Shown one piece after another: positions 1 through 64,000 of a DNA stretch of 64,000 nucleotides. The position numbers and the translations under genes are program-made. The notes beneath the pieces were generated by a model, which searched no databases, had not been told where the DNA came from, and saw only the letters and a list, made by a program, of their open reading frames with translations. The stretch is taken from assembly GCA_030390025.1 (NCBI GenBank), contig CM059431.1, forward strand, positions 95,544,001 through 95,608,000, read 5' to 3'. This DNA comes from Squalus acanthias (taxonomy: Eukaryota). Positions within the stretch are counted from its first letter, which is position 1. The number at the start of each line of letters is the position of its first letter.

Positions 1-732
1 CACTGAGAAGTGTAGAAGATCAGAGGGACCTTGGAGTGCATGTCTACAGATCCCTGAAGGTAGCAGGACAGGTAGATAAGGTGGTTAAGAAGGCATACGG
101 GATACTTACCTTTATTAGCCGAGGCATAGAATATAAGACCAGGGAGGTTATGCTTGAACTGTATAAAACACTAGTTAGGCCACAGCTAGAATACTGCGTG
201 CAGTTCTGGTCACCACATTACAGGAAGGATGTGATTGCACTAGAGGGGGTGTAGAGGAGATTTACGAGGATGTTGCCTGGGCTGGGGAATTTTAGCTATG
301 AAGAAAAATTGGATAGGCTGGGGATGTTTTCTTTGGAACAGAGGAGGCTGAGGGGAGGCCTAATTGAGGTGTATAAAATTATGAGGGGCCTAGAGTGGAT
401 AGGAAGGACTTATTTCCCTTAGCAGAAGGGTCAATAATCAGAGGGGATAGATTTAAAGTAATTGGTCGGAAGTTTAGAGGGGATTTGAGGAGAAATGTTT
501 TCACCTAGAGGGTGGTGGGGGTCTGAAACTCACTGCCTGAAAGGGTAGTAGAGGCAGAGACCCTCATCAGATTTAAAAAGTACTTGGATATGCACTTGAA
601 GTGCCATAACCTACAAGGCTACGGACCAAGTGCTGGAAAGTGGGATTAGGGTGGATAGCTCTTTGTCGGCTGGCACGGACAAGATCGGCTGAATGGCCCC
701 CTTCGGTGCTGTAAATTTCTATGATTCTATGA
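1..732 (+). mobile_element. CR1 LINE 3' fragment (end of ORF2 plus 3' tail)
   Basis: Translates to LYKTLVRPQLEYCVQFWSPHYRKD, the CR1 ORF2 C-terminus. Ends in the TTCTATGATTCTATGA microsatellite tail at about 717-732. Confidence 0.9.
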
Positions 733-2483
733 AAATAAAAAGCATACAAGAATGTAAAAAATAGCACAGATCCTGGCGAATGGGAGAGATACAAAGAACA
801 GCAAAAGGTAACAAAATAATCCGAAACTAGGGTCCTAAATCTAATCAAAGGAAACTACGAAGGTATGAGGAGTGAGTTGGCTATGATAGATTGGGGAACT
901 TCATTAAAAGGCATGACGGTGGATAGGCAATGGCTAACATTTAAGGAATTAATGCATAAATTGCAACATATATACATTCCTTTCTGGTGCAAAAACACAA
1001 AAGGTAAAGCGGCCCAACCATGGCTAACAAAAGAAATTAAGCATAGTATTAGATCCAAAGAGGAGTCACAGAAAAAGTAGCAAGCCTGAGGATTGGGAGC
1101 AGTTTAGAGTTCAGCAAAAAAGCACCAAGAGATTGATTAAGAGGGGAAAAATAGAGTATGAGAGTAAACTTTCAAGGAACATAAAAGCGGACTGTAAAAG
1201 CTTCTACAAGTATGTAAAATGAAAAAGATTAGTGAAGACAAATGTAGGTCCCTTACAGTCAGAAACGGGAGAATTTATAATGGGGAACAAGGAAATGGCT
1301 GAGCAATTAAACAAATACTTTGGTTCTGTCTTCACGGAAGAGGACACAAATAACTTCCCAGAAATGCTAGGGAACCAAGGGTCTAGTGAGAAGGAGGAAT
1401 TAAAGGAAATTAGTATTAGTAAAAAAATAGTGCTGGAGAAATTAATGGGACTGAAAGCTGATAAATCCCCAGGGCCTGATAATCTGCATCCCAGAGTACT
1501 AAAAGAGGTTGCCATGGAAATAGTGGATGCATTGGTTGTCATCTTCCAAAATTCTATTGGTTATGGAACAGCTCCTGCAAATTGGAGGGTGGCAAATGTA
1601 ACCCCACTATTTAAAAAAGGAGGGAGAGAGAAAACAGGGAACTACAGACTATAGTCCTATAGCCTAACATCAGTAGTAGGGAAAATACTAGAGTCTATTA
1701 TAAAGGATGTGATAACAGGACACTTAGAAAATATCAACGGGATTAGACAAAGTCAACATGGATTTATGAATGGGAAATTGTGTTTGACAAACCTACTGGA
1801 GTTTTTTGAGGATGTAACTGTTAGAATAGATAAGGGATAACCAGTGGATGTGGTGTATTTGGATTTTCAGAAGGCCTTTGATAAAGTCCCACATAAGAGG
1901 TTAGTGTGCAAAATTAAAGCAGATGGGATTGGGGGTAATATACTGGCATGGATTGAAAATTGGTTAACAGACAGGAAACAGAGAGTAGGAATAAATGGGT
2001 CTTTTTCAGGGTGGCAGGCGGTGACTAGTGGAGTACCGCAGGGAACAGTGCTTGGGCCCCAGCTATTCACAATATATATCAATGATTTGGATGAGGGAAC
2101 CAAATGTAATATTTCCAAGTTTGCTGACAACACAAATCTAGGTTGGATTGTGAGTTGTGAGGAGGATGCAAAGAGGCTTCAAGGTGATTTAGACAAGTTG
2201 AGTGAGTGGGCAAATACATGACAGATGCAGTATAACGTGGAAAAATGTGAAGTTATCCACTTCATTAGGAAAAACAGAAAGGCAGAGTATTATTTAAATG
2301 GTGATAGATTGGGAAATGTTGATGTACAGAGGGACCTGGGTGTTCTTGTACACCAGTCACTGAAAGCAAACATACTGAATTTGGATGATCAGCCATGATC
2401 TCATTAAATGGCGGAGCAGGCTCGAGGGGCCGAATGGCCTACTCCTGCTCCTAACTTCTATGTTTCTATGTTTTTATGTTTCT
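733..2483 (+). mobile_element. CR1 LINE fragment with decayed RT
   Basis: Contains [24 protein letters not shown] and KFAD motifs with stops. The 3' tail ends in (TTCTATGT)n at about 2455-2483. Confidence 0.9.
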
Positions 2484-3560
2484 AAAATAATGGCACTAAA
2501 GAGTTATCAATCCTCAGGACCAGATGGTTTTCATCCCAGGGTTTTAAAGGAAGTATGTGAGAACATTGCAGATGCTCTAACTATGATCTTCCAATGTTCT
2601 CTTGATTCAGGAACCGTTCCTTTAGATTGGAAAATTGCACATGTCAGTCCGCTATTTAAGAAAGGTGAGAGGGGGAAACCAGGGAACCATAGGCCAGTTG
2701 GCCGAACATCTGTTGTCAGGAAATTACTAGAGTCTATAATTAAGGATAGAGTGGCTGAACACTCTGAAAATTTTCAGCTGATCAGAGAGAGCCAGCATGG
2801 ATTTGTAAAGGGTAGGTCATGCCTGAAAAACCTGATTACATTTTTTAAGGAAGTGACTAAATTGGTGGACAGGGGAATGTCTATGGATGTTATTTATATG
2901 GACTTCCAGAAGGCATTCAATAAAGTTCCTCATAAGAGACTGTTAGCTAAAGTTGTAGCTCATGGAATAGAAGGCAAATTATTGATCGGGTTAGGAGATT
3001 GGCTGAGCAGCAGGAAACAAATGCCGGAATTTTCATGCTGCTGTACGGGTGGGATTGGGGATGGGCCGGGAGTAAAATTTGCTATAAATGGGAGCAGGTA
3101 GGGAATGCGCCGTCAACCCACCTCCTCGCGCCTTTAAATTGGGTGCATTTGCCAGTGCGGCATGGACCCCAACGGCAGAGACAGGTGATGTAATTTACCT
3201 CATTAATACCTTGTTGTCAGACCCTTTTAACCAGACCTTTTGAATTTCACTGCATGAGCACGGGAATCACGCAGCTCGGGAACCACGTCTGTCCAACTGA
3301 GGCGGAAGTTCAGTGGCCATTGAGCGAGGCCATTACTACAGAGCATGGAAAGCAGAATAAATATTGCCACATGACACCTGCTTACTTGCCTAAGGAAAAG
3401 ACTCTTGCTGAGTGCCTTTTGAGCACAGATTTAGGTGTTTACAGTTTGCAAGTCTTTTCTGCAACTTCGGAAGCCACTCTCACCTCATTGCTACCAACTA
3501 TCACATCATTGACAGATTGGTCCTCTGATCTCCACTTGACCTGCCTTCTATTACAATAGC

Positions 3561-4782
3561 ATGGGTGCCGTTTATACTGTCTCACCCTGGTCCTCAGAAT
3601 TGGACCAGGATGAACCCCAACACCAGCAGCAGTAGCAGGCACACCTGCAGCAGCAGCAACAACAAACATCTCCTCAACGACCTAATGCGCCCCAGGAAGA
3701 GGGAATCAGCTCAGGGCTGCACCGTGCCGGAGGTGATACCCCCAACACAGGGTATACAGGCAGAGGATGAGCTTCCTCAACATAATTGAGCAGCAATAAA
3801 GGAGGCCCAGGCTATCGCACCAGATCAACACAGACATTTGCAGCTTACTGGAACCAGACCTGCATTCCTGGTGGACATGCCTTACCAGTGGCTGTCAAGG
3901 TCACCAGCGCCCTCAACTTCTTCACCTCAGGCTCCTTCCAGGGATCTGCAGCAGACATTTGTGGGATCTCGCAGTCGGCCGCCCACAAATGCATCACACA
4001 GGTCACCGATGCCATGTTTGACAAGTCAGCCATATCAACTTTGCCACTGATGAAGCCAGTGTTACTGAGCGGGCGCTGGGCTTTGCCGCTCTGGCTGCCT
4101 TCCCATGGGTGCAGGGCATCATCAACTGCACACATGTGGACATCAAGGCTCCCCATTATAACCCAGGAGTGTTGTGAACCGCAAGGGCTTCCATTCCCTC
4201 AATGTGCAGCTGGTCTGCAACCATAAAAAGATGATTATGCATGTGTGCGCCAGATTCCCTGGCAGCTGTGATGGTGCTTTTGTCCTGTGCCAGTCCACTC
4301 TCCGTCAGCTCTTCGCACCGCCAAACAGACTTTCTGGCTGGCTGCTTGGAGACCAGGGCTATCCACTGAAGACGTGGCTCATGACACCCTTGAGGAGGCC
4401 ATGTACTGAGGCCAAGGAGAGATATAATGAAAGCCACATGTCCACCAGATGTGTCATAGAGCAGACAATAGGCATGCTGAAAATGCGCTTCAGATGCCTT
4501 GACAGATCTGGAGGAGCCCTTCAGCACGCACCAGCCAGGGTCTCCAGAATTGTGGTCGCTTGCTGCACCCTGCACAACATAGCGCAGCAACGAGGATTAG
4601 CGCTGCATGAGGAGCAAGGCACAGAGCGCACAACCTCTTCGAAGGAGGAGGAGGAGGAAGAGCATCAGCTGGAAGACGAGGAGGAGGAGCAGGAGGAACC
4701 TGCGGTCCAGATGCCAGCAGCACTCGAGCACATTGCTGCCCGGGAGGCCAGGGATGGCCTCATCATGGCCAGATTTACTTAA
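3561..4782 (+). pseudogene. Harbinger DDE transposase (HARBI1-like), frameshifted
   Basis: Contains [80 protein letters not shown] and CCTLHN, plus an acidic tail. Split across frames. Confidence 0.88.
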
Positions 4783-5008
4783 CTTCCTGCATTATACCCA
4801 TATGGCTGCCACATGCTGCGCCATGTTCCCTGCGTACCCTCCACCCCCGCACCCAACAACACCATAAAGCATCCCTACAATGAGCAAGCCATTCCTTTCA
4901 CACTGACTCCCATTTCTGGAGGTAACGTTATGTCTCACCATTCACTCCAACTCACTAAACCACTTCCAAAGTAGCAGACCAAAATGGCTATGACCAGAAA
5001 GTGGTGAA

Positions 5009-5024
5009 AATAAATAGTTTTATT
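5009..5024. terminator. Back-to-back polyadenylation signals between the convergent Harbinger genes
   Basis: AATAAA on + at 5009-5014 and TTTATT (AATAAA on -) at 5019-5024. Confidence 0.6.
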
Positions 5025-5112
5025 TGTGACATTACAGTAACGGAACCTTCACAGAAACATTTCTTTAAACACCCATGTGCTTACTCTTGTGCATCTACTT
5101 TGGTGTCATTTT

Positions 5113-6943
5113 TTATTTGTACGTGCTTCTACGAGGTGCAACTCCTGCGGCTTCAACAGAGGTAGAGGCAGCCTGCTCACTTCCCTGCTGCGACTGCATA
5201 GACACTTTTGGCAGACATCCTCTGGGTTTTGGAGCCTGTGATAGACCTGCCAAAGTCTGCTCCTCCTGAGACTGTGCAGGGGCAGACTCGGCGATCGCGA
5301 TCCGAGGAGGCATCTGGTGCACTGACTGAGGGGGAGGCAACGGGGGAGAAGTGTGAGCGCTTTGAGAGGAGCCCACACTTCCATGTCCCCTCTCACCATC
5401 ATCCCTCTCATGGGCCATCCAAACTTTTCTGCTAGCAAGGAGCTGGAGAGCACCTTGCTGCACAGCAGTGGGCCATGAGGACCCACGTCTATGCTGACAT
5501 CCCTCCTAGAGAGGAGGTCTATGAGCCTCTGCCATCTGTTCTCCATGTGCTCATGTGAATGGTGCATTAGCTGCTCCATGCAGGTGGCCATCATTTCCAT
5601 GGAAGAGCCTACCTTCGCCATCGCCTGCGACACAGTGGTGCTCATGTTGGAGATGGACATCTCCATTCTCTGAACATTTGCAGACATCACGCTCACAAAA
5701 CCTGTCAGAGTCTTCTGCACTTCTTCCTGCCCCTCCAGGATCGCTCTTTGTTTTGATGGCCCCCGAGGCTGAGCGTCTGCATGCAACTGAGCAGAGCTGG
5801 GAGCGTCCTGCGCCCTCCGGCGAGGAGTCTCTACTGCTGTCCCTGTCTCCACCAATCTCTTCTTGCTCACTTGTGACTTGTGAGACACCAGGTGACAACA
5901 CTACTCTATCTCGCGTAGGACTCACCGAGGTGTGTGTATCTGCGCTGGTGCTGGGTGCGCTCAAGTCTGGTGATGGTGCACCCTCAGAGGCTGGAGGCTC
6001 CTCTGAGGAGTTGTCTTCCTCTTCCGCTTTGACAGTGGGGGGGGGGGCTCTTGACGGACCTGTGGGAGAGTAAAGAGATGATTTAGAAATGTTATATCAA
6101 GAATGGGTAACGATACCATTATGCACATGATGAACATTCACTGGCTGCTGACATCAGTCCTCATATGTGACTGAATGAGATGTAATTCTGTCACCAGGTT
6201 GCTGAGCGGTCCCCCTCTCTCTGTCTCCCGCCGCCAGCTGCTCCGCACCTCCGGAGACATCCAGGGAGACCTCCTCTGCTGCTGTCAAAGTGGCGAAGGA
6301 TAGAGGGCCACCTCCGGTTCTCTCCCTCTCCCTGTTATTGTGGGCTCTCTTCTCCTGCAAGGAGGGAAAGAAGAGAAGTTTGAGTGAGAGTGATGGCATG
6401 AGTGTAAGGAGTGTGTGGGTTAGATCTTTAGAGGGTGACTATGAGGGAGTGCGGTACCAAAGCCAAGTGGCCTCCTTGTGTGTTGTTAGTTGGTATGATT
6501 GCATTAGGATGAGGGTGAGTGTGAGGGCTGGCTCGTCAGATGGGGATGTGATTATGTCGATAGAGAGAGAGGGATGGGTGATCGTGCAAGGTATGTTGGT
6601 GTGAGTAATGATATGCAGGAGTAGGGTTGGGAAGGCAGAGTGATGGGGATGTGATGACAGCCACAGCAAGATGAAGTTGAGTGTGGCTTTGCACTCACCT
6701 TTCCTGATCTCCTTTCCTGAGATCATTGAAGCACTTCCGGCAGTGCACCCAGGTCCTCCTCACCACATCCCTGCTGTTGACCTCCTCTGCAATTTGCAGC
6801 CAGGCTCTTTTTGTCTCCTGAGTAGGTCTCTTCCGCCCATCAGCAGGGAAGAAGACCTCCCTGCATGTTCTGACTCCCTCCACAAGAATATGTAGGGAGA
6901 CATCTGAAAACCTGGGTGCAGCCCTCTGTCTCAATGAAGCCAT
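5113..6943 (-). pseudogene. Harbinger Myb/SANT-like DNA-binding protein (NAIF1-like), three exons: 6943-6699, 6354-6195, 6059-~5113
   Basis: Contains RAAPRFSDVSLHILVEGV...KRAWLQIAEEVNS...RTWVHCRKCFNDL. Canonical splice sites AG|GTGAGT, TTGCAG|, G|GTGA and CCCACAG|. Frameshifts in exon 3. Confidence 0.82.
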
Positions 6944-9682
6944 CTCTGCAAGGCTCAGCAATAATCAGATGGTGATATGTACTGCCTGCACACTCCTAGA
7001 TAATCCTTCAAATGGAATGTGGCCAGGGCTGCTTTTAATAAGCCCGCTGGAAATGAGTCATCGATGACATCATCAGACCCACACCATTTAATAGGGCCGG
7101 GTAACGCGCAGGCCTGCCTTCATCGGCGCCATTAATGGAAAGTTGGTCTGAGGAGCGGGATGAAAAGAACGGGGTGCCGAGCCGCCACGCTGACCGCCCA
7201 AACCTGGCCCGCCCAGGTAATGAAAATTCCGGCCAGAGAGTAGGGATACTGGCCAGGTACTCTAATTGGCAGAATGTGACTAGTGGCATCCCACAGGAAT
7301 CTCTTTTGGGACCTCAACTATTCACTGTATTTAGTAATGACTTAGATGATGGGGTAGAGATATACATATCCAAGTTTGCCGATGACACAAAGTTAGGTGG
7401 CATTGTAGGCAGTGTAGATGGAAGCATAAAATTACAAAGAGATATTAATAGATTAAGTGAATGGGCAAAACTGTGGCAAATGGATTTCAATATAAGCATG
7501 TGTGAGGTCATCCACTTTGGACCTAAAAAGCTTAGATCAGAGTTCTTCCTAAATGGTGAAAGACTAGAAGCAGTGGAGGTCCAAAGAGTACATAGTCCAT
7601 GTACACAGACCATTAAAATGTCATGGACAGGTACAAAAATTAATCAAAAGGCTAATGGAATGCTGGCCTTTATATTTAGAGGACTAGAATACAAGGGGTT
7701 AAAAGTCATGCTACAACTATACAAAGCCCTGGTTAGACCACACCTGGAGTACTGTGTTCAGTTCTGGGCACCACACCTTAGGAAGGATATACTGACCTTG
7801 GAGGAAGCGCAGCCTAGATTTATCAGAATGATACATGGACTGCAAGGATTAAATTACAAGGAGAGATTACACAAACGAGGCTTTATTCCCTGGAATTTGG
7901 AAGATTAAGGGGCGATTTGATTGAAGTTTTCAAGATATTAAGGGAAACTGATAGGTTAGATAGAGAGAAACTATTTCCGATGGTTGGGGAATCTAAGACT
8001 AGGGGACATAGCCTAAAATTAAGAGACAGGCCTTTCAGGAGTGAAGTTAGGAAACACTTCTACACACAAAGGGTGGTAGAAGTTTGGAACTCTCTTCCGC
8101 AAACAGCAGTTAATGCTAGATCAATTGTTAATTTTAAATTTCAGATTGATAGATTTCTGTTAACCAAAGATATTAAGGGATATGGGGCAAAGGTGGGTAA
8201 ATGGAATTACATCACAGATCAGCCATGATCTCATTGAATGGCGGAACAGGCTCGAGGGGCTAAATGGCCTATTCCTGTTTCTATGTTCCTACTCCTTCTG
8301 ACTGAAGTAGGTTGGTTCATGCCATTTTCCTTTGTAAGTTTGGACAATAGTTTCCACACAAGAGATGAAAAGGCTTTTGTTTCAAAGTTAAAAGTAGTGC
8401 ATATAGTTGACTGATTCAGTGATTGAAGGCAAAGTATTGTTTGGCATCGCTACAGAAAAACTTGTATAATATGTTAATTAGATGATGTGAATCTCATTAA
8501 GCTCTGCTTACATATGTACTTATTTTAATATTGTGTGAACATTGTTAATTCTGCTCATGGATATAATCTTGACAGGTTTCACTCAACTGCAAATGAATCT
8601 AGTAGTTAAAAGCAGGAGACTGGAAAAATACATAAGGGCTTTCAAGAGTTGGAGAATATCTCAACAGAATGCATACACTTGGAAAGGAGACTACTATTTG
8701 TTTTCCAATGGAAAAGACTTTTACAATATTAAAAAGCGTAACTAACCCTTCATGGACTTCGCTCATATTTCTATGTTGTATTAAATTGATAGTACTTGTT
8801 GAATATTTTTGTTGCTTTGTTGTTCCATTGGGTTGCAAATAAATATTTTAGTTGCGTTAGCATATAAGGAACTCTGGTCAGTATTTAATTTTCTCCAATT
8901 CCAAAGAAATTGGTGTTATAATACAAAAATACAGAAAGGCTTTTTTTGGGGGAGTACATTGAGGTTTTTGATAGTGTGTAATCCATTTTCAACCTTTCCA
9001 TTGTGCTTCAGGTTGCAAAATATATTCCTTGAGCCATCTGTTATTCTTCAAATAAACAGAAGACCCTACTGCTGACTGGAATACGATTATTTTAGCACGT
9101 GTGTACCTGACCTGAATAGAGACGTGTAATCCAGTTCACTTCAGTGTAAAATTCATACCAAAAGCAGTAGCCATGTATCTTTTTTGATTAGCCTTGATGC
9201 CCACAATGATTTAACTAGTGTTTAATAACGATCAAAGTGCCTCAAGAGATCATTCAAATTTCATTTTTCAACCCTTAGATGCGCATATACAGTGGCTGCT
9301 GTTACAGTCAGATGCTCAAAGGAAACATTGCAAATTAAAGCAAATATGGGTTAGTATAGTTTATCTTCTATCCATGTATATTCAACAAGAATGAATAATT
9401 GTTTACAGGTTAAACAATCTTGGTGATTGCTGTTCCAAAGCTGTTAGATGTTTGAAGATATTTCTGCTACATCTGAATTTAACACAGATGTTTATTGTCC
9501 ACTGTAATATGTTACAACGTCTGTCTCTTTAGAAATGCAGTCTTCATATTGTATGAAACATTAGAGCACAATAAACTCAAATAATGATAGTGGAGTGCAA
9601 GTGTCAATACAAAAAAGTATTAATTCTGCCATTTTCAATTTGAAAGCTTGCATTAGATAGCTGAGTAATGAAAAACAAATAC

Positions 9683-11957
9683 CTGATTCCATCGTTCCCA
9701 TCAAGCCAGGTGATGTTAAACTAAGAGAGGGTTTATTGTTCTGTTGAATCCCTGGACTCTGGAGTGGAGGTTTAGGGGATGAAGTCCATCCAGGTGAAGG
9801 AGCTGGAAGAGATGGTGATTTGAGGTGGACTGGGGAAGCAGCTGCAGACCCAAGAATAGGGGGAGACTTGATGGATGCTGCAGCTGCTTGACCAGACAGC
9901 ATGCCAGCAAGCTGAGACGGTGTTTGCGGGGACTTGAGGTTAGTTGATGGTGAACCAACCATTGGAGACTGCACCTGTCTAATAGTTGGTGACTTCAAAG
10001 GATTCATCCCTGGAGAGTTCACCTGACTAGAAACATTCAAATCTGATGGTTTACGGCCAAGACTTCGTTGAACTGGGAGGATTGCATTGAGAGTGTTTGG
10101 ATTACTGGATGGATTTGGAGGTTGAGGTGGCATGTGACTTAGCCTAGCATTGCCTCCCATATTAGTTAATTGTTCAGACACAAATTGATCCCTTGGATTT
10201 CTTATTGCTCCTGGTCCCTGAGGCATGCCAGGGAAAGGACGTGACTCTATGAAGTCTTGTGGTTGATCGGTAAACTGTGATGGCAACATTTTCTGCTGGT
10301 TAGCCAGCATTTCTATATTGTTTGATTGCCTCATCTTCATGCCATCTTCTGGGCTCACATTGTGAGGGTGTCCTCCCCCAGGTCCTTGTTTTTGCAACAC
10401 AGTCTGAGAGTTGGAGCTCATGCTCACATTCAGGTTCATGTTGACATTCATATTCATGTTCATGCTCGTGGGTATCATTCCCATTTGCAAATCTCTGCCT
10501 GGTCCTGCTTGCAATGATGATCCTTTTGGACCAGGAAATTCCATTCTGGTGGGACTTGGAATACCTTCTCCTGGTAACCTTGGAAAGATGTTGCCATTTG
10601 CTGGGCCCAGATGTCTTTGTGATTGAAACATTCTGTTAATGTCCATTCCTGGCTGTACATTATCCATTCCCATTCCAGGAGACATTCTTAGCTGTTTTTC
10701 GGCCAACTGATGCTGGAATAGGTCATCTTGCATGTTCTGAGGGTTCGGGAACCTCTCCCCTCGGACTGGCCCACAAAATAGGCCTGGTCCATGAGGAAAA
10801 TTTCTACTATCTGGCATTTTTGGCATATCATCTGGCCAGTTGACACCTGGAAGACCAGGTCTTGGTACTGGATTTGGGCCACCAGGAGTGTCCATAACTG
10901 GATTTAACATTCCTGTGAAGCCAGGCATTCTCTGTAACTGATTTCTGGGAACCCCTGGATGGGGTGCTAGACCTCTGGGATGCATAGAGTTTGGAGGGTT
11001 CATTCCTTCATAAGATTCTGCCCCTCCAGGTACCCATCCTTCTCCTGGATTTATTTGATAAGGTGGTGGTGGCCCTCTGATTATACTTCTTGGGCCATGC
11101 TGGTGCATGATGATACCCTGTACCGTTCTGTGCTGAACAGCCTGCTCTTGTTTCCGCCGTTTCTCTTCGTAGAATTCCTGCTGCAGCTTCAACCATGCTA
11201 GTTGCTCTGGAGTCATGTGATCCATGTGCTCCTGCCCCAGTTGTGAATTAATTACATTTTGCGGTGGTCCCATTTCAGCAGGCTGGAAAAGAACATCGCG
11301 ATGACCTGATAGTCCAAACGGCTGAGCTTCTGACCGAGAACTAGGTGGCTTTCCTATACTTTGTGATTGTGAAATCATGGCCTGTAGAGGTCCTTCAGGT
11401 TTTTTAGATGGATCATCCAGTCCCCCAGTGTTCTGCGGGGGACAACTGTTTGAACCTCCTGAATTTTCGCTTTCAGGAAAGAGCATTCTCTGAATGTCAC
11501 GCAGCGTCTGTAATGAACGCTCTCTGTGCTCCAACTGTTCCTGAGACAGACCCTCTGGGTTTTCTCCCATATTCAACGTGCCATCTGCAGCTGCCGGTTG
11601 TGCTGCCTCTTTTGACTCACTCTTTGTTTCAGCTTCTGAATTGCTAGTTGGTGTATAAGTATTTTGTGCTACAGAGGTGGATGTTTGGTTGCTAGGTGCA
11701 GAGTTTCTACAAGCATCCTCAACAGGTAATGGAACAGAGCTTTGGGGACTTCCATCAGGATGCACTTTATTGTCCATGCCTGCATTGTCCTGGACAACAT
11801 TCCCTTGGGAGTCGACATGTTTGGATCCTTCACCTTGCTGAGATTGGTTCTGTGACATTCTTGATGTCTGCTGATGGTTTTGTTCTTGCTTCTGTGATGG
11901 AGATGATTGCTGATGGTTTAGTGAAACAATTCGGTGAGCAGGTACTTGATTGTTTTG
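9683..11957 (-). CDS. BCL9: BCL9 large internal coding exon (2275 bp; HD2 and HD3)
   Basis: Contains HD2 GENPEGLSQEQLEHRERSLQTLRDIQRMLFP (BCL9-type, not BCL9L), HD3 DHMTPEQLAWLKLQQEFYEEKRRKQEQ, and LKSPQTPSQLAGML...SPGWTSSPKPPLQSPG. Acceptor TTTTATAG| before 11957 and donor G|GTATT after 9683. Phase 0 start, phase 1 end. Confidence 0.96.
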
Positions 11958-12254
11958 CTATAAAACACAATTTGGGAAACTGCATTTAAATGTATCAGAA
12001 CAAAGCCAGTCAAGGGAATACAGTTGATTACCAACATGCAAAAGTGCTGGGAAAACAACCACTGAGCACACCCAAGTGCTAGAAAAAATTCAGGTGCTAT
12101 AAAGCAATTACATCATCTAATTGGAATAGGCCCAAGGATAGCACTCGGACACTACAGGTGACCATTGGCATGCTTTGTGTACTTGTTATGGAGCTTGCGC
12201 GAGTATAGTGCCTCTCTCTGTCTCTTAAACTGCCTTCTCAAAAGGTGAGACAGT

Positions 12255-12410
12255 GGGACTGATTTTCCAAGTGCGCCCTTCCAGCGGGGAGCATTACCCA
12301 CTGGCTATGCATATCAGGAAATCAATGACACACTGCTTGTGAATTCCCAATCTCTGCAGCTGATGGATAAGGCTTCCTCACCAGCTGTGTGTGTCAGAAA
12401 TCTGACCCCC
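12255..12410. mobile_element. Possible decayed short Harbinger-type MITE
   Basis: Imperfect termini GGGACTGATTTT and GAAATCTGACCCCC resemble the other Harbinger TIRs in this window. Confidence 0.3.
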
Positions 12411-12892
12411 ATATTTTACGGGGATAAGAAGTGAACATTTTTGATACATCAAACAGCTTTTTCTGTAGTCACAACAGATAGGTAAATAAATCTCACTCCA
12501 TGGGTATGATGCCTATGTAATTCTGAGAAAGACGGTAGGGGGTCAGGCATCTGTTTCTTTTCTGAGGAATGTTTGTCTGTTTTTTGTTTGAAAATCTGCA
12601 GAGAAAAGCATCCAAAGTAACTCAACTGACTTATTTGTCTATTCAACCTTTTCATGAACTGGTTAAAGTTACTGTGTTAATTAGATTGATTTCAACAACT
12701 TGTTATTACTGCTGACTTCTGTGAATGTTTATCTGAATAGCCCTGTTTGGTAGCTCAGTCTGTTACAAAAGCATCTGTCATGACTGAATTAATTCTTTTC
12801 TGCATGGAAGGGAGTCCAGTGGAAATCCTACATGTAAAACAGAAACAGTTTCATTGTGCAGTGAGAGCACAATATTCCAGTTTACTTTGGCA

Positions 12893-13365
12893 CAAGAAAG
12901 AAAGACTTGCATTTATATAGCGCCTTTCACAACCACCGGATGTCTCAAAGCGCTTTACAGCCAATAAAGTACTTTTGAAGTGGAGTCACTGTTGTAATGT
13001 AGGAAACGCGGCAGCCTATTTGCGCACAGCAAGGTCCCACAAACAGCAATGTGATAATGACCAGATAATCTGTTTTTGTTACGTTGGTTGAGGGATAAAT
13101 ATTGGCCAGGACACCAGGGCTAACTCCCCTGCTCTTCTTCAAAATAGTGCTATGGGATCTTTTACGTCCACCTGAGAGAGCACACGGGGCCTCGGTTTAA
13201 CGTCTCATCTGAAACATGGCACCTCCAATAGTGCAGCACTCCCTCAGCACTGCACTGGCGTGTCAGCCTAGCTTTATGTGTTTAAGTCCCTGGAGTGGAA
13301 CTTTGAACCCACAATCTTCTGACTCAGAGGAAGGTGTGCTACCAACTGAGCCACTGGGACTTGCT
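12893..13365 (-). mobile_element. tRNA-derived Deu-domain SINE (SacSINE1/AmnSINE1-like)
   Basis: Minus strand starts with a tRNA-like head (A box TGGCTCAGTTGG, B box GGTTCAAAGTTCC), has a central Deu-like domain, and ends GCGCTATATAAATGCAAGTCTTTCTTT. A second copy lies at about 45.4 kb. Confidence 0.8.
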
Positions 13366-13965
13366 ACTGACTACTGGTATTTGTATCGAGCAACCCGTCT
13401 GGCTTGTAGAGGTCCCACCTCCCCCAGAAACGGTTCCAATTCCCCAGGAATCTAAAGCCCTCCCTCCTACACCATCTCTCCAGCCACGCATTCATCTGCT
13501 CTATCATCCTTAATGGCCTTATTAACCTGATGTTGCTACTTTTAGTAATTTGTGTATTTGTACTCCCAGATCTCTTTGCTCCTCTACCCCATTCAGATTC
13601 TTATTTTCAAGTAATATGCGACCTCCTTATTTTTCTTACCAAAATTTAATACCTCACACTTATCTGTGTTGAAATTCATTTGCCAGTTATATGCCCATTC
13701 TTCAAGTTTATTAATGTCTTCTTGTAATTTGTTGCAGTCTTCCTCAGTATTGACTATTTGCTGTCATCTACAAATTTAGAAATTATGTTTTTGATTCCAA
13801 AGTATAAATCGTTAATAAAAACTGTGAACAACAGTGGTCCCAGCACTGATCCTTGTGGAACACCACTTCCCACCTTCTGCCACTCTGAACAGAGCAAACT
13901 ATCCATTCTGTTACTTGCCCCCTGTTACATGCTCTGACCTTATTCATTAGTCTATTACGTGGCAA
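13366..13965 (-). mobile_element. Old CR1 fragments (ORF1-like and RT pieces)
   Basis: Degraded [14 protein letters not shown] and WQMNFN-like segments on the minus strand. Confidence 0.6.
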
Positions 13966-15244
13966 TTCAAAATGCACAGACTACAATATGAAAATAAGTG
14001 AACATGTCAATAAGAACTTCCAACCAGAACAACTCTCTATCTAGCTTGAAAGGAGTAGCCTGTGCATAGCATTTTATAGTCACTCGGCTCCATCTCGGAG
14101 CCAGTTTCCACTTGCTGCGATGTCAATAATGTTGGCATAGTTACTGGCTTCATATTCCTCTAATTCCGAGAGATGCTTTTCTCCCCCGCCGCCCCACCCA
14201 TAAGAAACACTTAAGCTTATCCTTCCAGCATCTTCCTTCCACGAAGTGTCCTGCATCTTCATTTCTTCTTTCACCTTGAAGACCAGATCCCGATGATTTC
14301 TGTACAACCACAGATCCTTATTGCATCCACAATTAAATCACGAACTCTCTAAATCTAGTTTAACTGAATCTTGAATTTATGTAGCTGAACTCCCCACCTC
14401 TGTGTACTGGCCATTCTTTGCAATTGCCTTCCACCTCGAAAGTTTCCCAGTTATCTTAAAGAATTCCCTCTTGTACATACTGTTTAATTAGTAGATTATT
14501 TACTCCTGATAATTCAGTCATATTTTGCACTAAAAATTTAAATTGCTGAATAATTTGAATTAAGCACTGTAAAAAAATAACGCAAAATGGAAATTTAGCA
14601 CTAAGTTAAATTTTGATTATCAGTTCATTTGAATTAAGCAAATATGAATTGGGAAAGCACAGAACTATTTGGGCCCACTCTTGGCAACCCACAATAATAA
14701 CAAACCAAACAGAATGCTGATTTATGTAAATTGAAGTTGCAACACAGAAACGGGTAATTTGCCAAAAAATCCCAATCACATTTACCCACCCAGTTCCCAT
14801 ATCCCTTCATTCCCTTTTGTTTCACTCACCTATCCAATCTAATCTTATATAGAGGAGCGGCGGGAGTAAGTTACAGCTCAGTTTTTAGTTAATTGGTTAG
14901 TGTTTTTAGTGGTTAGTGTTTTTTTTTAAGTGGTTTGAGTTTTGGGGGTGAAATTGGATTAGCCCCAAAAACGGGCACGGGGATCGTGATGCGTGATCGG
15001 TCATTGCGGTTGAAAGGAGTGCAGGCAGTACATAAACTTGGTGCTGCCTGCTAATTTACACGATAGCAGTGCACAGCACAGCGCTGAGCACACTGCTGAC
15101 TGACTGTGCGCTCAGCAGGGAGCCAAAGTTCGTGATGTTCGCGCGAGGCTAGCTTTATTTAGAGCTAGCCTATGCCTCTTAAAGGCAGTCTGCACCCTGG
15201 CTCTGGTTATCAAAAATTTTTAAATTGATTCACCACAAACCAAA

Positions 15245-17045
15245 ATGGCTCAACAGGCCAGGGAAAGGGCACCCACGGTCTCGGATGCGGCACTCGAGGC
15301 CTTTGTGCAGTGGGTGAATACTCGAAGAGAGGTCCTCTACCCACAGGGGTGCAGGAGGCCCTCCAGAAACACTGAAAAAAGAATGTGGGACCAGATTGCC
15401 GGCAGTGTCACCCCCAGGACCTGGCTCCAGTGCTGAAAGAAGCTTCATGACCTCAGACAAGTGGTCAAGGTCAGTGAATGCATCTTCAAAAGCTATCTCC
15501 TACCAACTGCACCACTAGCCTCACCAATGCTCAATGCACCACACCCCCATCAGGAATCTACCAACAATCTCTATCAAACACAACTAACACCTCACATTCA
15601 TAGCTTCACCTCACTGCACACACTTATCACTGCTGCAAGCCTCACACCCAAATCTCACACCTTGAACACACTGTCAGTTATTCAACCGTGACAGCCACAT
15701 CACCTAAACACATTACACAACACTCACTGACACACTTCCCTTTCTCTTGCAGGAAAAGGTGGCGCTTAACCGGCAGGGGACAGGCTTGCCTGCATGACTT
15801 CATCCCCATGGAGGAGACGGTGCTGTCCATTCTTGGCAGGGGCATGGCTGAGCTCGTGGCCAGTGGCGGGGCTGAAATGATACCCTCTTTCTCTCATCCC
15901 ACTTACCCCTCATCCCACAATCTCTTCTGATGAACAAGTTGCACACGGTGTAAGCCTGCACCTCTTGTTTTCCCCCCTCCCCTCACCACAACCCCAGCCT
16001 TGTGCCTTTCTTATTTCAGACACCCAAGAAATCCAGCCTCCCCAGCCAGTGGTTGAACAAGAAGAGGGATAGGAGAGTGAAAAAGAAGAAGAAGAAACAC
16101 CATCACTTGATTTCACACTCCCAGCCACCAGCTCAGATACTAACACTCCGCGGACTTTAGAGGATAGGTTTGACATGAGATCTGCACGTGGTGAGACAGG
16201 AATGGGCTGCTGCCAGCTCCCCGGGGCAAGGCCGCACATGAGTTCTATTGCACAGGACTCTGATGAAGACTTCAATGGGGCAGCCAAGAGGAGCTGATGA
16301 ATGAAATGCTTGGTGCATTGGCAGGCCTGCAGAAAGCCTGAATGCCATGTCAAGGAACAGGGAGGAGTCCAGCTCCAGCCTCGCACAGGGTTTGCGCAGA
16401 GCTTGGAGCCCATCATTTCCAATGTGGAAGGGCTGGGCAGATGCATTAACGCACTTGATGACCCAACTATAATGCCGCGTCTGATGACCGAAGTCTCCAC
16501 TTCCTTGCAGCACAACCAGAAGCCACCCAATGTCTGAGTGTTGCAATGGATGCTCAGACTGAAGTCATGCAAGCGCAGCTTTCTGCCATGCAAGTACAGA
16601 CTGCTACCATCTTGGCTGGGTTTATCAGTGTTGAAAGGGGCTTGCAGGATGTCACAGCAGTCCAGCAGCCTGTACTCCAGCAGATTACTAGGACTGAAGA
16701 GGTGCTGCCCTGGGGGAGTGGCAATGGATCCGTGGAGAAGACCCTGCTGTCCTTTCTCAGGATGACAGCATTCGTCCTCCCACCACTGTCATTCCGCCAG
16801 TGTCCTTGCTGTTGCCTGCCAGCCAGCCAGCTGAGACTGCTACCGCCCATACGGAGGTGGTGCAGTCCAAAGCTGGGCCTACTAGGCCCAAAGCTCCTCG
16901 ACGTCCTCCCACAAGGCCATCTGCAGTCTCCCCCACTGAAAGTCAGCAGCCTTCCACCAGCCGTGCTGCAGCCACTGGGGTATTACTGCGTAGCAGCACT
17001 AGGAGCACACGCAAGCCAGTCACAAAGGGAATGCACAAGGGTAAT
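15245..17045 (+). pseudogene. Harbinger Myb/SANT-like gene, decayed and spliced
   Basis: Reads MAQQARERAPTVSDAALEAFV...RMWDQIAGSVTPRTWLQC*KK. Donor after 15469, acceptors before 15753 and 16020. Confidence 0.72.
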
Positions 17046-17216
17046 TAGTTGATTCTTTGAAGTAATATTGGGTGGCTAGATGTATAAAGTTGGATTGGAA
17101 TGTTTGCTTTGTGGTGGCTTTTATTTCAGCATTGTGGCCAAGAGGATGCTGCGATGGTCAGTAACAGAGGGAAGGTAAGGTGTGGGACTAATGTTGAAAG
17201 GGAATTGGGGTTGCGT

Positions 17217-18195
17217 TCACTGGTACCGCAGGCGGATGATTCGATCCCGGATATCTCGGCTAGAAAGCAGCTGTCTGGGTTGCCTCCTTCCTTCCTCCTC
17301 CTCTTCCGCTTCCTCCTCTTCTGCTTCTTCCTCTTCCTACTCCTCCCCTTCCTCTCCCTCCTCCTCCTTCTGCTCCAGTTTCTGAACTGGTGGCCGTATC
17401 CCTGGTGGCAAGGGCTGTGCCCTCATGATGGCCAGGCTGCGGAGGATACAACAGACCACCATGAATCCCGACACATGCTCCGGTGAGTACTGTAGGGCTC
17501 CTCCAGCACAGTCCAGGCAGTGGAACCATTGCTTCAACACCCCAATGGTCTCCTCTATGATGTTTTGTGTGGCAGCAAGGCTCTCATTGTATGCATGCTG
17601 GCCACGTGTGGTTCGGTTGCGGAGTGGAGACATGAGCCAGGTGGTCAAGGGTTAGCCCTTGTCGCCCAGTAGCCACCTTTTGGTTTGTGTTGGTGGCCCA
17701 AAGACTGAGGGAACAGCAGACTGGCGCAGAATAAAACCATCATGACTGCTGCCAGGATACCGGGCATTTACCATCATGGTCACACACCAACTGCATATTC
17801 AGTGAGTGGAAACCTTTGTTGTTGTGGTACATCTCAGCATTTAGAAGCGGCACCTGCAAAGCCATGTGCATGCAGCCGATGGCGCCCTGCACCATGGGGA
17901 AGCCCGATATCCTGGCAAAGCCACATGCACGCTCCTCCTGCTTCTCTTTGTTTAGAGAGAAGACAATGAAGTCCCCTCTCCAAGCATACAGAGCCTCTGT
18001 GACCTCCTGGATTCAGCGATGAACGGCAAACTGTGAGATGTTAGCTATGTCGCCTACTCCAGCCTGGAAGGATCCACTGGTGAAGAAATTAAGGGCCACG
18101 GTCACCTTGAGAGCATCTGTCAGCTGCTTCCTCGCCCTGCTCTGAGGCTCCAGGTCTGTTTGCAGGATGTGGCAGAGTTCTGTGACCACAGAGTT
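17217..18195 (-). pseudogene. Harbinger transposase, decayed and 5'-truncated
   Basis: Contains TWLMSPLRN...AYNESLAATQNIIEETIGVLKQWFHCLD...CCIL and an acidic tail. Confidence 0.78.
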
Positions 18196-20610
18196 AGGAG
18201 AGACAGAGGGGGGTGTAAAAGAGGAGGGGGTGTCGCAATATTAATCAAGGAGTCAATTACTGCTGTAAGGAGGGATGATATCTTAGCAGGTTCCTCTAAT
18301 GAGGCCATATGGGTAGAACTTAAAAACAAAAAGGGGCAAGCACTTTGCTGGGAGTGTACTATAGTCCCCCAAACACTCAGGGGGAGATAGAGGAACTGAT
18401 ATATAGGCAAATCTCAGAGAAGTGTAGAAATAATAGGGTAATAATAGTAGGGGATTTCAACTTCCCCAATATTAACTGGGATAGTCAGAGTGTGAAAGGC
18501 TTAGAGGGTGCGGAATTCTTAAAGTGCATCCAGGAGAGCTTTTTGAGCTAGCATGTAGAAAGTCCTACAAGAGAGGGGGCGGTACTGGACCTAATTCTAG
18601 GTAGAAGTGTCAGTAGGAGAGCATTTTGGTGACAGTGGCCATAATTCGGTGAGATTTAAGGTAGTCATGGAAAAGGACAAAGATGTACTGGAGATAAAGG
18701 TTCTAAATTGGGGGAAGGCCGATTTTAATATGATAAGGCAGGATCTGGCCAAAGTGGACTGGGATCAGCTACTTGTAGGAAAATCCACATCAGAGCAGTG
18801 GGAGTCTTTCAGAAAGGAAATAGAGAGAGTACAACGACAACATGTTCCTGTAAAGGTCAAAGGTGGGACCAACAAGCCCAGGGAATCCTGATGTCAAGGG
18901 ATATACGAGAATGGATTAGGAAAAAAAGGGAGGCTTTTGGCAGATACAAAGGACTAAAAACAATGGAAGCCCTAGAGGAGTATAGAAAGTGCAGGGGGGG
19001 TACTTAAAAAATAAATTAGGAGAGCGAAGAGGGGGCATGAAATAACACTGGCGGGCAAAATAAAGGAAAATTCCAAGGTGTTTTATAAGTATATTAAGGG
19101 CAAGAGGATAACCAGGGAAAGAGTAGGGCCCATTAGGGACCAAAGTGGCAATCTGTGTGTAGAGCTGGAAGATGTAGGTGGGGTTTTAAATGAATATTTT
19201 GCATCTGTGTTCACTATGGAGAAGGATGATGTAGGCATAGAAATCAGGCAGGGGGGTTGTGATATACTTGAACAAATTAGTATTGAGAGGAGGAGGTACT
19301 AGCGGTTTTAGCGGGCTTAAAAGTGGATAAATCCCCAGGCCCAGATGAGATGTATCCCAGGCTGCTGTGTGAGGCAAGGGAGGAGATTGCAGGGGCTCTG
19401 ACACAAATTTTCAGAACCTCTCTGGGCACAGGGGAGGTGCCAAAGGACTGGAGAACAGCTAATGTAGTACCATTGTTCAAGAAGGGTAGTAGGGATAAAC
19501 CAGGGAATTACAGGCCAGTGAGCCTAACATCAGTGGCAGAGAAATTATTGGAAAAAATTCTAAGGGACAGAATTAGTCTCCACTTGGAGAGGCAAGGATT
19601 AATCAAGGATAGTCAGCATGGCTTTGTCAGGGGGAGATCATGTCTGACCAATTTGATTGAATTTTTCGAGGGGGTGACTAGGTGTGTGGATGAGGGTAGT
19701 GCAGTTGATGTGGTCTACATGGACTTCAGTAAGGCTTTTGACAAAGTCCCGCATGGGAGACTGGTCAAGAAGGTAAAAGTCCATGGTCGAAGGTTGTTTT
19801 TGTGACTGGAAGCCTGTGTCCAGTGGTGTACCGCAGGGATCGGTGCTGGGTCCTTTGCTGTTTGTCGTGTACATTAATGATTTAGATATGAATGTAGGAG
19901 GTATGATCAGTAAGTTTGCAGATGACACGAAAATTGGTGGGGTGGTAAATAGCGAGGAGGGAAGCCTCAGGCTACAGGACGATATAGACGGGTTGGTCAG
20001 ATGGGCAGAACAGTGGCAAATGGAATTTAACCCTGAAAAGTGTGAGGTGATGCATTTTGGGAGTACTAACAAGGCAAGGGAATACACAATGAATGGTAGG
20101 ACCCTAGGATGGACAGAGGATCAGAGGGACCTTGGTGTGCATGTACATAGATCCTTGAAGGCAGCAGGACAGGTGGATAAGGTGGTTAAAAAGGCATATG
20201 GGATACTTTCCTTCATTAGCCGAGGCATAGAATATAAGAGCAGGGAGGTTATGATGGAGCTGTACAAAACGCTAGTTGGGCCACAGCTGGAATACTGTGT
20301 GCAGTTCTGGTCGCCACACTATAGGAAGGATGTGATTGCATTGGAGAGGGTGCAGAGGAGATTCACCAGGATGTTACCTGGGCTGCAGCGCTTCAGCTAT
20401 GAAGAGAGACTGGACAGGCTGGGGTTGTTTTCCTTAGGGCAGAGAAGGCTGAGGGGGGACCTGATTGAGGTGTAAAAAATTATGAGGGGCATAGATAGGT
20501 TAGATAGAAATAAACTTTTCCCCTTAGTAGAGGAGTCAACACCAGGGGGCATAGTTTCAAGGTAAGGGGCAGGAGGTTTAGAGGGGATTTCAGGAAAAAC
20601 TTTTTCACCC
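18196..20610 (+). mobile_element. CR1 LINE ORF2 (APE endonuclease and RT), decayed
   Basis: Contains [48 protein letters not shown] and FADDTK. Confidence 0.9.
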
Positions 20611-21371
20611 ATTTAATGAGATCATGGCTGATCCGATTTTAGCCTCAACTCCAGAATCTTTAGAGGAGTACAGAAAGTGCAGGGGTGCAATTAAAAAGGA
20701 TATTAGGAAAGCAAAGAGAGAGCATGAAAAATTCTTGCCAAGTAAAATCAAGGAAAACCCAAAGATGTTTGGTAATATATATTAAGAGTAAGAGGATAAC
20801 TAAAGAAAGAGTAGGGCCTATTAGAGATCATGAGGGTAATCTGTGTGTGGAGACGAGAGACGTCGGTAGGGTTCTTAATGAATACTTTGCATCTGTTTTC
20901 ACAAAGGAGAGGGGCGAAGCAGACATTGCTATCGGGGGGAGGAGTGTGAAATATGAGATGAAATAAACATAGTGAGAGAGGAAGTATTAAGGGGTTTAGC
21001 AGCTTTAAAAGTGAATAAATCCTTGGCCTGGATGAAATGTATCCCAGGCCATTAAGCGAAACAAAAGAGGAAATAGCGAGGCCCTGACCATCATTTTTCA
21101 ATCCTCACTGGCTTTAGGTGTGGTGCCGGAGGACTGCAGGACTGCTAATGTGGTACCCTTGTTTAAAAAGGGAGAAAAGGATAGACCGAGTATTTACAGG
21201 CCAGTCAGCGGTGGTGGGAAAATTATTGGAAAGAATTCTGAAGGACAGGATAAATCTTCATTTAGAAAGACACAGATTAATGAAGGATAGTCAGCATGGA
21301 TTTGTTAAGGGAAGGTCATGTCTGACAAACTTGATTTGAATTTTTTGAGGAGCTAACAAGGAGGGTAGATG

Positions 21372-21732
21372 GCCCACCCTTTTTTTTTCCCTCCCAGAAG
21401 CTGGCAGCTGTCCTTCATTCTGCCAGTGCATTTCACACTTCATTTAGCCTCAACCTGTCACATTAAAACCACCTCTTGCCTTGATTATCTCTTAATGTCT
21501 CTCAATGTCTCTTAATCTCTCCTTTTGTTCTTTCATCCCCTCCCCCTTTTCCCAGCTTTATACTTGCTTTAAATCTATTTCATTTCCTGCTTTTTTCCAG
21601 TTCTGACGAAAGGTCTTCGACCTGAAACGTTAACTCTATTTCTCTCTCCACGGATGCTGCCTGGCCTGCTGAGTTTTTCCAGCATTTTCTGTTGTTATTT
21701 CGGAATTCCAGCATCCGCATGATTTTGCTATC
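21372..21732 (+). mobile_element. Penelope-like 3' terminal fragment carrying a hammerhead, with 9-bp TSD
   Basis: TSD GGGTAGATG at 21363-21371 and 21733-21741. Homologous to about 29600-29947. Ends TTTTGCTATC. Confidence 0.8.
21599..21635 (+). ncRNA. Minimal type I hammerhead ribozyme
   Basis: AGTT-CTGACGA-A-AGGTC TTC GACCT-GAAA-CG-TT-AACT: intact core, stem II, palindromic stem III and stem I. Confidence 0.78.
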
Positions 21733-23084
21733 GGGTAGATGAGGGTAGTGTGTTTGATGTAGTGTATATGGGCTTTAGCAAGGCTTTTGGTAAGGTTCCA
21801 CATGGCAGACTGGCCATGAAGTTAAAAGCCCATGGGATCCAGGGCAACGTGTCAAGTTGGATTCAAAACTGGCTCAGAGGCAGGAAGCAGAGGGTAATGA
21901 TTGATGGGTGTTTTTGTGACTGGAAGGCTGTTTTCAGTGGGGTTTCGCAGGGTTCAGTACTAGGTCCTTTGCTTTTTGTGGTATATATCAATGACTAGAC
22001 TTGAAGATAAGGGGTATGATTAAGAAGTTTGCAGATGATACTAAAATCGGCTGTGTGGTTGATACTGAAGAAGGAAGCTGTAGACTGCAGGAAGATATCA
22101 ATAAATTGGTCAGGTGGGCAGAACAGTGGCAAATGGAATTCAGTCTGGAGAAGTGTGAGGTAATGCATTTGGGGAGGGCTAACAAGGAAAGGGAATACAC
22201 ATTAAATGGTAGGACACTGAGTAGTGTAGAGGAACAAAGGGACCTTGGAGTGCATGTCCACAGATCCCTGAAGGTAGCAGGCCAAGTAGATAAGGTGGCT
22301 TAGAAGGCATACGGAATGCTTGCATTTATTAGCCGTGGCATAGTATACAAGAGCAGGTGGGTTATGCTACAACTGTATAAAACACTAGTTAGGCCTCAGC
22401 TAGAGTACTGCGTGCAGTTCTGGTCACCACATTACAGGAAAGATGTGATTGCACTAGACAGGGTACAGAGGAGATTTACAAGGATGTTGCCGGGAGTAGA
22501 GAATCTTAGCTATGAGGAAAGACTGGATAGGCTGGGTCTGTTTTCCTTGGAACAGAGGAGGCTGAGGGTCGCCACACTATAGGAAGGATGTGATTGCATT
22601 GGAGAGGGTGCAGAGGAGATTCACCAGGATGTAACCTGGGCTGGAGCGCTTCAGCTATGAAGGGAGACTGGACAGGCTGGGGTTGTTTTCCTTAGAGCAG
22701 AGAAGGCTGAGGGGGGACCTGATTGAGGTGTACAAAATTATGAGGGGCATAGATAGGGTAGATAGAAAGGACCTTTTCCCCCTTAGTAGAGGAGTCAATA
22801 ACCAGGGGGCATAGTTTCAAGGTAAGTGGTAGGAGGTTTAGAGGGGATTTGAGGAAAAAAAATTTCACCCAGAGGGTGGTTGGAATCTGGAACTCACTGC
22901 CTGAAATGCTGGTAGAGGCAGTAACCCTCACAACATTCAAGAAGCATTTAGATGAGCACTTGAAATGCCATAGCATACAAGGCTATGGACCAAGTGCTGG
23001 AAATGGGATTAGATTAGACAGGGCTTGATGGCCGGCATGGACATGATGGGCCGAAGGGCCTCTTTCTGTGCTGTATAACTCTAT

Positions 23085-23983
23085 GGGGGAAAAATTCAGT
23101 TGGTTGCGCCTCCCGTTAGCGCCTTAAGAGGGCGCTAATGGGGCGCAAAGCATCTAGCGCCCAGGCGCGGCGAAGTTTGCGCCGCTCGCGAAATTAACTA
23201 GACATTTTGTGGCGGCGCTAAACACAACCGCCACGATCTCCTGCGCCGGCAGATCGTGACGTCAGTCGAGTGTGCAACGCCCCGGTATCGCCCCGGAGCG
23301 GATATTGAGTGGCGCCCCCTGCCTTACCGCCTGACGCTAGCAACGACAGTTTGAGTGGAGCGTTCTGCAGTCATGAAGGGAAAGGGGGAGCGCTATTTAA
23401 AGGTGACCGCTTCCTGCCTTTTATTGTTGGTGCCATTTTTGAACCACGCATTCTGAGAGAGAGAGAGAGAGAGAGAGACTTCTGGAGAGTTTCAACGTTG
23501 TGTGAAGGAGTTTTGGGTACTGAGCAGCACTTTGCAGGTTCATTTTGATTTGCCATTCCTTGTATCGATTTAGAAGAGACTGTGGGGGCTGCACTCTGAG
23601 CTCTTTGCCTGGTACTCTCCATTGTTCTTTCCAGCAGATTTGATGTGCAGGTCTCTCCAGGCCGAGATTCAAGGCTGCAATTAGTAGGATGTGGCTGGAA
23701 AGCGAGATTAACCATGCCCTTTAAGAACTGGCCCGTGCCATTGTGTGTGTGTTCCATTGCTGACTGACATTACATGAGCTTCGCCAGCGCTCTGAGGTAG
23801 CGCCTCGCTCCTCGGCCTTTGCGCCTTAAGACAGGTGTGAAGCGCCTGATTTAGCGCTCCAATCACCTCCAGGGGCGATAAAAGTCAAGTTTGCAGTCAG
23901 TGGCGATAATTAGTGCCAGGCGCTAATCTTTGCGCCCGGCCGATAATTGCGCCCCAAATGGGGCGATACTGAATTTCTCCCCC
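23085..23983. mobile_element. Non-autonomous Harbinger MITE family A, copy 1
   Basis: TIR GGGGGAAAAATTCAGT / ACTGAATTTCTCCCCC, TSD TAT, CpG-rich subtermini and an internal (GA)n. Confidence 0.88.
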
Positions 23984-23994
23984 TATGACTCTAT

Positions 23995-24849
23995 GGGGGA
24001 AAAATTCAGTTGGTTGCGCCTCCCGTTAGCACCTTAAGAGGGCGCTAATGGGGCGCAAAGCATCTAGCGCCCAGGCGTGGCGATGTTTGCGCCGCTCGCG
24101 AAATTAACTAGACATTTTGCGGCGGCGCTAAACACTACCGCCACGATCTCCTGCGCCAGCAGATCATGACGTCAGTCGAGTGCGCAACGCCCCGGTATCG
24201 CCCCGGAGCGGATATTGAGTGGCGCCCCCTGCCTTACCGCCTGACGCTAGCAACGACAGGTTGAGGGGAGCGTTTTGCAGTCATGAAGGGACTGGGGGAG
24301 CGCTATTTAAAGGCGACCACTTCCTGCCTTTTATTGTTGGTGCCATTTTTGAACCACGCATTCTGAGAGAGAGAGAGAGAGAGAGAGACTTCTGGAGAGA
24401 TTCAACGCTGTGTGAAGTAGTTTTTGGTACTGAGCAGCACTTTGCAGGTTCATTTTGATTTGCCATTCCTTGTATCGATTTAGAAGAGATTGTGGGGGCT
24501 GCACTCTGAGCTCTTTGCCTGGTACTCTCCATTGATCTTTCCAGCAGATTTGATGTGCAGGTATCTCCAGGCCGAGATTCAAGGCTGCAATTAGCAGGAT
24601 GTGGATGGAAAGCGAGATTAACCATGCCCTTTAAGAACTGGCCCGGGCCATTGTGTGTGTGTTCCATTGCTGACTGACATCACATGAGCTTCGCCAGCAC
24701 TCTGAGGTAGCGCCTCGCTCCTCGGCCTTTGCGCCTTAAGACAGGTGTGAAGCGCCTGATTTAGCGCTCCAATCACCTCCAGGGGCGATAAAAGTCAAGT
24801 TTGCAGCGATAATTGCGCCCCAAATGGGGCGATACTGAATTTCTCCCCC
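23995..24849. mobile_element. Harbinger MITE family A, copy 2
   Basis: Same TIRs and TSD TAT. Lies 11 bp after copy 1, with substitutions and a short deletion near the right end. Confidence 0.88.
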
Positions 24850-27074
24850 TATGACTTTTCAGCCTTTAGACCCATACGTTTGCCTAGCACTTTTTCTCTA
24901 GTGATAGTGATTGTTTTAAGTTCCTCCCTCCCTTTTGCCCCTTGATTTTCTACTATTACTGGGATGTTTTTAGTGTCCTCTACTGTGAACAGAGATACAA
25001 CATATTTGTTCAATGCCTCTGCCATTTTCTTGTTTCCCATTATTATTTCCCCAGTCTCGTGCTCTAAGGGACCAATGTTTATTTTAGCTACTCTCTTCCT
25101 TTTTATAAACTTGTAGAAGCTCTTACTGTCAGTTTTTATATTTCTTGCTAGTTTACTCTCATAAGCTATTTTCTCCCTCTTTATTATTTTTTTAGTCATC
25201 CTTTGCTGGTTTCTAAAATGTTCCCAATCTTCTGACCTACCACTAATCTTTGCAATGTTGTATGCCCTTTCTTTCAATTTGATACCATCCTTAACTTCCT
25301 TGGTTAGCCATGGTTGGTTCACCCTTCTCTTCGAGTCTTTCTTTCTCACTGAAATATATCTTTGTTGAGAGTCATGAAATATCTCTTTAAATGTCTGTCA
25401 TTGCTTTTCTACCGTCTTACCTTCTAATCTATTTTCCCAGTCCACTTTAGCCAACTCTCTCTCATACCTTTGTAATTGCCTTTATTTAAATTTAATACTC
25501 TAGTTTCAGACCCAAGTTTCTCACCTTCAAACTGAATGTGGAATTCTATGATGTTATGATCACTCTTCCCTTAAGGATCCTTCACTATGAGATGATTAAT
25601 TAATCCTGTTTCATTACACATTACCAGATCTAAAATAGCCTGTTCCCTGGTTGGTTCCACAACGTATTGTTCCAAGAAACTGTCCCGAATACAATCTATG
25701 AACTCGTCCTCAAGGCTGCTTTTGCCAATTTGATTTGTCCAATCTATATGAAGATTAAAATCACCCACGATTATTGCAGTAACTTTCTTACAAGCCCCCA
25801 TTATTTCTTGATATATACTCTGTCCTATAGTGTAGCTACTGTTAGGGGGCCTATAGAAACATAGAAGAAACATAGAAGATAGGAGCAGGAGTAGGCCATT
25901 CGGCCCCTCGAGCCTGCTCCGCCATTCGATGAGATCATGGCTGATCATCCAAACTCAGTACCCTGTCCCTGCCTTCTCCCCATATCCCTTGATACCTTTA
26001 GCCTTAAGAAATATATCTAACTCCTTCTTGAATATATTTACTGACTTGGCCTCAACTGCCTTCTGTGGTAGAGAATTCCACAGGTCCACCAATCTCTGGG
26101 TGGAGAAATTCCTCCTCATCTCTGTCCTAAATGTCTTACCCCTTATCTTTAGACTGCGTCCTCTTGTTCTGGACTCACCCGCCATCGGGAACATCCTTCC
26201 TGCATCCAGTCTGTCTAGCCCTGTTAGAATTTTATAAGTTTCAATGAGATCTCCTCTCATTCTTCTAAACTCCAGCGAGTATAAGCCCAATCGACCCAAT
26301 CTCTCCTCGTACGTCATTCCTGCCATCCCAGGTATCAGTCTGGTGAATCTTCGCTGCACACCCTCCATGGCAAGAACATCCTTCCTCAGATAAGGTGACC
26401 AAAACTGCACACAATACTCAAGGTGTGGTCTCACCAAGGCGATGTACAGCTGCAGCAAGACATCCTTGTTCTTGTACTCAAACCCTCTCGCTACGAAGGC
26501 CAACATACCATTTGCCTTCTTAACCGCCTGCTGTACCTGCATGCTTACCTTCAGCGACTGGTGCACAAGGACACCCAGGTCTGGTTGCACTTCCCCTTCT
26601 CCCAATCTATTGCCGTTCAGATAATAATCTGCCTTTCTGTTTTTGCCACCAAAGTGGATAACCTCGCATTTATCCACATTATACTGCATCTGCCATGCTT
26701 CTGCCCAATCACCCAACCTGTCCAAATCATACTGGAGTTTCTCGGCATCCTCCTCGCAGCACACACGTCCACCCAGCTTTGTGTCATCTGCAAACTTGGA
26801 GATATTACATCTAGTTCCCTCGTCTAGATCATTAATATATATAGTGAATAGCTGGGGTCCTAGGACCGATCCCTGCGGTACCCCACTAGTCACTGCCTGC
26901 CACTCGGTAAAAGACTCGTTTATTCCAACTCTTTGCTTCCTGTCTGCCAACCAGTTCTCTATCCAAGTCAATACCTTGCCCCCAATCCCATGTGCCTTAA
27001 CTTTACACGCTAATCTCTTATGTGGGACCTTATCGAAAGCCTTCTGAAAGTCCAAATACACCACATCCACTGGT

Positions 27075-28900
27075 GTGAAGAGAAAAAGATTAGTGAAATC
27101 AAGTGTAGGTCCCTTGCAGTCAGAAGCGGGGAAGTTATAATGGGGAACAAAGAAATGGCAGCCCAATTAAATGCATATTTTGGTTCTGTCTTCACAAAGG
27201 AGGACACAAATAAGCTCCCAGAGATGTTGGAGAACATACGGTCTGATGAAAGGGAGGAACTGAAAGAAATCAGTATTTGCAGGGAAATGGTGTTAGGGAA
27301 ATGGATGGTATTGAAGGCCGATAAATCCCCAGGGCCTGATAATCTACATCCTAGGGTACTTAAGGAAAAGGCCCTAGAAATAGTAGATGCATTGCTGATC
27401 ATCTTCCAACATTCGATGGAATCTGGAACTGTACCCATGGATTGGAGGGTAGCTAATGTTACCCCACTATTCAAAAAGGGTGGTAGAGAGAAAGCGGGGA
27501 ATTACAGTAAGCCTGACATCGGTAGTGGGGATTATGCTAGAGTCCATTATAAAGGATGTAATAGCTGAGCATTTGAAAAACAGTGACAGGATCGGACAAA
27601 GTCAACATGGATTTACAAAAGGTAAATCGTGCTTGACTAATCTACTGGAATTTTTTGAGGATGTAACTGGGAAAATAGATAAGGGAGAACCAGTAGATGT
27701 GGTGTATTTGGACTTTCAAAAGGCTTTCGATAAGGTCCCGCATAAGAGATTAGCGGGTAAAGTTAAGGCACATGGGATTGGGGGCAAGGTATTGACTTGG
27801 ATAGAGAACTGGTTGGCGGACAGAAAGCAGAGAGTAGGAATTAATGGGTCTTTTTCTGAGTGGCAAGCAGTGACTAGTGGGGTACCGCAGGGATTGGTCC
27901 TTGGACCCCAGCTATTCACAATATACATTAATGATCTAGATAAGGGAATTAAATGTAATATCTCCAAGTTTGCAGATGACACAAAGCTGGCTGGGAGTGT
28001 GTGCTGCGAGGAGGATACTGAGAAACTCCAGGATGATCTGGACAGGTTGGGTGAGTGGGCAGAAGCGTGGCAGATGCAATATAATGTGGATAAGTGCGAG
28101 GTTATCCACTTTGGTGTCAAAAACAGAAAGGCAGACTATTATCTGAATGGCAATAGATTGGGAGAAGGGGAAGTGCAACGAGACCTGGGTGTCCTTGTGC
28201 ACCAGTCGCTGAAAGTAAACATGCAGGTGCAGCAGGCGGTGAAGAAGGCAAATGGTATGTTGGCCTTCATAACGAAAGGGTTTGAGTATAGGAACAGGGA
28301 TGTCCTGCTGCAGTTGTACAGGGCCTTGGTGGGACCACACCTTGAGTACTGTGTGCAGTTTTGGTCGCCTTATCTGAGGAAGGATGTTCTTGCCATGGAA
28401 GGAAGTTCAGCGAAGATTCACAAGGCTGATACCTGGGATGGCAGGAATGACATATGAGGAGAGATTGGGTCGATTGGGCTTATACTCACTGGAGTATAGA
28501 AGAATGAGAGGGGATCTCATCGAAACATATAAAATTCTGACAGGTCTGGACAAACTAGATGCAGGAAGAATGTTCCCGATGGTCGGAGAGTCCAGAACCA
28601 GGGGTCATAATCTACGGATAACGGGTAAACCATTTAGGACAGAAATGAGGAAGAATTTCTTCACCCAGAGAGTGGTGAACCTGTGGAATTCTCTACCACA
28701 GAAGGTAGTTGAGGCGAAGTCATTAAATATATTCAAGGTTGAGTTAGATATATTTCTTAAAGCTAAAGGTATCAAGGGATATGGGGAGAAGGCAGGTACA
28801 GGGTACTGAGTTTAGATGATCAGCCATGATCTCATCGAATGGCGGAGCAGGCTCGAGGGGCCGAATGGCCTACTCCTGCTCCTATCTTCTATGTTTCTTT
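27075..28900 (+). mobile_element. CR1 element C, inserted antisense into element B
   Basis: Long RT ORFs from 27020 to 28809. Tail CCTATCTTCTATGTTTC at about 28881-28897. Confidence 0.9.
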
Positions 28901-29429
28901 GTTTCTCCCTTAGCTATTCTATCAGTTACATCCTCAAAAAATTCCAGTAGATTAGTCAAGCATGATTTACCATTTGTAAATCCATGTTGACTTTGTCCAA
29001 TCCTGTCACTGTTTTCCAAGTGCTCTGCTATTACATCTTTTATAATGGACTCTAGCATTTTCCCCACAACCGATGTCAGGCTTACCGGTCTATAATTCCC
29101 CGTTTTTTCTTTACCACCTTTTTTGAACAGTGGGGTAGCATTAGCTACACTCCAATCCATGGGAACTGTTCCAGAGTCTATAGAAACTTGGAAGATGACC
29201 AGCAATGCATCTACTATTTCTAGGGCCACTTCCTTAAGTACCCTAGGATGTAGATTATCAGGACCTGGGGAGTTATCGGCCTTTAATGCCGTCAATTTCC
29301 CTAACACCATTTCCCTACAGATACTGATTTCATTCAGTTCCTCCCTCTCATTGGACCCTATGTTCCCCGACATCTCTGGGAGGTTATTTGTGTTCTCCTT
29401 TGTGAAGACAGAGCCAAAGTATGTATTTA

Positions 29430-29947
29430 CTTATTACACTGTTCCACGGAAGCGCAGCGTAAGCTCGAGGAACAGCACCTCATCTTTCGTTTAGGCACGC
29501 TACAGCCCTCTGGACTCAATATCGAGTTCAACAATTTTAGATCATAACCTCAGCTCCAATCACATTTATATTTTATTTTTTCCACCCTTTTATTTGCCCC
29601 CCCCCACCTTTTTTTTCCTCCTAGAAGCTGGCAGCTGTCCTTCATTCTGCCAGTGGATTTCACACTTCTTTCAGCCTTAATCTGTCACATTAACACCACC
29701 TCTAGCCTTGCATATCTCTTAATGTCTCTTCATCTCCCCCTTTGTTCTTTTATCCCCTCCCCTTTTCCCAGCTTTACTCTGGCCTTAAATCTATTTGATT
29801 TCCGTCTCTTCACAGTTCTGACGAAAGGTCATCGACCTGAAACGTTAACTCTCTTTCTCTCTCCACGGATGCTGCCTGGCCTGCTGAGTTTTTCCAGCGT
29901 TTTCTGTTGTTATTTCAGATTTCCAGCATACGCAGTATTTTGCTATC
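29430..29947 (+). mobile_element. 5'-truncated Penelope-like element with 11-bp TSD
   Basis: TSD GTATGTATTTA at 29419-29429 and 29948-29958. Encodes LLHCSTEAQRKLEEQHLIFRLGTLQPSGLNIEF, a GIY-YIG C-terminus. Hammerhead in the 3' part. Confidence 0.85.
29814..29850 (+). ncRNA. Minimal type I hammerhead ribozyme
   Basis: AGTT-CTGACGA-A-AGGTC ATC GACCT-GAAA-CG-TT-AACT. Confidence 0.78.
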
Positions 29948-31221
29948 GTATGTATTTAATTGGTCTGCCATTTCTTTGTTCCCCATTATAAATTCCCTTG
30001 ATTCTGACTGCAAGGGACCTACGCTTGACTTCACCAATCTTTTTCTCTTCACATATTTATAAAAGCTTTTACAGTCAGTTTTTATGTTCCCTGCAAGCTT
30101 ACGCCCGTACTCTATTTTTCTCCTCTTAATTAATCCCTTTGTCCTCCTTTGCTGAATCCTAAACTGCTCCCAATCCTCAGGTTTACTGCTTTTTCTGGCC
30201 AATTTATATGTGCTCTCCTTGGATCTTATGCTATCCCTGATTTCCCTTGTCAGCCATGGTTGAGTCACCTTTTTTGTTTTATTTTTATGCCAGACAGGGA
30301 TGAACAAATTCTGTAGTTCATCCATGCGATCTTTGATTGCCATTGCCTATCCACCATCAACCCCGACAACTCCCACCAGTGCCTTCTTTCCCTTACTATT
30401 TCTCATCTCCACCCAAATTGATTCTACATCTGGAACTTCTGAGCCAATATCATTTCTCACTATTGTACTGATTTCATCCTTTATTGACAGAGCTACCCCA
30501 CCTCCTTTTCCTTTCTGTCTGTCCTTCCGAAATGTCAAATACCCCTGAATATTCAGTTCCCAGCCTTGGTCACATTGCAACCACGTCTCTGTGATGGCTA
30601 TTAGATCATACCCATTTATTTCTATTTGTGCCATTAATTCATCTATCTTTATCTGAATGCACGCAGCATTCATAACAAGAGCCTTTAATTTTGTCTTTTT
30701 AATCATTTTTCCCTACTCTGACCTTATTTGCTGGTGCACTGTTATGTTTGTGCGCTTTGTCCTTTCCTGTCACACTCTGGTGTTCATTGCCCATATCGCT
30801 ACCCTGCACTATTGCCCTGTTCTTTCTCTTTAATTTTCTAAATTTCCCCTCGCTTGAACCCCCCCTCCCCCCACTATTTATTTTAAAGCCCTATCTACAG
30901 CCCTAGTTATTTGATTAGCCTGATTGGCCTGTAGTTGCCGGGTTTATCCCTATTCCCTTTTTTAAACAGTGGTATACCATTTGCAATCCTCCAGTCATCT
31001 AGCACCACCCCCATATCTAAGAAGGATTGGGACATTGTGGGGAGAGCCTCTGCATTTTCCACCCTTACTTCCTTCAGAAACTTAGGATGCTTCACATCTG
31101 GACCGAGTGACTTTTCAACTTTGAGGACTGCCAATCTTTTAAGTACCTCCTCTTTAACTATTACTATTCTATCCAATACTGCTACTGCTTCCTCCTTCAC
31201 TGCTACACTGGCAGCATCTAT

Positions 31222-33556
31222 GAGTGCGATCTTGCCAGCCCTGGGGAGGCGGGTATGGAGGCGGACTGCTGGGAAAATGGCAGAATCTGGGGGCGGGTGC
31301 CCATCCCGGCCCCAACCCGCCTCCGTGCCATCTTCCCAGGAGGCAGGTAGCCGACCCATGCCAGGTCACGTCTCCTGGAGGCGGGAAGGGGATTACAGCC
31401 ACTTAACTGTCTATTAACAGGTAGTTAACAGGCAGTTAAGAGGATTATCCCCATTTTTCCAGGAGAGCCGCAGGCTTCCTGAAGGCTGCAAACCCCGCAA
31501 GGGTCACCGAGGCGAGTAGTGGGTCTGCGGGGGTCGGAGGGGTGAAAAAGTGAAGGTAAGTGATGGGTGCAAGTGTGGAGAGGTAATTATGTGAGGTGAG
31601 TGGAAAGTGTTAGTAAAAGTTTACTTACCTTTGTTTCTTCCTGCAGGCTTCAAGAAGGTAGCAAGGAATGAGCTAAAAAAAGAGCTTAGGAGAGCTAGGA
31701 GGGGGCATGAGAAGTCCTTGGCGGGTCGAATCAAGAAAAACCCCAAGGCTTTTTACTCTTATGTGAGAAATAAAAGAATGACCAGGGTGAGGGTAGGGCC
31801 GGTCAAGGACAGTAGTGGAAACTTGTGCATGGAGTCAGAAGAGATAGGAGAGGTGATGAATGAATACTTTTCGTCAGTGTTCACCGAGGAGAGGGGCCAT
31901 GTTCTTGAGGATGAGAGTGTGATAAAGGTGGATAGGCTGGATGTGGTAGATGTTCTGAGGGAAGATGTTTTAGCAATTTTGAAGAACCTGAGGGTCGATA
32001 AGTCCCCTGGGCCAGATGGGATATATCCTAGGATTCTTTGGGAGGCAAGGGAGGAGATTGCAGAGCCTCTGGCTTTGATCTTTGGGTCCTCACTCTCCAC
32101 GGGGATGGTGCCAGAGGACTGGAGAGTGGCGAATGTTGTTCCTCTCTTCAAGAAAGGAAATAGGAATGACCCTGGTAATTATAGGCCGGTTAGTCTTACT
32201 TCGGTGGTTGGTAAGATAATGGAAAAGGTCCTGAGGGATAGGATTTATGACCATTTGGAAAGGGGCAACTTAATCAGGGATAGTCAACACGGATTCGTGA
32301 AGGGTAAGTCTTGCCTAACAAATTTGATTGAATTCTTTGAGGAGGTAACTAAGTGTGTAGATGAAGGTAGAGCAGTTGATGTCGTATACATGGATTTTAG
32401 TAAGGCGTTTGATAAGGTTCCCCATGGTCGTCTCATGAAGAAAGTAAGGAGTTGTGGGATAGAGGGAAATTTGGCCAATTGGATAAGTAACTGGCTATCT
32501 CATAGAAGGCAGAGGGTGGTGGTGGATGGAACATTTTCGGACTGGAGACCAGTTACCAGCGGTGTGCCACAGGGGTCGGTGCTGGGTCCTCTGCTGTTTG
32601 TGATTTTTATCAATGACTTGGAGGAGGGGACTGAAGGGTGGATCAGTAAATTTGCTGATGACACCAAGATTGGTGGAGTAGTGGATGAGATGGAGGCTGT
32701 TGTAGGCTGCAAAGAGACATTGATAGGATGCAGAGCTGGGCCGAAAAATGGCAGATGGAATTTAACCCTGATAAGTGCGAGGTGATTCATTTTGGTAGGG
32801 CAAATGTGAATAAGGATTACAGGGTCAACGGCAGGGTTCTGAGGAACGTGGAGGAGCAGAGGGATCTGGGGGTTCATATCCACAGATCTCTGAAGGTTGC
32901 CACTCAAGTGGATAGAGCAGTAAAGAAGGCCTATGGTGTGTTGGCGTTTATTAACAGAGGGTTTGAGTTTAAGAACCGTGAGGTTATGCTGCAACTGTAC
33001 AGGACCTTGGTGAGACCACATTTGGAATATTGTATGCAGTTCTGGTCACCTCACTATAGGAAGGACGTGGAAGCATTGGAAAGAGTGCAAAGGAGATTTA
33101 CCAGGATGCTGCCTGGTTTGGTGGGGGAGGTCTTATGAGGAAAGATTGAGGGAGTTGGGTATGCGGTGAGTCTCGCACCTCCGCTGCAGAGATGACAGAT
33201 GGCTGTTGCATTCTCCAATGCAGCAACCATCTAATTTCTGCTAAAGAAAGAGGTTTGATGAGTCTTGAATTCAAGAACTCATCAAACTACAGAGAATGTC
33301 AGTGTTTGACAGCTTCACAGAGCTGTCAAACGATGACAATTCATCTGTCAAAAATTTTTGGCAGATGAAATGTCATACGCTGATTTTCTCTGTATCCGCT
33401 TTTCCCTTAATTGGCCTGCTAAGCCCGCTGGGCGGGCTTAACAAGGTCAATCAAGAGAAAATAGCGTGGGTTGGCCAGAAGTTGATAGAGGCGGGACTGA
33501 AACCCGACAAGTGGGAGTCCCGCCTCCAAAAGCTCCCCATTGGCAAAATCCAGCCC
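31222..33556. mobile_element. Harbinger MITE family B, split by a CR1
   Basis: Inverted homolog of 60880-61720. Right terminus AAAATCCAGCCC. TSD TAT at 31219-31221 and 33557-33559. Confidence 0.8.
31652..33160 (+). mobile_element. CR1 RT fragment inside MITE B
   Basis: 392-aa ORF with [30 protein letters not shown] and FADDTK. No 3' tail. Confidence 0.9.
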
Positions 33557-33942
33557 TATGATGCTATGATGAGTCTATTATGTGGCACTTTATCAAATGC
33601 CTTCTGAAACATCAACCGCACTACCCTCATCAACCCTCTCAGTTATTTCATTGAAGAATGCAATCAAGTTTGTCAGACATGACTTGCCTTCAACAAATCC
33701 ATGTTGGCTGTTATTTATTAACCCTTGTTCTTCCAAGTGAAAATTTAAATTTGCCCTGGATTATGGTCTCTTGATGTTTCCCCACCACCGTCGTTAGGCT
33801 GAATTACCTGTAGTTACCTCTTTTATCTAACTCCCCTTTTTTGAAGAAGAGTGTAACATTTGCAACCGTCCAGTCCTCTGGCACCACTCTCACATCCAAG
33901 TAGGATTGAAAGATTGTGGCCAAAGCCTCCACTATATAATCA

Positions 33943-36004
33943 CAAGATGTCAGCAACGAATCCAATGAGACATTCAATGATCCGGAACAGCAGACAGAGG
34001 GTCCCGCAGTGCAGCAACCGAAGAAGAAAGAGTCAAATTGGACCCCTCCGGAGGGTCGCTGCCCTAAGCTTGACATGTATGCTCAAGCTGTCAGGAGATG
34101 CATCAACGCCAGATTCATCAGCCACACTCACAAGACAGTCCAAAATGTCACCCGAGCACAACGCAACGCCATCCACGCTCTCAAGACCAACTGCAACATC
34201 GTCATCAAACCAGCGGACAAAGGAGGAGCCATCGTCATACAGAACAGAATGGACTATTGCAAAGAAGCATACCGACAACTGGACAACCAGGAACACTACA
34301 GACAATTACCCGCAGATCCGACCAAAGAACACACCCGCCAACTCAATAGACTGATCAAGACCTTCGATCCAGACCTTCAAAGCAACCTACGTGCTCTCAT
34401 CCCACGTACTCCCGGCGTAGGAGAATTCTACTGCCTCCCAAAGATACACAAAGCCAACACACCCGGACATCCTATCGTATCAGGCAATGGAACCCTGTGT
34501 GAGAACCTCTCTGGATACGTCGAGGGCATCCTGAAACCCATCGTACAGGGAACCCACAGCTTCTGTCGCGACACTACAGACTTCTTACAGAAACTCAGCA
34601 CCCACGGACCAGTTGAACCAGGAACACTCCTCGCCACGATGGACGTCTCAGCACTCTACACCAGTATCCCCCACGATGACGGCATTGCTGCGACAGCCTC
34701 AGTACTCAACACATACAACAGCCAATCTCCAGACGCCATCCTACAACTCATCCGCTTCATCCTTGACCACAATGTCTTCACCTTCAACAACCAGTTTTTT
34801 ACCCAAACACACGGAACAGCCATGGGGACCAAATTCGCACCCCAATACACAACATCTTCATGCACAAGTTCGAGCAGACTTCCTCACTGCACAGGACCTC
34901 CAACCAACGCTATACATCAGATACATCGACGACATTTTCTTCCTATGGACCCACGGCGAAGAATCACTGAAAAGACTACACGATAACATCAACAAGTTCC
35001 ATCCCACCATCAAACTCACCATGGACTACTCCTCAGAATCGGTTTCACTCTTGGACACACGAATCTCCATCAAAGACGGACACCTCAGCACTTCACTCTA
35101 CCGCAAGCCCACGGACAACCTCACGATGCTCCACTTCTCCAGCTTCCACCCTAACCACGTTAAAGAAGCCATCCCCTATGGACAAGCCCTGCGAATACAC
35201 AGGATCTGCTCAGACGAGGAGGAACGCGATGGACACCTACGGACACTGAAAGACGCCCTACTAAGAACGGGATATGACGCTCGACTCGTCGATCGACAGT
35301 TCCGACGGGCCACAGCAAAAAATCGCATAGACCTCCTCAGAAGACGAACACGGGACACAACCAACAGAGTACCCTACGTCGTCCAGTACTTCCCCGGAGT
35401 GGAGAAACTACGCCATGTTCTTTGCAGCCTTCAACATGTCATCAATGATGACGAACACCTCGCTAAGGCCATCCCCACGCCTCCACTACTCGCCTTCAAA
35501 CAGCCGCCTAACCTGAAAAGTACCATCGTTCACAGCAAATTACCCAGCTTTCAGGAGAACAGCGACCACGACACGACACAACCCTGCCACGGCAACCTCT
35601 GCAAGACATGCCAGATCATCAACACAGATACAATCACCACACGTGAGGACACTACCCACCAGGTACATGGTACATACTCATGTGACTCGGCCAACGTTGT
35701 CTACCTCATACGTTGCAGGAAAGGATGCCCCGGAGCATGGTACATCGGCGAGACCATGCAGACACTGCGACAACGTATGAACGGACACCGCGCAACAATC
35801 GCCAGGCAGGAGTGTTACCTCCCAGTCGGAGAACACTTCAGCAGTCAAGGACATTTAGCCTCCGATCTTCGGGTAAGCGTTCTCCAAGGCGGCCTTCGAG
35901 ACACACGACAACGCAAAATCATCGAGCAGAAACTGATAGCCAAGTTCCGCACCCATGACGACGGCCTCAACCGGGATCTTGGGTTCATGTCACGCTACAT
36001 GTAA
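33943..36004 (+). pseudogene. Penelope RT/GIY-YIG ORF with two 1-bp deletions near 34850-34875
   Basis: ORFs 34009-34986 and 34613-36004 join across the QY(A)NIFMHKFE(Q)DF region. Confidence 0.85.
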
Positions 36005-36361
36005 CCCCACCTGAAGTAGAGTCATCCAGACTCGAGTCGTCGCTGGCTTGTTCTCTCTACACAGATGCGACCTGCTGTAATTTCCAGCAAAAAAAGTAAA
36101 ACATCTTTTTGTTTTCCATACAGACTCCAGCAGCTGCCACATTTGACCCATTGTGACCCCACCTCATTGTCTATGTTGTATTTTGCTATCGTCTTTGATG
36201 TAATGTCTTCCTGACTGACCTGGTTGGACACCATCCACACCTTTGATTGCCGTGATTGTCTCTCTGCCGAGATGTGATAAAGGACAGTTAGAAAGATTAA
36301 CTGTAGTTGTCTGGCATTGTTCTCTGACTATTTATGCGGTGCCCATATGTATTTCTTCACT

Positions 36362-36398
36362 TCACCTGACGAAGGAGCAGTGCTCTGAAAGCTTGTGA
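36362..36398 (+). ncRNA. Minimal type I hammerhead ribozyme in the Penelope terminal repeat
   Basis: TCAC-CTGACGA-A-GGAGC AGT GCTCT-GAAA-GC-TT-GTGA. Confidence 0.78.
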
Positions 36399-36580
36399 TT
36401 TCAAAATAAAGCTGTTGTGCGACTTCTCACTTTTGTCCACCCCAGTCCAACACCGGCATCTCCGCATCATATATAATCATAGAATGATAGAATGATAAAC
36501 CACTGAAGGAAGCCATCGGCCTATTGTGCCTGTTCCGGCTCTTTGAAAGAGTTATCCAATTAGGCCCACACCCCTGCTCT

Positions 36581-38080
36581 TTCATTTTTCAATCCTCTCT
36601 GGCTTCTGGTGTGGTGCCGGAGGACTGGAGGACTGCTAATGTGGTACCCTTGTTCAAAAAGGGAGAAAAGAATAGACCAAATAATTACAGGCCAGTCAGC
36701 CTAACCTCGGTGGTGGGAAAATTATTGGAAAGAATTCTGAAGGACAGGATAAATCTTCATTTAGAAAGACACGGATTAATCAAGGATAGTCAGCACGGAT
36801 TTGTTAAGGGAAGGTCGTGTCTGACAAACTTAATTTAATTTTTTGAGGAGGTAACAAGAAGGGTAGATGAGGGTAGTGCGTTTGATGTAGTGTATATGGA
36901 CTTTAGCAAGGCTTTTGATAAGGTTCCACATGGCAGACTGGTCATGAAGTTAAAAGCCCATGGGATCCAAGGCAAAGTGTCAAGTTGGATTCAAAACTGG
37001 CTCGGAGACAGGAAGCAGAGGGTAATGGTTGATGGGTGTTTTTGTGACTGGAAGGCTGTTTCCAGTGGGGTTCCGCAGGGTTCAGTACTAGGTCCCTTGC
37101 TTTTTCTGGTATATATCAATGATCTAGACTTGAATATAGGGGGTATGATTAAGAAGTTTGCAGATGATACTAAAATCGGCTGTGTGGTTGATACTGAAGA
37201 AGGAAGCTGTAGACTGCAGGAAGATATCAATAAATTGGTCAGGTGGGCAGAACAGTGGCAAATGGAATTTAATCCAGAGAAGTATGAGGTAATGCATTTG
37301 GGGAGGGCTAACAAGGAAAGGGAATACACATTAAATGGTAGGACACTGAGTAGTGTAGAGGAATAAAGGGACCTTGGAGTGCATGTCCACAGATCCCTGA
37401 AGGTAGCAGGCCAAGTAGATAAGGTGGTTAAGGCGGCATACAGAATGCTTGCCTTTATTAGCCATGGCATAGAATACAAGAGCAGGGGGGTTATGCTTCA
37501 ACTGTATAAAACACTAGTTAGGCCTCAGCTAGAGTACTGCATGCAGTTCTGGTCACCACCTTACAGGAAAGATGTGATTGCACTAGAGAGGGTACAGAGG
37601 AGATTACAAGGATGTTGCCAGGAGTAGAGAATCTTAGCTATGAGGAAAGACTGGATAGGCTGGGTCTGTTTTCCTTGGAACAGAGGAGGCTGAGGGGAGA
37701 CCTTATTGAGGTGTATAAAATTATGAGGGGAATAGATAAAATGGATACAGAGGATATATTTCCCTTAGCAGAGGGGTCAAAAACCAGGGAGCACAGATTT
37801 AAAGTAATTGGTGGAAGGTTTAGAGGGGATTTGAGGGGAAATTTCTTCACCCAGAGGGTTGTGGGCGTCTGGAACTCACTGCCTGAAAGGGTGGTAGAGG
37901 CAGAAACCCTAACCACATTTAAAAAGTACTTGGATGTGCACTTGGGATGCTGTAACCTGCAGGACTATGGACCAAGAGCTGGGAAGTGGCATTAGGCTGG
38001 ATAGCTCTTTGTTGGCTGGTGCGGACACGATGGGCCGAAATGGCCTCCTTCCGTGCTGTAACTTTCTATGATTCTATGAT
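36581..38080 (+). mobile_element. CR1 3' portion, same subfamily as 21.1-22.5 kb
   Basis: RT motifs and tail TTCTATGATTCTATGAT at about 38064-38080. Confidence 0.9.
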
Positions 38081-39800
38081 TTCCCCATAGCCCTGCAAAT
38101 TTTCACCCTTCAAATATTATTCCAATCCCCTTTCAAAAGTTATTATTGATTCTGCTTCCTGCACCCTTTCAGGCAATGCATTCCAGATCATAACTCGCTG
38201 CATAAAAACATGTTTCCTCATGTTACCGCTGGATATTTTGCCAATTTCCTTAAGTCTGTGTCCTCTGGTTACCAACCCTTCTGCCACTGGAAACAGTTTC
38301 TGCTTATTTATTCTATCAAGACTCTTCATGATTTTGAACACCTCTATCAAATCTCCCATTAACCTACGCTGCTCTAAGGAGAACAACCCCATCTTCTCTA
38401 GCCTCTTTACGCAATTGAAGTCTTTCATCCCTGGTGCCAGTCTTGTACACTTCCTCTGCATCTTCTCTAAGGCCTTGATATCCTTCCTAAAGTGTAGTGT
38501 CCAGAATTGGATACAATACTCCAGTTGGGGCCTAACCAGTGTTTTATAAAGGTTTAGCATAACTTCATTGCTTTTGTTCTCTATGCCTCTATTTATAAAG
38601 CCAACGATCCCATATGCCTTTTTAGCAGCCTTCTCAACTTATCCTGCCAACTTCAATGTATTTGTGTACATATAACCCCAGGACTCTCTGTTCCTGCACC
38701 CCCTTTAAAATTGTATCATTTAGTTCATATTGCGTCTCCTCACCCTACCAAAATGAATCACTTCACAATTCTCTGTTAAATTTCATCTGCCATGTGTCTG
38801 ACCATTTCACCAGTCTGTCTATGTCCTCCTGGAGTCTGTTACTATCCTCCTCACTGTTTGCTACATTTCTGAGTTTTGTGTCATCTGTAAACTTTGAAAT
38901 TATGCCCTGTATACCCAAGTCCAGGTTATTAATATATATCAAAAAGAGCAGTGGTCCCAACACAAACCCCTGGGGGACACCACCGTACACTCCCTCCAGT
39001 CTGAAAAATAACTGTTCACCACCACTCTTTGCTTTCTGTCCCTTAGCCAATCATGTATCCACGCAGCCAATTTTGTTATCTGCTAATTTTTTTCTCATAC
39101 ATTCTCTTTGCCCCTCTTGTTCATTTTTCAGTTCTCGTCTGCATTTTCTGTATTCTGCCTGATTCTCTACTGCATTACGAAACTGACATTTATCACAAGC
39201 CTCCTTTTTCTGTTTAATTTTAATTCCAGGGAGCTAGCTCTAGCTTTGGATGCTTTTCCTTTCCCCCTCATAAGAATTTATTTAGTCTGTACCCAAACTA
39301 TTTCATCCTTTAACCTTTGCATATTTACTGTTTTACCTGAAAATCTTTGTTTCCATTCCACCTGGACCCGATCCCTTTTCAACTCTCAGAAATTAGCCCT
39401 CTTCCAATTGAGTTGTCCTTTTCCACAACTACTCTAAACCTAATGATATTGTGAGTACTGTTTCTCAAATGTTCTCCCACGGAAACATGCTCCACTTTCC
39501 CCACTTCATTCCCCAGAACTAGATCCAGCTCTGATTCCTTCCTATGATCAAGAAAATTCTCTTGTACAATTCCTCCCCCTCCTTATCCTTTACACTGTTC
39601 CCCCGCCAATCTATATTAGGATAATATAAGTCCCCCGTTATCACTACTCTATTATTATTACATCCTCCTGAAATGTTCTTGCTGATTTGCTCCTCCATAT
39701 CCTTCCCACTATTTGGTGGTCTATAGAATACAGCCAGTAGTGTAACATCACCTGTTCTGCTCCTTAACTCTAACCAAATAGATTCTGTATTGAACCCCCA
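38081..39800 (-). mobile_element. Decayed CR1 fragments
   Basis: LYKTLVRPQLEYCIQFW, GVPQGFVLGP and FYRPPNSG on the minus strand. Confidence 0.8.
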
Positions 39801-40335
39801 TGCATAGATTCCCTTTCCAGGGCTGTAACAATGGTCCAGAACTTGCTGGAGCAAGGCATCTGTTATTTAGACATTTTTTCTCCACCCTCCAGCTCAAACA
39901 TTTTTTAACCGTAACTTGCTGGAAATGTGAGCTGATAATGGCAAGGAGAGGGCAATGAGGTATCTGGGACCTCAGTGAATAGTGGGACCAACAATGTATT
40001 AACTTAACCAATGAGATTGAAGGATTGAGAAAGATGATTGAGACAGAGGAACAATTGAGAAGGAGGGTGAATTAGAGTGAGTGAATTAGAGTCAAATCAG
40101 GTACAGAAAGAGAAATAAAGAGGGAAATAAATATTACAGAGAAAAAAGAGAAATAAAGGAAAAGAAAAAATATAAATATTTTAAATTTTACATCTCTAAG
40201 AACAATTTATCACCTGAAGGAAGGAGACTCCACAGTTTAAATTGTTCAATTCCTAGGCCTGAAATGTTGAATGGCATTACATTAACAATTATTATGTTGT
40301 TATAAAGGCATTTATGCTGTTAATTACCAGACTTA

Positions 40336-41228
40336 GGGGTAGAAATTAGGTCGCGCCCCATTTGGGGCGCAAATATCGTCTGGACGCAAATATTAGCGCC
40401 TGGCGCTAATTATCGGCACTGACTGGAAACTTCACTTTTACTGCCCCGGGAGGTGAGTGGAGCGCTAAAGCAGGCGCTGCACACCTGTCTTAAGGCGCAA
40501 AGGCCAAGGAGTGAGGCGCTAACTCAAAGCGCTGGCGAAGCTCATGTAATGTCAGTCAGCAATGGAACACACACACAATGGCACGGGCCAGTTCTTAAAG
40601 GGGATGGTTAATCTTGCTTTCCATCCACATCCTGTTCATTGCAGCCTTGAATCTCGGCCTGGAGAGACTTGCACATCAAATGTGCTGGAAAGAACAATGG
40701 AGAGTACCAGGCAAAGAGCTCAGAGTGCAGCTCCCACAGTCTCTGCTAAATCGATACAAGGAATGGCAAATCAAAATGAACCTGCAAAGTGCTGCTCAGT
40801 ACCCAAAACTCCTTCACACAACGTTGAATCTCTCCAGAAGTCTCTCCCTCTCTCTCTCAGAATGCATAGTTCAAAAATGCCACCAACAATAAAAGACAGG
40901 AAGAGGCCCCCTTTAAATAGCGCCACCCCCAGCCCCACAGCGATTGATAGCGTTCCAGTCTTCTGGTCGTTGGATGCGCCAGGCGGTAAGGCAGGGGGCG
41001 CCACTCAATTTCCGCTCCGGGGCGCCACAAGGGCGTTGCACCATGGAATGACGTCACAATCTGCGCGCGCAGGTGGTTGCAGCGGTAAGTTTTAGCGCCG
41101 CCGCACAATCTCAAGTTAAGTTCTCGAGCGGCGCAAACATCGCTGCGCCCGGGCGTTAGCGGCTTTGCGCCCCATTAGCGCCCTCTTAAGGCGCTAACGG
41201 GAGGCGCAACCAACTGAATTTTTACCCC
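40336..41228. mobile_element. Harbinger MITE family A, copy 3 (opposite orientation)
   Basis: TIR GGGGTAGAAATT / AATTTTTACCCC, with canonical TSD TTA at 40333-40335 and 41229-41231. Confidence 0.88.
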
Positions 41229-41239
41229 TTAGATTCATA

Positions 41240-43183
41240 GGCCGGGAAATTCGATAAGGCCTGAAAATGGGCGGGGCTCCACAGGGTAAGATTTGCTCGC
41301 GCCTGTTTAGAAAGCACAGGCAGCATGTTAATTTGGTGCAGCCTGCTAATTTAAATGATTTTAGTGCACAGCCCAGCAACTTTCGTGCTGCTGATAGGCT
41401 GTGCGCTCAGCAGGAGGCTGGATGACGCTGTATTTTCTTAAAGCAAGGCTGTCAGTTTTGAAGGCAGTCTCGAGCCCTTCAAGGTGAACTGTCTTCTGAA
41501 AAAAAATTAAAAATCATTGAATACTAGGCAGGCTCTAGCCCTTAACGCTGAACAACGTCGGCAAGAAAAAATTAAAAATTATTCCAAAATAGCCAGTCTG
41601 CAGCTCTTAACCCCCAGGACCTGGCTCCACTGACCAAAGAACTGCCTTCTGCACATAAAAAATGGTAAAGGTGCTTCAGCACTAACACAAATGGCTCAAC
41701 AGGCCAGTGAAAGGGCACCCAGGGTCTCAGACGCAGCACTCGAGCTTTGTGCAGAGGGTCAACACTGGGAGAGGTCCTCTACACACAGAGGACCTAGCCT
41801 CACCTCACCCCCTTGGTGGAGACAGTGCTGGCCATTCTTGGCTAAGGCATGGTTGAGCCCTTGGCTAGTGGCGGGACTGGAAGAATACAAGGTGCTGGTA
41901 TCCTCATATGTTATCCTCCTTCTCACATCCCACTTCCCCCTCATCCCACAATCTCTTCTGATTTACAAGCTGCACATGGTGTAAGCATGCACCTCTTGCT
42001 TTACCACCCCACCCTCCCCTTAACCTTGCGCCTTCCTCATTTCAGACACCCAAGAAATCTAGCCTGCCCAGCCAGTGGTTGACCAAAAAGAGGGAGAGGA
42101 GAGCGAAGAAGAAGAAGGAACAACGTCACTCGATTTCACCCTCCCAGCTACCAACTCCTCAAGGTCGTCCTGCAAGGCTATCTGCAACGTCCCCCACTGA
42201 AAGTCAGCAGCCTTCCACCAGCCATGTTGCAGTCACTGGGGTAGCACTAGAATAGGCAAGGCGGACACAAGACAGTCACTAAGGGAATGCACAAGGGTGA
42301 TTAGTTGATTTTTTGATGTAATATTGGATACATATATGGATAAAGTTGGATTGGAAAGTTTGGTTTGTTGTGGCTTTTATTTCAGCATTGTGGCCAAGAG
42401 GACGCTGTGATGGTCAGTAACAGAGGGAAGGGAAGGTGTGGGACAAATGTTGAAAGGGGAATTGAGGTTGTGGTCTCTGGGACCGCAGGTGGATGATTTG
42501 AAACCAGAGATTCCGGTCAGAAAGGGGCTTTCTGGGTTGACTCCTTCCTTCTGTTTCTTCCTCTTCTGCTTCATCCTCTTCTACTTCCTCCTCCCTCTGC
42601 AAGCAGCTTGTCCCCTTTGCTGCCTCTGTTGCATTTCCATGTGATGCTGCAGCCCAAGGAGGACTGCAAATAGAGCCCCCAGGATTTGGAGCAAGTGGTG
42701 TTCTCAGAGGTCTCCCTTTCTTTGCAAACGTCCAGCAGCACTCCCTGCACACTTTAACAACATTTTAAATGTATTGCACTAAGCCACTACGCCAATAAAA
42801 TGTAAAAAGTCCAAATGCAAAAATCTAAACTTACCTGAAAGTTGTGTGTGTCCCTTTAAGAAGTACTGACAGTGTTTCTGTTATACTGCTGCATGCACGT
42901 TCTTCCGTGCGTGGTTTGGAGAGGTTAAAAGCAATGACGTTGAAAATCACAGATTGTGCGTCAATTCAGGCGTTCCACACAGATTGACGTCACGATCTAC
43001 ATCATTTACATGTAGATGATGTCACGATCTCCGGGGCGCAGGAGATCGAGGCGGTAAATTCCGACCATGGAAGTTCACAGGCATCGGTAATTTCGCCGCG
43101 CCCGGTCGGTAAGCCCTTAGCAGCCCGTTCTCACCCCCCCGGAGGCGCTAATGGGAGGCGCAAAGGAGGCCAATTTCTCCCCC
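41240..43183. mobile_element. Internally deleted Harbinger related to 14944-18195
   Basis: Myb start MAQQASERAPRVSDAALE and segments homologous to 15.8-17.3 kb. Right end AATTTCTCCCCC resembles the MITE A terminus. Confidence 0.72.
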
Positions 43184-43760
43184 TAGGAGTCATAAATATA
43201 AGATAGTCACTAATAAATCCAACCAGGAATTCAGCAGAAACTTCTTTACTCAAGAGAATGGTGAGAATGTGGAACTCGCTACCACATGGAGTGGTTGTGA
43301 CGAATAGCATAGATGCATTTAAGGGGAAGCTAGATAAGTACATGAGATAGAAAGAAATAGAAGGATATGTTGATTGGGTTAGATGAAGTAAATAGAGTGG
43401 AAGGAGGCTCGTGTGGTGCATAATCACCAGCATAGAACCATTTCACTGATAGTCCTGTTTCTGTGCTTTCAATTCTATGTAATTAAGATATTCACAGATG
43501 GAGGCCATTCAGCCTAACCTCAATTAAATCTCCCCTTAAGCTTCTCTGCTCTAAGGAGAACAATCCCAGATTCTCAGTCTCTCCACGTAACTGATGGCCC
43601 TCATCCCTGGTATCATTCTGGTAAATTTCCTCTGCACCCTCTCCAAGGCCTTGACATCATTCCTAAAGTGTGCTGCCCAGAATCGGACACAATACTCCAG
43701 CTGAGGCCTAACTACTGATTTATAAAGGTTTAGCGTAACTTCCTTGCTTTTGCACTCTAG

Positions 43761-46700
43761 GGGCCCGATAATAACTTGGAGTCAGGAAGGGAGCGGGGAA
43801 GAAGGAATTGCGGATTGGAAACCGTAAGTAAGAAATTCCCGCAATTCCTGCCGAATTTAACAGCAGGACCTGTTTTAAATTATCTCAACAGCTTCCAGCC
43901 CGACAGTCAGCCAGATTGAAAGGCTGGCTCTCTGTCGGGATGGAAAGCAGCTGGGTAGCGGACATAGCGGGGGGTGGGTGAATCGGACATCTGGAGGGTG
44001 TGGAAATTGGGTGCAGGGGAGGAATTCGAACAAAGCTTTTTACATTAGTGGTTTGGTATTTTTCAATTTGATCATAATCAATGGGTTGGAATATAAACAG
44101 GATAACAAATAGGTTTCATTGTACAAAACAAAAATCTTAGCTGTTTGGAGGAAATGAATAAGTATATAGTTCTGTAGAACTGATGGCAGTGTACTCTGAT
44201 TATTGCGAGGATCACTTAGGTTCCACCAGAGCACCCATCTAACAACCACATGCAAAAGCACCTTTTGTGCTACCCTCCACCCCCCACAATGCCACTAACA
44301 CAAAGCAGCCCTGCGAACAACCAAACATCCCTTTCACAGCCTCCCATTGGTTGCTGTCAATTCATGTCTTCCCATTCATCATCAAACAACTGAAAAGGCC
44401 ATTTACCAGCCAGCAACCCAGAATTTGGCAAGACGGCAAAGTGGTGCAAAAGAATAATATTTATGTGCTTCAAATACACAGCAGAAACTCAACAATATAA
44501 CAATGTCTAACGCACCCATGTGCATACCCTCGTGCAACTACAAATATTTACTCTTCCTTTTCCTAGCGCTTCTATGTGGTGCAACCTCTGTGGTTTCAGC
44601 CAAGGTAGAGGCAAGCTACTCAGATCCCTGCTCAGACTGTTGAGTTGCTCTTGGCCGATGTCCTCTGGGTTTTGAAGCCTGTGATGGCACCACCTGTGCA
44701 GGGGCAGACTCGGCCATCGGGACATGAAGCAGCACGTCGGGTACTGAGTGGGGGGGGCAATGGGTGAGAGGTGGAAGCGCCTTGTGCGGAGTCCCAACTT
44801 CCATATCCCCTTTTGCCATCATCCCTCTCATGGCCCAGCCTCACTTCCCTGCTAGCAATGAGCTGCAAATCAGTGGGGCGATGAACGGCCAAGGCTAGGG
44901 TATCGTTCATCCTATTTAAGGTGGCATCCAGAGTGTGCAAGCCATTGTTGAACGCCTGCATGTACTCTTTTGATTTCCGCGTTTGATGCTCCATGCAGTT
45001 AGCCACTCCATCCATGGAAGAAGACATCATCGCAAAGGCCTGCGGTAGCATGTCACTTATGCTGGAGACGGACTCCTCTAATCTCTCTGCAATCGTGTAC
45101 AGTGCGCTTGGAGCGCCTGTCAGTACAACGCACATTCTCTGCTGCTGCTCAATAAGTATCCTGGTCATTGACGGCCCCTGGGGTACAGCATCTGTGTCCA
45201 GCTGAGCAGAGCTTGGAGAGTCCTGCGCCCTCTGACACAGACTCTCCACTACTGTCCCTGACTCTGCCGTCTGCTCTTGCTCACTTGTGAACTGCAAGTC
45301 ACCATGTGAAAGCCAACCATCTCTCTAACCACTACCACTGAAGTGCGAGTAAAAAAAAGACTTGCATTTATATAGCGCCCTTCACGACCACCGGACGTTC
45401 CAAAGCGCTTTACAGCCAATGAAGTACAGTCACTGTTGTAATGTAGGAATGTGGCAGCCAATTTGCACACAGCAAGCTCCCACAATCAGCAATGTGATAA
45501 TGACCAGATAACCTGTTTTAGTGATATTGGTTGAGGGATAAATATTGGCCAGGACACTGGGGATAACTCCCCTACTCTTCTTCGAAACAGTGCCTGAGAG
45601 AGCAGACTTGGTTTAACGTCTCATCTGAAAGATGGCACCTCTGATGAGTGTCAGCTTAGATTTTTGTGTTCAGGTCTCTGGAGTGGGACTTGAACCCACA
45701 ACCTTCTAACTCAAGAGGCGAGAGTGCTACCAACTGAGCCACGGCTGACACACCATTTTGAGCTGGTGCATGGTTTGCATAATTCCTGTGATGGTGAACC
45801 CTCAGAGGGAGTGAGCTCCTCTGAGGAGTTGTCGTCATCGTGGGCGACCTCGACCACCTCCTGATGGATGTGTGAAGGCCCTGTGAGAAATAAAAGACAT
45901 GAATGAGACTGTCAAGATAAGAATGTTTGAAGTTATCATTATGCATATGATCATATTTCACTCGCTGTTGACATGAAGTCATCATGACTGAGTGTTGAAT
46001 GCCATGTGGTTGTCTGATATTTAATTCTGTCACCAGGTAGCTGATAGGCCCCCATCTGTCCATCTCTGACGGTCAGGCATGCCGAGACTCCGCTGATCTC
46101 CAGCTGACCTCTGTAGCTGAATCTGTGGAGAGCCTCTGGTTCTCTGCCTCTCCCTGTAATGGCATGTGTTCACCCGATGGATGGAGAGCATTTGTTGAGG
46201 GTAATTACGATGGATAGGCATGACATTGCATAAGGATGAAGGAGAGTATCAGTGGTGGATGGATAGATGGGGATGTGAAGAAGTGCACAGACAGAGAGGG
46301 ATGGGTGCATTTTCAACGTAAGTTGGTGTGAGAGTGATGTGCTGGAGTAGGCTTGAGAAGGCAGAGTGAGGAGGTTGGAATAATACGCACATCAGGGTGT
46401 AGGGCAATGTGCCATTGCTCTCACCTGACCTGCCTAAGTCATTGAAGCGCTTCCTGCATTGGATCTAGGAGCTTGCCACCACGCTCCTGCTGATGACCTC
46501 CTTGGCAACATCTAACCACAACTTCTTTGTCTTAGCAGCAGGCTTTTTCCTCCTGTTACTAGGGAACAGTATCTTCCTCCAGGTCCTCACAGCCTCCAGC
46601 AACACATCCAAGGAGGCGTCCCAACTCGATTCTAACACTTCTTTCTCTCCCCATGACAACGCCGACTGCTTCAACTTCCATGCTTGGAGTGTCCCTTTAA

Positions 46701-46902
46701 ATACTAGAGTTGAGATCGTGTCATGCGGATCGTCATCATGCCCGCTGACGCTAATTGGACAGGAAACCCAGAAGTAAAATGATAATGAGGTGGCTGAGTT
46801 AAAAAGTCACTGACAGATGCACTGCACATATTTCCGGGTTTCCCAAGTGCTTTCGGTCCCCTCTCCCCACTCCCAGCGCGTCTGCGCATTAACATCCTGC
46901 CC
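43761..46902 (-). mobile_element. Decayed Harbinger with Myb gene on minus and no clear transposase
   Basis: Contains DASLDVLLEAVR...KKLWLDVAKEV...CRKRFNDL. The exon 3 region (44.5-45.9 kb) is homologous to 5.1-6.0 kb. The left boundary is uncertain. Confidence 0.7.
45350..45752 (-). mobile_element. Deu-domain tRNA SINE, second copy, inserted in the Harbinger Myb exon
   Basis: Homologous to 12893-13365. A box TGGCTCAGTTGG and B box GGTTCAAGTCC on minus. Confidence 0.8.
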
Positions 46903-48040
46903 ATAGAGTCTACCGCGCAGAAACAGGCCATTCGGTTAAACTGGTCTATGCTGGTATTTATGCTCCATACGAGCCTCCTCCCACCTCTCTTCATCTAACG
47001 CTATCAGCATATCCTGCTATTCCTTTCTCCCTCACGTGCTTACCTAGCTTCCCCTTAAATGCATCTATGCTATTCCCCTCAACTACTATGAAAGGTTTTG
47101 ATAGAGTAGCTAGAGAGAGAGTGTTTCCACTTGTGGGGGAAGAGCAAAACTAGAGGCCATCAATGTAAGATGGTTACCAAGAAATCAAATAGGGAATTCA
47201 GAAGAAACTTCTTTACCCAGAGAGTGGGGAGAATGTGGAACTCGCTACCACAGGGAGTGGTTGCGGCGAACAGTATAGATGCATTTAAGGGGAGGCTAGA
47301 TAAGCATCTTCTAAGAAGAAGAAGAGATAAGCATATGAGAGAGAAGGGAATAATGGGTTATGCTGATAGAGTTAGATGAAGAAAGACGGGAGGAGGTTCA
47401 AGTGGAGCATAAATGTTGACATGGACTGGTTGGGCCGAATGGCCTGTTTCTGTGCTGTATATCCCATGTAATTCTATGTACTCTTTGTGGTAGTGAGTTC
47501 CATATTCTTACCATATTTTGAGTAAAGAGGTTTCGCTTGAATTCCCTACTGGATTTATTGGTGACTATTTTATATTTATAGCCCCTAGTTTTGGTCTCCC
47601 CACAAGTGGAAACAATTTCTCTACGTCTACCTTATCAAATTCCTTCATAATTTTAAAGACCTCTATCAGGTCACGCCTCAGACTGTTTTCTAGTAAAAAG
47701 AGCCCCAGCCAGTTCAGCCTTTCCTGATAAGTATATCTTTTCAGTTCTGGTATCATCATTGTGAATCATTTTTGCACCTTCTCCAGCACCTCTATATCCT
47801 TTTTATAATATGGACCAGAACTGTGCACAGTACTGTAAGTCTGGTCTAACCAAGGTTCGATACACATTTAACATAGCTTCTCTGCTTTTCAATTATATCC
47901 TCCAGGAATGAACCCCAGTGCTTGGTTTGCTTTTGTTATGGCCTTATTAACCTGCCTCACTACTTTTAGTGCTTTGTGTATCTGTACCCCTAGGTCCTTT
48001 TGCTCCTCTACTGCATTTAGGCTCTTATTATCCAAGCAAT
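46903..48040. mobile_element. Short CR1 3' fragments in both orientations
   Basis: Contains FFTQRV..WNSLP and CR1 tail sequences. Confidence 0.7.
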
Positions 48041-49391
48041 TAAAATATTCTGTTACAATAAATGCTCAAATACAAGTTAAAAAGTCACTGACAGATGCAC
48101 TGCACCTGCTACTCCAAAAAAGTTTGATTTTAACCTGCTCTTCTCAGCAGGTGGCAAAGGCACTCGCCTCAAGGAGGCGGAGTTCTTCTTTAAGTATGCA
48201 GGTCATGGACCTCTGACGTTGTGACGCCAGGTGAAGACTGCGAGAAGAGAATCCAGAACCAAAAGAGGCCATTAAAGGCGAGTTTTTTTTTTACTTTCCT
48301 TGTGGAGCCACGAGGACCTGGAGTGCTCCTACAGGCCCCACAAGGAAAGTTTAGGCCTCCCCACTCCAAGCTTCTCACCTGCTCCTTCCCTCCCTCGAGA
48401 TCCTCCTGAAACCAACCTCTCCATCACTTATCTTGCCAACAAGCCAGCCGGTGGTGTCAGCCGGCCTTTGGTGTCAGTCAGTGGCCTCCTGCCGCCTGAA
48501 CTTCCACTCCTGCCCGCTGGTTAGCAGCCACTTTCTGCCTGTTTCGGGCGGGCGGAGTTAAAATTTCCCAAGCCTCACAATGTTGACGTCAGGCTCCGTC
48601 TACCAACCACCCAAATCCTCCTTCCAGTTAAAATTCCATCTAATGTGTCTGAAAGGAAATCTAAGCCTGCTCTGGGATATTTGCTTGGGCTATGTTCTCT
48701 CAATTAAACCTGAATGTATCTTTTCCTTTGTTTGACTTCTTATTCTATACTTTTCAAGCTGCCCGGGGGGCACAGAACTGGGTAGTATAACCATTTTACT
48801 TTTTGGGGAGAGGGGGCAGGCATTGCAAGAGGGGTGAAGAGGAAGGTGTAGAAGCACTAGACAGAGATGTAAGTAGTAAAGCATGGTACATGGATCACCA
48901 ATAAATTTTACCAGTTTAAAGTTCACAACTGGATTCAGTGCAAATATCCACATTCAATAATTTGTTTAATTTTTGGAGCTAAGTAAATGAGTTAAACAGC
49001 GCACAACAAACAGCTCCTAACATACAGCACAACCAAAGATGGAGGAGCCATCCAATGCAGTTTCGGTTGATGAGATATCGGATGCAAGGGTAAGTTTTGT
49101 GAGAGCCCCAGACACAACTAGTACATGTCGGAAAATCTCGGGAATTGGGAATTGTTCTGAAATGCGTTGGCTGCCTTCAAGGTGTAAACTAGTTGCAAAG
49201 TGGGTCCTGGTGTTTTATGCCTGCGCAGAATGTCTGTGACTGTCTGGCCAGAGAACCTGTGTGAAGTACTGGTGTCATGATGCCAGCAAATCAGTGAGAC
49301 TTGATAGATTTCCGGGGCTGCCTTCAAGGCCCCTCTGGTGGCATGGAGCCTTGCAAGCTTTACTCTGTTAGCAGGATTTTTCTGAGGGTAG

Positions 49392-50170
49392 AGATCATAG
49401 AAATTTACAGCACAGAAGGTGGCCATTCGGCCCATCATGCCTATGCTGGCTCTTTGAAAGAACAGTCATGCTTAGTTCCACACCCCCATTTTTTGTCTGT
49501 AACCCTGTGAGTTCCTCATCCTCAAGTACCTGTCCATCTCCCTTTTAAAATTATTTATGGAATCAGATTCCACCACCTTTTCAGGTAGAGCGTTCCAGAT
49601 CCCAGCAACTCTCTGAGTAAAAAACTTTCTCCTCGAGATCTTTTGCCAATCATTTTAAATCTATGACCTTTGCTTATTGACCCACTTGCCAGAGGGAACA
49701 GCCTTTCTCTATCTAGTCTATCAAAACCCCTAATCATCTTGAAATCCTCTATAGCTCACCTTTTAACCTTCTCTGGTCCAAGGAGAACAGTCATAACTTT
49801 TCCAACTTCCTCTCATAACTGAAGTCCCTCATCCCTGGAAACATCCTGGTAAACCTCCTCTGTACCCTTTCTAAGACCTTTACACCTTTCCTCAAGTGTG
49901 GTGCCCAGAATTGTCCACAATACTCCAGCTGAGGCCTAACCAGTGATTTATAAAGTTCTATCATGATCTCTTTGCTTTTATATTCTATTCCTCTATTTAT
50001 AAACCCAAGTAACCCATATATTTTTTTTAACCACCTTATCAACTTGCCGTGCCACCTTTAAGAATTTGTGTATATGGACACAGATCTCTCTGCTCATTGA
50101 CACTTTTCAAAATTGTGTCATTTATAGTATACTGTCTTTCCATATTAGTCCTCCCAAAATGCATCACTTC
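49392..50170 (-). mobile_element. CR1 3' fragment
   Basis: Contains LYKSLVRPQLEYCGQFWAPH. Tail at about 49392-49410. Confidence 0.82.
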
Positions 50171-50249
50171 ACAAAAGATCTTTCCCTTTTCAAGGGCTGT
50201 TGCTGGTTAACGTGTACCAAAAGTCCATACCAAAAGAAATGTGGCTTAC

Positions 50250-50349
50250 CAGTAGCGGACTGTCCTTTTCTGTCCTGGAGTTTGAAATATTCTGCATATG
50301 GAAGGCAAGAATAGATTCTGCTTGTCCCTTCAGGACAGCTTCTGCGGCC
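50250..50349 (-). CDS. BCL9: BCL9 100-bp coding exon (C-terminal half of HD1)
   Basis: AAEAVLKGQAESILAFHMQNISNSRTEKDSPLL matches the BCL9 HD1 segment. Acceptor TTTTTCTGACTATAG| and donor CTG|GTAAGC. Ends in phase 0, in frame with the exon starting at 11957. Confidence 0.92.
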
Positions 50350-51399
50350 CTATAGTCAGAAAAAGAAAATAAACTCCTTACAATTAGCAATAGCGCATTC
50401 ACATCAAAAAACCTGCTTAGAAAAGAACTTAAAGGTGATGTCTTACTGCAGATTGAAGGCTAAATCAGTTATGCTCCCTGAAGTGGCAGCTTGGACATCT
50501 GATCACTGATGACATGCAGGAAAATGTGTATTGGTAAGATTTTTTGCCAATGGAACATCGCGCATAAACATAAGAATAAGACTGACTCCTGCCCAGGGTA
50601 CAGATTAATATTGTTTTGTAATTCATTAAATTCAGGAACCGAAGGCAGCTGCTGCCTACATGTGAAAGCTATATATTTTATAGCAATTCAAATTGTGGAA
50701 TCAGCATCGTGATTGTTGGTTATTTACAAATTAGTGGACCCACATTCTTTTGCGGGGGTGGGGGGGGGGGGAAGTTAATTCTAAATCCTGATAAACTGAA
50801 ATTAATTTAGCATCAACTTTACTCAAGGCCAGAATCCACAATAAATCAATTTAACAAATCAGTTTAATCAGTTAAATAAATCAGTTTAACTTGCATCCTG
50901 GTTGTGTGCTTTATGTGGCATATACAGAATAATTATCATTTAATTGCTAACTGGTTTCAAAGTGATAGGCTATTGGAAACATAAATTACCCCATTAACAG
51001 GATCCTTATGCCGATAAATAGGAGCCCTAACTTTCTGCGGCAAGTTTAATTTGTATTTACAGCGCAAATACAGCTATTTCTTAACACTCATGGGGTGGTT
51101 GATGCTGATCTCCCGTTGTTGCAAGGCTAACGGGGGAGCGTCCAGCAATTTGCGGCCATTCACAACTCACGCCGTATCTCTTCCTTGCCACAAATTGCTG
51201 GATATTTTACACAACATGCAACTTCAACTTACCGTTATTTTGCCAGCAAATTCTGGCCCAAGATATTTAAATTAGGGTCCTGCATTTTCCATTTTGGACC
51301 ACCCTGTGCTTCACTCCCCCTGTGCTGACCTCATAAATCACAATGTGGTACTAACCAGCATGAAAGCCACCTCACCAGTGCTATTTAATGACATCATGC

Positions 51400-52535
51400 A
51401 ATACTTACAGGTTAGGTGCTAGTTTAGTATTTCTTGCTACTGTTTCTTGGTGTGTTGCATCACTCTGGAAAGTTCATTTTGTCTGCACAAAGAGTGGTCT
51501 TGCAGTGCTTTGGTACTTTGCCTCACAAATGGTCTGGCTGTAGACAGGGGTGGTCTGGTAGGGCTGCCTTTGGGGCTGGAGGACGAGGGAGAGCAGCAAG
51601 GAAGACACTACAGAGCAGGAGGATCTGCCAGAGGAGGGAGGAGGAGGAGGGCACGTAACATGAGGCCATATCCACAAAAGGTCTGCAGGGAGCAAGTCTC
51701 CTACATCAGCTTTACTGAGGAGCAATGTATTAGGCCACTTCGCTTCACCAAGGAGGATGTCACTGAGCTATGTCACCTGCTGCAGCCACAGCTCCAGCCT
51801 CAAACCGAGGCATGGACAACACTGCCTGTGGTCACCATAGCTGTTAACTTTTACACCTTTCAGGCTGCAACAGCTAACATCAGCAACATCTCACAGTTCG
51901 CAGTAGACAATCTATCAGGGAGATCACTGAGGCTCCTCTACACCTAGAGAAACACTTACATCTCCTTCCCTTTTGACAAAGCAAAACAGGACGAGAGAGC
52001 ACTAGGTTTTGTCCATATGACAGGCTTCCCCACTGAGCAAGGTGGCACTGACTGCACACACATTGCCTTGCATACTCTTTATCGCCAGCCTGGCATCGTT
52101 ATCAATTAAAAGGGACTTTACTACCACATTTTACAACCACAAGGAGAACATCATGCGGGTCTGTGCCCACTATCCCGGCAGCAGTCATGACTCTTCCATC
52201 CTGCGCCAGTCCTCTGTGCTGACTTTATTTTAACCGGGCCGCCAAGTTACAGGCTGGCTATTGGGCAACAAGGGGTAGTCACTCCATGGTTCATAACTCC
52301 AGTTCGGAAACTGGAGAGCTGGCCTATAACGACAGATATTCAGCCACAATAAACATCATCGTTCTCATGCAACGCTTCACTGCCTGGACTGTTCCAGAGG
52401 AGCTATGCAGTACACCACTGAGGAGGAATTCAGATTTGCCATTGTCTGCTACATGCTCCAGAACTAAGTCATCATGAGGCATCAACCCTTACCAACACCT
52501 GGGCAGCAACAAGTACAGATGGTGGGGGAGGAAGG
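51400..52535 (+). pseudogene. Decayed Harbinger transposase
   Basis: Contains RPYPQKVCREQVSY..FTEEQCIRPLRFTKEDVTELCHLL, HYPGSSHDSSILRQS and GWLLGNKG. Confidence 0.75.
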
Positions 52536-52542
52536 ATCATAG

Positions 52543-52803
52543 TGTTGAGGCTGCCGCGAAACACGAATGGAGGCTGAATCCATATGTGGAAAACAAGAAA
52601 CTTTTATTCACTGCATGGCACACAAAATGGCTGAGCTAGCTGCTCCCAGAATTCTCTGGAAAAACTCCCAGAATTCTCTGGGTAAAACCTGAGGCCCCGC
52701 CCCCTTCTGCCTTAAAGGTAAGGTGCCTTAAAGGGGAAGGTGCTGAAATTTGTCCACAAACGGAAGAGTGGATTCTGCCCGTTTTAGGTGGCGATCCGCC
52801 ACA
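52543..52803 (-). repeat. 3' LTR (261 bp)
   Basis: Three differences from the 5' LTR by eye. AATAAA on minus at 52613-52618. PPT GGGGGGAG lies just inside at about 52806-52814. Confidence 0.95.
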
Positions 52804-52823
52804 CAGCTCCCCCCAGAATCCGC

Positions 52824-55800
52824 TTAGGAGGTGTGGACGAGACGGTGTGGCGGTCTGATGGGCCGGCCGGAGCGGCTCTTGTAGGACGCCGGTGGACGTG
52901 GAACGGCCGGGCGTGGAGCAGCCGGGTGAACCGGCTTGAGGACAGGTCGGCCGCGTGGAGGTGGACGAGCTACAGGGACCTGCTCCCCGGGCTCCGAGTG
53001 TGCTGGCTTGAGTCGGTCCACCGACACTTTTTCGGTCCTGTCGCCCACTTGCAGGGTGAAAAATTTGTCCCCAGCCTGCAGCACCTTGTAGGGCCCGTCA
53101 TACGGGGGTTGAAGGGGTCCGCTGTGGGCGTCGTGCCGGACGAAAACAAACCGTGCCTGGTGCAGGCTTAGTGGGACGTGTGAGGTGGATTCGCCGTGTT
53201 GGGTAATGGGCACTGGGGCGAACTGCAGCGCCGGTGAGGCGAAGTCGTGGCGTTGCTGGTCGGCTGACCAGGGTGTCGTGGCGGTGGGCAGGAACTCGCC
53301 GGGTACGCGCAGCGGCTGACCGTACACGAGCTCTGCTGCCGATGCGTGGAGGTCTTCTTTAACCGCGGTGCGCAGGCCGAGGAGGACCCACGGAAGTCGG
53401 TCGGTCCAGGCGCCGTCTTGGAGGCTGGCTCGAAGAGATGCCTTCAAGGATCTGTGGAACCGCTCACACAGTCCGTTGGCTTGGGGGTGGTACGCTGTGG
53501 TGCGGTGGATGGTCACCCCGAGATTGCGTGCGACGGCGGTCCAGAGCTCAGAGGTAAATTGCGGACCTCTGTCCGAAGTCATGTCGGAGGGGACGCCGAA
53601 CCGTGCGACCCAGGTGCTGACGAAGGCTCTGGCGATGTCGGCGGTGGTGGTAGAGGTCAGTGGAATTGCCTCAGGCCAGCGTGTGGTGCGGTCAACGATG
53701 GTCAGCAAGTGCATGTGGCCTTGCGACGGCGGCAGGGGCCCGACGATGTCCACGTGGATGTGGTCGAATCTCCGTGAGGGGACGGTAAACTGTTACTGTA
53801 CCTTGGCCCGTTGGCAGGATAGGCAGGAGTTGGCCCAAGTACGCACATCCTTGCGAAGGCCGCGCCAGACAAAGCGGTTGGCTACCAATTTGATGGATGC
53901 GCGGGCGCCGGGGTGTGAGAGGTTGTGGAGAATGTCGAATACCCGGCGGCGCCAGGACGCTGGGACGACGGGCCGAGGTTGACATAGGGATATGTCGCAC
54001 TTGACCATGACTGCGGTCGGGCCACAGGCGACGTCGGCCAGGCGTAGCCCTGGTAGGTTGGTGGGTGCGGAGAGCAGATCCGGGTCGGTGATCTGGTCTG
54101 CTGCGAGTTGAGCGTAGTCGACTGCTAGGTGTGCAGCGTGGATGGCGGGGCGGGAGAGGCAGTCGGCTACCACATTGTCTCGGCCGGAGACGTGTTGGAT
54201 GTCCGTGGTGAACTCGGACACTGCCGCGAGCTGCCGCTGCTGCCTGGCGGACCATGGGTCGGTTGTCTTTGCCATTGCGAATGTCAGGGGCTTGTGGTCG
54301 ACAAACGCAGTGAAGGGGTGGCCCTCAAGCAAAAACCGGAAATGGCGGACCGCCAGGAACAGCGCGAGGAGCTCGCGGTCGAAGGTGCTGTACTTGACCT
54401 CCGGGGGGCGTAGTTGGCGGCTGAAGAAGGCAAGTGGTTGCCAGGCGCCGTCAACCCACTGCTCATACACGGCGCCGACCGCGTGGTCGGAGGCGTCCGT
54501 GGTGAGCGTTACCCTGGCATTGGGCCGTGGGTGCGCGAGCAGGGTGGCGTTGGCGAGCGCAGTCTTGGTGGAATCGAAGGCGGCGGACGCGTCTGCCGTC
54601 CATTCGACCGCCATCTTGCTGCTCCTGTCCCAGAGGGCTTCATACAGGGGCCTCATGAGGGACGCCGCTTTGGGGATGAAGCGGTTATAGAAATTCACCA
54701 TCCCGAGGAACTCCTGGAGGCCATTGATGGTGGTGGGGCGGGGAAATTGTTGGACGGCCTGCACCTTGGTGGGCAGGGGAATGGCCCCAGCATGGGTGAT
54801 GTGGTGGCCGAGGAAGTCGATCTTGCCCAGGCCGAACTGGCATTTGGCTGGGCTGATGATGAGCCCGTGGTCGCTGAGGCGCCCGAACAGGATGCGAAGG
54901 TGTTCGAGGTGTTCCTGCTTGGAGTAACTGGCTAACAGGATGTCGTCCAGGTAGACGAACAGGAACTTCAGGTCCCGAAGGACCGAGTCCATCAGCCGTT
55001 GGAATGCCTGGGCCGCGTTTTTGAGGCCGAAGGGCATCCGCAGGAACTCGAACAGGCCGAAGGGGGTGATTACGGCCGTCTTGGGGACGTCCGCAGGGTG
55101 GACGGGGACTTGGTGGTAGCCGCGCACCAGGTCGACCTTGGAAAAGACTGAGCGGCCGGCCAGTCTAGCCGAGAAGTCCTGGATGTGTGGCACGGGGTAC
55201 CGATCAGGGGTGGTGGCGTCATTGAGGCGGCGGTAATCCCCGCAGGGGCGCCAACCTCTGCCTGGTTTGGGGGCGATGTGGAGTGGGGAGGCCCAGGGAC
55301 TGTTGGAGCGACGGATGATGCCAAGCTGTTCCATGGTGCCAAACTCGGTCCGCGCGATCTCCAGTTTGGCCGGGTCCAGCCTGCGGGCGTGGGCGTACAC
55401 TGGGGGGCCTGTGGTGGGGATGAAGTGTTCCACCCCGTGTTTGGCGGCCTCCATGGAGAAGGTCGGATTGGTAAGGGCCGGGAATTCGGCCAGGAGTGCC
55501 GAGTAGTCATCCGTGGCCCGGGCGTGGCACTGTGACGCCATGTCGGCGGGTTGACGGGGGGCCATGGCGCCCAGGATGGGGGACATGGTGTTCATGTCCA
55601 CGAGGCGGTGATGAGGGATGTCTACCAGTAGGCCGTGGGCGCACAGGAAATCTGTGCCGATGAGGGGGGAGAGCACCTTGGCAGTGATGAACTCCCATCG
55701 GTAGCGGTGACCAGCGAGGTCGAGGGTAACTGTCCGGGTGCCATACGTCCGGATTTCCGAGCCATTAGCAGCAGCCAGCGCCGGTCCTCGTTCGCCCTTT

Positions 55801-56615
55801 TGGATGTTGAGGGAGGAGGCCGGGATGATGCTGTGCTGAGCCCCAGTGTCGCACAGGAACCGGCGGCCGGTTTTGTCATCCGTGACGAACAGCAGGGAGC
55901 CCGCGTGGCCCACGGCCATCGCGGGGGCTGGAACGGGGGTGGACTTGAAAGAGCAGGGAGGTGTGCACCGTTGTGCCCTGGCACCGAACCGTGCATGGTA
56001 GTAACAGTGGCCCGGGTTAGTGGGGCGCGAAGGCCCCGTGGGCCTGGTGACAGGCCCTTGTGGCCGCGTGCTGGATGGTGAGGGGCGCGCCCAGGCATTG
56101 GCTGCCAGGTCCAGAGTGACGTCGCGGCTGGAGTGAGCGGACAGCAGCTTGTCGGCCTCATCGGCCAGGGCTTCCAGGTTCGTGAGGCCGGACGCCACGA
56201 TCTCTGGGCGGATGCTGAGAGGGAGCTGGCGGATGAACAGCGTGCGGAAGAGGGATCCGGGTGGGCTCTCGTCGGTGAGGGAGAGCATGTGGGAGAGGAG
56301 GTCTGACGGTGAGGCATCACCGAGGCCTGGAAGGTCGAGGAGGTGGTAGTTTCGCTGATATGCCGAGGCCGTAAATCTTTGAAGGAGTGCTGTCCTGAGG
56401 TGTGCGTACTTGCCTTCCTCTGGTGGGTTCTGCAGCGTTGTCCAAACCTTGGAAACTGTGGCGCTACTGAGTGATGTGACGAGATAGTCGTACTTCGTCC
56501 CATCTCTGGTGATATTTCGCAGCCGGAAGCGAGATTCAGCTTGGAGAAACCAGGCTTCGGGCTGGTTTTCCCAAAACTCCGGCAGTTTCACGGAAACTGC
56601 ATTCGTGTCTGCTAT
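52824..56615 (-). pseudogene. Single gag-pol ORF with one in-frame stop and a probable ATG-to-ATA start
   Basis: Contains NAVSVKLPEFW (gag), LCDTGA (protease), YLDD (RT), TTDASD (RNase H), HHCC and SDRGPQF...ERFHR (integrase). A TAA at 53793-53795 separates two same-frame ORFs. Confidence 0.9.
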
Positions 56616-56640
56616 TGCAGTGCTCGGAATACGTTCTGAG

Positions 56641-56654
56641 CGTCGGGGTCACCA
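56641..56654 (-). promoter_or_regulatory. Primer-binding site complementary to tRNA-Trp
   Basis: TGGTGACCCCGACG lies 1 nt after the 5' LTR and matches the known tRNA-Trp PBS start. Confidence 0.85.
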
Positions 56655-56655
56655 A

Positions 56656-56917
56656 TGTTGAGGCTGCCGCGAAACACGAATGGAGGCTGAATCCATATGT
56701 GGAAAACAAGAAACTTTTATTCACTGCATGGCACACAAAATGGCTGAGCTAGCTGCTCCCAGAATTCTCTGGAAAAACTCCCAGAATTCTCTGGGTAAAA
56801 CCTGAGGCCCCGCCCCCTTCTGCCTTAAAGGTAAGGTGCCTTAAAGGGGAAGGTGCTGGAAATTTGTCCACAGACGGAAGAGTGGATTGTGCCCGTTTTA
56901 GGTGGCGATCCGCCACA
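56656..56917 (-). repeat. 5' LTR (262 bp)
   Basis: Direct repeat of 52543-52803. Confidence 0.95.
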
Positions 56918-57950
56918 ATAGAATCATACAGCACAAAAGGAGGCCATTCGGATCCTCATGCTTGTGCTGGTTCTCTGAAAGAGCTATCGAATTAGTCCCA
57001 CTACCCTGCTCTTTCCCCAAAGCTCAGCAAAGTTTTACTTTTCAAGCATTTATCCATTTTCCTTTTGAAAAATACTATTAAATCTGCTTTCACCACCCTT
57101 TCAGGCAGTGCATTCCAGAAAATGACAACTCACTGAGTAAAAAAGTTTCTCTTCATCCCCCCCCCCCGGTTCGTTTGCCAATTACCTTAAATCTGTGTCC
57201 TCTGGTTACCGTCCCTCCTGCCAGCGGAGACAGTTTCTCCTTATTTACTCGATCAAACCCCTCATCATTTTCAACACCTCTGTTAAAGCTCCCTTTATCC
57301 TTTTCTGCTCTAAAGTGAACAATCTGAACTTCTCTAGTTTCTCAACATAACTGAAGTCTGTCATCCCTGGAACCATTCTAGTAAATCTCCTCTGTACCCC
57401 CTCTAAGGCCTTGACAGCCTTCCTAAAGTGTGGTGCCCAGAATTGGACACAATACTCCAGCTCAGGCTTAACCAGTGATTTATAAAGGTTTAGCATAAAT
57501 TCCTTGGATTTATACTCTATGCCAAGGATCACATATGCATCTTTTAACAGCCTTATCAACTTGTCCTGCCACCTTCAAAGATTTGTGCTCATATACCCCC
57601 AGGTCTCTCTGTCCCTGCACCCCCTTTAAAATTGTACCATTTAGTTTATATTGCCACTCCTCATTCTTCCTTCATAGGAATGCATTACTTCACAGTTACC
57701 TGCATCAAATTTCATCTGCCATGTGTCTGACCATTTCACCAGTCTGTTTATGTCCTCCTGAAGTCTGCTAGTATCCTCCTCACTGTTTACTACATTTCCG
57801 AGTTTCATGTCATCTGCAAATGTTGAAATTATGCTCTGTATACCCAGTCCAGGTCATTAATATATATCAAAAAGAGCAGTGGTCCCAATACCGACCCCAG
57901 GGGAACACCACTGTATACTTCCCTCCAGTCTGAAAAACAACCGTTCACTG
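56918..57950 (-). mobile_element. CR1 3' fragment whose tail hosts the Gypsy element
   Basis: Tail ATCATAG|AATCATACAGCAC is split by the Gypsy element. Contains LYKSLVKPELEYCVQFWAPH. Confidence 0.85.
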
Positions 57951-58159
57951 CTAGCTTTTCAAACGTCGGACTACTCTAATCCCATTTCCTCGTCCTATCA
58001 TGGTATTCTCCTTTTAAATGTTGTTACATTCTGGACACTAAATTTAAAATCTGTTATGTGGGCTGCCGTTGGTAACAGGTACTGTGGGGTATAAATTTGT
58101 CTTGGTCGGTAGTGCAAAACAGGCAATAGCAAATCGCCAGGCCACCTGGACTGGGTATA

Positions 58160-59505
58160 CAGAGCATAATTTCAACGTTTGCAGATGACACGAAACTCGG
58201 AAATGTAATAAACAGTGAGGAGGATACTAGCAGACTTCAGGAGGACATAAACAGACTGGTGAAATGGGCAGACTATTCTAATTGAATTTTTTGATGAAGT
58301 AACAGGGAGGATCGATGAAGGGAATGCAATGGATGTTGTCTACATGTATTTTCGGAAGGCATGTGACAAAATACCACATAGAAGGCTGGTTAACAAAATT
58401 GAGGCTCATGGAATAGGTGGGTCAGTAGCAGCTTGGATAAGGGATTGGCTTAAGGACAGAAAACAGCGAGTTGTGGTAAATGGCTGCTTTTCAGACTGGA
58501 GATGGTAGACAGTGGTGTTCCCCAAGGGTCAGTGCTGCGGCCACTGCTTTTTTTGATATATATAAATGACCTGGATATTGGAATACAGAGTAGAATTTCT
58601 AAATTTGCCGATGACACCAAACTTGGAGGTGTGGCAAACAGTGATGATGATACCAATTGACTGCAACAGGACATAGAAAGGCTAGCAGAATGGGCAGACA
58701 AGTGACAGATGGAATTTAATACAGAGAAGTGTGAGGTGATGCATTTTGACAGAAGGAACAGGGAGAGGCAATATACACTTAATGGCACAGTTTTAAAGAG
58801 TGTGCAGGGATAGAGGGACCTGGGAGTTACTGTGCCTAGGTCCCTGAAGGTGGCGGGACATATTGAGAGAGTGGTTAGAAAAGCATATGGGATCTTGGGC
58901 TTCATAAATAGAGGTATTGACTACAAAAGTAGAGAAGTAATGCTGAACCTTTATAAAGCGCTGGTTAGGCCACAACTGGAGTATTGCGTCCAGTTCTGGT
59001 CACCACACTTTAGGAAGCACCTGAGAGGGTGCAGAGGAGATTTACCAGACTGTTTCCGGGGATGGGGGATCTTGACTACAAGACAGGTTGGAACAGCTGG
59101 ATTTGTTTTCATTAGAGCAAAGGAGGTTGCGGGGTGATTTGATAGAGGTGTACAAGATTATGACGGGTTTGGATAGGCTAGACGGGGAAAGGCTGTTCCC
59201 ACTAGTTGGTGGTACAAGGACTAGGGGACACAGATTTATGGTTTGGGCAAGAGATACAGGGGGGATGTGAGGAAAAACCTTTTTACGCAGCGAGCGGTCA
59301 GGACCTGGAATTCGCTGCCGACGGAAGTAGTGGAAGCGGAGACACTCAATGTTTTCAAGGGGAGACTGGATAGGATCTTGAGTGAAATAATCTTGCAGGG
59401 CTACGGGGATAGGGCGGGGGAATGGGACTGACTGGATTGCTCTACAGAGAGCCGGCATGGACTCGATGGGCCGAATGGCCTCCTTCTGTGCCATTATGAC
59501 TCTAT
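58160..59505 (+). mobile_element. CR1 fragments ending in a 3' tail
   Basis: Contains FADDTK and LYKALVRPQLEY. Tail ATTATGACTCTAT. Confidence 0.85.
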
Positions 59506-60314
59506 GGGGGAGAAATTCAGTATCGCCCCATTTGGGGTGAATTATCGGCCAGGCGCAAAGATTAGCGCCTGTCACTAATTATCGCCTCCGACTGCAAACT
59601 TGGCTTTTATCGCCCCTGGAGGTGATTGGAGCGCTAAATCAGGCGCTTCACACCTGTCTTAAGGCGCAAAGGCCGAGGAGCGAGGCACTACCTCAGAGCG
59701 CTGGCGAAGCTCATGTGATGTCAGTCAGCAGTGGAACACAGACACACTGGCGCCGGCCAGTTCTTAAAGGGGAGGTTCGATCTTGCTCTCCAGCCACACC
59801 CTGCCCATTGCAGCCTTGAATCTCGGCCTGGAGAGACGTGTACATCAAATCTGTTGGAAAGAACAATGGAGAGGACCAGGGAAAGAGCTCAGAGTGCAGC
59901 CCCCATATTCTCTTCTAAATCGATGCAAGGAAGATCAAACCAGAATGAACCTGCAAAGTGCTGCTCAGTACCCAAAACTCCTCAACACAGCGTGGTGCAA
60001 AGGTTTCGCCGACAAAAAAAGGCAGGAAGCGGTCGCCTTTAAATAGTGCTCCCCCAGTCCCATCCTGACTGCAAAACGCTCCCCTCAACCTGTTGTTGCT
60101 AGCGGTAGGACAGGGGGCGCCACTCAATATCCTGTCCGGGGCATTACCGGGGCGTTACACTCTCGACTGATGTCACGATCGGCCGGCGCAGGAGATCGTG
60201 GCGGTAGTGTTTAGCGCCGTCGCAAAATGTCTAGTTAATTTTGTGAGCGGCGCAAACATCGCCGCGCATGGGCGCTGGTTGCTTTGCGCCCCATTAGCAC
60301 CCTCTTATACCCCT
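59506..60314. mobile_element. Harbinger MITE family A, copy 4 (right end partly deleted)
   Basis: Starts GGGGGAGAAATTCAGTATCGCCCC directly after CTAT and is homologous to 40336-41228. Confidence 0.85.
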
Positions 60315-60531
60315 GTATATCTGGAGTGCTGCTCGGCTGTTCCAGTTGCATCACGAGTGATACATTTTGGTCAGAAGAATGAGGAGAGGCAATGTAAACC
60401 AAAGGATACAATCCTGAAGTGGGTGCATGAACAGAGATACCTGGTGGTATATGTGCACAAATCGTTGAAGGTGGCAGGGCAGGTTGAGAAAGCAGTTAAA
60501 AAAGCATATGGGATCTTGGGCTTCATAAATA

Positions 60532-60860
60532 TAAATCAGAAGTCGCACAACACCAGGTTATAGTCCAACAGATTTATTTAATTTTACAAGCTTTCGGAGC
60601 TGTTCGCTCCTTCTTCAGGTAAGGTAGCTGTGAGAGAATCTCCCAGAATTCACAATATAAACACAGAAAAAATCTATTCAAATCTTTCCCTACATCAAAG
60701 ACACACTAAGAGCACAGCCAAGACAATGAGATGTGTCCCAGGGGGTCCAACGTGTCAAAACACCTGCTGGCTTGTAAAATTAAATAAATCTGTTGGACTA
60801 TAACCTGGTGTTGTGCGACTTCTGATTTTTGTCCACCCCAGTCCAACGCCGGCATCTCCA
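60532..60860. mobile_element. Penelope terminal-repeat remnant with internal inversion
   Basis: Homologous to about 36360-36469. Flanked by CTTCATAAATA at 60521-60531 and 60861-60871. Contains a 59-bp inverted repeat. Confidence 0.8.
60584..60622 (-). ncRNA. Minimal type I hammerhead ribozyme
   Basis: Minus strand reads TTAC-CTGAAGA-A-GGAGC GAACA GCTCC-GAAA-GC-TT-GTAA. Confidence 0.8.
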
Positions 60861-60879
60861 CTTCATAAATAGAGGTATA

Positions 60880-61720
60880 GGGCTGGATTTTGTCAATGGG
60901 GACGTGATGGAGGCGGGACTCCCACTTTTTGGGTTGTAGTCCCGCCTCCATCGATTTGTGGCCAACCCACGCTACTTTCCCTTGATTGACCTTGTTAAGC
61001 CCGCCCAGCGGGATCAGCAGGCCAATTAAGGGACACCTGGTTACTGGTGACGTCAGCGATTGACATTTCATCTGTCAAGAGCATTTGACAGATGAAAGAT
61101 CAGCGTTTGACAGCTTTGTGAAGCTGTCAAACACTGACAATCTGTCTTCTAACTTGAGTCCTTCTACTCAGACTCATTTAGAGAGCTCTCCAGACCAGAA
61201 AGCAGAGGCTGCAGCTTTTGACAGCTCAGCGGCCATTCTGCTTTCTGTGCCGGTGAGCTGAGGGACTCCCGAGAACTGAAGGGAGGAAGCCTGGAGGAGA
61301 AAGTAAAGGTAAGTAAAACTTATTAAAACACTTTACACACACCAAACACACTTACCTCTGCACTCATGCACCCATCACTCACCTGTACACCGGACATCTC
61401 GACCCCTCCAAGCCCTGCAGACCGACGGTCCGCCTCGCTAACTTGGCGTGGTTTGGAGCCATCGGGCAGCCCACACTTCAGGGCTAAAAATAGGAATTAG
61501 CCAAAAAACTGCCTGTTAACTACCTGTTAACAGGCAGTTAATTGGCACTAATCCCCTTCCCGCCTCAGGGAGGCGGCTCCCAGCACAGGTCGGGTACCCG
61601 CCTCCTGGGACATTGGCATGGAGGCGGGTTGGGGGCGGGATGGGTACGTGCCCCCCGAATCTGCAATTTTCCCACTCCCGCCTCCAAACCCGCCTCCACG
61701 GGGCTTGGAAAATCGAGCCC
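60880..61720. mobile_element. Harbinger MITE family B, intact copy
   Basis: TIR GGGCTGGATTTT / AAAATCGAGCCC. TSD ATA at 60877-60879 and 61721-61723. Confidence 0.87.
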
Positions 61721-62841
61721 ATAGAGTACAAAAGCTGTGGAAGTTATGATGAACCTTTATAAAACACTGGTTCAGCCTCAACTGGAGTATTGTGTCCAAT
61801 TCTGGGCACCGCACTTTAGGAAGGATGTGAAGGCCTTAGAGAGGGTGCAGAAAAGATTTACAAGAATGGTTCCAGGGATGAGGGACTTCAGCTACGTGGA
61901 TAGACCGGAGAAGCTGGGGTTGTTCTCCTTAGAGCTGAGAAGGTTGAGAGGAGATTTGATAGAGGTGTTCAAAATCATGACGGGTCTAGACAGAGTAGAT
62001 AGAGAGAAATTTTTCCCATTGGTGGAAGGGCCAAGATCCAGAGGTCACAGATTTAAGGTGATTGGCAAAAGAACCAAAGGCAAAATGAGGAAAAACTCTT
62101 TTACGCAGCGAGTGGTTAGGATCTGGAATGCACTGCCTGAAAGGGTGGTGGAGGCAGACTCAATCATAGCTTTCAAAAGGGAATTGGATAAGTATCTGAA
62201 GGAAAACATTTCCAGGGCTATGGGGAAAGGGCGGGGGAGTGGGACTAGCTGAAGTGCTCTTGCAGGGAGCTGGCATGGGCTCAACAGCCGAATGGCCTCC
62301 TTCTGTGCTATAACCATTCTATGATTCTATGATTCTACATGAAGCCCCTAATTTGGTGGACCAGTAAGCAATGCACTGGTATGCTGAATTGGCACTTCCG
62401 GGTCTCCTTGTTGGATAATACGGGATGCTTGCCTTTGCATTATCAGCCCCATTGTACATCAGTCAACTAATAGAGGCAGAGTTTAGAGTAAAAAAGGTTA
62501 AGCTGCACCACCTGAAAATCGTCCAGGATGCACGCAAATTTCATGCTCACTCCACATTAAAATGATTGCAGTCATGATTCTAGTCTAAAAACTCAAGCTC
62601 ATTGGCGTTACACTGAAAAGCTGGACCAATATCGTAGGCAGTCTAATTGCAAGTAATGATTGCCTTAGGCTTTTTTCATTACTTAAAGGGGAGGTTCATT
62701 GATGCTGCAGCACCTCATTCTCAGCATTGCTGGGTGTGCAGCTGCCCCAACAACCATAAGAAGAAGGACAAGGAGAAGGAAGAGTTTTTTTAGAAATCCT
62801 GTTGGCAGATTGTCACCCCAGGGAGAAAGCCCGAGGTTTTT

Positions 62842-64000
62842 TTTTTGAGGATGTAACTGGGAAAATAGATAAGGGAGAACCAGTAGATGTGGTGTATTTG
62901 GACTTTCAAAAGGCTTTCAATAAGGTCCCGCATAAGAGATTAGCGTGTAAAGTTAAGGCACCTGGGATTGGGGGCAAGGTATTGACTTGGATAGAGAACT
63001 GGTTGGCGGACAGAAAGCAGAGAGTAGGAATTAATGGGTCTTTTTCCGAGTGGCAAGCAGTGACTAGTGGGGTACCGCAGGGATCGGTCCTTGGACCCCA
63101 GCTATTCACAATATACATTAATAATCTATATAAGGGAACTAAATGTAATATCTCCAAGTTTGCAGATGACACAAAGCTGGGTGGGAGTGTGTGCTGCGAG
63201 GAGGATACCGAGAAACTCCAGGATGATTTGGACAGGTTGGGTCAGTGGGCAGAAGCGTTGCAGATGCAATATAACGTGGATAAGTGCGAGGTTATCCACT
63301 TTGGTGTCAAAAACAGAAAGGCAGACTATTATCTGAATGGCAATAGATTGGGAGAAGGGGAAGTGCAACGAGACCTGGGTGTCCTTGTGCACCAGTCGCT
63401 GAAAGTAAGCATGCAGGTGCAGCAGGCGGTGAAGAAGGCAAATGGTATGTTGGCCTTCATAGCGAAAGGGTTTGAGTATAGGAACAGGGATGTCCTGCTG
63501 CAGTTGTACAGGGCCTTGGTGAGACCACACCTTGAGTACTGTGTGCAGTTTTGGTCGCCTTATCTGAGGAAGGATGTTCTTGCCATGGAAGGAGTTCAGC
63601 GAAGATTCACAAGGCTGATACCTGGGATGGCAGGAATGACATATGAGGAGAGATTGGGTCGATTGGGCTTATACTCGCTGGAGTACAGAAGAATGAGAGG
63701 GGATCTCATCGAAACATATAAAATTCTGACAGGTCTGGACAAACTAGATGCAGGAAGAATGTTCCCGATGGTCGGAGAGTCCAGAACCAGGCGTCATAAT
63801 CTAAGGATAACGGGGTAAGCCATTTAGGACAGAAATGAGGAAGAATTTCTTCACCCAGAGAGTGGTGAACCTGTGGAATTCTCTACCGCAGAAGGTAGTT
63901 GAGGCCAAGTCATTGAATATATTCAAGAATGAGTTAGATATATTTCTTAAAGCTAAAGGTATCAAGGGATATGGGGAGAAGGCAGGTACAGGGTACTGAG
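62842..64000 (+). mobile_element. CR1 RT 3' portion, near-identical to 27650-28810
   Basis: 338-aa ORF with RT motifs. Runs off the window end. Confidence 0.9.

Follow-up and report, generated by a model that had tools for sequence, protein, structure and literature searches.

CR1 tails of the window and the elements found in them

The window considered here is the whole 64,000-nt stretch of Squalus acanthias DNA, in which about 14 CR1 3' ends were recognized. These are ordinary CR1 LINE ends, with RVT_1 matches in an RT ORF upstream, a conserved 3'UTR motif, window repeat families and one to four NNTCTATG units, and no unusual feature was seen in the CR1 copies themselves. The 3' end of a CR1 LINE consists of a hairpin and an octamer microsatellite, the octamer motif being described as conserved in amniote CR1s (PMC4316615), and the targets in the window share this octamer tail. 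Together, the tails make up about 270 bp, or 0.42% of the window.

The sequence-only reading had placed six junctions of other transposable elements at or in these tails, and all six are present within 1-2 nt of where it put them. Three of them belong to MITE A, a non-autonomous Harbinger-type element. At the first, a CR1 3'UTR end with its first tail unit (GGCCGAAGGGCC..CTGTATAACTCTAT; 23049..23084, plus strand) runs into MITE A copy 1 (23085..23983, plus strand; 899 nt; TIR GGGGGA[A/G]AAATTCAGT), which has TAT on both sides, the left TSD (23082-23084) being the last bases of the CR1 tail. The tail unit after copy 1 is GACTCTAT, and the interval 23984..23994 (plus strand), TATGACTCTAT, is made up of the right TSD of copy 1, a single tail unit and the left TSD of copy 2. 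MITE A copy 2 (23995..24849, plus strand; 855 nt) is likewise flanked by TAT, with its right TSD at 24850-24852; the sequence downstream is GACTTTTC, with the tail remnant GACT after the right TSD. Given the TAT flanks and the tail units around the two copies, the empty site can be reconstructed as AACTC-TAT-GACTC-TAT-GACT, in which two neighbouring octamer units were hit. Tandem duplication as the origin of the adjacent pair was set aside, the two being 96.8% identical to one another and each 93.4-97.2% identical to eight unrelated copies. The third copy (59506..60308, minus strand) is inverted and older (87-91% identity to other copies), is truncated at its far end near 60308, and adjoins a CR1 3'UTR end and tail at 59469..59505 (plus strand; ..ATTATGACTCTAT; ..GCCATTATGACTCTAT).

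The fourth junction lies on the minus strand, where a CR1 3'UTR end and tail (ACCGAATGGCCTGTTTCTGCGCGGTAGACTCTAT; 46903..46948) is followed by GGGCAGGATGTTAATGCGCAG, ending at 46902. This 21-mer (46882..46902, minus strand) is the terminus of an unclassified, putative Harbinger-like element; in a pattern count it occurs once in the genome and so retrieves no further family copies, and Pfam gave no match in the seven ORFs to the left of 46902.

The MITE A TIRs, GGGGGAAAAATTCAGT and GGGGGAGAAATTCAGT, agree at 15 of 16 positions and yield six matches in the window against 0.11 expected. A perfect 3-nt duplication was found in 61 of the 75 MITE A copies with both ends located, and a 3-bp TSD is described for Harbinger in PMC9179366. 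The 3-nt flanks of MITE A outside tails include ATA, ATG, AAA, TAA, CAT and TTA. An ORF matching DDE_Tnp_4 is present in the window (4162-4782; Pfam, E 1.5e-29), and the ends of the element that carries it (GCCGGAATTTTCAT at 3023 and 7233) differ from those of MITE A. Given that no autonomous element with MITE A ends was found in the window, the Harbinger label is based on the target motif, the element's ends and the duplication of 3 nt, from which we infer that the MITE A transposase belongs to the Harbinger superfamily.

The fifth junction is that of a Ty3/Gypsy LTR retrotransposon (52543..56917, minus strand) lying in a minus-strand CR1 tail. Its LTRs (52543-52804 and 56656-56917) are 262 nt long, begin with TG and end with CA, and are 99% identical over 209 nt; Pfam matches to RVT_1, RT_RNaseH, Integrase_H2C2 and rve cover the RT, RNase H and integrase domains in the order typical of a Ty3/Gypsy element. 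The TSD is ATAG (52539-52542 and 56918-56921), and without the element the site reads as the reverse complement of CCGAATGGCCTCCTTTTGTGCTGTATGATTCTATGATCC, which is CR1 tail sequence; the CR1 3'UTR end and the tail that the insertion interrupts lie at 56918..56964 (minus strand; reverse complement CCGAATGGCCTCCTTTTGTGCTGTATGATTCTAT). The sixth junction belongs to a 5'-truncated Penelope-like element (33943..36469, plus strand), which stands beside, not within, a reverse-complement tail, TAGAATGATAGAATGATAAACC. Its TSD TATATAATCA (33933-33942 and 36470-36479) directly adjoins a CR1-like 3' end with a (ATTCTATC)n-type tail (36480..36560, minus strand). On our reading of the motifs in its translation, YIRYIDDIFF represents the YIDD box of an RT and VVYLIRC..YIGET..R..GH a GIY-YIG-like C-terminus; the ORFs gave no Pfam match even at E 10.

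Two further elements were noted. A different Harbinger-type MITE has its end (61700..61720, plus strand; reverse complement GGGCTCGATTTTCC..) at a TCTAT/G site (the slash marks the junction) in an antisense CR1, immediately after GCTTTTGTACTCTAT, and this site is also hit at two other genome loci (L045 and L059). A MITE B at 33558 has a tail-like right flank, TATGATGCTATGATG, but was not counted because on its left side it interrupts a CR1 body. Six events in 0.42% of the window are far above chance, yet four of the six belong to one class of transposable element.

Genome-wide frequency of Harbinger-type ends in CR1 tails

All genome figures are pattern counts in the 3.71 Gb assembly. MITE A left ends number at least 34,141 at up to three mismatches, and the exact 26-mer left end has 10,300 copies, 1,067 of them preceded by TCTAT and 748 by RTCATA; a tail-type hexamer adjoins 1,815 of these exact ends (17.6%). 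Among the first 90 copies of contig 1, taken unselected, 17 lie in CR1 tails, seven in one orientation and ten in the other. When the CR1 3'UTR motif CCTCYTTYTGTGC (105,625 genome sites) was used as the reference point, 833 of 14,416 MITE A 19-mer ends were found 5-35 nt past it, where 6.4 were expected, which corresponds to a 131-fold excess. Of the 9,119 tails in one CR1 subfamily (CTTTCTGTGCTGTATAACTCTAT), 1,641 (18%) are broken exactly after CTCTAT by a GGGG or GGGC (GGGS) end. The bias of Harbinger-type elements towards CR1 tails thus exceeds 100-fold, and the claim that transposable elements preferentially hit these tails stands for this class; it does not extend to Gypsy, and for Penelope it is reduced to a small effect (see below).

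The preference can also be expressed per site. The background for this comparison was the window plus the outer flanks of loci L001-L030, 122 kb in total with the flagged window included, and within it tails contribute 20 of the 79 TCTATG sites; with 27 of 30 hits in tails, tail sites are struck at about 26 times the per-site rate of non-tail sites. The equal rate per CTATG site inside and outside tails, on which the sequence-only reading had said that its proposal would fall, is therefore not what is seen for the Harbinger class. As for where the 30 TCTAT-flanked MITE A copies stand, 24 come directly after a CR1 3'UTR, three after another MITE end and one tail unit, and three outside tails. 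MITE A and MITE B are not strictly site-specific, as the great majority of their copies do not share one target: besides the 17.6% for MITE A, a tail-type hexamer precedes 291 of 4,261 MITE B ends (6.8%), and the rest are dispersed.

The elements entered tails that already existed, as the tail resumes on both sides with a TAT/ATA duplication. A right-side TAT followed by GAYTCT.. was present in 20 of the 25 tail copies with the right end located. The downstream flanks of tail-embedded MITE A copies are all different and several CR1 subfamilies are represented; the tail insertions are independent events.

Target motif and dependence on tail type

The 46 non-tail MITE A sites yield a palindrome-like target, tAAgAnAC-WWW-GTnTcTTa, in which A at -4 and T at +4 each occur at 39 of the 46 sites and G at +1 at 31 of them. 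They thus display the extended palindromic target preference known from Harbinger3_DR. A weight matrix trained on the non-tail sites alone scores the ACTC tail at 7.1 nats, among the top six or so of the 64,000 window positions; ATTC and TTTC tails receive 5.9 and 3.6, respectively.

The tail repeat variants are (ACTCTATG)n, (ATTCTATG)n and (TTTCTATG)n. Intact double-unit sites number 11,608 for ACTC, 58,297 for ATTC and 69,413 for TTTC genome-wide, and the variant that is preferentially hit, ACTCTATG, is the rarer type in this genome. The 27 forward tail insertions fall into 21 ACTC, five ATTC and one TTTC, while the first 100 reverse ones comprise 89 GTCATA and 11 ATCATA. Expressed as hits per site, with numerators scaled up from samples of 30 and 100 rows, the values are about 0.12 for ACTC, about 0.0045 for ATTC and about 0.0005-0.001 for TTTC, so that ACTC tails are hit at about 27 times the per-site rate of ATTC tails, and a difference of about 100-fold between types is also seen. 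The bias hinges on single bases of the tail unit.

The rank order of the tail types is that predicted from the general target motif of the transposon. The size of the effect is not: the matrix places about 0.6% of insertions in ACTC sites, where about 13.7% were observed, which leaves a 20-25 fold gap, and it gives a 3-fold difference between ACTC and ATTC against about 27-fold observed. A matrix with independent positions therefore gives the order and not the magnitude, for which dependence between positions, the tandem arrangement of the units or a true tail-specific adaptation may be responsible. CR1 subfamilies that differ in age with respect to the MITE burst could also inflate the differences between tail types.

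Origin of the tail bias and parallels in known systems

We contend that the CR1 octamer tail, chiefly (ACTCTATG)n, probably attracts non-autonomous transposons of the PIF/Harbinger type throughout the genome, as an insertion hot spot, because it matches the extended target that their transposase prefers. The elements concerned would be MITE A, MITE B and their relatives. GACTC-TAT-GACTCT would serve as a very good match to the general target tAAgAnAC-WWW-GTnTcTTa, with the central 3 nt being duplicated, and the bias would arise at integration, through recognition of DNA by the transposase, and not through later selection.

It can be speculated, with some reserve, that Harbinger lineages have adapted to the CR1 tail itself, given that the preference for GACTC-TAT-GACTC is about 20-25 times above what the general motif predicts. 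We regard this as rather unlikely; if true, a DNA transposon would be using the RT-recognition microsatellite of a LINE as a renewable and harmless docking site. On this view, around a quarter of the ACTC-type units are already filled, with double hits in neighbouring units common, and Penelope-like elements may exploit the same tail through 4-nt microhomology priming.

The sequence-only reading had gone further and seen in the tail a safe-harbour landing pad shared by three unrelated classes, Harbinger, Gypsy and Penelope, which is improbable on the genome-wide counts. Within the 64 kb, every class does have a junction in or beside a tail. For Gypsy, however, only five tail junctions (3+2, with that of the window included) were found genome-wide against 2.0-2.2 expected (P 0.05-0.18), at scattered positions within or past the tail, and only one of 51 sampled external LTR flanks lies in a tail; the supposed Gypsy preference is not borne out, and the window's Gypsy insertion is put down to chance. 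For Penelope, 3' ends near reverse-complement CR1 3'UTR motifs number 36 against 12.8 expected, and 18 of the 36 junctions share one microhomology register, CATCA/TAGAAT. This 2.8-fold excess is what survives of the proposed preference, yet it concerns 36 of 24,908 copies (0.14%), and among 40 sampled 3' flanks none was inside a tail and one was at a distance of 14 nt. For the Penelope-like insertion, a weak effect of microhomology (PLE end ..ATCA, tail ..TGAT) is the most that can be claimed. The Harbinger effect is larger by two orders of magnitude, and the counts taken together describe a hot spot that is driven by sequence and used by one class, rather than a landing pad for three.

Near-random insertion followed by survival in neutral CR1 tails and purging elsewhere is more doubtful still. 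CR1 tails are presumably neutral, and the weight matrix does predict less enrichment than was observed. Retention would, however, demand the loss of more than 99% of all other insertions in a mostly repetitive 3.7 Gb genome, and it does not account for insertions at a single exact nucleotide position of the octamer or for the little or no bias of Gypsy and Penelope, which face the same selection. Given that ACTC, ATTC and TTTC tails, presumably equally neutral, have per-site rates about 27-fold and about 100-fold apart, the data point to sequence recognition and not to neutral retention, and the safe-harbour idea is not needed.

That the order of events was the reverse, CR1 having retrotransposed beside existing MITE ends with its tail priming on the flank, or that a composite of CR1 tail and MITE was copied, is hardly credible: microsatellite-tailed LINEs can prime via microhomology, and two sampled MITE pairs share flanks (L001/L021 and L028/L030, both in another repeat), but in 20 of 25 copies the tail resumes on the far side of the MITE, with 3 nt duplicated, downstream flanks are unique and CR1 subfamilies several, two different MITEs occupy adjacent units of one tail in the window and at L031, L032, L040 and L052, and the two copies of the window are no closer to each other than to unrelated copies.

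The preferred reading, a hot spot caused by target match, implies that one transposon family can shape the distribution of another. A LINE tail that is abundant and happens to match the Harbinger target absorbs about one sixth of the more than 34,000 insertions; in one CR1 subfamily, about 18% of the tails are interrupted. For annotation, this accounts for the recurrent CR1-MITE-MITE composites in shark-type genomes and advises caution against calling them new composite elements. For transposon tools, the contrast of ACTC and ATTC tails offers a natural measure of how Harbinger elements recognize their target, sensitive to single bases. A general safe-harbour principle across several classes receives no support from these data.

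In our literature search, no account of Harbinger elements inserted into CR1 tails came up; the hot spot is a new example of the known target specificity of Harbinger elements. In maize, PIF and mPIF use a 9-bp palindromic target around TTA; there, too, an element of the Harbinger superfamily has the same extended palindromic target as its MITE, with the 3-nt duplication at the centre. We know of no link to LINE tails in that plant system. Sequence preference also makes a simple repeat or another transposon the main landing site of Micron in rice, which inserts in (TA)n, and of LINEs that specifically target microsatellites or another transposon. Most or all copies lie in the target in those examples, whereas here about 18% do and the remainder occupy a looser form of the same motif.

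A close parallel is Harbinger3_DR, a reconstructed zebrafish Harbinger described as integrating into the palindromic AAACACCWGGTCTTT (PMC3016246), with which the elements studied here share the 3-nt duplication and the strong extended palindromic target preference. The half-sites are almost identical, AAAsAC and GTsTTT as given in that description against A-[G/A]-A-n-A-C and G-T-n-T-[C/T]-T here, whereas the central triplet is CWG there and A/T-rich here (TAT/ATA in tails). Unlike Harbinger3_DR, the present elements are high-copy non-autonomous derivatives, and the tail of another transposon provides their best natural target in large numbers.

CR1 tails and their junctions in the window

The window lies on contig 7 (95,544,001-95,608,000) of a 3.71 Gb assembly and is densely occupied by CR1 LINE copies (repeat families; RVT_1 matches), together with a BCL9 exon, a Harbinger transposase ORF, a Gypsy element and a Penelope-like element. 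About 14 CR1 3' ends have a recognisable 3'UTR followed by 1-4 NNTCTATG units, and these tails together span ~270 bp (0.42% of the window). The BCL9 domain (E 1.4e-19) is in a long open frame at 9561-11957 on the minus strand, a host-gene exon among repeats.

The sequence-only reading had placed six junctions at or in these tails, and its sequence facts are correct, with the Penelope junction lying beside a tail and not within it. Two copies of MITE A, a non-autonomous Harbinger-type element of ~0.9 kb with ends GGGGGA[A/G]AAATTCAGT, start at 23085 and 23995 in neighbouring units of one CR1 tail, and because TAT stands on both sides of each copy the empty site reads AACTC-TAT-GACTC-TAT-GACT. 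The two share 96.8% identity, which falls within the range found between either of them and eight unrelated genome copies (93.4-97.2%), and two separate insertions are therefore the simpler reading. Each contains an internal (GA)12 microsatellite (23455-23478 and 24365-24388). A third copy at 59506, inverted and truncated, directly follows the CR1 tail ..ATGACTCTAT, and an end unrelated to MITE A (GGGCAGGATG..) at 46902 adjoins ..TAGACTCTAT of a minus-strand CR1. The Gypsy element (52543-56917, TSD ATAG) interrupts the minus-strand CR1 tail ..GTATGATT-CTAT-GATCC, while the Penelope-like element (33943-36469, TSD TATATAATCA) adjoins another minus-strand tail from outside.

Other Harbinger elements are also present. 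An element of ~4.2 kb at 3023-7233, nested in CR1 ORF2, has perfect 14-nt inverted ends (GCCGGAATTTTCAT), carries the DDE_Tnp_4 transposase ORF at 4162-4782 and belongs to a Harbinger family other than MITE A. A diverged MITE A relative at 40338-41228 (ends GGGGTAGAAATTAGG and GGGGTAAAAATTCAGT) has the TSD TTA at the non-tail site CCAGAC-TTA-GATTC, and 11 nt beyond it a Harbinger-like end, GGCCGGGAAATTCG, extends from 41240 onward.

Harbinger insertions in CR1 tails genome-wide

The left-end 39-mer of MITE A occurs 34,141 times in the genome at <=3 mismatches and an exact 26-mer 10,300 times. TCTAT precedes 1,067 of the exact copies and RTCATA, the same tail site entered in the opposite orientation, precedes 748; these tail-type prefixes total 17.6%, and within the window the words themselves have frequencies of ~0.13% and ~0.04%. 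When the first 90 exact copies of contig 1 were taken without selection, 17 were located in CR1 tails (95% interval 11-29%). Among 30 TCTAT-flanked copies, 24 directly followed a CR1 3'UTR, three stood exactly one tail unit after another MITE end and three lay elsewhere. A second TAT at the right, then GAYTCT.., was present in 20/25 tail-sited copies with the right end found, every downstream flank in the TCTAT-flanked sample was distinct and several CR1 subfamilies were represented; therefore, MITE A has inserted into pre-existing CR1 tails repeatedly and independently. At genome locus L039, ATAGAGTCATA and an inverted MITE A end come after a MITE A copy that sits in a CR1 tail; this head-to-head pair, in which the tail unit is inverted, may reflect rearrangement between two insertions in tails.

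When ends were counted uniformly 5-35 nt past the CR1 3'UTR word CCTCYTTYTGTGC (105,625 sites), MITE A gave 833 of 14,416 ends against 6.4 expected, a 131-fold enrichment. Counted from CR1, 1,641 of 9,119 exact CTTTCTGTGCTGTATAACTCTAT copies (18%) run into GGGG or GGGC, with which such elements begin. For a second family, MITE B (GGGCTGGATTTTGAATGACC), tail-type prefixes were found at 291/4,261 ends (6.8%). For this class, insertion per TCTATG site was not equal inside and outside tails, in agreement with the proposed landing pad: CR1 tails held 27/30 MITE A insertions at TCTAT|G vs 20/79 TCTATG words in 123 kb of background, a per-site rate ratio of ~26 (binomial P ~1e-13).

Gypsy and Penelope at CR1 tails

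The landing pad had been proposed for three unrelated classes; it holds for Harbinger and fails as a three-class principle. The Gypsy LTR 5' 31-mer occurs 5,552 times at <=3 mismatches (exact 20-mer, 4,169). Sixty ends were chosen as outer pair members or singletons, nine of which turned out to be internal, and a CR1 tail was found at one of the 51 external flanks (L180). Genome-wide, only three LTR 5' and two LTR 3' ends fall 5-35 nt after the CR1 word, at scattered positions and including the window's own, against ~2.0-2.2 expected on the assumption that 55-60% of ends are external (P 0.05-0.18). Neither the 51 flanks nor this count demonstrates a Gypsy preference for CR1 tails. The LTRs of the window's element (52543-52804 and 56656-56917) are 99% identical over 209 nt compared, so its insertion is comparatively recent.

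The Penelope 3' 29-mer occurs 50,033 times at <=2 mismatches (exact 16-mer, 24,908), and none of 40 sampled 3' flanks lay within a CR1 tail; in the L218 copy the distance to a reverse-complement tail was 14 nt. Across the genome, the reverse-complement CR1 word is preceded at 0-35 nt by 36 ends vs 12.8 expected (2.8-fold). Half of these junctions (18/36; 0.35 expected) share a single register, ..GCATCA|TAGAAT..TACAGCACAG (compare window 36460-36500), and the remaining 35 registers give 18 vs 12.4 expected, which is not significant. Since the terminal ATCA of Penelope matches tail TGAT in a 4-nt overlap, it is plausible that the shared register arises by microhomology during target-primed reverse transcription, in which either Penelope or CR1 could be the inserting partner; the CR1 parts vary among these cases, indicating separate events. 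The Penelope effect is real but tiny, concerning 0.14% of copies.

Target sequence and tail type

A perfect 3-nt duplication, variable in sequence and A/T-rich, was found in 61/75 MITE A copies with both ends found. Based on 46 non-tail sites, with one member removed from each of two duplicate-flank pairs, the target is palindrome-like, tAAgAnAC-WWW-GTnTcTTa, with A at -4 and T at +4 in 39/46 sites each and G at +1 in 31/46. For Harbinger3_DR, the reconstructed zebrafish Harbinger, a review gives the target AAACACCWGGTCTTT (PMC3016246), which the MITE A motif matches except in the central triplet.

A weight matrix trained solely on these non-tail sites scores TATGACTC-TAT-GACTCTAT, the ACTC tail version, at 7.1 nats, among the top ~6 of 64,000 window positions, and the ATTC and TTTC versions at 5.9 and 3.6 nats. 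Intact genome sites number 11,608 for ACTC (ACTCTATGACTC), 58,297 for ATTC (ATTCTATGATTC) and 69,413 for TTTC (TTTCTATGTTTC), whereas the 27 forward tail insertions follow the opposite order (21, 5 and 1), and the first 100 reverse insertions comprise 89 GTCATA vs 11 ATCATA. Extrapolated from these two samples, MITE A insertions per site are ~0.12 for ACTC, 0.0045 for ATTC and 0.0005-0.001 for TTTC. The sequence-only reading saw in the tails a possible safe harbour, but tails that are presumably equally harmless differ ~27-fold in rate for one base in the unit (ACTC vs ATTC), which argues for sequence recognition during integration rather than for preservation at a safe site. The mechanism is best seen as the encounter of Harbinger target specificity with an abundant repeat that fits it, the CR1 tail. 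A further recurrent Harbinger hot spot, GCTTTTGTACTCTAT|G, lies inside antisense CR1 body sequence (window 61700-61723; genome loci L045, L059, L012 in its second half, and L069); different MITE families have entered it in diverged copies of CR1, consistent with the same sequence-driven targeting.

The simple matrix predicts ~0.6% of MITE A insertions at ACTC sites vs ~13.7% observed (20-25 times more) and an ACTC/ATTC rate ratio of ~3 vs 27 observed; intact tail-like sites hold 1.4% of its likelihood mass in the 122 kb background. This excess may come from dependence between positions, from the tandem layout of tail units, from unequal CR1 subfamily ages or from real adaptation to the CR1 tail. 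GACTC half-sites recur at non-tail sites too.

A literature search found no description of such Harbinger targeting of CR1 tails. Extended Harbinger target specificity, as in PIF, and repeat-targeting transposons, such as Micron, are already known.

Follow-up and report, generated by a model that had tools for sequence, protein, structure and literature searches.

Two stretches of the window (the whole 64,000-nucleotide stretch of DNA analysed here) resemble hammerhead ribozymes and differ by a compensatory base change in stem I. We asked whether they are hammerhead motifs, in what kind of element they reside, and whether their structure has been under selection in the source elements. The two sites are:

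36362..36398, plus strand: hammerhead motif copy 1, minimal type I, stem I UCAC/GUGA; 62 bits with our own model, whose training set includes the site
60584..60622, minus strand: hammerhead motif copy 2, minimal type I, stem I UUAC/GUAA; 60.4 bits with the same model, the site again being inside the training set

Both share one architecture, i.e. CUGANGA, a bulged A, a 5-bp stem II, GAAA, the palindrome AGCU, a U and a 4-bp stem I. On the plus strand, copy 1 reads TCAC (36362-36365), CTGACGA (36366-36372) and the extra A (36373), followed by stem II (GGAGC at 36374-36378, the loop AGT and GCTCT at 36382-36386), GAAA (36387-36390), GCTT (36391-36394) and GTGA (36395-36398). Copy 2, on the minus strand, reads TTAC (60622-60619), CTGAAGA from 60618, the extra A, GGAGC, the loop GAACA, GCTCC, GAAA, GCTT ending at 60588, and GTAA (60587-60584). 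Judged by sequence, the cut is predicted between 36394 (U17) and 36395 in copy 1 and between 60588 (U17) and 60587 in copy 2. The C-G to U-A double change on which the original prediction was built is found at pair 2.3-1.3, and the remaining differences are exactly those it listed: C versus A at N7, loop II, and U versus C at 11.1 (a G.U versus a G-C pair). Both copies retain the AAGCTT palindrome, as had been stated.

The pattern CTGANGA-N8-30-GAAAGCTT matches the window twice, against 0.06 matches expected, and none of 100 shuffles reached two. A descriptor of the full pairing matched four times, at copies 1 and 2 and at two motifs of a second family described below, and had no match in any of 300 block shuffles of the window. 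Together with the reading of the sequence, these controls confirm the two predicted motif copies at 36362-36398 (+) and 60622-60584 (-). Our own covariance model, R1, gave four strong matches in the window, all of them members of its training set; its remaining matches had E values of 0.18 or worse, and no further degenerate copy of the motif was found in the window. Rfam returned 0 families at the gathering score for the window, and 0 matches even at E up to 10 for the 361-nt pieces around both sites, probably because helix III is missing.

The surroundings of the two sites identify the host as a Penelope-like element (PLE), of which the window holds the following parts:

33940..36004, plus strand: PLE ORF, in two frames, 33940-34986 and 34535-36004
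36005..36361, plus strand: PLE 3' untranslated part, from stop codon to motif
36399..36470, plus strand: PLE 3' terminal sequence after copy 1, with AATAAA at 36405-36410; long-form end with the optional extension
60623..60769, minus strand: PLE 3' UTR upstream of copy 2, 147 nt; the element is 5'-truncated at a head-to-head junction
60533..60583, minus strand: tail of copy 2, short form without the optional extension
60770..60871, plus strand: third, partial PLE copy, inverted relative to copy 2, beginning at the motif's GCTT and running through the long tail

Copy 1 lies about 360 nt past the stop codon of an ORF for reverse transcriptase (RT) and GIY-YIG and about 75 nt before the 3' end of the element. 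As it is downstream of such an ORF, copy 1 sits in the PLE 3' repeat. The ORF is read in two frames and must therefore contain at least one frameshift. Pfam found nothing in the window ORFs, even at E 10, and a PDB sequence search with the PLE ORF likewise returned nothing, so that the RT and GIY-YIG calls rest on its homologues. These carry RVT_1, DUF8422 and HTH_animal, with GIY-YIG in the distant ones; residues 384-487 of the window ORF align to the GIY-YIG stretch of P0088, and a protein atlas gave clusters with RVT_1, GIY-YIG and HTH_animal at a score of 0.93, to be taken as leads only. A single PLE ORF with RT followed by GIY-YIG is thus recognised by homology only. The original prediction had missed this PLE context.

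Copy 2 belongs to a truncated PLE end without an ORF. The third copy next to it begins 4 nt before the predicted cut, and 59 nt of it are 100% identical, in inverted orientation, to 60533-60591. The tail of copy 1 (36399..36470) lacks 17 nt found in nearly all other copies. Loose ends of contigs from public runs fall at 36470. Counted from the G of GCUU, the 3' ends of 95 copies lie in two clusters, at 54-63 nt and at 96-102 nt, which matches the optional 30-40 bp tail described in PMC11167929. Head-to-head partial copies, like this optional tail, are a hallmark of PLEs. Upstream of copy 1, neither a terminal repeat nor a second motif was found at 33250-33960. A 300-nt stretch shared between 33258-33559 and 60877-61177 was considered as a PLE repeat and rejected, being a different, palindrome-rich repeat. 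Rather than free-standing ribozyme genes, both sites are ends of PLEs, and since the motif belongs to a PLE, it is of a known kind.

The two second-family motifs provide a comparator within the window:

21599..21635, plus strand: second-family minimal hammerhead motif, stem I AGUU/AACU, stem II AGGUC/GACCU, palindrome ACGU
29814..29850, plus strand: second copy of the second-family motif

This family (family 1) and that of copies 1 and 2 (family 2) have the same core but differ at every one of the four stem I pairs, at three pairs of stem II and in the helix III palindrome. The minimum free energy fold of the monomer is exactly stems I and II. Covariation was assessed by counting pairs in 49 distinct motifs, with shuffled and slid controls: paired cells amount to 97.4%, compared with 88.9% in shuffles and 29-50% in slid controls; 9 of the 11 pairs show changes on both sides, and none of 500 shuffles reached any of the measures. 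For stem I, 4 bp in both window copies, the figure is 93.4%. In these 49 motifs, conservation of the core columns (CUGANGA, GAAA, U16.1, H17) is complete or reaches at least 90%. An unpaired nucleotide between A9 and 10.1 is present as an extra A in all 120 descriptor matches, from both families. The 10.1-11.1 closing pair is G-C in 41 of the 49 motifs, G.U in 6 (the form of copy 1; copy 2 has G-C) and A-U in 2. Positions 15.2-16.2 are complementary in 49/49 motifs (AGCU in family 2, ACGU in family 1), with no helix III or loop 3.

In the genome, the family-2 pattern has 39,656 exact matches, with 0 for the reversed control, and the second family has 41,735; this PLE family has recently been very active in its host, whose nearest relatives at the protein level are sharks. 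Most family-2 copies lack an ORF, being short fragments of the 3' end. At the variable stem I pair, 27,437 copies have C-G and 8,355 have U-A, with only 556 in mixed forms (154 + 402), numbers that gauge amplification, not evolutionary events. The swap separates two subfamilies of source elements with the helix intact. The data do not reject a tree in which the U-A copies form a single clade (p-AU 0.975), and the stem I swap alone therefore counts as one event. Two transitions on one stem I pair are suggestive, not significant. Stem II adds a series of its own among genomic copies, running through C-G, U.G and U-A.

Other subfamilies depart from the ideal fold or core. Many U-A copies have C at 2.4, giving a C.A mismatch and a helix I of 3 bp (the CUAC subfamilies). 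CCGA-core subfamilies comprise hundreds to thousands of copies, 699 of them with the main stem II; by hand count, CCGA is the majority among the first 100 matches listed in each of two subfamily pattern searches. U4 is a conserved and important position of the hammerhead core. What becomes, then, of the proposal that the structure was under selection in the source elements? Judged from sequence, the hammerhead fold of family 2 does look constrained, as seen in the subfamilies, the stem II series and the second family; this part of the proposal stands. The swap cited for it fits a single event, however, and the C.A-mismatch and CCGA-core subfamilies, which have been amplified too, speak against strict selection.

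Very probably, both sites are minimal hammerhead ribozyme motifs (min-HHRs; type I, without helix III) in a PLE terminal repeat region that would act as in the proposed double-hammerhead model. By analogy with published work on PLE min-HHRs, two motif copies, within a single long transcript or on two separate RNAs, would pair through the AGCU palindrome to form an extended helix III. The RNA would then be cut 3' of U17 (after GCUU), probably weakly and probably with help from the element's own protein, and cleavage would process the element RNA out of longer transcripts. In folding calculations the double hammerhead gains no stability over two monomers (-15.5 and -20.5 versus -19.4 and -23.0 kcal/mol). 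A nested cofold minimum was discarded as evidence for the dimer, as it gave only a trivial domain-swapped duplex. Contigs from four of 24 public runs, most of the 24 only presumed to be RNA, gave no start or end positions of RNAs. The one true RNA library yielded 5 contigs, with the motif uncut in one that extends across it; these are assembled contigs, which carry no read-end positions and so do not bear on cleavage.

That the dimer is not favoured thermodynamically would suit a different account, namely that the fold has been preserved chiefly for its role as a structural signal in the 3' module, for example for protein binding or positioning near the start of reverse transcription, self-cleavage being dispensable or vestigial. 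We consider this unlikely, although several observations lean towards it. The CCGA-core subfamilies were amplified while their stem II was still being adjusted from U.G to U-A; CUGA copies nevertheless outnumber CCGA copies by over ten to one. The conserved block is the motif and its tail together, not the motif alone. Yet all core positions are kept in two families whose stems are wholly different, so that a pure protein-binding hairpin is not an easy explanation. PMC11167929 cuts both ways: there, cleavage needs protein, catalytic mutants of the ribozyme do not impair insertion in vitro and RNA-seq reads ending at the cut site are absent, but the cleavage obtained with protein depends on C3 and G8. 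A related and rather doubtful possibility concerns what the shape might do. Head-to-head arrangement accounts for 20 of 30 adjacent copy pairs, and the junctions are concentrated no more than a few nucleotides away from the motif. Since CCGA lineages were amplified, stem II was repaired and junctions lie near the motif, the fold rather than cleavage could set a stop or template switch of reverse transcription, selection in this host genome then acting on the hammerhead fold in the PLE 3' module as a shape and not as a catalyst.

It is improbable that most family-2 copies are non-autonomous non-LTR retrozymes, spreading as small circular RNAs, instead of ends of autonomous PLEs. The predominance of ORF-less 3' fragments, copy 2 among them, would fit such an origin, and a 2026 preprint (10.64898/2026.07.22.740005) traces vertebrate retrozymes back to PLE terminal repeats, with one cartilaginous fish among their hosts. 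Against this, the motif lies directly 3' of the PLE ORF in copy 1, and in 30 PLE copies chosen by protein alone the strict core was found 275-565 nt into the 3' UTR in 28, the exceptions being one copy with G8 changed to T and another whose sequence at this place is unrelated. Nor were short tandem arrays in direct orientation seen: direct repeats make up 4 of the 30 adjacent pairs, all 1.4-3.0 kb apart, and the sole hint of a tandem or circle is a contig joint, found in one run, that "goes back 104". Finally, a chance resemblance in a young repeat, its conservation reflecting only the youth of the copies, is very improbable: conservation of the motif within the youngest family barely exceeds that of its flanks (0.90 versus 0.75-0.93 per 20-nt bin) and one event may account for the stem I swap, but the full descriptor has no match in shuffles, two unrelated-looking families satisfy every constraint, and PLEs from across the animals are documented with this architecture (PMC4209133). 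Between copies 1 and 2, the 146 nt upstream are no more similar than shuffled sequence (0.61 versus 0.60), while the motif is identical at 31/39 positions.

As a discovery, the identification of PLE min-HHRs carries little weight; hammerhead motifs in PLEs, their dimer-prone architecture and their compensatory variation were already published in 2014. What the genome offers is a very large expansion, with about 40,000 exact-pattern family-2 copies and about 42,000 second-family copies in 3.7 Gb. These copies, CCGA-core and wobble-intermediate subfamilies among them, form a large natural series of mutants that could be used to ask whether PLEs need ribozyme catalysis or the fold only.

Canonical type-I hammerheads of animal repeats, such as Schistosoma Sm-alpha and newt satellite 2 (Rfam Hammerhead_1), have the same catalytic core, an open helix I and a short palindromic helix III region, and are proposed to act as dimers. 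Their helix III is a real stem-loop and their loops make tertiary contacts with each other, whereas the window motifs have neither feature. The closest description is that of Cervera & De la Peña 2014 (PMC4209133), who reported min-HHRs in the terminal repeat of metazoan PLEs, with compensatory-change subfamilies and low activity in vitro. Family 2 resembles these in being type I without helix III or loop 3, in the palindromic 15.2-16.2, the 4-bp helix I, the unpaired nucleotide between A9 and 10.1, the G10.1-C11.1 pair and the location in a PLE terminal repeat, and also in its thousands of mostly solitary copies, opposite-strand pairs and compensatory subfamilies. It differs in helix II (5 bp here, 7-8 bp in Schistosoma families and 6 bp in Drosophila virilis), in copy number (39,656 + 41,735 exact-pattern copies for the two families here, about 4,000 in coelacanth and about 9,000 in Xenopus), in its shark-like host genome and in its frequent CCGA-core subfamilies.

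A second relative is the Poseidon element PAc of Anolis carolinensis which, according to PMC11167929, shares with family 2 the RT and GIY-YIG, a hammerhead in the repeat and two 3'-end classes with an optional 30-40 bp tail. There the motif overlaps the ORF start, whereas here it lies about 360 nt past the stop and the window copy lacks the upstream repeat; protein-assisted cleavage is demonstrated for PAc, family 2 being known from sequence. Animal non-LTR retrozymes, as described in preprint 10.64898/2026.07.22.740005, are hammerhead-bearing, ORF-less repeats related to PLE terminal repeats and in this resemble family 2, which in contrast is attached to an autonomous ORF and does not form short tandem arrays. 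The mean unit reported there for one cartilaginous fish is 363 bp. The second-family element in the window, at about 350 nt, fits that description better than family 2 does.

The window motifs, two minimal type-I hammerheads (min-HHRs), were re-read as follows.

36362-36398, + strand: copy 1 hammerhead, TCAC / CTGACGA / A / GGAGC-AGT-GCTCT / GAAA / GCTT / GTGA
60622-60584, - strand: copy 2 hammerhead, TTAC / CTGAAGA / A / GGAGC-GAACA-GCTCC / GAAA / GCTT / GTAA

The letters agree with the original prediction, and the four differences it listed between the copies are as claimed (hammerhead numbering): pair 2.3-1.3 (C-G vs U-A), N7, loop II, and pair 11.1 (G.U vs G-C). The motif is identical at 31 of 39 positions, and upstream of it the copies are unalignable (identity 0.61 vs 0.60 in shuffles). 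A chance origin is excluded: a simple core pattern finds 2 matches against 0.06 expected, and a descriptor demanding all pairings finds 4, with none in any of 300 block shuffles. Rfam returned nothing at gathering score or at E up to 10. The remaining two of those 4 descriptor matches are hammerheads of a second family (21599-21635 and 29814-29850), which share the architecture but have other stems and an ACGU palindrome.

Immediately 5’ of copy 1 lies an ORF in two frames (33940-34986 and 34535-36004) that contains the reverse transcriptase motif YIRYIDD, a VVYLIRC...YIGET stretch and a cluster of Cys/His residues. Pfam gives no match for the window ORF itself. Sequences related to it at E 1e-5 or better number 294 and carry RVT_1, DUF8422 and HTH_animal, with GIY-YIG additionally in more distant ones; the nearest, at 72-91% identity, are labelled as shark sequences. 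Residues 384-487 align with the stretch of one homologous protein (P0088) called GIY-YIG by Pfam; the domain order of Penelope-like elements (PLEs) is reverse transcriptase, then GIY-YIG. The copy 1 motif begins 360 nt past the ORF stop, and the element ends near 36470. Its tail (36411-36420) lacks 17 nt between CTGTTG/GTGTTG repeats that are present in 27 of 29 other protein-selected copies. Copy 2 is a 5’-truncated end in which 147 nt of UTR precede the motif and a short tail runs on to 60533.

The family is very abundant. Exact family-pattern matches in the species’ own 3.71-Gb assembly number 19,993 + 19,663, against 0 for the reversed control. Searching with the protein sequence of the GIY-YIG end gave 53,630 first-look candidates; the 150 scored are 94-100% identical and mostly without stops, and the family has therefore been recently active. 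When 30 copies were selected on protein alone, the 3’ UTR of 28 contained the strict core, the two misses being one G8 to T change and one unrelated sequence at that place. The 3’ ends of 95 copies form two clusters, 54-63 nt and 96-102 nt past the G of GCUU, which are the optional PLE tail, given as an ‘optional 30-40 bp tail’ in the report on the Anolis element PAc (PMC11167929). Summed word depth on the optional tail (36425-36466; contigs, three runs, different organisms) is 4-10x that of the hammerhead and 20-50x that of the upstream UTR, and because it is so much higher there, the ~40-nt tail must be common to many more repeats. One fetched locus (L057:1192-1233(-)) has a GIY-YIG end 97% identical to the window’s, yet a 3’ UTR of U-A subfamily type with C at position 17, a combination pointing to modular 3’-end exchange between subfamilies.

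We then considered the stem I swap. Genome-wide, with the remainder of the motif exact, pair 2.3-1.3 is C-G in 27,437 copies, U-A in 8,355, C.A in 154 and U.G in 402, numbers that count copies and not events. These four forms sum to 36,348 of the 39,656 family matches, the remainder having other letters at three flanking positions. Since the C-G and U-A counts are large and the mixed ones small, both Watson-Crick forms are fixed in large subfamilies; the mixed forms resemble decay by single hits. In a tree of 91 copies with both pair positions masked, the pair label requires 3 changes, and a tree uniting all 35 U-A copies has a likelihood above that of the free search and is not rejected (p-AU 0.975). 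A single origin is thus enough for the swap, and two transitions hitting one pair are no more than suggestive. In many U-A copies position 2.4 is also C, and the resulting C.A mismatch takes helix I down to 3 bp (23 CTAC vs 26 TTAC among descriptor matches, overlapping loci counted).

Stem II offers a fuller series. Pair 10.5-11.5 is C-G in 39,656 copies, U.G in 1,825, U-A in 2,003 and C.A in 910. The U.G and U-A forms are clear subfamilies, the C-G/U.G/U-A series is the classic wobble-pair route, and CpG decay of the AGC-loop form accounts for much of the C.A class. Across 49 distinct motifs, 46 from this family and 3 from the second, 97.4% of cells are paired vs 88.9% in shuffles, figures that retain two rows with a stem I junction and come from loci chosen partly by pattern: L001-L030 and L061-L090 by patterns fixing stem II, the latter also part of stem I, and the three second-family rows by a stem-II-fixing regex. 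Both sides change in nine of the 11 pairs, most of these changes going back to about three splits. No shuffle of 500 reaches any measure, and slid partners are 29-50% paired. In the youngest family, motif conservation is barely above that of the flanks. A CCGA core in place of CUGA is frequent: it occurs together with the main stem II in 699 copies and, by hand count, in ~80 of the first 100 U-A and ~62 of the first 100 U.G rows listed for pair 10.5-11.5. Subfamilies that combine the CCGA core with stem II GGAGU/ACUCC or GGAGU/GCUCC have hundreds to thousands of copies (for example L018:71-112(-), L085:1135-1176(+)). The proposal that the fold was under selection therefore holds in part, favoured by the two-sided changes and the stem II series, and weakened by the single origin that can explain the stem I swap and by the CCGA cores.

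The monomer MFE has stems I and II as drawn. We infer that the window motifs cleave, with the predicted cut 3’ of U17 (copy 1 between 36394/36395, copy 2 between 60588/60587); contigs of public runs show no ends. A double hammerhead, which would form stems II in cis and pair AGCU and stem I in trans, is feasible, with no predicted gain (-15.5 and -20.5 vs -19.4 and -23.0 kcal/mol for two monomers). This agrees with published work, in which dimers or trimers of PLE min-HHRs cleave themselves in vitro only at a low level (Cervera & De la Peña 2014, PMC4209133). For the Anolis element, protein-assisted, C3/G8-dependent cleavage is reported that is dispensable for insertion in vitro (PMC11167929).

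Copy 2 is itself part of an inverted junction.

60770-60871, + strand: third partial copy, joined head-to-head with copy 2 at 60769/60770

The third copy starts at the motif GCTT, and a 59-nt inverted stretch is 100% identical with copy 2. Twenty of 30 adjacent copy pairs in fetched loci have a head-to-head arrangement; 8 of these 20 (-,+) pairs have cores only 6-43 nt apart, and in three further pairs the junction is inside the motif. Such joins often lie inside the motif or a few to ~20 nt upstream (centres of L011, L017, L020, L023, L026, L085, L087 and L088; window 60769/60770); no junction seen coincides with the predicted cut. Some head-to-head pairs have the CCGA core in both arms.

The window is vertebrate-like, crowded with retroelements, with a CpG observed/expected of 0.445.

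9561-11957, - strand: long BCL9-domain open frame (Pfam E 1.4e-19)
21385-21733 and 29600-29950, + strand: ~350-nt ORF-less element of the second hammerhead family, motif ~100 nt from the 3’ end
53793-56648, - strand: LTR retrotransposon pol, 951-aa open frame (RVT_1, RNase H, integrase zinc-binding domain, DUF7041)

The BCL9 frame is a host gene exon, the sole clear host coding sequence seen in the window. LINE-type reverse transcriptase stretches at 21091-22800 and 36582-38036 are 92-97% identical across >1 kb, the product of recent duplication or a pair of young insertions. A palindrome-rich repeat (33258-33559, +; 60877-61177, -; 82% identical) adjoins both PLE copies, outside the PLE. The second family has 41,735 exact-pattern copies in the genome; its copy at 21345-21733 is an insertion in a LINE copy, relative to a 95-97% identical paralogue at 36844-36861.

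Our search of the literature on hammerhead ribozymes in shark retrotransposons found no paper describing this PLE family. Related hammerhead repeats are reported from one cartilaginous fish in a 2026 preprint (10.64898/2026.07.22.740005), including a ‘non-LTR retrozyme’ unit of 363 bp, a size with which the second-family element agrees. The window motifs have every listed feature of metazoan PLE min-HHRs: core boxes, a helix I that is short, one unpaired nucleotide following A9, G10.1-C11.1, palindromic positions 15.2-16.2 and no helix III, a place within the PLE repeat, pairs on opposite strands, and families that show compensatory changes. Published examples have a longer helix II. What the family adds to the known PLE min-HHRs is a very large copy number and a useful natural variant series.
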